A stretch of 62,629 nucleotides of DNA from positions 4,014,423 through 4,077,051 of the forward strand of contig NC_069006.1 of the NCBI RefSeq assembly GCF_001194135.2, in the 5' to 3' direction. Position numbers and translations under genes: made by a program. Under the pieces are notes generated by a model that did no database searches, had not been told where the DNA came from, and was given only the letters and a program-made list of their open reading frames with translations. The number at the start of each line of letters is the position of its first letter. Position 1 is the stretch's first letter. Origin of the DNA: Octopus bimaculoides (taxonomy: Eukaryota). Below are positions 1 to 62,629 of this stretch, piece after piece.

Positions 1-129
1 CCGTTTTCATTAGTTTCCTGGTTAATGACGCTGCATTTGTTACGATGACCGGTCAAGGGACAGCCAATCGTTGTCCGACGTTCAATTTTACGTTTCTTAC
101 GGTGTCCAGTCAGTGGTCTATCATTTCGT

Positions 130-140
130 GGTGATGATGA

Positions 141-180
<40 letters not shown>

Positions 181-650
181 ATTACTGGATGTGGTGTTGG
201 TGTTGGTGGTGTGATAGCGTTGCTGGTGTTGCTATTACTGTTGGTGTCGCTGTTGGTGTTTTTTGTTGTTGGCGTTGGTGTTTGTGGTGGTGGTGGTGGT
301 GTCGGTCTTGTTGGTGTTTATGTTGTTTTTGTTGCTGTTTTTGTTGTTGGTGTTGCTTCTGTTGTTGTTGTTATTGTTGGTGGTGGTCGTGGGGTCGACC
401 TTGTTGCTTTTGCTGTTGTTATTGATAATGGTGGGGGAGGAATTGTTATTGTCGTTATTGTAGTTGTTGGTGGTGGTGGTGATGGTGATGTTGCTTTTGA
501 TGATGGTGGTGGTGTCGGTCTTGTAGCTGTTGATGTTGTTGTTTGTTGTTGTTGTTTTTGTGGTGGTGGTGGTGGTGTCGGCCTTGTTGCTCGATAATCT
601 CTGCTGAAGATAATTCATAATCTGTTGTTGTTGTTGTTGTTGTTAATTGA
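130..650. repeat. Compound trinucleotide microsatellite (GTT/GGT/GCT)n
   Basis: Direct inspection; GGTGGTGGTGTCGG(T/C)CTTGT recurs three times. Confidence 0.9.
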
Positions 651-1259
651 ATGTTTCCAGACATTCATTTCCGGAAATTTTTGATGACGTAGTCTTCACA
701 AAATATTCTTCAAATGTTTGTTGACATCAGAAATAAAATTCTCTAAAATACACGCAGTTGTTGTTGTTGTTGTTGTAGCAGGTGCTGCAGTCATTGCTGT
801 TTAGTCTAAGGTCAATCCTGTCGAACTAGATCTATGACCAAAAACATTCCAACTGTGACCATCCCGTCTTATTGCATATCTGGGTATTCATTATCTAATG
901 AGTTCTTGTTTCCTTTTTACTTTTTTGTTCTTTAATACGATTTAAGGCACACGTAACTGTTATTTCTAGCTTGTCGATCGATCTCTTAGAGGTGTCTTCT
1001 TGTTATTTATATTTTTACTTTTTTTATATACTGGAATAAGACGAATCCCAAAAAGAGCAAGGCAAATAGTGCTGCAGTTTCCTTTTTTTTGTTTCCTGAA
1101 TATTCTTTGATTTGTTTAGATTGTTCTAGTCTAAGACTATACTGAAGCACAGTTCTTGTGTTTCGGGTAACAATTGGAATCTTTGGAATCTTTGGAAAGA
1201 ACAGAATCAAAACATAACTGAAATTCTTGATTCAAAATGGCGATTGTATTAAAAACATT

Positions 1260-1328
<69 letters not shown>

Positions 1329-2164
1329 AATCAAATTTGGTTTTAGTTTTCGTTTGAAGTAAAGAAATAACGATAAAAGAGTGAAACAAACAAACAAACA
1401 AATAAAATGTTTATAAAGAGAGTTATTCGATTTACTGACCTGTTAAAGCATTATTGGAGTGTTTGTTCATGTTTGTTGTAAAAAAACAAATCCAAATAAC
1501 ATTTAGATTTGACAAACTTGACATGTCACAATGCTATATTTTTATACAATGTTTAGTTGCACAGAAATGCTAATATAGAGCGGGTCAGTATAGTTTGCGT
1601 TAGACTGTCCAATATTCCTGCGTTTTAAATACATATTAGTTTATGTTCCAATGCCATAGCTCAGTCCACTGTTTTAATATATTCTTAGAAACTTGATTTT
1701 TCTTTGTTCTTTTTCCATAAGCTCTTCGTCCCTTCGTCCATCTGATGTTGTTGTTATTGTTGTTGCAATAACGATTGAAAATGTCAAGGGTAGTTTATGC
1801 ATAAACACACACACACACACATATACACATCCATCTATCTATATATATATATTGATAAAATATAACACACAATGATAATGATAATTACTTGGTGACTATA
1901 CCCCCAAGTTTACTATTGGTTTTGTTTAGGATAATAATACGACGTCAGAAACAAAAATGGAAGGGGCAGACGACAGCAAAGGAGCCAGTCATTTCGTTGT
2001 TGTTGAACGGCAAATGTAAACTACAATGGCGGCCAGGTTAAAAGAAAGGTGGTCGAGACAGTGAACTAGCGACAATTATTATTTTACGAGAGGGGCGGAT
2101 AATTCGGGATTATCGATTGCCTGAAATGTTTGATCTTACAATTTCACACACACACACACATACA

Positions 2165-2213
<49 letters not shown>

Positions 2214-2639
2214 AGAACGAGGGATTTACACACAGAATCACACACATGCAGATATATGCTGTCACACATACGTACACGCTCGCTCACACATGCAAACAAA
2301 CACACACACACACACACATTTGCCTAAACACACACAATGTAAGCACTTAACAACAGAACAACTTGCTTATTCACTCATACATAGACATCATATACACACG
2401 TTGGTTTATTCACGTATCATTAGCAGCTCTGGCCAGCTTATTATGAAACAAATCTGTGTTAATCTCGTATCTAATAAGTTAATCTTGAAGGTAATCCACC
2501 AGAAGTGAAACACAGAATAGTGGATAAGGATTAACTTATTTTATATCTTCTCGCTATTCCAACTTCCTTTGAAGCCTCTTCAGTACATCTCTTTATTTCT
2601 TTTTTCTTCTTTTGATGTTCAATGTCTCGGTGCCTTAGT

Positions 2640-2945
2640 GATGGCGCAGGCGCATGGGGTAGAAGTTAGGGTGTTACAATCACGATCTTAAGCCTGTTGT
2701 TTCGATTCTTGGACCAGGCGGTGCGTTGTGTTCTTGAGCAAAAACACTTCATTTCACATTGCTCCAGTCTACTCAGCTGTAAAATGACTTCCTTCAATAG
2801 CCTGGAAGTCAACCTTGTGACAGACTAGCATCCCATCCAGGGAAAAAGAGTTGTAACCTCACTCACTTATATGCTATGGAAACCGAGTTAAGTTCGGCCT
2901 TATAAGTCCTTGGGCTTATGACAGACCTAAGTCCTAAGTCAATAA
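2640..2945 (+). mobile_element. Degenerate tRNA-derived SINE (family distinct from the two dominant ones)
   Basis: tRNA-like head with a B-box-like GTTTCGATTCTT, followed by ...GTGTTCTTGAGCAAAAACACTTC...AACCTTGTGACAGACTAGCATCCCATCCAGGG, which resembles a SINE body. Confidence 0.5.
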
Positions 2946-3358
2946 CCCAATTATTCACAAATTCTCACTGCCAATTTACTTCTAATTCTGAGGTAAATAT
3001 ACTTGGCTGATGAGTCCTAAATAGATCGAAACATGTCTATCAGGACTTTGGTTGCGAAAAAGCTTTCTAACCGTTATCACCCTGATATTTTTGAATATTA
3101 AGGACAACATTATCTAATTTATCCTTTCTCTTTTAAAAGCAAACCGAAATTTGAGACAGATTTCGCTTATAGTCTGGAGCACATTAGTGGACGACTAAAG
3201 GATAACTCAAGGTGTTATATATATGGTCCACGGCAATGTTTATTCCAGAACAGGGGTATATTACACACACACACACACACACACGCACACATACACACAT
3301 ATATATATATACATATACATATACATATATCTATATATCTATCTATACACACACACAG

Positions 3359-3409
<51 letters not shown>

Positions 3410-3498
3410 CGTGTGTGTGTGTGTGCTTACTTATTACGTAGGTTTTTAAATGCGTATTGCTGTTGTTTTTATCCTCTTCTTCCGTCTCCTCTTTCTAG

Positions 3499-3615
3499 GA
3501 GCTGCAACCTTTGCCGGATTACGGAAATATGTGGCTGAACAACGAATCACACGTGTTTTAAGCTTCATCCATATTGCTGCACAGGGACTGGCTGCGTCCG
3601 GATGCGCGGGTGGTG
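3499..3615 (+). CDS. Amidohydrolase internal exon A ([39 protein letters not shown])
   Basis: Polypyrimidine acceptor tccgtctcctctttctag| and donor G|gtaagt; phase 1-1. The peptide follows the family DAGSAG motif position. Confidence 0.85.
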
Positions 3616-4731
3616 GTAAGTTTGGCAAGTGGTACAATCCTTAAGTTGAATTGAGGCAGATTTGAAGGTTTGAAATTTACATAAAAGAGTAAAGGTGAAC
3701 AGAACATATAAAGTTCTTTAAGTTTCGAGCCTTCGGTGCCTTGATTAGCCCCATTTTATCCTTCTTTCGAATCATCAGTACGGCATAACTTGGCATAAAT
3801 GAAACTGAATTAAATATTTTACGAAGTTAGACGTTTCTTAGAGAGAAATTTTATTGGTCTAACAATGAATTCCAGTCCTCGTCCTTTCCTTACGAGACTG
3901 AGCCATTAGGTCCTATCGTGATAAATGACTCTTGAAAGATAGAAGGGGAGAGGATGCACATATATGGAGAGAAAGAAAAATAAGGAAGAAACTGACATAA
4001 AAAATGATACACAAGCACAGACATACGTATAGAATTAGTCTCATCAGAGCTTTGGTTTAAAGACAGACAAAATATCGTGTGAAAGGATGGCTGGATTATA
4101 AAAAATTAATTTAAATGCCTATGTATTATGAACGTGAGCGTTAACTTTTCAACTACATAACAATTTCAATTAAAAAGCAACAAAATTATAACGGATAAAA
4201 TAATTAAGTAAATAGAATCTACAAATGACTGAAGAGTAACTATCGAAATGACTGAAGACAAATGACTGAAGAGTAACTATCGAAATGACTGAAGACAAAT
4301 GACTGAAGAGTAACTAAAGAGTAACTATCGAAATATCTTTCTATATATCTCAAATAATATTAATCCAAACTCGTTTAGGTCGAAGACAATCTTTGGCTAT
4401 TATAATATACAGCAACAATATATAGGTATATACATTAAGTATCAGGGTCTTACTTAATCTAGAGACGGCAATAAAGGTTTTAATAAATATAAAAAGTTAT
4501 TGATATAAAAATTTGTTTAAAGTAACTAACAAAAAATGTGTGTGTCTACAGCGTCTTATATGTTCATGTTTATTATGAAGTTGACGATGTATGAGTAGAT
4601 TATGAAACAGCTGTAACCTCTACAAAAGTATTATAATTCTTCTCACCCGAACTCTCTTTGTTTTATTTGCTTATCGATAGATAGATAGATAGATAGACAT
4701 ACGCATAAATCGATATACATACATACATACA

Positions 4732-4767
<36 letters not shown>

Positions 4768-7700
4768 CACACTCACCCACCCACATCCACATTTGTACTC
4801 ATATCACATATATATATATATACATATATATACATATGAGATATGAGTACAAATGTGTAAATGTGTGTGTGCGTGTGTGTGTGTGTGTGTGCGTGTGTGT
4901 GTGTGTGTGCGTGTGTGTGTGTGTGTATAGGCGCAGGAGTGGCTGTGTGGTAAATAGCTTACATGGCTTCGTGGCACCTTGGGCAAATGTTTTCTACTAT
5001 AGCCTCGGGTCGACCAAAGCCTTGTGAGTGGATTTGGTAGACGGAAACTGAAAGAATCCCGTCGTATATATATATATATATATGTGTGTGTGTTTGTCCC
5101 CCACCATCGCTTGTCAACCGATGTTGGTGTATTTACTTCCCCGTAACTTAGCGGTTCGGGTAAAAGAGGCCGATAAAATAAGTACTAGACTTACAAAGAC
5201 TAAGTCCTGGGTTCGATTTGTTCGACTAAAGGTGGTGCTCCAGCATGGCCGCAGTCAAATGATTGAAACACATAAAAGAATANNNNNNNNNNNNNNNNNN
5301 NNNNNNNNNNNNNNNNNNNNNNNNNNNNNNNNNNNNNNNNNNNNNNNNNNNNNNNNNNNNNNNNNNNNNNNNNNNNNNNNNNNNNNNNNNNNNNNNNNNN
5401 NNNNNNNNNNNNNNNNNNNNNNNNNNNNNNNNNNNNNNNNNNNNNNNNNNNNNNNNNNNNNNNNNNNNNNNNNNNNNNNNNNNNNNNNNNNNNNNNNNNN
5501 NNNNNNNNNNNNNNNNNNNNNNNNNNNNNNNNNNNNNNNNNNNNNNNNNNNNNNNNNNNNNNNNNNNNNNNNNNNNNNNNNNNNNNNNNNNNNNNNNNNN
5601 NNNNNNNNNNNNNNNNNNNNNNNNNNNNNNNNNNNNNNNNNNNNNNNNNNNNNNNNNNNNNNNNNNNNNNNNNNNNNNNNNNNNNNNNNNNNNNNNNNNN
5701 NNNNNNNNNNNNNNNNNNNNNNNNNNNNNNNNNNNNNNNNNNNNNNNNNNNNNNNNNNNNNNNNNNNNNNNNNNNNNNNNNNNNNNNNNNGCGGCGAATG
5801 TGACTCCTTGAACGTGGTCGACGTAGATGGATGCGTTTCGTGCATTCGGAAGAACCGTGACATGGTAGTCGGAGTTAAAGTCCGCTTGAGCTCCACTGTG
5901 GCCGACGATGGACGGAACGAAGAAGAAATATATCGGTAAAGAGTCTTTGTCATTTTAATGTTTTACTGTTTAATTTATTGTTTTTCTCTCCAGTTTCGGC
6001 TTTGTTTTCTGTAGTCTGAGCCCTACCGAATGCATTATTGCTCACAAAAAAAAAAAAAAAAAATTGCTGGCGTTTCTTTTGTAGTCATATCAGTCACTCC
6101 ACTGAAAGAATTTCTGTTACACCTCCTTTGACGGTGTTATTTACAACTACCGTATTTGAAGGGATAAAAGATGGCACTTGTATTAATAGACGTGCTACGA
6201 TTTATACATGACATGCTTCTTTTAGTTCTACTCTCAAAGCTTTGGTCATCCCGGGGTTATAGTAGAAGACACTTGCTCAAGGTGCCATGTAGTGAAACTG
6301 AACCCCAAAAGCATGTGGATGGGAAAGCAAGTCTAAAATGATTATTTTTTCCCATGCGGGGAGTCGAACCCCGGCCGCTGCGATGAGAACGTAGAATCTT
6401 AACCACTATTAACGAAAATAAATATTTATGTACACAGCTGCATGCATTTAAATTTAGCTCCCCTTTTTTAAAACACTACCCACTCGGATTACAATAGAAG
6501 CAGAAGAGCGGAAAAATGAGAGGAATTTTGGATGATTGGTGCCGTAGTATGAAAGTTAAAGAGATTTATAGTGTAATAGGAGTAGTTGTAGTGACAGCGC
6601 GATATGATCCGGATTTATAGGAATCCACGAAAACTAGGCTAATGGATGAAAAAAGATAAAAACAAGAAATAAAGGCAAGATGAATGGACGAGGGAACAAA
6701 TCCGTGGTGTTAGTGGTTTGGAGAATAGGGAAACAGTGAAGAGTAGAAGAAAGATATAGATAATAAGGGAAAAGTAAAAGAATATAAAAGGAGGGGATGG
6801 AATGACAGAAAAGAATGAAATAGTTGATGGAGACAGGAAAGGAAGGAAGAAATGTATAAATAAATGAGGAGAAATAGGGAGTAAGTTTTATTTAGCACTT
6901 ACTGGAAAAGAAGGAAGCTATTTCGATGAAGTGAGATAAGCAGACACAATAAGATAATCTGGAGTAGGAGAAGGAAATATAAGAATATACTACTTAACAA
7001 CGGTGGCTACTTTTGACTGAAAACGTATATTTTCATACAAGATAATGGACGCGGGCAGATTGACTGGGCAGACGACAACAGAAGGGAAAAGTAGTTTACT
7101 GATTTTTTTAAAAATATCATTTTTAATTTTTAAAATCATATAAACCCCCTCCTGTTTTGTGATTGGCAAATGGTTTGGCTCAGTGAGTTGGATTCTTATC
7201 TTCAGCAGTTTTATCCAAATAAATCTAGCTTTAAAAAAAGAGAGAAAAAGACAGAAGCAAAGCTGTACAGATGTTTCATATGCACCGAAACGAACGTATA
7301 TATGAAGAAGAATTAATTTTGTTGTTTATTATTTGTATCTATTCAAACTGAGAAATTTTCATTTCATTTCGCAGCTTGATGTCATGTTCGGTTGCCAATA
7401 TGTGGAAAAACAACGTTTGTTATGGCAAAGCAAAACGTAAGGATGCGTGTAAATGTGTGTGATGTGTGATATGAATGTGTCTAATGTAGGTGCGTAAGGA
7501 ATTGTATGTAGATGGAGTGTGTATGTGTGAGTGCGCCTGTGCAATGTCCGTTGTGCGTGTAATATGAGAGCATTGTTGTCATGTGTGTATATAATGTTTC
7601 TCATACGTTACACTCTATATAGTACACAAACATTTTACACGTATGTCGTGAGTTTGTAAGTTCGTGTCTGTCACTAAGCCTTGTACTGCGGTCTTTCATT

Positions 7701-9924
7701 GAAACTGAAGGGTCATACCAAACTAATGATGGTTATGTGCGTTGGGAAACAGTAAAGATGTTCAGATTTTTACTAAATTATTTTACAGAGAAGAAAAGAA
7801 TTCCTCTCTCCCTTGCTTCCTTCTTTCCTCCCCCTTCCTTCTTTCCTCCCCCCTTCCTTCTTTCCTCCCCCCTTCCTTACTGCCTGCCTACCTGCTTGTC
7901 CGCCTGTCTTCCTCTATTCTTTCCAAAAACATTTACCAATCACAAAACAGGAGAGGGGGTATATATAATTTTAAACGCTGCTGGACATCTACCACTGAGG
8001 AACCCATAGCAGGGTGAAATCACGTGACCTGGCAGTTCTGGCAGTCGACGTAGACGGTTCTCGTCTTTAACGATATAATTTCGAGGGCTTTTATGCACCA
8101 CAAGTCCCGATGAGAGATTCTCCATGTTAAGTTGGAGGTCAAGATTACCTTACGATGTGAACAATTCATCTTTTCTTTCCAACGAATCCGTTTATGTCCG
8201 AAACAACGTAAATTTCCTTTTCCTCACAGCAAAATAGTTTATTCCACCCGACATGTAAACTTAAATGTGACCAAAACAACGACGCCTCCCTCCCCCTCTC
8301 TCTGTCTCTCTCTCACTTGACGTAGTGATATAACTTGGCTGTAAATATATACCTTGGGGTACGAACGACTCATTGTTCTAAGTGGCTGCAGTACTATGAG
8401 ATTCCCAAATATCATAGTTAGTTTGTAATGGCCAGCTCAACTCCTGAACGACTGCAGATACTTATTTCCAGGGCAGTCTCTAAAAAAAGAATCGCTTCTG
8501 TGGAAATATGCTGTCTTTGTTTTAATCAGTTTTGAAACTAATGAAAAATTTTACTAAAATAACGTCCTTATTAAGATGGCGCTTCGGAATATAAATTGAC
8601 ATGAAGTTTTTGGTGGAAAGTTCTAATTTGGATCACTTTAATGCTTTTGTTACTATATTTCTGTTGAAATATACTGTCTTTACTCTTTTACTTGTTTCAG
8701 TCATTTGACTGCAGCCAGGCTGGAGCACCGCCTTTAGTCGAGCAAATCGACCCTAGGACTTATTCTTTGTAAGCCTAGTACTTATTCTATCGGTCTCTTT
8801 TGCCGAACCGCTAAGTTACAGGGACGTAAACACACCAGCATCGGTTGTCAAGCGATGGTGGGGGGACAAACACAGACACACAAACACACATACATATATA
8901 TGTATATATGTATATATATATATATACATATATACGACAGGCTTCTTTCAGTTTCCGTCTACCAAATCCACTCACATGGCTTTGGTCGGCCCGAGGCTAT
9001 AGTAGAAGACACTTGCCCGAGGTACCACGCAGTGGGACTGAACCCGGAACCATGTGGTTGGTAAGCAAGCTACTTACCACACAGCCACACCTGCGCCTAT
9101 TTGAATTTATTTTGAAAACAATGAAGAATTTGGTAGAAAAATTTGTCGATATCAAGATGATGTTTCGGATCCTAATTTAATATGAAAATTTGATGAAAGG
9201 TTTTTTAGATCACTTTAAAACTTTTGTTACCATATTTCTTCTGCTGAAATACACTGTCTCTGTTTCAATTTGAAAATAATGAAGAATTTAGTAAAATATC
9301 ATAAATTGACATGAAATTTTGATGGAAGGTTTTGCTTTAGAACATTTTAAATCCTTTTATCGTATTTCTATTGAAATAGAGAGCTTTTGTTTCATTTTGA
9401 TCTGAAACAAATAACGAATTTAGTCAAATTACTTTGCTGTCATTAAGCTGGTGTTTTGAAACAGAATTTAACATAGAATTTTGCTGCTCTCTCTCTATAT
9501 ACATTGTAAAGCGTGACTGGAGAAATAACTCTACAAACCAACTAACCAACCAAATACCCAACATTTATATCGACTATTATTATATAGAGATAGCGTATTT
9601 GCTTTTACTCCACACGAGAGTTGTAAATGTCCTACGAGTTTTTGAAGTCGCCATGATGGTTCGGAATAAATAAATTAGGTTGAAATGTATAAACCCTCAG
9701 GGAGTAAGTAATATTATATAAATTTATGTTTTTTTTTTGTATCGTGAATGTTTTTTCCTGCCGATTGGTGTTGGTATTTGCATAGCAGTGGTGTCGTTGT
9801 CATCGTAAATGCCACCACCACCACCACCACCACCACTATCTCTACTACTACTACTATCAAAACCATCACCTCTATTATTACCATTGCTGTTACTACCACC
9901 ACCACCACCACCACCATCATCACA

Positions 9925-9982
<58 letters not shown>

Positions 9983-10484
9983 TTGCCGTGGCCGTCACCT
10001 CCACCATCACCATCATCCGACATTATTTACGAGGAGGGGTCGAAAGTTTCATGGTGTAGCAGGGCTTCTTCACTAATGCTCGTTTCCCCCCCCCCCATTG
10101 TTCCATCATCCTAACCCACCATGTAAACATGTTTTTCTCTCTCTCTCCACCTGACAAACAGACAGACTGCGCTGTCCCCGCTGCCACCACCACAAACTTC
10201 AACCAATTCTCTCTGCCAGCGCGAAACACGTCAATCACTTCCTCAATCGGCTGTCATGGTAACATATCCACTGAACAACTTCATTATTTGGTTCATTCTT
10301 GTACTTTCCATAGTCTTTGTTTATATATATACATAGATATACATACGTTCATACATACACACATACACATATATATGCATATCTATATGTATTATGTATG
10401 CATACACACACACGCGCACACATATATGAGTGTATGTATGTACATGTATATGAATATGTATATAGGTATAAGTACATATATATG

Positions 10485-10575
<91 letters not shown>

Positions 10576-10927
10576 GTATGTTATGTATGCATAGACATAC
10601 GTATATATGTGTGTAGTATATATATATATATGTGTATATTATATAAGCATAACTACACATATATGCATATATATATTTACATACATTTATAACATAATAT
10701 ACATAATACACACGCATATATATTGCACTTGTTGATTTTTAGTTATAGAAAAGAGATTTCCGCTAATTTCCTCGTATCTATCTATCTGCCTATCTCTGTC
10801 TCTCTCTATCTATCTATCTATCTGCTTATCTATCTATCTATCTATCTATCTATCTGTCTGTCTGTCTGTCTGTCTTTCTGTGTCTGCAAGCCTGCCTGCC
10901 TGCCTATCTATCTATCTATCTATCTGC

Positions 10928-10975
<48 letters not shown>

Positions 10976-12844
10976 TTATCGATCGATTGATCGCTTTCTC
11001 CATCGTTCTTCCTCGTTTCTGTCCAAGCAGTCGCTCTCCATCAGCCCCCCCCCCCTCTTACGTTTTTCATTTCCTCACCCTACTTCTCTCTTACTCTCGC
11101 ATTCTCTTGTCTAACTCTATATATCTCTCTTGGTTCACCATTGTTGTCCTTTTGTTATTAAAATGAAATGCGTTTCTTTCAATTCGAAACAAAAAGTACT
11201 CCCGAAATAGAGAAATGTTTGCTGAGTGGAAAGCATTATTGTCTTTCTTCAATGCGTTGAATTCTTTCCTCCCTCCCTCCCTCTCTTTCCCCTCTCCTTC
11301 ACTAATAGCCGCCCATCCACTTTAATCTTCTAAAATGTCCCACAATGCTTCGCGATGTAAAGCTGGCAACAATGGCCGACTGACAACCATTGCTTACTGT
11401 ATAGACGCACACACACACACACACACACACACGCACGTACACACACCCGTACTTATACACACAAACACAAACACACTGCAATTATATAGAGGCGCGCAGG
11501 CACACACAAACACACACACTCACTCACTAGCAATTAGACACGCACACGCATACACACACACATAAATATGGCTTCTTTGTTGTTAGAAGATGATTGGCTT
11601 AATATTACAATGGTGGCGGCGGCGCAACGATGCCGTGTCAGCAGTGACGGCGACGATGCGGATGCTAGTTCGTGGCACAGTAACGTTTAGTTGTCTGGTG
11701 ATGGTGCAGTGTTGAACGTTTCTGCTGTTGCTGTTGATATTGACGGAGGAAAGGGAGGAGTAGCTATCTATGCCACTAGTAGTTGTAGTAGTAGTGGTAG
11801 ATGGTAATGGTGGTGGTGGTAGGAGTAGTAGAAATAAGAGAGTTCCATTTACGGCAAGAGACCCATTGATCCCGAATCAGAAAAGAAACAATGGACGTTA
11901 CTGTTGCGCCGTCTTCCTCCAGCTACAACTCTTCTTTCTTCGCAACTTCATCCCCACCACCACCACCACCACCATCATCATCAACAACACGCTTTCTTCT
12001 CCTCTTCCCCTCTTACCTCTCCCGAACATCTACTTCCGCTACCTATCCCCACCCATAGTCTTTTCAGTCGCCGTTGGAAACAGACTCAAGAAAATAAATT
12101 GGTTCTATGAAATCACCGAACACATAACACACACACACACACACACACATGCATAAACGCACATACACGCGCACACATACAGGCACATTTACACACACAT
12201 AGGCATAGAACACACACACTTGCATACACACACATGCACACATACATAGATAAACGCGTGCACACACACACATACGATAACGCACGTACATCGATCTGTT
12301 TGAAAAACGTTCGGCAAACCTCACTCTTATATACGTATACGTGATTATTAAAACACGCACACACACACACACACTAGCACACTAACACATGCACATGTGT
12401 ACTCTTGAATTTTTATAAACAATAGGTAAAACGTACTTTATACTGAGATACTCGTTATAATGCTCAGATGAGTCTTTCTTGTCTCTTTTAATACTTCGAG
12501 TTGGCTGATCGTAAAGTCAGGTAAGGGACAACAATGGACAAATGTTTCATTTGAATGTTACTTCGTCAAAACAGCACAGCCAATCTACTAATTCTGCTGG
12601 CTCGGTTAGACTGTACCATACTGACGAGGTAAATATATACCGAAACATACGTTCACAATCGTTCCTTGTCTGTGAACAAAGCACTATTATGGTTGCAGGC
12701 TGTGTATTTAAGAAGGTTTCGAGTTCTGTCCCACTGCACGACACCACGAGCAAGTGTCTTCTACTGTAGCCTCAGAGCAACCAATGCCTTGTCAGTGAAT
12801 TTGGTACATGGAAACTGTGCGGAAATCTGCGATATATATGTATG

Positions 12845-12880
<36 letters not shown>

Positions 12881-14150
12881 TTTCAAAATATATTTCCAAA
12901 AAGACTTTTCATATAAATTTGCCAAAATTTAATTTTTCCAAAATTTGTTATCCATATTTACAGTTGAAAAGATCTCAAGGATCGAAACCGGTGCTGTAAT
13001 GTTTTTTATANNNNNNNNNNNNNNNNNNNNNNNNNNNNNNNNNNNNNNNNNNNNNNNNNNNNNNNNNNNNNNNNNNNNNNNNNNNNNNNNNNNNNNNNNN
13101 NNNNNNNNNNNNNNNNNNNNNNNNNNNNNNNNNNNNNNNNNNNNNNNNNNNNNNNNNNNNNNNNNNNNNNNNNNNNNNNNNNNNNNNNNNNNNNNNNNNN
13201 NNNNNNNNNNNNNNNNNNNNNNNNNNNNNNNNNNNNNNNNNNNNNNNNNNNNNNNNNNNNNNNNNNNNNNNNNNNNNNNNNNNNNNNNNNNNNNNNNNNN
13301 NNNNNNNNNNNNNNNNNNNNNNNNNNNNNNNNNNNNNNNNNNNNNTATATATATATATGCATATACATACGTATATGTACATATTTACGTATATATACGA
13401 ATATGTACATACATCTATACGTATATATATGCGCACATCGACTCCATTATATATATATATAATGGAGTCGATGTGATGTATACACACACATGCACACACA
13501 CATATATAATGGGGTCGATGTGTTCGACTAAAACCTTTCGAAACGGAGTTACAGCATGGCCGCAGTCCACTGACTGAAAAAGTAAACGAGAAGAGATAAT
13601 GAGCTGAAACTATCTCCTCCTTTTATTGAGAATCATATCATTACATTTTCGTTTGTCTCTTTAACATGGAAGGAAAATAGAAGATAATTGTCTGTAAAGG
13701 AAGTAATTACATAAAGCACATTGAGACAATCAGCACATAACTTCTTTAACTTCATCATCTGAATTCACATCTACTGCTGGGCTCTACTGAGTAATTTTCC
13801 TTCGTTTTATATATTTTTTTTTTGAATTCTGTCGTCGGTTTGACCAATGAGGATTGCGCAAGAACAGTTGCACAGTGTTCCCAGTACGATCTTTTGCCAT
13901 ATTGTCTCATGTGGGAATCCAGAACCATCTGGTATTTGTAGAAACTGTTGCGATGTCGGAGATGCCTTGGTAATAAGAGCCTCTCCACTGAGCTCCATTC
14001 ATGTCTTCAGGTTTATCTTGGAGGTTATCCAGTAGGTCTCTACAATGTCTTTATACTGGAACAATGAGCAACCTTGGTACCTAGGAGCGGAGCTAAACCA
14101 ACCATAGAAGAGTACTTTAAGTAAGTGGGTGTACCATATGGTCAATCCAC

Positions 14151-14192
<42 letters not shown>

Positions 14193-14982
14193 NNNNNNNN
14201 NNNNNNNNNNNNNNNNNNNNNNNNNNNNNNNNNNNNNNNNNNNNNNNNNNNNNNNNNNNNNNNNNNNNNNNNNNNNNNNNNNNNNNNNNNNNNNNNNNNN
14301 NNNNNNNNNNNNNNNNNNNNNNNNNNNNNNNNNNNNNNNNNNNNNNNNNNNNNNNNNNNNNNNNNNNNNNNNNNNNNNNNNNNNNNNNNNNNNNNNNNNN
14401 NNNNNNNNNNNNNNNNNNNNNNNNNNNNNNNNNNNNNNNNNNNNNNNNNNNNNNNNNNNNNNNNNNNNNNNNNNNNNNNNNNNNNNNNNNNNNNNNNNNN
14501 NNNNNNNNNNNNNNNNNNNNNNNNNNNNNNNNNNNNNNNNNNNNNNNNNNNNNNNNNNNNNNNNNNNNNNNNNNNNNNNNNNNNNNNNNNNNNNNNNNNN
14601 NNNNNNNNNNNNNNNNNNNNNNNNNNNNNNNNNNNNNNNNNNNNNNNNNNNNNNNNNNNNNNNNNNNNNNNNNNNNNNNNNNNNNNNNNNNNNNNNNNNN
14701 NNNNNNNNNNNNNNNNNNNNNNNNNNNNNNNNNNNNNNNNNNNNNNNNNNNNNNNNNNNNNNNNNNNNNNNNNNNNNNNNNNNNNNNNNNNNNNNNNNNN
14801 NNNNNNNNNNNNNNNNNNNNNNNNNNNNNNNNNNNNNNNNNNNNNNNNNNNNNNNNNNNNNNNNNNNNNNNNNNNNNNNNNNNNNNNNNNNNNNNNNNNN
14901 NNNNNNNNNNNNNNNNNNNNNNNNNNNNNNNNNNNNNNNNNNNNNNNNNNNNNNNNNNNNNNNNNNNNNNNNNNNNNNNNNN

Positions 14983-15025
<43 letters not shown>

Positions 15026-17870
15026 CCAAATTAGATTGGTAGGGACATACAATCTTAGCGAGTACCGTATTCACTTTTACCAGTTAGTAATGCTGGCTAA
15101 CCTCCGTCAGTGTAGAAAAACTCCAGTTGCAGCAGAAACATATGTAGGTGCAGAATAAAACTGGTTATATAACTTTCTTTTCTCCTTATTATTAATATAT
15201 ACCAGCTGGCCCCGATCCGTCAAAAATCACGGCTAATTGTTGTATTTTATCTATAAATATGGATAATAAATCAAATTAATCCACTTGTCAATGTTGTCTA
15301 GTGGTTGTCTTTTGAGATGTGGCATCGATCATTGTTTGTTACTGAAAGAACACTGGTTCACACATACGTTCACATACTTCCCTTGTACACGCACACACAT
15401 ACACTCATTAAGAGTTGAAACGCTCCCACTACCAGTTTGCTATCACCTCTTCCTTATTCACCTATCACCCCTTCCTTTCTCATTCATGTGTTGTGACGCA
15501 GAAAAATACAAGAGTATTATTATAGTAGAAACACGGTGCAATGGGTAAATTGTCACCATTTTGAATTTTGAATTTCGCTCATGCGCATTGTTTGTATTTG
15601 ATTTTGTTGACTACATAGTATAATAGGGTCAGTTGAGCACCGTCTATGAGAAAAACAGCACCGTGACGCAATTCACTCTGCCAGAAATTTGGAAACGAAA
15701 TACTGTACTGCTTGGCATTTCACGCCGGAACCTCCAGTATGAACATTTCAGAGTGTTTGGGTGTCAATCCGAGGACAATGCAATCTAAGAACATGTACTG
15801 TGAGTGATAAAAATCAAACATCCAGTCAACATCATGGTGCTTGGAGTGATTACTAGTGATGGAAAAATTATGCCTCCATTCATCTTCCCACATGGCCTCA
15901 GACTCAACACAGAGGCCTACGTCAAGTGTCTTGAGGAGGTAGTGCTGCCCTGCGTCAAGAGGGTGGCTGCTGGAAGACCCTATGTCTGGCAACAGGACTC
16001 TGCACCATGCCACACAAGCAGGAAACCCCAGTCATAGCTGTCAGACAATTTGTGCGACCACATTAGCCCTAACATCTGGCCATCTAACTCCCCGGACTGT
16101 AACCCCCTAATTATTATGTGTGGGGCGCAGTTGAGTGAGAGACCAACAAAACTCCTTGTAATACCAAAGATGAATTAAGGGCAAGGATTATGGCAGCATT
16201 CGCCAACTTACGAGGAGACTATCCAGAAGAGTTGCAGAAGATTCCGAAGTCGTCTGAAGGCCGTAGCTGAAGCCAATGGCGATTTTATTGGCTAAATTTA
16301 CTCTTTAGTATTTCAAGATATTTTTGTGTAATTTTGGTAAATATAACTGTTAAAATGAGATGTTAGTGATATTTTCATTTTTACTTAATTTAGATGACAA
16401 TTCATTCACCATATCCTGTATATATACACATATATATGTGTATGTATATTTACATATGCATAAATACATATATACACATAAATACATATATACACATACA
16501 TAAACACACATACGTGTGAATGTGAGTATGTCTCATTTGCGTGTTCAATCGATACACATCTGGTCGTTGTGTATCGTTGAAGAAGTAAACTCTGTCAGAA
16601 AAAAAAGAATGGAAAAGAACAAAAGAAACAAAAAAAGCAGCACAAAAACAACAAAATTACCCTATATTTTCGTACAAAAGCATTCCCGTGTGATATTTGT
16701 TCCGCACCAAATTGCACAGATAATCTCTTGTCGGGCTGTCCCGTCATCAAAAATGCAATGAACCAGGAACTAAGTCCGCAGACGACCTGTAACCAAACGT
16801 TGCAGCCGCTATTGAACAGAATTGAGATATAAAAGTACAAACAACAAACACCATCAACTGTTAGTGTCCACGTCAACATGTAAATATAGAGATATATTTT
16901 ATCTGACCGTTAGACATGGTCGTATCTTACTGGCATCGAACATTGTACAGTGAGAGAAAGAGACATTAACGTTTCATGATTTAACCAATCGACAAGCAGG
17001 ACTTTGGTTGCCGGTAGCAACAGTTGAGCCTGAGAGATTAAACTTGAATGATCAACATTTTTATCTTTCTCACTCTCTCGTTCTATCTTTCTCACTCTCT
17101 CCTTCTTTGTCTCCCTTTCTCTCTCTCACAAACACTCGCTCTCACACAGTCTCTCTCTTACACACCTACTCTCTCTCTCATGCACACACACAAAGTTTCT
17201 TTCTGTATATCTATCAGTGTTTCCCCCCCCTCTCTCTTTCTCTTTCTCTCTCAATATCTCTATCCCTATCCCTCTTCCTATTGTCTCCTCTATCTTACTC
17301 TCTCAGTTCTATTTCCTTTCATCCTCGCCATTTTCTCTCTATCTCCCCACCCCTTATTTCTTTTCATTCGTAGTATTGTCTTCGATTCATGTAAACCTTT
17401 TTCCATCCCCTTCTTTCCATTCGTCCGTTCTCTCTCTTTTCTCTCACCCCTTTTATACCCCCATCTTCTTTCCTCTCTCTTCCCGCTCTCTCGCTTTACC
17501 TTCTCTCTTTTTTCTCTTTCTCAGCCTCATCTTTCTTCCCCCCACTCCTCTTTCTCTCTTCTACCCTTTCCTCTCCCCACCCTCTCTCTTATCTGACATT
17601 TTGAAATTACTTTCATCAATCTATAGATCTTACTTTCTATTTATTCTCCAGTCTCATTCCCCTCCACCATCGTCACCACCACCATGCAATTTCATACACT
17701 CCCCTCACCACCCCATTCTTTATTTTCCCCGTCTTTTCATCATGCACCCCCCCATCAATTTTCTTTCCATTTCCCTTCTAATCTGTCAGCAGGTTCCTTA
17801 ACGATCTCTCCCTTCAATCGTATTTACAGACCATGTGAACACATAAAACACACAAATACCACAGGTACGA

Positions 17871-17904
<34 letters not shown>

Positions 17905-18433
17905 ATACACATACACACACACACGTATACATGCATTTTCACAAACATACACATATACATTCACATTCACACACTCATATACACAAACACATTCACACGC
18001 TTATACATATAAACATACGCATGTAGACACACATGTAAACGGACACACAAATACACATAAGCAATTCGGTCAAGCAGAACCAAAATGGCTGAAACTACAA
18101 GTTTTATGCTGTGCTTCCGGAATTGGACAGCTTTCTTCCGTGCATTACAATAAATGAGCGCGCATATATATATATATATGAACTATTTACTGCTTTGATG
18201 TAAAAGAGCAACCGGTCTGAGAGAGATATGAATAACTGATTCTGTGTCCGTAACGAGCCAGAAACACATGCGTCCTACGGTCCGACAACGTCGTTCGTTG
18301 CCTAATGACGTGTCCTCACACATATTGTCTGTGGAGAGAATTTTTTTTCCCTGAGAATGTTTCTGCAGCGAAAGGTCTTTCCACGTTCGAGTGAAAATGA
18401 ATGTAACAAATATGAATGTACAAACATATACAC

Positions 18434-18523
<90 letters not shown>

Positions 18524-18828
18524 TTGTGTGTTTGCATGTGCGTATACATGTATGTATGTGCGTGCGTGTGCACATAGTGAATAAAAGGGGATTTAGAAAT
18601 CCGAACTGTATATATACTGTCTAACAGAGTATAGAGAAGTGGACAGTTTTCTTTTGAGGAAACTGTTCATAATTTGATGAGATGAACATGAATTGCATAT
18701 AGGCGCAGGAGTGGCTGTGTGGTAAGTAGCTTGCTTACCAACCACATGGTTCCGGGTTCAGTCCCGCTGCGTGGCACCTTGAGCCTTGTGAGTGGATTTG
18801 GTAGGTGGAAACTGAAAGAAGCCTGTCG

Positions 18829-18871
<43 letters not shown>

Positions 18872-19360
18872 GTTCTGTGTTTCTCCCCTCCAACATCGCT
18901 TGACAACCGATGCTGGTGTTTTTGCGCCCCCATAGCTTAGCGGTTTGGCAAAGAGACCGATAGAATAAGTACTAGGCTTACAAAGAATAAGTCCTAGGGT
19001 CGATTTGCTCGACTAAAGGCGGTGCTCCAGCATGGCTGCAGTCAAATGACTGAAACAAATAAAAGAATATATATATAAAATATATAGTTTTAGGGAAAAT
19101 AACCAAGTTTCAAGAACTCATCGATGAAAATCCACTATCACATATAGAAAAATTAACAATTAAAAGCACAATAAATGAGTATAATATAATACAAAGTAAA
19201 TATCTTTATCTTATGAAAACATCGATGAGTTCTTGAAACTTGGTTATTTTCCCTAAAACTATATATTTTATATATATTTTATCTATAAAGCTCAATTTAA
19301 TTTTGATTTTTTATAAATTGATTTTAATTGAGTTTTTACCTGTAATTTTGGATTTTGTTC

Positions 19361-19402
<42 letters not shown>

Positions 19403-19519
19403 GTTTGCATATTAATGTTTGTTCAGTTATACTAAAAACAATTTTACATAAACCTGATGGGTTACATTACGATGGCTTAGCTAGCCGAAATTTCGAAGTC
19501 ACTGTTCTTTTTTAAGATC

Positions 19520-19564
<45 letters not shown>

Positions 19565-19825
19565 TTGCTTTCTACACACACATGTATGTATATATGTGTG
19601 TATGAATGCATGTGTTTGTATATATGTATGTATGCATACATGTATGTATATATGTGTGTGTATGCACGTGTGTATGTATGCATGGATGTCTATATATGTG
19701 TATATATGTATGTATGTATATAGTGTAATACATGTATGTCAGTTCATGTGAGACAACATGTACATCAACATGCTCATCCAAGCAGTGTTGTGTGAGTGTA
19801 TATATATATATATGTAAACGTGCAA

Positions 19826-19894
<69 letters not shown>

Positions 19895-20570
19895 NNNNNN
19901 NNNNNNNNNNNNNNNNNNNNNNNNNNNNNNNNNNNNNNNNNNNNNNNNNNNNNNNNNNNNNNNNNNNNNNNNNNNNNNNNNNNNNNNNNNNNNNNNNNNN
20001 NNNNNNNNNNNNNNNNNNNNNNNNNNNNNNNNNNNNNNNNNNNNNNNNNNNNNNNNNNNNNNNNNNNNNNNNNNNNNNNNNNNNNNNNNNNNNNNNNNNN
20101 NNNNNNNNNNNNNNNNNNNNNNNNNNNNNNNNNNNNNNNNNNNNNNNNNNNNNNNNNNNNNNNNNNNNNNNNNNNNNNNNNNNNNNNNNNNNNNNNNNNN
20201 NNNNNNNNNNNNNNNNNNNNNNNNNNNNNNNNNNNNNNNNNNNNNNNNNNNNNNNNNNNNNNNNNNNNNNNNNNNNNNNNNNNNNNNNNNNNNNNNNNNN
20301 NNNNNNNNNNNNNNNNNNNNNNNNNNNNNNNNNNNNNNNNNNNNNNNNNNNNNNNNNNNNNNNNNNNNNNNNNNNNNNNNNNNNNNNNNNNNNNNNNNNN
20401 NNNNNNNNNNNNNNNNNNNNNNNNNNNNNNNNNNNNNNNNNNNNNNNNNNNNNNNNNNNNNNNNNNNNNNNNNNNNNNNNNNNNNNNNNNNNNNNNNNNN
20501 NNNNNNNNNNNNNNNNNNNNNNNNNNNNNNNNNNNNNNNNNNNNNNNNNNNNNNNNNNNNNNNNNNNNNN

Positions 20571-20608
<38 letters not shown>

Positions 20609-23600
20609 GAATAGGGGGAATATTTGGTTGTGTATGCATTTAAAATTGTGCTAAGCTTTTATTTATGTTATATATGTACTTTAAGTGGGTGTATGTGCGT
20701 GAGTGCGTGCGTGTGTGTGCGCGTGCGTGTGCGCGCGTATCTTTATTGACACAGCTAAGCGAATATCGATTTCGGTGCTTGAAAATATAATTCTTACTGT
20801 TTTGACTTCAGGTAAGACCTGCTCAATTAGATCGTTGATCAATGCCGTTCCCGATGTGGCTAACATGTCTGATATTCTGACATTGCATGTTTAGGACTAT
20901 AATATCCAATATTTCTCCTCCAATCTCAACCTGCTACTTCCAGCAATTCGTTAGATGTTCTCTCCCCTGTATTCAGATGTGAAGCCCCCTGCTTCATTTT
21001 TGCTTACACAGAAATCAGATAAAGTGTTGAAAGTCCCTAGAAGAGAGATCTTGGGTCCATCAATGAAACCCACAGAGGCAAGAATACACTAATTACTACA
21101 GCTTTCTCTAGGTTTGTTATCTGTCCCATAATTCTATTACCTCCCATAATTCTATTAACTGGAATTTTTTTATGAAACTTTGATTTCTAGCATAAAACAG
21201 CTTTAGAAACACGCTGGAATGATCAAAACAACATTTCAAAATAACATTTTAAATAGAAATAAGCGAGATATTGGGTGAAAAATTAGCAAACCTCATTTGA
21301 ATATCAGGGAAATATACCTAGTAGATCTAGCAAAAAGGTTAGATATGTGTAAATCATCATCATCATCGTCGTCGTTTAACGTCCGCTTTCCATGCTAGCA
21401 TGAGTTGGACGATTTGACTGAGGACTGGTGAAACCAGATGGCTACACCAGGCTCCAATCTGATTTGGTGGAGTTTCTACAGCTGGATGCTCTTCCTAACG
21501 CCAACCACTCAGAGAGTGTAGTGGGTGCTTTTTACGTGCCACCGGCACGAAGGCCAGTCAGGTGGTACTGGCAATGGCCACACTCAAAATGGTATATTTT
21601 ATGTTCCACCCGCACAAGAGCCAGTCCAGGTGTACTAGCAACGATCTCGCTTGAAAGTCCTTATTGACCGATAATTATGAAATTTGTAATCTTTAAGTGA
21701 TCTCATATGCGATCACTGGTAGGTAATGGGTTAAAGGCAGACTCTTCAATGCAAGCCATTCTTACCTCTCTTACATTTTAACAAATTCACTTTTCCATCT
21801 CTATCTTTCTCAATGGACGAAGGCTTGGCTGAAGAGGGGACAGTTTCCTTTCACTCCTGTATATCATACAAACTATTTGGCCATGGCCTCCATCTTAAAG
21901 AAAACTGTCCAAAAGAGGTAGTAGGCCCATCCTTAGGGTGGGTTCAAATGGGCAATGGATGTTCTACATACAGCATCAGCTGTTTCCGACATATCTGGCG
22001 TAGGAGTGGCTGTGTGGTAAGTAGCTTGCTTACCAACCACATGGCTCCGGGTTCAGTCCCACTGCGTGGCACCTTGGGCAAGTAAGTGTCTTCTACTATA
22101 GCCTTGGGCCGACCAAAGCCTTGTGAGTGTATTTGGTAGATGGAAACTGAAAGAAGCCCGTCGTATATATGTACATATATGTATGTGTGTGTATATGTTT
22201 GCGTGTCTGTGTTTGTCCTCTCAACATCGCTTGACAACCAATGCTGGTGTTTTTACGTCCCCGTAACTTAGCGGTTCGGCAAAAGAGTGACCGATAGAAT
22301 AAGTACTAGGCTTACAAAGAATAAGTCCTGGGGTCGATTTGCTCGACTAAAGGTGGTGCTCCAGCATGGCCACAGTCAAATGACTGAAACAAGTAAAAGA
22401 GTAAAGAGTAAAGAGTAAAGAGTAATACAACAATGCACAGACCCCGATTTAGTGCATCCTGAACGGTTTTATGGTTTTGTTGGTTTCTGATTTAGGCACA
22501 ACACTTGCAGTTTGAAGGGGACAGATTAGTCAAAGCCATTGGCCCAGTCCTCATTGGGTACATTGTCTTTTATCGATCCCTGAAGAATGAAAAGTAAAGC
22601 TGCACTCAGCGCGTTTTGAACACAAAGTGGCTCTTTAAGGGCCAAAAGAAACATCACAAGGTATTTTCTCTGACACATTTGAGAAATTGTGACGGAATGG
22701 ATAAATCAATTAAATCAACCCCCAGTGCATAACTGGTACTTATTTCATCGACCCCGAAAGAATGAAAGGCAAAGTCGTCCCTGGTAGAATTTCGTGATGG
22801 CACCTGTGCCCTGGCACGTGTAAAGACATTCAAGCGAGATCATTGCCAGTGCCGCTGGACTGGCTCCTGTGCAGGTGGCACGTAAAATACACCATTTCGA
22901 GCATGGCCGTTGCCAGTACCGTGTGACTGGCCCTTGTACCGGTGGCATGTAAAAGCACCCACTACACACTCGGAGTGGTTGGCGTTAGGAAGGGCATCCA
23001 GCTGTAGAAACTCTGCCAAATCAGATTGGAGCCTGGTGTCGCCATCTGGTCCACCAGTCCTCAGTCAAATCATCCAACCCATGATAGCATGGAAAGCGGA
23101 CGTTAAACGATGATGATGATGTAGTGATGGGGAAAAATACCACCAAGCATTTTGCCCAATAATTATTTTATCAGCTCCAAAAGAATGAAAGGAAAGTTGA
23201 ACTTGGTGGAATTTGAATTCTGAAACATAAGACGAATGAAATCCTGCTAAGCCTTCTGCCACACTAATACTGGTTTGAAATATTTGGCACAAGACCAGCA
23301 ATTTCAGAGGAGGGGGCAAGTTGATTACACTGATCCCAGTGCTCAACTAGTACTTATTTTATCGACCCCTGAAAGGATAAAAGGCAAAGTTATCCTCGGC
23401 TGAATTTGAACTTAGAGCATAAAGCCAGGAGAAATGCTGCTAAATATTTTACCTGGCGTGCTAGCAAATGATTCTGCCATTATAGCAATAATAACAATAA
23501 CAACAAGAATGATGATGATGATGATGATGATGATGACGACGATGAGGACGATGATGATGACGATGACAGCGACGATGATGATAATAATCCTTTACACTAT

Positions 23601-23860
23601 AGGCACAAAGCCTGAAATTTTGGGGAGGTGGATAGTCGATTACATCGACCCCAGTACTCAACTGGTACTTGTTTTATCCACGCCCAAAAGGATGAAAGGC
23701 AAAGTTGACCTCGGTGGAATTTGAACTCAGAACGTAAAGCCAGGATAAAACACTGCCAAGCATTTCACCCAGCTAGCTAACAAACGATTCTGCCGGCTCG
23801 CCACCCTAACCTTTATAACAATAATAACAACAAGAATGATGATGGTGATGATGATGATGG

Positions 23861-23900
<40 letters not shown>

Positions 23901-24291
23901 AAAGGAGAAGGAGCGTCTTCCTTTATTACTAACTACAAGTCCTTTCTATTGGCTTGCAATGTTACATTAATGGTGCATTCATAGCTAGTTTTGCATTATA
24001 CATTTTACATTATGCACTTTTCATTACAGTATCGTTTGCTTTTGTGTAGCGAGCTGTATTTTCTCTTGATATTTTATTTCGTTTTATTTTACACACCATT
24101 GCAAGAGAGAAGAGAACAAAGGTTGTTTAGCATTATAAGGCGAATGTGCTTTGCCGAGTTGCATTTCTCTCTTTGTGTCGAATACTTGTGTGTATGAAAG
24201 GACCGAGTGAAGTGGCGAGGAATGAGAAGGAACATACATGGATGGATGGATAGATAGATAGATAGAGAGATAGATAGATAGATAGATAGAT

Positions 24292-24326
<35 letters not shown>

Positions 24327-24532
24327 TGTAGGTAGGTAGGTAGGTAGGTGATAGATAGATATATAGATAGATAGATAGATAGACAGATAAACAGAGAGGT
24401 AGATAGATAGGCAAATGGAGAGGTAGATATATTGGTAGATGGATAGATGGATAGATGGATAGATAAAGATGTAGATAACTAGACAGATGAATGATGGACG
24501 GATAGATAGATAGATAGATTGGTATATATTTA

Positions 24533-24587
<55 letters not shown>

Positions 24588-24907
24588 AGATAGATAGATA
24601 GAAAGACTATTTTATGTATATATATGTGTGCGTGTGTGTATGTATGTATTTATGCATGTATGAACGTATGTATGTATTGATAGGTAAATATCTTTTTATT
24701 ATAGCCACACAGGGCTAAATACAGGTAAATAGATAGATAAGTAGAATGGTAGACAGACAGACAAACAGATAGTTAGATAGATACACTGAGAAATGGAAGG
24801 AGAGATGGATAAATGCATAAATAGAAAGAGAGACATGTTCATAAGGTGATAGATAGATGTACAGACAGATGAATAGTTAGATAAATGCATTCATAGATAG
24901 GTGTGTG

Positions 24908-24958
<51 letters not shown>

Positions 24959-39286: not shown

Positions 39287-42200
39287 GCTGTCTCTTGCTC
39301 TGCTTGCTTAATAATGGAAATGTGTGTGTGTGGGGGGGAAGAGTTGGATCTTTCATTGTGGATTAGAACCATGTTGTTGTTGCTGTTCTTGTTGTGTCCC
39401 CAGTGAACAAAACAAGCCGCCGCTACCGCCGCCGCCGCCACCATCTCCACTACTACCACTCTGTTTTCACAAAGTCAATATTCATTCTTCCACTCATGTT
39501 TTTTCTTCTTCTTCTTTGACTGCTCCACTCAACTCATGCTTAACATTCCTCCACTCAACTCATACTTAACATTCTTCCACTCAACTCATGCTTAACATTC
39601 CTCCACTCAACTCATGCTTAACATTCCTTCACTCAGCTCAGACACAACATTCCTCCACTCAACTTAGAAACAACAGTGTTCTGCTCATATCAGATCCAGC
39701 ATTCATTCACTCAACTCAGACGTCACATTCTTCCACACAATTCACACCAAACATTCCCCCACTCAACTCATAATTAATATTCTTCCACTCAACTTATGTG
39801 TAATATTCCTCCGCTCATCACACACATAACATTCTTTCACTCAACTCACATCTCAGCATTCCTCCACTCAACTCACACTCAATATTCCTCCACTCTACAT
39901 TCTTCCACTCAACATTCCTCCATCAACTCACACTCAACATTCCTCAACTCAACTCACACTTGACATTCCTCCACTCAGCTCACACTTGACATTCCTCCAT
40001 GCAACTCACACTCAACATTCCTCCACTCTACATTCTTCCACTCAACATTCCTTCATCAACTCACACTCAACATTCCTCAACTCAACTCACACTTGACATT
40101 CCTCCACTCAACTCACACTTGACATTCCTTCACTCAACTCACACTCAACATTCCTCCACTCAACTCAGACTTGACATTCCTCCACTCAACTTACACTTGA
40201 CATTTCTCCTTCTGATTCCTTTCTGAAATTCCTCCACACAGCTAATTTCTGATCACCCTCCACTCAGTAATTTCCTCCACTCCATCAGAGTCTCTCACAT
40301 TCCTCCATTCATTCTTCCCCCACCCACTTCAAATATTTCAATTCTGTTATTTAACTCAAAAATTTCTAAAGTTCCTCCACCACAATATGTGTGTGTGTGT
40401 GCGTGTGCGCGCAGGGTTTCTGTATGTAATGTGTGTGTGCGTGTGTGTGTGTGCGCGCGCATGTGTGTGTAGGGTTTCTGTATGTAATATGTGTGTGTGT
40501 GTGTGTGCATGTGTAGTGTGAGTCTGTGTGTGTGTGTATACATGGTGGTATGTGGGCATGGTGATGTGTGTCTACATGATGGTGTGTGTGCGCTTGTGCA
40601 GTGTTTGTCTGTGTCTGCAGGGTATATGAGTATGTAGGTGTGCGCATGCGTGGTACATGTGTGTGCATGGTGCAGTATGATTTTATATGCATTGCACGTG
40701 TGTGCGTGTTGTGTGTGCGTGCGTGTAGTGCGTGTGTGTATTATGCGCATGCGTATGTCTGCATGACTGTACGAATTAGTTTAACAGCCGAGGAGAAAAT
40801 ACACCCACAATGTGATGGACACAGTATTATATATAGCAACTGTCATATACCTATCATACACCGCCACTCACATATATGTCATACACACACGTATGTCATA
40901 GACAATGACACATACACACAATGGCTTATAAGTAGACACTCCAAATTATACATGCAGCCACACACACACACACACACATACACACACACACATATATATA
41001 TATATTTATATATAAATATATATACACACACACATGTACATATATACACACATATCTATATATGCACACAAACACAGTGATATCTATCTATCTATCTATC
41101 TATTTATATACATGTATACACACACACATGTATACACGCAGTATANNNNNNNNNNNNNNNNNNNNNNNNNNNNNNNNNNNNNNNNNNNNNNNNNNNNNNN
41201 NNNNNNNNNNNNNNNNNNNNNNNNNNNNNNNNNNNNNNNNNNNNNNNNNNNNNNNNNNNNNNNNNNNNNNNNNNNNNNNNNNNNNNNNNNNNNNNNNNNN
41301 NNNNNNNNNNNNNNNNNNNNNNNNNNNNNNNNNNNNNNNNNNNNNNNNNNNNNNNNNNNNNNNNNNNNNNNNNNNNNNNNNNNNNNNNNNNNNNNNNNNN
41401 NNNNNNNNNNNNNNNNNNNNNNNNNNNNNNNNNNNNNNNNNNNNNNNNNNNNNNNNNNNNNNNNNNNNNNNNNNNNNNNNNNNNNNNNNNNNNNNNNNNN
41501 NNNNNNNNNNNNNNNNNNNNNNNNNNNNNNNNNNNNNNNNNNNNNNNNNNNNNNNNNNNNNNNNNNNNNNNNNNNNNNNNNNNNNNNNNNNNNNNNNNNN
41601 NNNNNNNNNNNNNNNNNNNNNNNNNNNNNNNNNNNNNNNNNNNNNNNNNNNNNNNNNNNNNNNNNNNNNNNNNNNNNNNNNNNNNNNNNNNNNNNNNNNN
41701 NNNNNNNNNNNNNNNNNNNNNNNNNNNNNNNNNNNNNNNNNNNNNNNNNNNNNNNNNNNNNNNNNNNNNNNNNNNNNNNNNNNNNNNNNNNNNNNNNNNN
41801 NNNNNNNNNNNNNNNNNNNNNNNNNNNNNNNNNNNNNNNNNNNNNNNNNNNNNNNNNNNNNNNNNNNNNNNNNNNNNNNNNNNNNNNNNNTATGGTGGTT
41901 GTCTACTCCTTAAACAGAGTTTGACCACCTCCTGCACCTACACCTTAGCCCTTTCATGGCGTCTGATGTGGCTTTTTAAACCAGACAGTGTTTTGAAAAA
42001 ACACCCACACAGATTGCACCTCTGATTTGCACTACCAATACCTGCAAGTAAGTTCTGCTCATTGTGGATCCTAGCATGTCTTTTAAGACCCCCATTGGAT
42101 TTGCAAACCCTCTGGCACACACCACATTCATATATATATATGTATATATATATGTATTTACATCACATACGTATAAATACATATACACACACATATAGAT

Positions 42201-43329
42201 ATATATAATATGTACTACATTCACAGACGCATGTACCCAGTCACATCGCCATATGCATTTTGTATATATGTATATATGTATCTATGTGTGTGTGTGTATA
42301 GATATAGATATATGTTTGCTCACACACGCATACATATATAAAATAGATGTCTATACAGTGAAATACTTAAAACCTAGGTAATGTTATGTGATTTTTGGCC
42401 TCTTGTGCATGTGTGATTAACCTTTACATTGTTCTCGTTGAATATTTTTGAAGTATATATCATCGGTTTGAGCTGTTTCGTGATTGTTGTTTAGATATTT
42501 GTTTTATGCTATATTGGTCGCTACATTTATAATAAAAGTGGATTAAACCAGATATTCCTCTTTCGGTTTCTAGTAGGTATTTTGGTTAGTTTCTGTGGCT
42601 TTAGGTAAGAATTTAAATTTTTCTTTATATCCGCTCAATTTTATGATTTCTTTGGAAAATGTTTTGATAAGGGTATTGTGAAAATTCTCTGGATTATTTC
42701 ACTAAGTTCTTTATTATAACAAGATAGGTTTCTAAATTAATTTTTGGATATATCGAGGAACTTCAATTTTCTGCTAGAACAGAACAGTATTGTCTTGTGT
42801 GTTGAGTTTAGTGTTATGCCTTTGAAATATACAATGTTATTTTGGATTTCATAATTATTTTGACGTTGAACCACTTGGAACCATTATCTTTTACAAAACG
42901 TGTTCTATTCACATTCATCCATGTTTTATGAAATTGCTTGCCTATCGTCTCTGTAAAACCGTATCTGTTAGTGGCTGAATATTATACCTAATTTTCCTAG
43001 AACGTATTATTCAACTAGTTCACATATCCTCGTTCTGTCATAGCTCTCTATGCGTACGTCGAAATACCGTTCGTTTATTTTCCTTTATCGTAGAATAAAA
43101 ATGTGTTCCCCGAGGACATTATCAAGCATCATCGATGATGAGTGAATCTTTTTCAAATTCCAGCACTTGGTAGAGGAAAAGATGGTCATACAAACTCACA
43201 ATCTGTGTGTTCACACTTCAAATATTTTCCCAACTCAAGCTGAATTGCCAGAGGTACGTTATCTGAATGATAGGTGACACTAGAACGAGTGCAAAAAAGA
43301 GGTGGAGTGGGTGAGTGAAAGAGATAGAT

Positions 43330-43380
<51 letters not shown>

Positions 43381-44522
43381 GAGAAAGAGAGGAGAGAGAC
43401 AGAATGAGTTTCGACTGTATACCGGAAGTGTTGCCATGATTTCTGGAACGTGATGCTGTCACATTTTATAATATGGTAAAAATCTAGTTGTTCTTAAGTT
43501 GAATGATTTAGTTAGTTGCTGCACCTAGTTACAGCTGAGTAGCAAACAGCAAGAACAAGAACAACAACCACAACAAGAACAACGACAACACGAACAGCAT
43601 GCACAAAGACAACTGATGATCAAAGGAGACGATGTATTTCGTCACGTGGGAGGTAGGCAGTGGGAAGGAAAACAGGAAGAAGAGAAGGGAAATAGGCAGA
43701 CTGGAGGCGAAAGGAAGGAAGGAAGGAAGAAGAAGAAAGAGAAAGAAAAGTTATGATGAAAACAACGACGACAATGCTGTTGCTGCTTATGTCGACGACG
43801 ACGATGATGATGATGATAATTTAAGCACAAGATCGACAGTTTTCAGGGGAAAGGGTTTCACGATACCATCGTCCCCGTCACGTGACTACTACTTTATTTT
43901 ATTGATGTGAAAAGGTGAAAGCCGTAGTTGACCTCGGCGGGATTTGAACTCAGAACATAAAGAACCAGAAGGTCGCTANNNNNNNNNNGATCCCCCCCCC
44001 CCGCCTTCTTCACCAGTGATTTATTCGAAATTTATTTCATCCACTTTGGAAAGGTGAAAGGTAAAGTTGAACCTCGGCGTGTCCAACGCTTTTATGATTC
44101 TGCTAATCCGCTGCCCTTAATATGACGGTGAGGATCACGATCATCATCATCATCATCATCATCAGTAGCAGCAGCACCAACACCACCACCGCCACCACCA
44201 TCATCATCATCGTCGTCAGCATCATTACCACCACCGCCGCCGCCATCATCATCATCTCAACAGCAATAATAATCCTTTCAACAATAGGCACAAGGCCTGA
44301 AGTTTTGGGGGAGGGGATTAGTCGATTACATCGAACCCCCGAGTTTCACTGGTACTTAATTTATTGACCCTGAAATGATGAAAGGCACAGTCGACCTCGC
44401 CGGAATTTGAACTCAGAAGGTAGCGACGGGCGAAATACCGCCAAGCATTTCGTCCAGCGTTCTAACGACTCTGCCTTAACAACAACAACAATAATAATGA
44501 GAAAAGGAAGAATGTGTAAGAA

Positions 44523-44568
<46 letters not shown>

Positions 44569-46507
44569 NNNNNNNNNNNNNNNNNNNNNNNNNNNNNNNN
44601 NNNNNNNNNNNNNNNNNNNNNNNNNNNNNNNNNNNNNNNNNNNNNNNNNNNNNNNNNNNNNNNNNNNNNNNNNNNNNNNNNNNNNNNNNNNNNNNNNNNN
44701 NNNNNNNNNNNNNNNNNNNNNNNNNNNNNNNNNNNNNNNNNNNNNNNNNNNNNNNNNNNNNNNNNNNNNNNNNNNNNNNNNNNNNNNNNNNNNNNNNNNN
44801 NNNNNNNNNNNNNNNNNNNNNNNNNNNNNNNNNNNNNNNNNNNNNNNNNNNNNNNNNNNNNNNNNNNNNNNNNNNNNNNNNNNNNNNNNNNNNNNNNNNN
44901 NNNNNNNNNNNNNNNNNNNNNNNNNNNNNNNNNNNNNNNNNNNNNNNNNNNNNNNNNNNNNNNNNNNNNNNNNNNNNNNNNNNNNNNNNNNNNCATCTCT
45001 GTACAGATATTTGGTAACGAAAAGAATTTTTGGTCTGTTGCTCCTTGATAGACATTAAACATCAGTTATGCCTTTTCTTTTTGATATTTATTTTAGTTTA
45101 TTGTTTATTTTACATATACTTTGCTATTTTTATCCAATTTATTCATCTTTTTTTTTTTAATGGCAAAAATGCTGTGTGAAAATGAAAGCCGATCTTTTCT
45201 GTTTCTTCCTGTATATCAAACTCGTTTTGTTTCCGTTAAGTAAGAGTTCTCTTAACACCTTTCGTATACAAATAGTGTTTCGACCTAATTTGGCTTCCTG
45301 AGAGACAAATACTCTCGACATTCGTCACTGAGGAGAGCAAATAATTTCAAAACAACATGTCTCGCAATCCACCGAAGTTCTGAGTGAAACCTTGTGTCTT
45401 TCTATGATGTTTCTTAGGCAAAATTTTACACCTACTGACGATCTATGTTTGTATACACTTCATAATTATTATAAATGCTGGTATTCTAAGCTAAGGCTAT
45501 TTCGAGGACCTTTTACCCTTTACTTGTTTCAGTCATTGAACTGCAGCCATGCTGGAGCACTGTTTTGAAGGGTTTTTAGCCGAATAGATCGATTCCTGTC
45601 CCTTTCTTGTGGTACTTGCTCGATCGTTCTTTTTGTCGAAACTAACACCGAATGTCAAGGCATTGTGGGGATGGTGGCACACACACAGACTTGTACACGC
45701 ACGCACATACGAGCTTCTATACTGTTTCCGTCTGTCAAACTCACAAGACATTCGGTAAGACTGGAGCTATAGCAGAAAACACTTGCCTAAGGAGCTGCGC
45801 CGTGGGACTGAACCCGAAATCGTGTAGCTGCAAATCGAGCTCCCTAATCCCACAACTACGTGTACTAATTCAATCTGAACGTGTACTAATTCAATCTTTC
45901 ATCATAGCAGCCAGTGATTGGGAATTGAGACGACAAAGTGTTGCTGTCTTGGCTCAAATGCTGTGTATTTGCATTTAATTACAATGTTTAGGGCTGGGTT
46001 CATAGGCGCAAACAAGGCTGTGTGGTTAAGAAGCTTGATTTGCGACCACGTAGTTTCGGGTTCACTTCCCACTGCGTGACACATTGGGCAAGCGTCTTTT
46101 ACTATACTGACATTCGATTAAAATGTCTTACGGTTAAGCTGGTCCCTATGTATTTCCCTGAAGAGAAGATTACATCCTTATCAACATCACCTATTCCTTT
46201 GGAAGGTACAATTTGTAATCTTCGAAACATATGTTGGAAATAAAAGAATTCATTTAACATATGCGTTTTACTCCATTTACTAAATTTGTATATTTACTCA
46301 AATACCCAAAATAACAAGGAGTTTCTACCTCATAAACAGGAGNNNNNNNNNNNNNNNNNNNNNNNNNNNNNNNNNNNNNNNNNNNNNNNNNNNNNNNNNN
46401 NNNNNNNNNNNNNNNNNNNNNNNNNNNNNNNNNNNNNNNNNNNNNNNNNNNNNNNNNNNNNNNNNNNNNNNNNNNNNNNNNATTATTAACTTAGAGAAAA
46501 TAAATAC

Positions 46508-46540
<33 letters not shown>

Positions 46541-46623
46541 ATATAATATAAATAATATATAAATATATGCATATATCCATACATATATGTACATACCTAC
46601 ACCTATATGTGTATATGAATATG

Positions 46624-46688
<65 letters not shown>

Positions 46689-48584
46689 TACATATAAATG
46701 TGTATGCACACACACACACACGAGAAATTAAGATAACGCACGCGTTAATATATTATTAGTTCCTACATACGTTTTACCATTATGTTTGCTTGCAATCCTG
46801 CATTGGATGTTCCAAGTGCTTATGGATGCTTAACAAGAACGAATAATCAGAGAACATTTTACTGCATAAACTATAGAGAACTAATGCCCTATATATAATA
46901 TCCATATGTGATGTGTGTGAATGTGTGTTGTTGTGCCATTGTTTGTCAGCCTACCCCATCACTGCTTTACAACTGGTGCTGGTTTGTTTAGGTCCCGCCA
47001 TCCTCGCGGTTCGACATAAGTACTAGACTTTAAACAAAATAGAATTGGGATAAATTTCTTCGACTAAAACTCTCTAAGGCAGCGCTTCAGCAAGGCTGCA
47101 ATCCAATGACTGACGGAAGATAAAAAGATAAAAATATAACAATAAAAGATTTCCTATTCATACAGTACAGAAGTTTGGTACTACTAAAGAAGCACGGTCC
47201 CGAGCGCACGGTCGCGCAGTCGTGCGTCCGCGCTAGCTAGTCGTGAGTGGTCGATCCTAGCCCTGACCCTGTCACTAACCCTAACCCTAACCCTGTCCCT
47301 AACCCTAACCCTATCCCTAACCCGCGTGTGCAAATGAATACGTGTTTAGGGTTAGGGTTAGGGTTGCGGATAGGGTTGGGGTTAGGATCGACCACTCAAG
47401 ACTAGCTGGCGCGGACACGCGGCTGCGCGTTCGGGACCGTGCTGCTTTAGTAGTACCCAGAAGTTTTATATTAAAATCACTTCGTGTGTTGCAGTTGAAA
47501 GTTTTATTCAATGTGTACATTTGACAAAAATTTATACAAGAAGATATCAGCAAAGATGGCTTCGTATAGGAAACAAAGTTAGCAAGCTACCTTGCTACTT
47601 ACCACTAGATGGCAACTGTGCATCACACAACTAACGTCATTATTCTACCTAACTGTTGTCTCAGGTTTACTTCAGTCAGAAATATACAAAAAACACAAAC
47701 AGCGAAGAAAAAGATAAAAACACCTACACAAATCCCAAAAATAAAGGGGAAAAAATGGAGAAAAATAAACGCTATGCATTTGATGTTTTCTCCTTCGTTC
47801 TCTCTCTGTCTCTCTTTCTCATCGAACTGCAGAAGATATTTCGCTTCAAAATGGAGGAGAAATAATGGAGATTTTTTTTTCATTTTAGTTTTTAATTTTG
47901 TCTTTTATTTTCTTTCGTTTTCTACTTGCTCTCTCTCAGTTCTAACATTTTCGTTTCTGAGGTGGAATACATTCGAAATGAAAGCGGAAAAAGAAAAGCG
48001 AGGGAAAATATGAGAGAGAAAGAGTATGGGGTATTAGGAGAAATAGATAGATAGAAAGATAGATGAATGGATGGATGGATAGATAGATAGAGATAGGTAG
48101 AGAGAGAGAGAGAGAGGGAGAGAGAGAGAGAGAGAGAGAATGGGGAAAAGAAAAATAATGGAAGAAACAGAAAACAATAAAAGGGGAATAAAGAAAGAAA
48201 GGAAGAAAACAAGAAAGCGAACAGAAAAGAAAATACGAATAGAAAACAAACTAATACTTTCCGAGCAGAATTTATGCTAAATATAAAGTCAGACGCGAAA
48301 AGTTCCATTGAAGCTGTGATATATAATGGCGTCTTTTACAAGACTTCGATCGATAATGGCCGACACATTTACATGCTAATGCAAATATGCAGATATTGAT
48401 GAATTCTGTTCAGATCTATAAAGGACAAGACTCTCAATAATAAAGCTGTGAATGCATTTCGTTTGCTATTGATGTTCATGTTTTTTCTTTTCCTTTTCTT
48501 TTTATATTATTATTCTCTCTCTAGATTTATCGTTCACTTTTTTTTTTTACCTATCTTCGTCCTTCCGTATCTCTCTCTCTCTCT

Positions 48585-48654
<70 letters not shown>

Positions 48655-48989
48655 GTCTGTCTATCTGTCTGTCTGTCTGCTTCACTATATTTCTCTCTCT
48701 ATTATACTACGTTCTTTAAATGGGTTTCCACCATCTTTCCAGAGATATATTTCCTGGATATTTCAGTTCATGATTTTCGTAAATAACTCTTATTTTTTGC
48801 TGAAAGCTTTTCCTCAAATGCGAGAATGTGAGCTTGGTTTCCGCTGTACGTTCACAGCATTTTACTCACTTGTGGGGGGAAAAAACCCCAACAAAACACA
48901 CACACACACAAACTAACATAGAAAATATCGAATTTGCTTTTCAGCCATCCAGCGTCAATAAAAATACCAGTAATCTGCGGTGTGTTAAA

Positions 48990-49039
<50 letters not shown>

Positions 49040-49063
49040 TACATAAATGTATATATGCATTGC

Positions 49064-49103
<40 letters not shown>

Positions 49104-49115
49104 CANNNNNNNNNN

Positions 49116-49147
<32 letters not shown>

Positions 49148-49358
49148 CAAATAATAAATGAGTATATGCATATATACGTACCTGTATGTACATACCTACA
49201 TCTACCTGTATATATAGATGCATATCTGGGTACAGGACGTTGCAAAAAAACGTAGAATATATATATACATATGCAATGCATATATACGTTTATGCATGTG
49301 TGTGTATATACTCATATATACCATATATGCACACATATAAAATGTATATTTATATCTC

Positions 49359-49399
<41 letters not shown>

Positions 49400-52300
49400 C
49401 TTGTACATATGTATGTACGTATATAAACAAGAAGACTGACAGATAGAGACAGCAACGACCACACACACATACCTCTACAAAAGAGTGACTTAATCAAAAA
49501 GATTAAACATTTCCCAGAGTGCACCGAACATTTCTGGTTGGGTGGGCTCTTGCAATTCCTCCCTTATTTACTTAAATATGCTAATGACTTCCATTATACT
49601 GCTGTTTCTCTCTTTCGATATATGTTATAACCTTTTGTTGCGGATCCCTGTTATCTAAAGTGCGTGACATATAGGGGACAAAACATCGACTGATCACTAG
49701 CACATAACTTCACTTCCAATACCGCCATCACCATCATCACTACCAGAATCAGCACCACTGACGCTTCAACCATTTCAGTCCCCCCCCCCCATAAATTATA
49801 GCCTTTGCTACATCGCAAAGTCCTTCCTTTCCGCCGCCGCCGCCTCAGCTTCCTCCACCGCCACCGACGTCTGCCACCACTAACATCGTCATCCTACGCT
49901 TCCTCATCGTCGTCGTCATCATCATCATCATCGGTGTCGTCGTCATCGTCGACGTCGCCATTATTATCATCATTTTCATCATCATCATCATCGTCATCAT
50001 CCACAACATTGTTGCCGTAGTCGTTATTATCAACATCACATTCATCGTCCAACCAACAGCCACATCACCAAATTGATATATCTGAACACTCTCTAGTTGT
50101 GAGGGATATTTCGGTGGTCTCCCAGTTGAATCTCAAATTACTATTTTCACACAACGACAATCATTCATTCAGGTTTACGGAACATTTTTTTTTTCATCAA
50201 ATATTTACAAAACGTTACCAGAGCAAAGACAAGTGAGCGGATCCTAGATCTGGTAGTCAATCGATGTATATTCAGATGATGATGATGATGATGTTAATGG
50301 CGGTGTTATTATGTGTTTACATTTATGCTCTCCCCCACCTGATCTAAGCCCAATGGAGACATTCCATTCCGTTCCATCTTCCTCGCAATACTTTTCGTCA
50401 TAACCGTAGCAACACTGTCCCGTAATCCCCAGCCCCTTTGTACGATCTGTGGACTGCTTTGCAGATCCTTAGCGGAATTGAAATGTCAAACCCGGCTTAA
50501 ACAATCAAGCTGAATAAACTGAGTAGGTTGTTGGATCCTCTCGTACGTCGGAACCGACGACAGAGTCCGCCATCAGCCATCATATACATACATACGTACG
50601 TACATACATACATACATACATACATACATGCAGATAGATAGGCATATAAATATGTGTGTGTGTGTGTGTGTGTGTAATAGAAATAGGTTTCAAAGAAAAA
50701 AGAGAAAATGCTCATTGGATATAAAAAATAAAGGCTTTTTTATGAAACGTAAAGATATGTATATATATATATATATATATATNNNNNNNNNNNNNNNNNN
50801 NNNNNNNNNNNNNNNNNNNNNNNNNNNNNNNNNNNNNNNNNNNNNNNNNNNNNNNNNNNNNNNNNNNNNNNNNNNNNNNNNNNNNNNNNNNNNNNNNNNN
50901 NNNNNNNNNNNNNNNNNNNNNNNNNNNNNNNNNNNNNNNNNNNNNNNNNNNNNNNNNNNNNNNNNNNNNNNNNNNNNNNNNNNNNNNNNNNNNNNNNNNN
51001 NNNNNNNNNNNNNNNNNNNNNNNNNNNNNNNNNNNNNNNNNNNNNNNNNNNNNNNNNNNNNNNNNNNNNNNNNNNNNNNNNNNNNNNNNNNNNNNNNNNN
51101 NNNNNNNNNNNNNNNNNNNNNNNNNNNNNNNNNNNNNNNNNNNNNNNNNNNAGTGCAAACACGCGAACTACTTCGTCCCTACTTTCAAGTTCGTGCCTCA
51201 CAGCGTTCATACACACATAATTTTTCTCGTCTGGCCGTAAAGCCTTTTCTCTTTGTTTTCCTGTCTTGTTTTTTGTCCGCCACTACATTCCTCCATGGCA
51301 AGATTTAATTTGTGTATACAAATTTAATTTGCTGTCCATGGGAAGAGCCGTTTTAACGACGGGCTTATTTCAGTTTCCGTCTACCAAATCCGCTCATAAG
51401 GCTTTGGTCGGCCCGAGGCTATAGCAGAAGACACTTGTCCAAGTTGCCACGCAGTGGGACTGGACCCAGAACCATGTGGTTGGTAAGCCACTCCTGAGCC
51501 TACATGATAATATATCAATATAATATATAAAAATTATAACAGGAGTTTTTTCGACATCGCATGGCTATGAGAGACCTCGCTCTTGAGGAAAAGAGAAATC
51601 AAAGGGGTTAATAGATAAAAAACAGTTGAGAACTACTGAGAAGTTTTTGCCTTTCTTCTTCAGTCCTAATCCTCTAACACAACAACCTTCGTTTAGAGAA
51701 CTTTCATCCCACCAAATCATCCCTCAACTTCAATTCGGGCCCCAAATGTCTCACTCTTTTACAAAGAACCAGAGCGACGAATCGTGATATTCTGCAATCC
51801 TAATGGATAAATAAACGTTATCAATCCAACTGAAATCTGAAATGACTAATCTAGTATTTTCGGACACAGATCAACGCCACTTCTCTTGGATTGCAGATAT
51901 TACTGCATTTTAACGTGTATAAGGAACCCCCTAATTTTAGGGTCTTAAAATTTGGAAAAAAAGGTTTTGTAAGGGATTATAATACTATCCATGTATAAGA
52001 AACTCCCATGTTTTTTAACCTAATTTTTGACAAAAAAGGGTTCCTTATACATGTTAAAATTTGGTACTCTATTTTAACATTATGTTAATGATATCTATCT
52101 GTCGGTCTCTATCAATCATTCAATCTCTCTCTAAATGTCTGTCTGTCTCTGTCTCCCCCTCTCTCCCTTTTTCTTTCTCTTATATTTAGATGTCTGTCTG
52201 TCTCCCTCTCTCTCTTATATATATAGATATTTGCATGTTTGATTGTGTGTGCGTGTGTTTGTGTTTGTGTGTCTCATGTGGATTTTTACTTGTGTGCAGG

Positions 52301-52944
52301 AACATAAACAGTTAACTATCAAGCGAGTGTGTATGTGTTTAATTTTTGTAATGGGAACTCACCAAAGAAGCTGGGCTGGTTTATTTATGTTACAAGAGGA
52401 AGGAAATGACAACGAAATCCAGCAGTGAGTTTATCTCTGATTAAGCAGACGACCGCCCGGCTAACTTCCCGTTAAATAAGGATATAACGTTCATTTGACC
52501 TTTGCTGTCAAGTAGAATTCCCTCCACTTTTCGCTTGTCTGTTCGGCGGGAATCAATTACCGGAAACGAGAGCCGTTACTGAGCTGTAGAAATGCCGATG
52601 ATATAAGGGACCTATATCTAACTTCATTCTTATCGTGTTTATCTGATTTATCAGATGTAAACAAGTAACACGTCTTTTTGTCTTTCCATATGTGAACATC
52701 GTCTATCTGACACATCTGTCTGTCAGAGTAGTTTTGCCTCAGTGAGTATTCATGTGAAATAAGTATATATAGGTCGCGGTCTCAAAGCGACGAAAACATT
52801 AATTAAATTTAAATGTTGAAGTGAATCTAACGGTTTTTGTGTGTTTCTTAAATAGCTTATAAACACCTTCCACGCTGCAGTTATTTTCGTTCGAGCACAC
52901 GATCTCAGATCAGGTCACTTGCTATGCAAGTACATCTCCGTAAT

Positions 52945-53022
<78 letters not shown>

Positions 53023-56000
53023 NNNNNNNNNNNNNNNNNNNNNNNNNNNNNNNNNNNNNNNNNNNNNNNNNNNNNNNNNNNNNNNNNNNNNNNNNNNNNN
53101 NNNNNNNNNNNNNNNNNNNNNNNNNNNNNNNNNNNNNNNNNNNNNNNNNNNNNNNNNNNNNNNNNNNNNNNNNNNNNNNNNNNNNNNNNNNNNNNNNNNN
53201 NNNNNNNNNNNNNNNNNNNNNNNNNNNNNNNNNNNNNNNNNNNNNNNNNNNNNNNNNNNNNNNNNNNNNNNNNNNNNNNNNNNNNNNNNNNNNNNNNNNN
53301 NNNNNNNNNNNNNNNNNNNNNNNNNNNNNNNNNNNNNNNNNNNNNNNNNNNNNNNNNNNNNNNNNNNNNNNNNNNNNNNNNNNNNNNNNNNNNNNNNNNN
53401 NNNNNNNNNNNNNNNNNNNNNNNNNNNNNNNNNNNNNNNNNNNNNNTATATGTATAGCAAAATTTAGATTCAGATGAATATGCTACTTAAGTTACAGAAT
53501 TTAGTACGGTATTATCCATACAATTTCAAAGTAAGGTGATTAAAATCAAAATAAGCAACAAGGATATCCAGATTATATATATATATCGAACATTGTAAAT
53601 ATAATCCAATTTTTATTGTATATTTAAAATTGTAAATATTTAATCGATACAGCTACTTCACCCCTTTTATGTTTGTCTGTCCTTGTTCGTCCCGTCTTTG
53701 TAGTGCCTTTATGGCAAATATTTATGAAATAAAGTAGCTTGCTTACCAACCACATGGTTCCGGGTTCAGTCCCATTGCGTGGCATCTTGGGCAAGTGTCT
53801 TCTACTATAGCCTCGGGCCGACCAAAGTTTTGTGAGTGGATTTGGTAGAAGGAAATTGAAAGAAGCCCGTTGTATATATGTATATATATATATGTGTGTG
53901 TGTGTGTTTGTGTGTCTGTGTTTGTCCCCCTAGCATTGCTTGACAACCGATGCTGGTGTGTTTATGTCCCTGTTACGAAGCGGTTCGGCAAAAGAGACCG
54001 ATAGAATAAGTACTAGGCTTACAAAGAATAAGTCCCGTGTTCGATTTGCTCGACTAAAGGCGGTGCTCCAGCATGGCCGCAGTCAAATGACTGAAACAAG
54101 TAAAAGAGTAAAAGAGTACACCAAGAATTTGTCTTATGGTATGAGATTATCTCCCCTCCTCAAGCGGAGCTGCTCTCAACTGCTATTTGGTAATTTGAAG
54201 ATATCAAGAGCTTATGTTGTATATTATTTAATACACCTGTATTGTCTATGTTCTTCATGTACATGTCACTGGCCATCCTGCGTAATTACTCATACTCCAT
54301 TCCTTCTACTTCATACTATCCATGCTTCACAACACCACCGGGTCTACAAAATTCAACCGTTACTAATGGTTATACACTTATTTATAGAGAGTTTTGTAAT
54401 AAACTGTTATATTTTGTGGTTTAAATTCCTTTCTATTCTTCCATTTTTTTGTTTCTTTGACAGGAGAGCACTAGATGCATCAAATCAGGTTGCTGTACCT
54501 CTGATGGTTCACCACACTATCTCAAGTATCCCCGTTGTTGGTTCAGGTGAGTTTCATCCGTCAACATTAAATATTACTTGATACTTTAACTCGATGGGTT
54601 TTGGAAATAGCAGCCAAATCTCTCTCCAATTACAGGCGTGGCAATGTGGTTAAGAAGCTTGGTTCCCAAACTACATGGTCTTTGGTTCAGTCCTACGAGT
54701 GTCTTCTTTTATATCTCCTGATCAACCAAAGTTTTATGAGTGGATTTGGTAGACGAAATCAGATAGGGGCCGGTCGTGTGTGTGTATGTATATATACACA
54801 TACACATATACATATGTGTGTGTGTGTGTGTGTGTATTCCTTTGTGTTTGTATTTATCACCCACCATCGTTTGACATCCGGGGTTGGTTTGTTTCCGTTT
54901 CCGTAATTTATCAGTTCAGCAAAAGTGACTGACAGAATAACTATCAGGCTTAAAAAAAAAAAATACTGGGTCCATTGGTTCGACTAAACCCTTCAAGGTA
55001 GTGCCCAAACATGGCCGCAGTCCAAGGACTAATATAAGTAAAATGAAAGGAAAAAAGGGCTTTTGAAAAGAGAGAGAAGCATTAAGAAATCTAGTGTTTG
55101 ATACAGAATACCTGGACAATGGGCAGTGTAGCCATGGCTGAAGTACGTTTGACCATAGACCTGCTCAGACAAAGCCGATCTGGGGCCAAACATCGTGAAA
55201 GACAAGTCGTGGAACGGTGGTACAAAGCTTTCATCGTTAAACCGATTTCAATTCCTACTCCCTGATACGTTACTTCATTAATGCTTTTAGTGCTCCTCAG
55301 CAGTGATTCCTGATGGGCCGGGGGCTTTCCCTGACTTCATATCCTTAATTGCTTTATCTAGCAGGGTACTGTCGATTCAGGTAACTAGTCCCTCAATTGG
55401 ATCAACATTTGGCAGGCTCTCCTCCTCCCATTCTTTCTTCACATTCAGCAGTCTTTCATAATGGCATCTCCAAGCCTCTTTCTTTGCAGAATAAGACGAG
55501 GGGTGTTTTTTATCACTTCTCCATGAGTGAGGTTCTCACGTGGTAAATTACTCAGTATTCTATATTCTGACATAACATCCACATTTAAGTGGGGGATAAA
55601 TATTTAATATCAATACTGCTTCTCTCACTGTTATGTCCCGCATTATGACAACGTATTTCATCGTTTCTGCGGGACTGGCCCGAACAGCATACTTCGCTGA
55701 CTGACACTACCATCTATTGGTAGTGGGTTAGTCCACTTCTCACCTAGGGGCGTCCGCCACAACAGTCACTAATACTCTTTTACTCTTTTACTTCTTTCAG
55801 TCATTTGGCTGTGGCCATGCTGGAGCACCGCCTTTAGTCGAGCAAATCGACCCCAGGACTTATTCTTTGGATGCTTAGTACTTATTCTATCGGTCTCTTT
55901 TGCTGAACCGCTAAGTCACGGGGACGTAAACATACCAGCATCGGTTGTCAAGCGATGTTGGCGGGGTGGTGGGGAGACACAAACACAGACACACACNNNN

Positions 56001-57329
56001 NNNNNNNNNNNNNNNNNNNNNNNNNNNNNNNNNNNNNNNNNNNNNNNNNNNNNNNNNNNNNNNNNNNNNNNNNNNNNNNNNNNNNNNNNNNNNNNNNNNN
56101 NNNNNNNNNNNNNNNNNNNNNNNNNNNNNNNNNNNNNNNNNNNNNATATATATATATATATATATATACAACGGGCTTCTTTCAGTTTCCTTCTACCAAA
56201 TCCACTCACAAGGCTTTGGTAGGCCCGAGGCTATAGTAGAAGACACTTGCCCAAGGTTCCACGCAGTGGGAATGAACCTGGAACCATGTGGTTGGTAAGC
56301 AAGTTACTTAATAATAATTTTTTTTTAAATCTCTGTCACTATTTGCCACACCCGTGCCAGAATAGACACTGAGGTTTTAAGTATATCGCAGACGGTGGAA
56401 TTACTGCTACCTCAAGCCACGGATGTCTGCTGTTGACAAAGCCAAGGCCAGCGGCTGTAGCGGGCAGTTATCTCCCACTAGCGATATAAGTACCAGTAAT
56501 TATTTGCCCCACAAGTTCATAAGCGAGGTTCTCTCATGGCAAATAACACAGCATCATGTATTCTAATGCATCATCCACTTTTAAGCGGGATAAATATTAC
56601 CTTTTGGTATTAATACTGCTTCTGTCATTATTAATTATCCTGCAAAATCTTTGTGATAAGCGAACGATGTTACTGATTATCTTTATTTATTTTTCAGATA
56701 ACAAACTCAGCTGCCCCGGGGATTTACGTTGCGGAGATATTTACACGCACACCTATCACGGTCTACCCAGTACCATCATTGATGAAAAATCTGGCAACAT
56801 TCATTCTACGCTGTGGGATGCCAGGAAACGTGGCGTATTCTTTGATGTTGGTCACGGAGAAGGTTCGTTTACTTGGACTGTAGCTGAAATATGCGCCCAG
56901 AACGGTTTTTGGCCCGACATTATAAGCACCGACCTCCACAGCGGAAACACTGACGGACCTGCTTATGATTTGGTCACTGTTATGTCCAAGTTTCTTCACC
57001 TGGGTATGAGTATAGCCGATATTGTAAAGGCTGTTACTGAAACTCCAGCTCGTGCCATTCAGAAATCGGAAGATATTGGGAAGTTAGCGATTGGGCGAGA
57101 GGCTGATGTGACTGTGCTGAGAATCGAAGAGTGTGATGTAACCATGGAAGACAGCTATGGACAACAGAGACGCATCCGACAGAGAATCATTCCGGTGGCG
57201 GTTTTCAGGGCAGGAAAACTATACGAGGTTCGAACTCCCGATGTCTGGCCAAATATTGAGAAGGCTAAATTGCTGTCAGCTGGATGGAACGAGCTTGTCA
57301 TAAAGGACAAAGAAAAACCCCATTTTTAG
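3499..57329 (+). CDS. Spliced gene, 5'-partial: join(3499..3615,5791..5935,54464..54546,56698..57329). Metal-dependent amidohydrolase, dihydroorotase-like deacetylase (COG3964/Atu3266-like family)
   Basis: Exon phases chain 1-1, 1-2, 2-1, 1-stop (117+145+83+632 nt). The joined frame is open: [12 protein letters not shown]...GGGGECDSLN...VVGVKVRLS...YRRALDAS...PLMVHH...[10 protein letters not shown]...[13 protein letters not shown]...PDIISTDLH...GREADVTVL...KPHF*. Motifs fit the amidohydrolase TIM barrel: Lys in GVKVR, His in LMVHH and YTH, Asp in STDLH. Family assignment is from motif recall, not a database search. Confidence 0.88.
4222..4333. repeat. 37-bp tandem repeat, 2 full copies plus a partial one
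   Basis: CAAATGACTGAAGAGTAACTATCGAAATGACTGAAGA starts at 4222, 4259 and 4296. Confidence 0.9.
4929..5282 (+). mobile_element. SINE family 1 copy (tRNA head, CORE-like body, internal (TA)n/(TG)n, conserved 3' half)
   Basis: Head AGGCGCAGGAGTGGCTGTGTGG, body GACCAAAGCCTTGTGAGTGGATTTGGTAGACGGAAACTG, tail CAGCATGGCCGCAGTCAAATGA. More than 12 homologous copies lie in the window. Confidence 0.9.
5791..5935 (+). CDS. Amidohydrolase internal exon B ([48 protein letters not shown])
   Basis: Carries the GVKVR motif. Donor CG|gtaaag, phase 2. The acceptor is hidden in the N-gap ending at 5790, but G+GC gives the expected phase. Confidence 0.85.
6349..6408 (-). pseudogene. tRNA-Glu(CTC)-like pseudogene or fragment lacking a proper 5' acceptor strand
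   Basis: Reverse complement TAGTGGTTAAGATTCTACGTTCTCATCGCAGCGGCCGGGGTTCGACTCCCCGCATGGGAA parallels eukaryotic tRNA-Glu (CTC anticodon loop, GGTTCGA T-loop). The 5' end has decayed. Confidence 0.6.
7129..7975. repeat. About 50-bp inverted repeat pair (7129-7178 and 7923-7975) containing CCAAT and TATA-like motifs
   Basis: TTTAAAATCATATAAACCCCCTCCTGTTTTGTGATTGGCAAATGGTTTGG versus reverse complement TTTAAAATTATATATACCCCCTCTCCTGTTTTGTGATTGGTAAATGTTTTTGG. Confidence 0.75.
8530..9480. repeat. Degenerate AT-rich tandem array with a unit of about 150-157 bp, split by a SINE
   Basis: TTTGAAA(A/C)(T/C)AATGAA...GATCACTTTAA...TTTTGTTAC..TATTTCT..TGAAATA.ACTGTCT recurs near 8531, 9112 and 9269, with a partial unit near 9402. 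Confidence 0.65.
8682..9098 (-). mobile_element. SINE family 1, full-length copy
   Basis: Reverse complement of the full consensus, including the internal microsatellite. Confidence 0.9.
12958..12999 (+). ncRNA. Minimal type I hammerhead-ribozyme-like motif (probably inactive; Penelope-type)
   Basis: TTACAG-TTGAAAA-GATC(TCAAG)GATC-GAAA-CCGG-T-G-CTGTAA: perfect 6-bp stem I, 4-bp stem II, palindromic ACCGGT stem III, U3-A8 in place of C3-G8, and G at position 17. Confidence 0.5.
13434..13475. repeat. Perfect 42-bp palindrome
   Basis: CACATCGACTCCATT-ATATATATATAT-AATGGAGTCGATGTG. Confidence 0.95.
13760..14060 (-). mobile_element. Possible decayed non-LTR RT fragment (R4/Dong-like)
   Basis: Translation ...[14 protein letters not shown]... 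resembles the HP(K/R)SSVERLYLPRxxGGRG motif. It is frameshifted and rests on a single motif. Confidence 0.3.
15548..16420 (+). mobile_element. Internally deleted Tc1/mariner transposon, DD37D (maT-type) transposase pseudogene
   Basis: N-terminal [11 protein letters not shown]...[11 protein letters not shown] is fused to [19 protein letters not shown]...[11 protein letters not shown]...[10 protein letters not shown]. There are 37 residues between the second and third catalytic positions, plus stops and frameshifts. 3' end ...GACAATTCATTCACCATATCCTG|TA; partial 5' TIR AATTGTCACC. Confidence 0.85.
17060..17810. repeat. Long pyrimidine-rich (CT) low-complexity tract
   Basis: Direct inspection. 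Similar purine/pyrimidine tracts lie at 6620-6990, 27860-28180 and 32200-32700. Confidence 0.85.
18701..19066 (+). mobile_element. SINE family 1, near full-length copy
   Basis: A-box-like TGGCTGTGTGG, B-box-like GGTTCAGTCCC, internal (TA)(TG)n, conserved tail. Confidence 0.9.
19069..19277. mobile_element. Foldback or MITE-like element with perfect 58-bp inverted arms and a 93-bp spacer
   Basis: 19069-19126 (ATATATATAAAATATATAGTTTTAGGGAAAATAACCAAGTTTCAAGAACTCATCGATG) is the exact reverse complement of 19220-19277. Confidence 0.8.
21353..21660 (-). mobile_element. Retroposon family 2 copy with a (GAT)n 3' tail (RTE-like 3' end or SINE)
   Basis: CATCATCGTTTAACGTCCGCTTTCCATGCTAGCATG...GGATGC(C/T)CTTCCTAACGCCAACCACTC. 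Homologous copies at 22790-23120 (opposite strand), 25870-26218 and 35611-35791. Confidence 0.8.
21997..22403 (+). mobile_element. SINE family 1, full-length copy with an (AGTAAAG)n tail
   Basis: Matches the in-window consensus. Confidence 0.9.
22790..23120 (+). mobile_element. Retroposon family 2 copy
   Basis: Ends GGAAAGCGGACGTTAAACGATGATGATGATG; reverse complement of 21353-21660. Confidence 0.8.
23132..23810 (-). mobile_element. Cluster of SINE family 3 copies interleaved with (GAT)n/(TAA)n
   Basis: Repeated ATCGACCCC..AAAGGATGAAAGGCAAAGTTGACCTCGG.GGAATTTGAACTCAGAAC. Head (reverse complement) GGCGAGCTGGCAGAATCGTTAG with B-box-like GAGTTCAAATTCC. Confidence 0.8.
25741..25869 (+). mobile_element. 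3' half of a mariner-derived MITE (5' part lies in the gap)
   Basis: Diverged copy of 26312-26441. Confidence 0.7.
25870..26218 (-). mobile_element. Retroposon family 2 copy
   Basis: Homologous to 21353-21660. Confidence 0.8.
26221..26441 (+). mobile_element. Mariner-derived MITE, about 220 bp, with TIRs of about 30 bp and TA target duplication
   Basis: 5' TACGAGGGGGCACTGAAAAGTTCCTGGCTTT; 3' reverse complement TACGAGGGGGTGCTGAAAAATTCTTGGCTTT. The internal remnant [20 protein letters not shown] matches a mariner transposase C-terminus. Confidence 0.88.
30013..30426 (-). mobile_element. SINE family 1, full-length copy
   Basis: Reverse complement of the consensus. Confidence 0.9.
30812..32202 (+). 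mobile_element. SINE family 1 copy whose internal microsatellite spans an assembly gap
   Basis: Head and core at 30812-31001, N-gap, then the 3' half at 31962-32202. Confidence 0.85.
32756..32958 (+). mobile_element. Tx1/L1-type LINE ORF2 C-terminal fragment (zf-RVT region), running into a gap
   Basis: GC-rich island translating ...[29 protein letters not shown], which fits the W..(..)LP....L.RHG.....CP pattern of L1/Tx1 ORF2 ends. Confidence 0.65.
35611..35791 (-). mobile_element. Retroposon family 2, 3' fragment
   Basis: Homologous to 21353-21530. Confidence 0.8.
37330..37885. repeat. Unclassified interspersed repeat of about 550 bp
   Basis: Bounded by (ATT)n. A diverged copy of its first ~75 bp lies at 38763-38838. 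Confidence 0.5.
37920..38229 (-). mobile_element. 5'-truncated R4/Dong-clade non-LTR retrotransposon 3' end (restriction-like endonuclease C-terminus) inserted in (TAA)n
   Basis: Open frame 38229->38017: [70 protein letters not shown]. (ATT)n arrays flank both sides. Confidence 0.8.
38271..38744 (+). mobile_element. Two tandem SINE family 3 copies separated by (ATT)n
   Basis: Heads at 38271 and 38551 (GAGCTGGCAGAAT); tails ...AGTAGAAAGGATTATT. Confidence 0.82.
39520..40320. repeat. About 26-bp minisatellite (CATTCCTCCACTCAACTCACACTTGA)n with a 133-bp higher-order duplication
   Basis: Roughly 30 degenerate units; the variant block CACTCTACATTCTTCCACTCAACATTCC.. starts at both 39891 and 40024. 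Confidence 0.9.
41891..42129 (-). mobile_element. Fragment encoding two C2H2 zinc fingers, most likely an RTE-type LINE ORF2 3' end
   Basis: [22 protein letters not shown] and [21 protein letters not shown], both C-x2-C-x12-H-x3-H. No TGEKP linker; cut off upstream by (TA)n. Confidence 0.6.
42395..43250 (-). mobile_element. Decayed Penelope-like element, RT fragment
   Basis: Interrupted translation [17 protein letters not shown]...FYRDD...RKRNIWFNP...NVATNI...[14 protein letters not shown] fits Penelope RT motifs FDVTMGSYDGAEVCELVG, GLYRDD, RNIIWFNPP and KIFNRNTVKVSYSC. Confidence 0.75.
44270..44478 (-). mobile_element. SINE family 3 copy
   Basis: Matches the family 3 consensus. Further fragments lie at 26530-26760, 36440-36540, 37095-37240, 43900-44110 and 62180-62350. 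Confidence 0.8.
45518..45850 (-). mobile_element. Diverged SINE family 1 relative
   Basis: Recognisable tail TTACTTGTTTCAGTCATTG..CTGCAGCCATGCTGGAGCAC and head GGGACTGAACCCG. Confidence 0.7.
47177..47457. mobile_element. 281-bp foldback MITE (Mutator/MULE-like) with a 9-bp TSD and internal telomeric-repeat arms
   Basis: Both ends read GGTACTACTAAAG inward. The TSD CAGAAGTTT lies at 47168-47176 and 47458-47466. The arms continue into (CCCTAA)n on the left and (TTAGGG)n on the right around a spacer of about 25 bp. Confidence 0.9.
47602..47614 (+). promoter_or_regulatory. CTCF-like core motif CCACTAGATGGCA
   Basis: Matches the CCASYAGRKGGCR consensus; motif only. Confidence 0.35.
51362..51499 (-). 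mobile_element. SINE family 1, head and core fragment
   Basis: Reverse complement of the 5' half. Confidence 0.8.
53732..54118 (+). mobile_element. SINE family 1 copy upstream of exon C
   Basis: Matches the consensus; it accounts for the N-terminus of the track ORF 53940..54581. Confidence 0.88.
54464..54546 (+). CDS. Amidohydrolase internal exon C ([27 protein letters not shown])
   Basis: Acceptor tttttttgtttctttgacag|, donor CAG|gtgagt. Phase 2-1 bridges exon B and the last exon exactly. PLMVHH metal-ligand motif. Confidence 0.87.
54632..55045 (+). mobile_element. Diverged SINE family 1 copy
   Basis: Head AGGCGTGGCAATGTGG, core GTGGATTTGGTAGACG, internal (TG)n, tail. Confidence 0.75.
55290..55490 (-). 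mobile_element. RTE-type LINE fragment, N-terminal to the RT
   Basis: [17 protein letters not shown]...[27 protein letters not shown], containing the typical KAPGPxGI.AE motif, with an internal stop. Confidence 0.75.
55772..56309 (-). mobile_element. SINE family 1 copy with a gap in the internal microsatellite
   Basis: Reverse-complement tail at 55772-55996, N-gap, head at 56146-56309. Confidence 0.87.
56698..57329 (+). CDS. Amidohydrolase terminal coding exon (about 210 aa, C-terminal half of the barrel)
   Basis: Acceptor ctttatttatttttcag|, phase 1. Motifs [39 protein letters not shown] stop at 57327-57329. Confidence 0.92.
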
Positions 57330-57380
57330 TTTATCACTTGCGATTATTGCATTGTTATTGTCTCTCTCACTCTGTCTATG

Positions 57381-57411
<31 letters not shown>

Positions 57412-57601
57412 ACACATATATATATATATATATAAAAGGCGACTCCAGGTCATCAGCTTCAATTGGGCTTATCACAGATTTCGCATAAGACACATGCCTG
57501 CTCAAAGAATTTCACGTTTTCCCACATTATTTCTAACCCCAAATGGCTTTTTAAAAAATATCTAGCACTATGTCTTTCTCCATTTCTAAGTTCAGGGTAA
57601 A

Positions 57602-57607
57602 AATAAA
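57602..57607 (+). promoter_or_regulatory. Candidate polyadenylation signal AATAAA
   Basis: AATAAA about 270 nt after the stop codon; the hexamer is common in AT-rich DNA. Confidence 0.3.
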
Positions 57608-58723
57608 GCCACCCTGCAAAACACAACTCATCTTTACACATAAATGCGCAAAATAACAGCAAACAAATAACAACAGTGGAGCGCACAACCAACATCAACG
57701 ATCTGNNNNNNNNNNNNNNNNNNNNNNNNNNNNNNNNNNNNNNNNNNNNNNNNNNNNNNNNNNNNNNNNNNNNNNNNNNNNNNNNNNNNNNNNNNNNNNN
57801 NNNNNNNNNNNNNNNNNNNNNNNNNNNNNNNNNNNNNNNNNNNNNNNNNNNNNNNNNNNNNNNNNNNNNNNNNNNNNNNNNNNNNNNNNNNNNNNNNNNN
57901 NNNNNNNNNNNNNNNNNNNNNNNNNNNNNNNNNNNNNNNNNNNNNNNNNNNNNNNNNNNNNNNNNNNNNNNNNNNNNNNNNNNNNNNNNNNNNNNNNNNN
58001 NNNNNNNNNNNNNNNNNNNNNNNNNNNNNNNNNNNNNNNNNNNNNNNNNNNNNNNNNNNNNNNNNNNNNNNNNNNNNNNNNNNNNNNNNNNNNNNNNNNN
58101 NNNNNNNNNNNNNNNNNNNNNNNNNNNNNNNNNNNNNNNNNNNNNNNNNNNNNNNNNNNNNNNNNNNNNNNNNNNNNNNNNNNNNNNNNNNNNNNNNNNN
58201 NNNNNNNNNNNNNNNNNNNNNNNNNNNNNNNNNNNNNNNNNNNNNNNNNNNNNNNNNNNNNNNNNNNNNNNNNNNNNNNNNNNNNNNNNNNNNNNNNNNN
58301 NNNNNNNNNNNNNNNNNNNNNNNNNNNNNNNNNNNNNNNNNNNNNNNNNNNNNNNNNNNNNNNNNNNNNNNNNNNNNNNNNNNNNNNNNNNNNNNNNNNN
58401 NNNNNNNNNNNNNNNNNNNNNNNNNNNNNNNNNNNNNNNNNNNNNNNNNNNNNNNNNNNNNNNNNNNNNNNNNNNNNNNNNNNNNNNNNNNNNNNNNNNN
58501 NNNNNNNNNNNNNNNNNNNNNNNNNNNNNNNNNNNNNNNNNNNNNNNNNNNNNNNNNNNNNNNNNNNNNNNNNNNNNNNNNNNNNNNNNNNNNNNNNNNN
58601 NNNNNNNNNNNNNNNNNNNNNNNNNNNNNNNNNNNNNNNNNNNNNNNNNNNNNNNNNNNNNNNNNNNNNNNNNNNNNNNNNNNNNNNNNNNNNNNNNATA
58701 TATATATATATATATATATATAC

Positions 58724-58875
58724 ATATGGCCGTTCCATGGGGTTACCCTGGGTTTCACGTCCATCAAGCGCTTAGCTCTACACCGTTTCTTCACACTGTA
58801 AACCCCAAAGAAACGCCGTAAAGCTAAGCGTTTTATGGGCACGAAACCCAAGGGAACCCCATAGACCGGCCATAT
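58724..58875. mobile_element. 152-bp palindromic element (arms of about 66 bp, about 80% complementary, short loop); MITE-like
   Basis: ATATGGCCGTTCCATGGGGTTACCCTGGGTTTC... versus reverse complement ATATGGCCGGTCTATGGGGTTCCCTTGGGTTTC... Confidence 0.75.
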
Positions 58876-61224
58876 CTATCTTTGTCTATATATTCTACTG
58901 CTCTATAACTTAGAGCATGCTTTTCTTTCGGATATATGATTTACTGAATATATATATATCTATATATGCAGGTGAGACAAAATCTTGCACAAAATAAGTT
59001 CAATATACTCCAGAATTGTCAAAGACATGCTTTAATTTTCCTAAAATTGAAGAAAAATGAATGAAATAATGATGAATAGACACGTACTTGCACGAGGTGA
59101 ACAAAATGAATAATAATAATATCATATATCAATGTAGTAATTAATTGATAACACTCTAATGTGTTGTTGATTAAGAACGACTTATTCTTGACTTCGCTAA
59201 AACACGAGACACGCCTTATTGTCTTAACGAGGACTTCTGTCTTCTCCCACCGAAATATAGAGTGCTACATATATTTTTCTAATGATAATTTTTAGATTGT
59301 ATTTTTGATTATAAATTTTTAAAAACACGATGAAATAAAAGTAAACTGAATATATTATAATTACCTTTTTTTGTCATAATGGATGTATATATGTATGTTG
59401 TATGTATTATGTATGTATATAAGGCAATAAGTACAGGTTTTATACATACATGTGTGTGTATGTATGTATGTATATATATATATATATATATAAAATTTAT
59501 TAATAAGGGTAGAAATTGATATTAATCAATTAAAACCAGTGGTCTAGCATATTTAAAAAAAAATCCGAAGATTAAAATTATATTAGCATATAGGAGTCGA
59601 CTTTTGCTGGTCATTCCTCTTATTTTTGTGTGTGTATATATATNNNNNNNNNNNNNNNNNNNNNNNNNNNNNNNNNNNNNNNNNNNNNNNNNNNNNNNNN
59701 NNNNNNNNNNNNNNNNNNNNNNNNNNNNNNNNNNNNNNNNNNNNNNNNNNNNNNNNNNNNNNNNNNNNNTATATATATATATATATATATATATATGTTC
59801 ATATCACGTGTTATACAATGATGATGTAAGCATGGTGTAGATATTCATGTGGTGGTGCTCAGAGTAATCCAAAACCAAAACTCCGTCTATTAGTTTGAAG
59901 TAGAAAATCTGATGTAAGAATGATCTTTGTTGGGCGGATATGGAATCATTAAAAAACAAAGAAACAATAACAGATGTAAGGAATGTATTCACATGGAAAG
60001 TTGTGTATAGATTTTAATTATGTAATCAAGTTTTATCTTTACATCTGTTTCAAATAATCGATGACTGGTATCTGATTCGTGCATATTATGTAATGAAATC
60101 CAATATTATTGTAAATGTATGGACTAATATGGATTTTGAAAGACACATGGGATGAAGTCATGTTATTCTCATCAGAAGGTACTTGCAAATAGTTTAGAGA
60201 ATAGTGATTATAAATATATTCAATAAGATTAGAAAAATGAGAAGAGGAGGAATTATAGTGAAAAGTATAAAGGTAAGGAAGAGGAGAAGAGAGAAAATAA
60301 TAGAGTGGTCGAGAGGGAGTAATTTGAAAACCTTAATTATTAGACCTACTCCACCAGAATTTACATTGCAACGATCAACCTTAAATGCCGATTTGTTGCA
60401 TATCTGAGCTTGTTTTCAAACGAGATCTATCCCACTCGCTACCAACATTCACCATCTCAAAGCTGATGGTATTCTCCATATTTTGTGGTCCATAATTAAA
60501 AATGGAACACGGTATACAGGAAGCTGATTACCTTGTGATTTACGCTGCCAAAAGAACTCTCCTTATATTACATGAAAATGAACACTTTAGACTTCCCTGA
60601 CGTAATTACTTTATGCTGTCATTGGTATTACGAAACTTTTTCTTATTACTGTAAATCATTAAGTTCTATTCCCCCCTCTATCCCGTTGCTATTCTACTTC
60701 TTTGGTTTCTTCTTAACTACTATATTTAACTACATTTAGTAATATTCTTTAATAAACACCCATTGGTGTTTCCCAACTCTTCCCTCTTTCATCAACACGT
60801 CGCCACATCAGCTTTGTCTCGAATTTTCAACGCATGTATTTATATATCTTTATCTCTGACGATTTTAATTAGTTACAATTGTGTAAATGCATAAATATGC
60901 GAAGGAAATTTTATTTAAAAAATTTTAGAAATAAATAATGTGGGACGGGAGACTTATTCTGAAACTTTGCCTTCTTTCTAAACATAAATATTAAACTCAT
61001 TATGGATAATTAAATTGTATAAAATAATTGGTTTAGCATTACGAGAGTGTTTTGGAAGCGTGGCTTTATCAAATGCCAGTTATCTTCAATGCAGCCATGT
61101 CCAATGGCAGTCAGTTTCAATGTGGTCTTCTTACAAAAAAGGCTCCTACCTATGGAGAAAAATCCAGAATGACTGCAGACCAATGTTTGAAATCAGCATT
61201 ATCAACATAAATGAGGAAAGGAAT

Positions 61225-61560
61225 GGCAGAGTGGTTTCGGAGCTCACTTTGCAACCATTTAGTTTCCAGTTCAAACCCACAGCGCAACACCTTCGATAAG
61301 TGTGTTCTACAAGAGACCCGGGCAAACTAATGCCTTGTGCTTGATAGAAACCGTGTGGACGTTTGACGTGTGTGTGTGTGTGTGCGTGCGTGCGCGCGGT
61401 ATGTGTGTTGTGTAGTTGCCCTCCTACCACTTGAAAACCGGTGTTCGTTTGTTTACGTCCCCTGTAACTTAGCGATTCAGTAAAAGAGCAATAGAGACCA
61501 ATAGAATAAGTACCCGACTTAAATAAAAATAATAAATATTGGAGTCGATTTGTTCGATTA
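61225..61560 (+). mobile_element. Old, diverged SINE family 1 relative
   Basis: Residual head, internal (TG)n and the GTTTACGTCCCCTGTAACTTAGCG...GAATAAGTAC tail. Confidence 0.65.
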
Positions 61561-62629
61561 AATCCCTCCATTCAAAGCGGAGCTGAAGCTTTACCTCTGT
61601 GATTTGGTAAGTCTGTTATTCTTCCATCTTAGAATATCATTTACGGTCACATATTTCATGACAATCTTTCTAAAACGTCATCCCTCGCCTCTCTCTCCGT
61701 AAAAGATTACCATATACAACAAGTGTACGCAATTGAAGCAATGTTAAATTAAAATAGCCATCTATGTATCATAATTAGCGTTTATACATCGTTGAGAGAC
61801 AGCAGACTACAGATTTCGTCCGAGATAAAATATGGACATAAAACAGTTTTTTTTTTTTTTTTTACCTCATAGCGATGTAGAGACATAGATTTCTATTTTA
61901 ACTCTTTGCTCAAAGTATTTTCGTAAATTTGTCTGGAACGTCCATATTCGTTTTCAGAATTTTAGACTGCTCTTCTTTTCAGACTTGTAGTTAGTTAGCC
62001 CATGATCCTCAGACGTTTCTGAATAATATTATGCTTTCCTTTTATAAATTCCAAGTGACTTAAGTGGCTGAAAAAAAATTGCAAATGTGAATGATATGTG
62101 ATGTATGGATGCCAAGGAAATATGTCCTCAAAGGGTTGATACAATTCTATATCAATATTTTGATTTTTGATAAGGTAAAATCGTTAAGCACGCCGGCCAT
62201 TTCATCCGTCGTTAGGTTTTGAATTTCTAATTCTACCGAAGTCGACTTTGCCTTTTAATCTTTTGGGCTCTATAAAATAAGTACCAGTTGAACTTATGGG
62301 GCCGATGTAATCGGCTTACAGCGCTCTCAAAATTGCTGGCCATGTGCCAAAATTGGAAACCAAGTCATTAATACATATGTACTATCTCCCTTGAATATAC
62401 TTAATTTCAGGGGAAGTAACTTTACACAAATCTACTTCAAGTTATTTCCCGTTATTATTAGAATTATTTCCCTTCAAAAGACCACGAAACGCCGACTGTT
62501 ATCAAAGCTTTCGTTTCTTTTCCAGTTTTCCATTATATTTCTTTACTACCATGAATATCCATGAATAGTGTTGAACTCTTATTTGAAATTTATGTGAAAC
62601 TATATATATGTATATATATATGTATATAT

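What the first reader, a model, noticed from the sequence alone, without database searches (positions are those of the whole stretch)
3499..57329. Intron-containing, bacterial-type COG3964-like amidohydrolase in a cephalopod-like genome
Seen: four phase-consistent exons embedded in host repeats encode a TIM-barrel metallohydrolase with GVKVR, PLMVHH, GDIYTH, FDVGHG and STDLH motifs. Established knowledge: this motif set marks the mis-annotated 'dihydroorotase' deacetylase family (Atu3266/EF_0837-like), which I know mainly from bacteria and which is distinct from the animal CAD dihydroorotase domain. Inference: either an old, domesticated horizontal transfer or a patchily retained gene, giving an uncharacterised animal deacetylase or amidase activity.
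Basis: partly seen in the sequence, partly recalled or inferred. Interest (0 to 1): 0.78.

Follow-up and report, generated by a model that had tools for sequence, protein, structure and literature searches.

The report
Octopus COG3964 amidohydrolase gene, 3′ half
The window holds the last four exons of a real Octopus bimaculoides gene, already annotated, for a bacterial-type metal-dependent deacetylase/amidase; animals, sponges and choanoflagellates share it, so it is an old inherited gene and not a recent bacterial import.

Summary
All five motifs lie on the + strand in four GT-AG exons (3499-3615, 5791-5935, 54464-54546, 56698-57326; stop 57327-57329) with matching phases. The joined 324 aa match NCBIfam NF006689 at 3e-76 and the solved structures 2ICS, 8JE0, 8WZY and 2OGJ. 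One correction is needed. Gap 5283-5790 hides exon B's acceptor and its first 6 nt (two residues, Ala-Lys). Gap-free O. vulgaris shows this directly, and Argonauta and the RefSeq protein agree. The exons are residues 191-517 of XP_014790616.1/XP_052833023.1, "deacetylase EF_0837(-like)", Octopus bimaculoides. The gene and its family assignment are therefore already public. The N-terminal 190 aa, including the HxH motif, lie outside the window. Named homologues occur across molluscs, a brachiopod, a nemertean, an annelid, cnidarians, sponges and two choanoflagellates. They form one clan in NJ trees (bootstrap 64-96%). All four Octopus introns are shared in position and phase with Haliotis and Nematostella, and one is also shared with two sponges. 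dN/dS among cephalopods is 0.07-0.09, and the metal ligands are invariant. A recent transfer, contamination and a pseudogene are all excluded. A very ancient prokaryotic origin remains possible. The substrate is unknown.

The parts
3499..3615 (+). Exon A (117 nt; residues 191-230 of XP_014790616.1; begins with 2 nt of a split Gly codon, ends in phase 1)
   Evidence: Acceptor ctag|, donor |gtaagt. tblastn gives 100% identity over the exon proper. The same 117-nt exon is present in Haliotis, Nematostella, Sycon and Corticium.
5283..5790 (.). Assembly gap that hides the acceptor site and the first 6 nt (Ala-Lys) of exon B
   Evidence: RefSeq protein reads GGAKGGECD against GGGGECD for the direct join. 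O. vulgaris reads ttttag|CAAAAGGCGGCG and Argonauta reads cacag|GAAAAGGAGGAG.
5791..5935 (+). Visible part of exon B; contains GVKVR, whose Lys (5877-5879, K261) aligns with the carboxylated bridging Lys of the family
   Evidence: Donor |gtaaag, ends in phase 2. K261 is invariant in all 164 aligned sequences.
5936..54463 (+). 48.5-kb intron full of SINE-like dispersed repeats, microsatellites and 13 assembly gaps; no further coding exon
   Evidence: Self-BLAST repeats and ORF list. The orthologous intron is 43.4 kb in gap-free O. vulgaris and 15.2 kb in Argonauta, with no extra exon. This intron position (phase 2, EEIYR|RAL) is shared by all five animals mapped.
54464..54546 (+). Exon C (83 nt); PLMVHH with the beta-5 metal-ligand His (H296, 54510-54512)
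   Evidence: Acceptor gacag|, donor |gtgagt. H296 is invariant.
56698..57329 (+). Exon D (last coding exon, 629 nt plus TAG stop); GDIYTH (H325, 56748-56750), FDVGHG (H360), STDLH (D386, 56931-56933) and the C-terminal composite beta domain
   Evidence: Acceptor ttcag|. 100% tblastn identity over the exon proper. H325 and D386 are invariant. Pfam EF_0837-like_N hit at residues 244-290 of the joined peptide.
57602..57607 (+). AATAAA, candidate polyadenylation signal 273 nt after the stop (unverified)
   Evidence: Pattern search; no transcript data were available.

Best explanation
The finding is the 3' part (residues 191-517, four exons) of a genuine, selectively maintained nuclear gene of Octopus bimaculoides. 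RefSeq already annotates it as 'deacetylase EF_0837(-like)'. It belongs to the COG3964 / PRK09237 branch of the amidohydrolase superfamily. The fold is a (beta/alpha)8 barrel with a binuclear metal site: HxH (outside the window), a bridging Lys in GVKVR, His in MVHH, His in YTH and Asp in STDLH. A small composite beta domain is built from the N- and C-termini. Shown here: the gene structure, the family, the conserved ligands, purifying selection, and orthologues with shared introns in molluscs and cnidarians and, for one intron, in sponges. Orthologues were also found in two choanoflagellates. The gene was therefore in the animal lineage before the last common ancestor of animals, and probably before the choanoflagellate-animal split. 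Cephalopods inherited it vertically. Inferred: it is a cytosolic metal-dependent hydrolase that cleaves an acetyl/acyl ester or amide on a small carboxylate-bearing molecule, like the characterised bacterial member Atu3266. The physiological substrate is unknown.
For: Motifs and GT-AG exons with consistent phases. NF006689 at 3e-76 for the window peptide and 4e-103 for the full protein. PDB 8JE0, 2OGJ, 2ICS and 8WZY at 2e-43 to 5e-53 over about 320-345 residues. 99-100% identity to XP_014790616.1/XP_052833023.1 of O. bimaculoides. Same exon structure in gap-free O. vulgaris and Argonauta. dN/dS of 0.086, 0.067 and 0.084. All metal ligands invariant in 48 named eukaryotic and 116 other sequences. 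Eukaryote clan with NJ bootstrap 96%, 72% and 64% as sampling grew, with choanoflagellates and sponges branching first. All four Octopus intron positions and phases shared with Haliotis and Nematostella, and the phase-2 intron in EEIYR|RAL shared with Sycon and Corticium too. Eukaryotic neighbours (Snf7, Fe-SOD) in Nematostella. Host SINE-like repeats and microsatellites fill the introns.
Against: No O. bimaculoides transcript could be retrieved, so splicing in this species rests on RefSeq's model, canonical sites and conservation. Trees are NJ with a simple distance, not ML, and support for the clan falls to 64% with the largest sampling. The choanoflagellate sequences are transcriptome contigs, so prey contamination is not formally excluded, although they fall inside the eukaryote clan. 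The full Octopus protein scores 344.9 against NF006689, below the equivalog cut-off of 371. No activity is known for any animal member. Bacterial gene neighbourhoods gave no consistent substrate clue.
Confidence: 0.9

Rival explanations
1. Very ancient horizontal transfer: a prokaryotic COG3964 gene entered the nuclear genome of a holozoan (or earlier eukaryotic) ancestor, gained introns, and was then inherited vertically and lost in several animal lineages. This concerns ultimate origin only and is compatible with the best explanation.
For: The family is otherwise prokaryotic in what was sampled: 67 bacterial and archaeal loci, with Bathyarchaeota and actinobacteria as the outgroups. Named eukaryotic hits were only choanoflagellates and animals, apart from one unnamed eukaryote-like contig (L078). 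No fungal, plant, vertebrate or arthropod protein was among the best 120 of either search. Identity between eukaryotes and the closest marine or uncultured bacteria (about 49%) is almost as high as inside the eukaryote clan (50-53%).
Against: In the outgroup-rooted NJ tree the eukaryote clade is sister to the close bacterial clade, not nested in it, so the direction is unresolved. Only the best 120 hits per search could be seen, so absence from other eukaryotes is not shown. A metagenome contig carrying a clan member next to IPP-2, a family I know only from eukaryotes, points to at least one more microbial eukaryote. This fits a wider, older eukaryotic distribution with losses.
Confidence: 0.45
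2. Recent horizontal transfer from bacteria into cephalopods or molluscs, later domesticated with introns.
For: Family known mainly from bacteria; about 50% identity to bacterial MAG proteins.
Against: Orthologues in sponges, cnidarians, a brachiopod, a nemertean, an annelid and choanoflagellates form one clan. All four intron positions and phases are shared with a cnidarian, and one with sponges.
Confidence: 0.01
3. Bacterial contamination or a chimeric scaffold: the exon-like blocks are bacterial fragments wrongly joined across gaps.
For: 18 N gaps in the window, one of them abutting exon B.
Against: Canonical GT-AG introns with polypyrimidine tracts. Octopus SINE-like repeats lie between the exons. 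The same four exons in the same order are present in gap-free chromosome-scale assemblies of O. vulgaris and Argonauta hians. The same protein is annotated in the second, chromosome-level O. bimaculoides assembly.
Confidence: 0.01
4. Decaying pseudogene or unexpressed relic.
For: Very long introns; no transcript of this species was retrieved here.
Against: Open frame through all four exons. dN/dS of 0.07-0.09 over 321-324 codons, with dS of 0.22 to O. vulgaris and about 2 to Argonauta. All catalytic ligands are intact. A 2-kb transcript-like Logan contig encodes a protein 64% identical to the Octopus and Argonauta proteins; I infer it comes from another cephalopod.
Confidence: 0.03

Closest known systems
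Atu3266 (PDB 2OGJ), Agrobacterium; COG3964 'incorrectly annotated dihydroorotase' (Ornelas et al. 2013, Biochemistry 52:228; cited in PMC12524618, paper itself not held)
   Same: Alignable over residues 135-473 at E = 8e-49. Same HxH / Lys / His / His / Asp ligand set. Same two-domain layout. From my own knowledge of that paper, it deacetylates acetyl-(R)-mandelate and some N-acetyl-D-amino acids.
   Different: Much lower similarity than to the closest bacterial relatives (43-49% identity). The Octopus gene has introns, and its annotated protein has an N-terminal insert of about 90 aa (outside the window). The substrate of the animal clade is untested.
EF_0837 (PDB 2ICS, deposited as 'adenine deaminase'), Enterococcus faecalis; TIGR03583
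   Same: E = 1.5e-45 over residues 146-484, including the C-terminal composite beta domain. Pfam EF_0837-like_N hit.
   Different: TIGR03583 scores 242 bits against a cut-off of 432, so this is a different subfamily.
PDB 8JE0 'Amidase' and 8WZY 'Dihydroorotase' (recent COG3964-type structures)
   Same: 8JE0 is the best PDB match (4.6e-53).
   Different: 8JE0 lacks the His of FDVGHG (it has FDCSNG) and differs around the PLMVHH strand. No paper on either entry was found in the library.
Closest bacterial homologues: 'amidohydrolase/deacetylase family metallohydrolase' of uncultured Acidobacteriota, Latescibacterota, Verrucomicrobiota, Planctomycetota, Lentisphaerales and Acidimicrobiia
   Same: 43-50% identity over the full length, same length and same ligands.
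   Different: Intronless. They sit in varied catabolic neighbourhoods (PhyH, GFO/IDH/MocA, sulfatase, M24, MR/MLE, BNR_2). In the NJ tree they form the sister clade to the eukaryotes.
Dihydroorotase domain of animal CAD / bacterial PyrC
   Same: Same superfamily (amidohydrolase TIM barrel with carboxylated Lys).
   Different: No dihydroorotase model is among the NCBIfam hits at E <= 0.01. The 'Dihydroorotase' labels on 2OGJ and 8WZY and on JGI proteins are the known misannotation.

Membership tests
COG3964 / NCBIfam NF006689 (PRK09237) amidohydrolase/deacetylase family metallohydrolase | Full-length match to the family HMM at or above the curated equivalog cut-off (371 bits) | tested here: inconclusive
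   Octopus full protein 344.9 bits (E = 4e-103, profile 23-371 of 383), Haliotis 364.5 and Sycon 340.5 are below the cut-off. Nematostella (377.9) and Diaphanoeca (375.8) are above it. The closest bacterial MAG protein (361.7) is also just below. Family-level homology is certain; strict equivalog status is borderline.
COG3964 / NCBIfam NF006689 (PRK09237) amidohydrolase/deacetylase family metallohydrolase | Binuclear-metal ligand set: HxH (strand 1), bridging Lys (strand 4), His (strand 5), His (strand 6), Asp (strand 8) | tested here: met
   H158 and H160 (outside the window), K261, H296, H325 and D386 are present in Octopus and are invariant or nearly so in 164 aligned sequences. They align with the same residues of 2ICS, 2OGJ and 8WZY.
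COG3964 / NCBIfam NF006689 (PRK09237) amidohydrolase/deacetylase family metallohydrolase | TIM barrel plus composite beta domain formed by the N- and C-termini | tested here: met
   Continuous alignments to four solved structures over about 320-345 residues. Pfam Amidohydro_1 scores 28.2 (cut-off 25). EF_0837-like_N scores 25.0 (cut-off 27, borderline). No structure prediction was run.
COG3964 / NCBIfam NF006689 (PRK09237) amidohydrolase/deacetylase family metallohydrolase | Deacetylase/esterase activity on acetylated alpha-hydroxy or D-amino acids | not testable with these tools
   Needs recombinant protein; the source paper (PMC3542638) is not held.
Dihydroorotase (PyrC / CAD DHOase domain) | Match to a dihydroorotase family model | tested here: not met
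   No dihydroorotase model among the 16 NCBIfam families at E <= 0.01.
Recent bacterium-to-animal horizontally transferred gene | Restricted to one animal lineage and nested among bacterial sequences; introns absent or lineage-specific | tested here: not met
   Present in 6 animal phyla and 2 choanoflagellates as one clan. Introns shared with a cnidarian and with sponges.

The most novel reading that the evidence does not exclude
The whole eukaryotic clade (choanoflagellates, animals and at least one unidentified microbial eukaryote) descends from one very old prokaryote-to-eukaryote transfer of a marine-bacterial catabolic deacetylase/amidase. Non-bilaterian animals and lophotrochozoans kept it under strong constraint. 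It was not seen in vertebrates or ecdysozoans here, so it may mark a small-molecule pathway of marine invertebrates that model animals lack.
Probability: 0.35. Interest if true: 0.45.

Novelty: already known. Interest (0 to 1): 0.25.

Why it matters
As a genome feature this is ordinary. It is an annotated protein-coding gene with very long, repeat-filled introns, as is typical of Octopus. Its residual interest is evolutionary and biochemical. A strongly conserved enzyme of a family studied only in bacteria appears to have been in the animal lineage since before sponges diverged, and it keeps about 50% identity to proteins of uncultured marine bacteria. No mention of any animal member turned up in the held literature by the terms searched. 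Finding its substrate would annotate dozens of invertebrate genes now named only by similarity ('deacetylase Atu3266/Oant_2987/EF_0837-like').

Tried and rejected
1. Looked for the missing N-terminal exons in 1-3498. tblastn with the full RefSeq protein found none. They lie upstream of the window, since the gene spans about 239 kb.

2. Tried to fetch the newer O. bimaculoides locus to fill the gap. P0001 is not on record, and P0121's gene range is too long to return DNA. O. vulgaris and Argonauta were used instead.

3. Literature. Searches for cog3964, Atu3266, EF_0837 and Oant_2987, and for the PDB codes, gave nothing on animal members. Ornelas 2013 is not held.

4. Substrate from bacterial context. 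The first two neighbourhoods (BNR_2 propellers, a DHDPS-family gene, GntR, aminotransferase) suggested a sialic-acid-like sugar-acid pathway. Clustering the neighbours of 46 genome loci showed no neighbour in more than 11 loci, and the set was mixed: PhyH 9, GFO/IDH/MocA 9, sulfatase 7, M24 7, MR/MLE 6, BNR_2 5. The idea is kept only as a weak lead.

5. Tested whether eukaryotes nest inside the close bacterial clade, which would give the transfer direction. In the outgroup-rooted NJ tree they are sister to it, so this is unresolved.

6. Rfam and tRNA scans of the window found nothing. No other long ORF in the window looks like a gene.

7. Structure prediction and fold search were not run. Sequence matches to four solved structures already settle the fold.

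Full report
**Observation**

They sit in four blocks bounded by canonical splice signals.
- Exon A is 3499-3615 (ctag| ... |gtaagt).
- Exon B is 5791-5935 (its 5' end runs into an N gap; donor |gtaaag).
- Exon C is 54464-54546 (gacag| ... |gtgagt).
- Exon D is 56698-57326, followed by TAG at 57327-57329 (acceptor ttcag|).

The phases match. B ends with CG and C begins with G, giving Arg. C ends with G and D begins with AT, giving Asp.

The joined 324-aa peptide matches NCBIfam NF006689 (PRK09237, "amidohydrolase/deacetylase family metallohydrolase") at 3e-76 over profile positions 98-371 of 383. It matches TIGR03583 (EF_0837) at 5e-54. It also matches the solved structures 2ICS, 8JE0, 8WZY and 2OGJ at 1e-32 to 6e-36. 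No dihydroorotase model appears among the hits. The observation and the family assignment are correct and far beyond chance.

**Gaps**

The window has 18 N runs. Only one touches coding sequence: 5283-5790 ends exactly where the readable part of exon B begins.

A direct join of A to B is in frame and reads CAGGGGECD. The RefSeq protein reads CAGGAKGGECD. In the gap-free O. vulgaris assembly exon B starts ttttag|CAAAAGGCGGCG, and in Argonauta hians it starts cacag|GAAAAGGAGGAG. The gap therefore hides the acceptor and 6 nt (Ala-Lys).

The remaining gaps inside the finding are intronic, and most abut (TA)n, (GT)n or (GA)n runs. O. vulgaris (L005) and Argonauta (L006) have no N runs. They carry the same four exons in the same order, orientation and phases, with no extra exon in the long intron. 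That intron is 48.5 kb here, 43.4 kb in O. vulgaris and 15.2 kb in Argonauta. The scaffold is therefore sound for this gene.

**Identity**

The best database hit is XP_014790616.1, "PREDICTED: deacetylase EF_0837-like [Octopus bimaculoides]". It is 517 aa, with 99% identity and 100% coverage. The only difference is the two hidden residues. The same 517-aa protein is XP_052833023.1 in the chromosome-level assembly GCA_001194135.2, where the gene spans about 239 kb.

The window encodes residues 191-517. The N-terminal 190 aa, including DCHVHAYQ (the HxH metal ligands), are not in 1-3498.

**Is it functional?**

Over 321-324 codons, dN/dS is 0.086 against O. vulgaris (dS 0.22). It is 0.067 against Argonauta, and 0.084 between O. 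vulgaris and Argonauta (dS about 2 for both Argonauta comparisons).

The amidohydrolase ligand set is intact in Octopus: H158, H160, K261 (GVKVR), H296 (MVHH), H325 (YTH) and D386 (STDLH). These residues are invariant or nearly so across 48 named eukaryotic and 116 other sequences.

An AATAAA lies 273 nt after the stop. No transcript of this species could be retrieved. A 2-kb transcript-like Logan contig does encode a protein 64% identical to the Octopus and Argonauta proteins; I infer it comes from another cephalopod.

**Distribution and history**

Named hits include:
- all major mollusc classes;
- Lingula, Lineus and Owenia;
- anthozoan cnidarians;
- sponges (Sycon, Corticium, Oscarella pearsei);
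- the choanoflagellates Diaphanoeca grandis and Salpingoeca urceolata.

In NJ trees (Kimura-corrected distances, about 412 columns) all named eukaryotes form one clan with no named bacterium inside.

| Tree | Sequences | Clan bootstrap |
|---|---|---|
| First | 120 | 96% |
| Extended | 164 | 72% |
| With outgroups | 228 | 64% |

In the extended tree the choanoflagellates branch first, then the sponges, then the eumetazoans. Shallow nodes follow taxonomy and the deep nodes are unresolved.

Intron mapping by exact spliced alignment on genomic loci of Haliotis, Nematostella, Sycon and Corticium gave two results. All four introns bounding the window's exons are shared in position and phase with Haliotis and Nematostella. 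The phase-2 intron in EEIYR|RAL is shared by all five species. In Nematostella the gene lies between Snf7 and Fe-SOD genes.

These results place the intron-bearing gene before the cnidarian-bilaterian split, and at least one of its introns before the sponge split. They exclude a cephalopod- or mollusc-specific transfer, contamination, and a chimeric assembly.

**Ultimate origin**

The closest prokaryotic relatives are 43-49% identical. All are from uncultured Acidobacteriota (including "Versatilivorator"), Latescibacterota, Verrucomicrobiota, Planctomycetota, Lentisphaerales, Acidimicrobiia and Gemmatimonadaceae.

Identity between eukaryotes and these bacteria (about 49%) is nearly as high as within the eukaryote clan (50-53%). 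The tree was rooted with Bathyarchaeota, Nocardiopsis-group actinobacteria and two distant paralogues (100% support). In it, the eukaryote clade is sister to one large multi-phylum bacterial clade and is not nested in it. The direction and timing of any transfer therefore remain open.

No fungal, plant, vertebrate or arthropod protein was among the best 120 of either search. Only the top 120 could be seen, so absence is not shown.

One clan member, P0182, lies on a 5.5-kb metagenome contig. Its neighbours are compact and apparently intronless, and they include IPP-2, a family I know only from eukaryotes. The eukaryotic range is therefore probably wider than Choanozoa. An ancient prokaryotic origin is plausible but unproven (I put it near 0.45).

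**Function**

The fold and the ligands indicate a binuclear-metal hydrolase. From my own knowledge of Ornelas et al. 2013 (cited in PMC12524618; the paper itself is not held), the only characterised relatives deacetylate acetyl-(R)-mandelate and some N-acetyl-D-amino acids. Their physiological substrates are unknown.

I tried to infer a substrate from bacterial neighbourhoods. Two metagenome contexts suggested sugar-acid or sialic-acid-like catabolism, with BNR_2, a DHDPS-family gene and GntR. Across 46 genome loci no neighbour recurs in more than 11. The recurrent ones are mixed: PhyH, GFO/IDH/MocA, sulfatase, M24/creatinase-like, MR/MLE, BNR_2, SDR and amidase.

The most likely mechanism is metal-activated hydrolysis of an acetyl/acyl ester or amide on a small carboxylate-bearing molecule. 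The substrate cannot be named.

**Verdict**

The family, the host and "old, patchily retained gene" are right. Any recent transfer is excluded, and the novelty was overstated because the gene is already in RefSeq under this name. Interest is low to moderate (0.25). What remains open is the enzyme's substrate and whether the eukaryotic clade began with a very old transfer.

Noticed in passing
window 8654-9097, 21997-22410 (-), 29995-30425, 53732-54120 (-), 4967-5282, 18782-19069, 31962-32213, 55772-55996, 30810-30999: A dispersed SINE-like repeat of about 400 bp, with at least 9 copies in both orientations at 84-96% identity. One copy runs into the gap before exon B, and one lies about 340 bp upstream of exon C. 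No tRNA or Rfam match.
   Followed up: partly
window 21353-21663, 22812-23129 (-), 25872-26192, 35599-35792: A second dispersed repeat family of about 310 bp at 87-94% identity.
   Followed up: no
window 39523-40209: Tandem array of a 26-nt unit (CTCCACTCAACTCACACTTAACATTC), 26 copies, 78% matches.
   Followed up: partly
window, all 18 N gaps: Most gaps are flanked on at least one side by (TA)n, (GT)n or (GA)n microsatellites. They look like assembly breaks in simple repeats rather than missing unique sequence.
   Followed up: partly
L003 (Sycon) and L004 (Corticium) versus window exon A, L001 and L002: The 117-nt exon equivalent to exon A has the same length in all five animals. In both sponges both of its borders lie 5 nt upstream (phase 2 instead of phase 1) relative to Octopus, Haliotis and Nematostella. 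This is a coordinated shift of two neighbouring introns.
   Followed up: no
P0001 residues ~50-140 (outside the window): The annotated Octopus protein has an extra low-complexity stretch of about 90 aa in the N-terminal beta domain that is absent from other animal orthologues (517 aa against about 420-430). It could be a real insert or a mis-called exon.
   Followed up: no
L078 (ENA metagenome contig, 5499 nt, 50% GC), gene at 533-2098: A 521-aa member of the eukaryote clan lies beside compact, apparently intronless genes, including IPP-2 (protein phosphatase inhibitor 2) and a fatty-acid hydroxylase. It probably comes from an unidentified microbial eukaryote.
   Followed up: partly
locus coordinates 172461-184906 on the - strand of the ~239-kb gene in GCA_001194135.2: An 815-aa gene with no Pfam hit is called on the opposite strand inside an upstream intron of the deacetylase gene. 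By coordinate arithmetic it lies just upstream of this window. O. vulgaris has an 844-aa gene on the - strand in a similar place (L005 1-1716).
   Followed up: no
L011-L075 (bacterial loci): In 9 of 46 loci a PhyH-family dioxygenase lies next to the amidohydrolase. In the representative locus, from the Terriglobia/Versatilivorator group, it is directly upstream on the opposite strand. In 7 loci an M24/creatinase-like peptidase lies next to it, directly downstream in the representative locus.
   Followed up: partly
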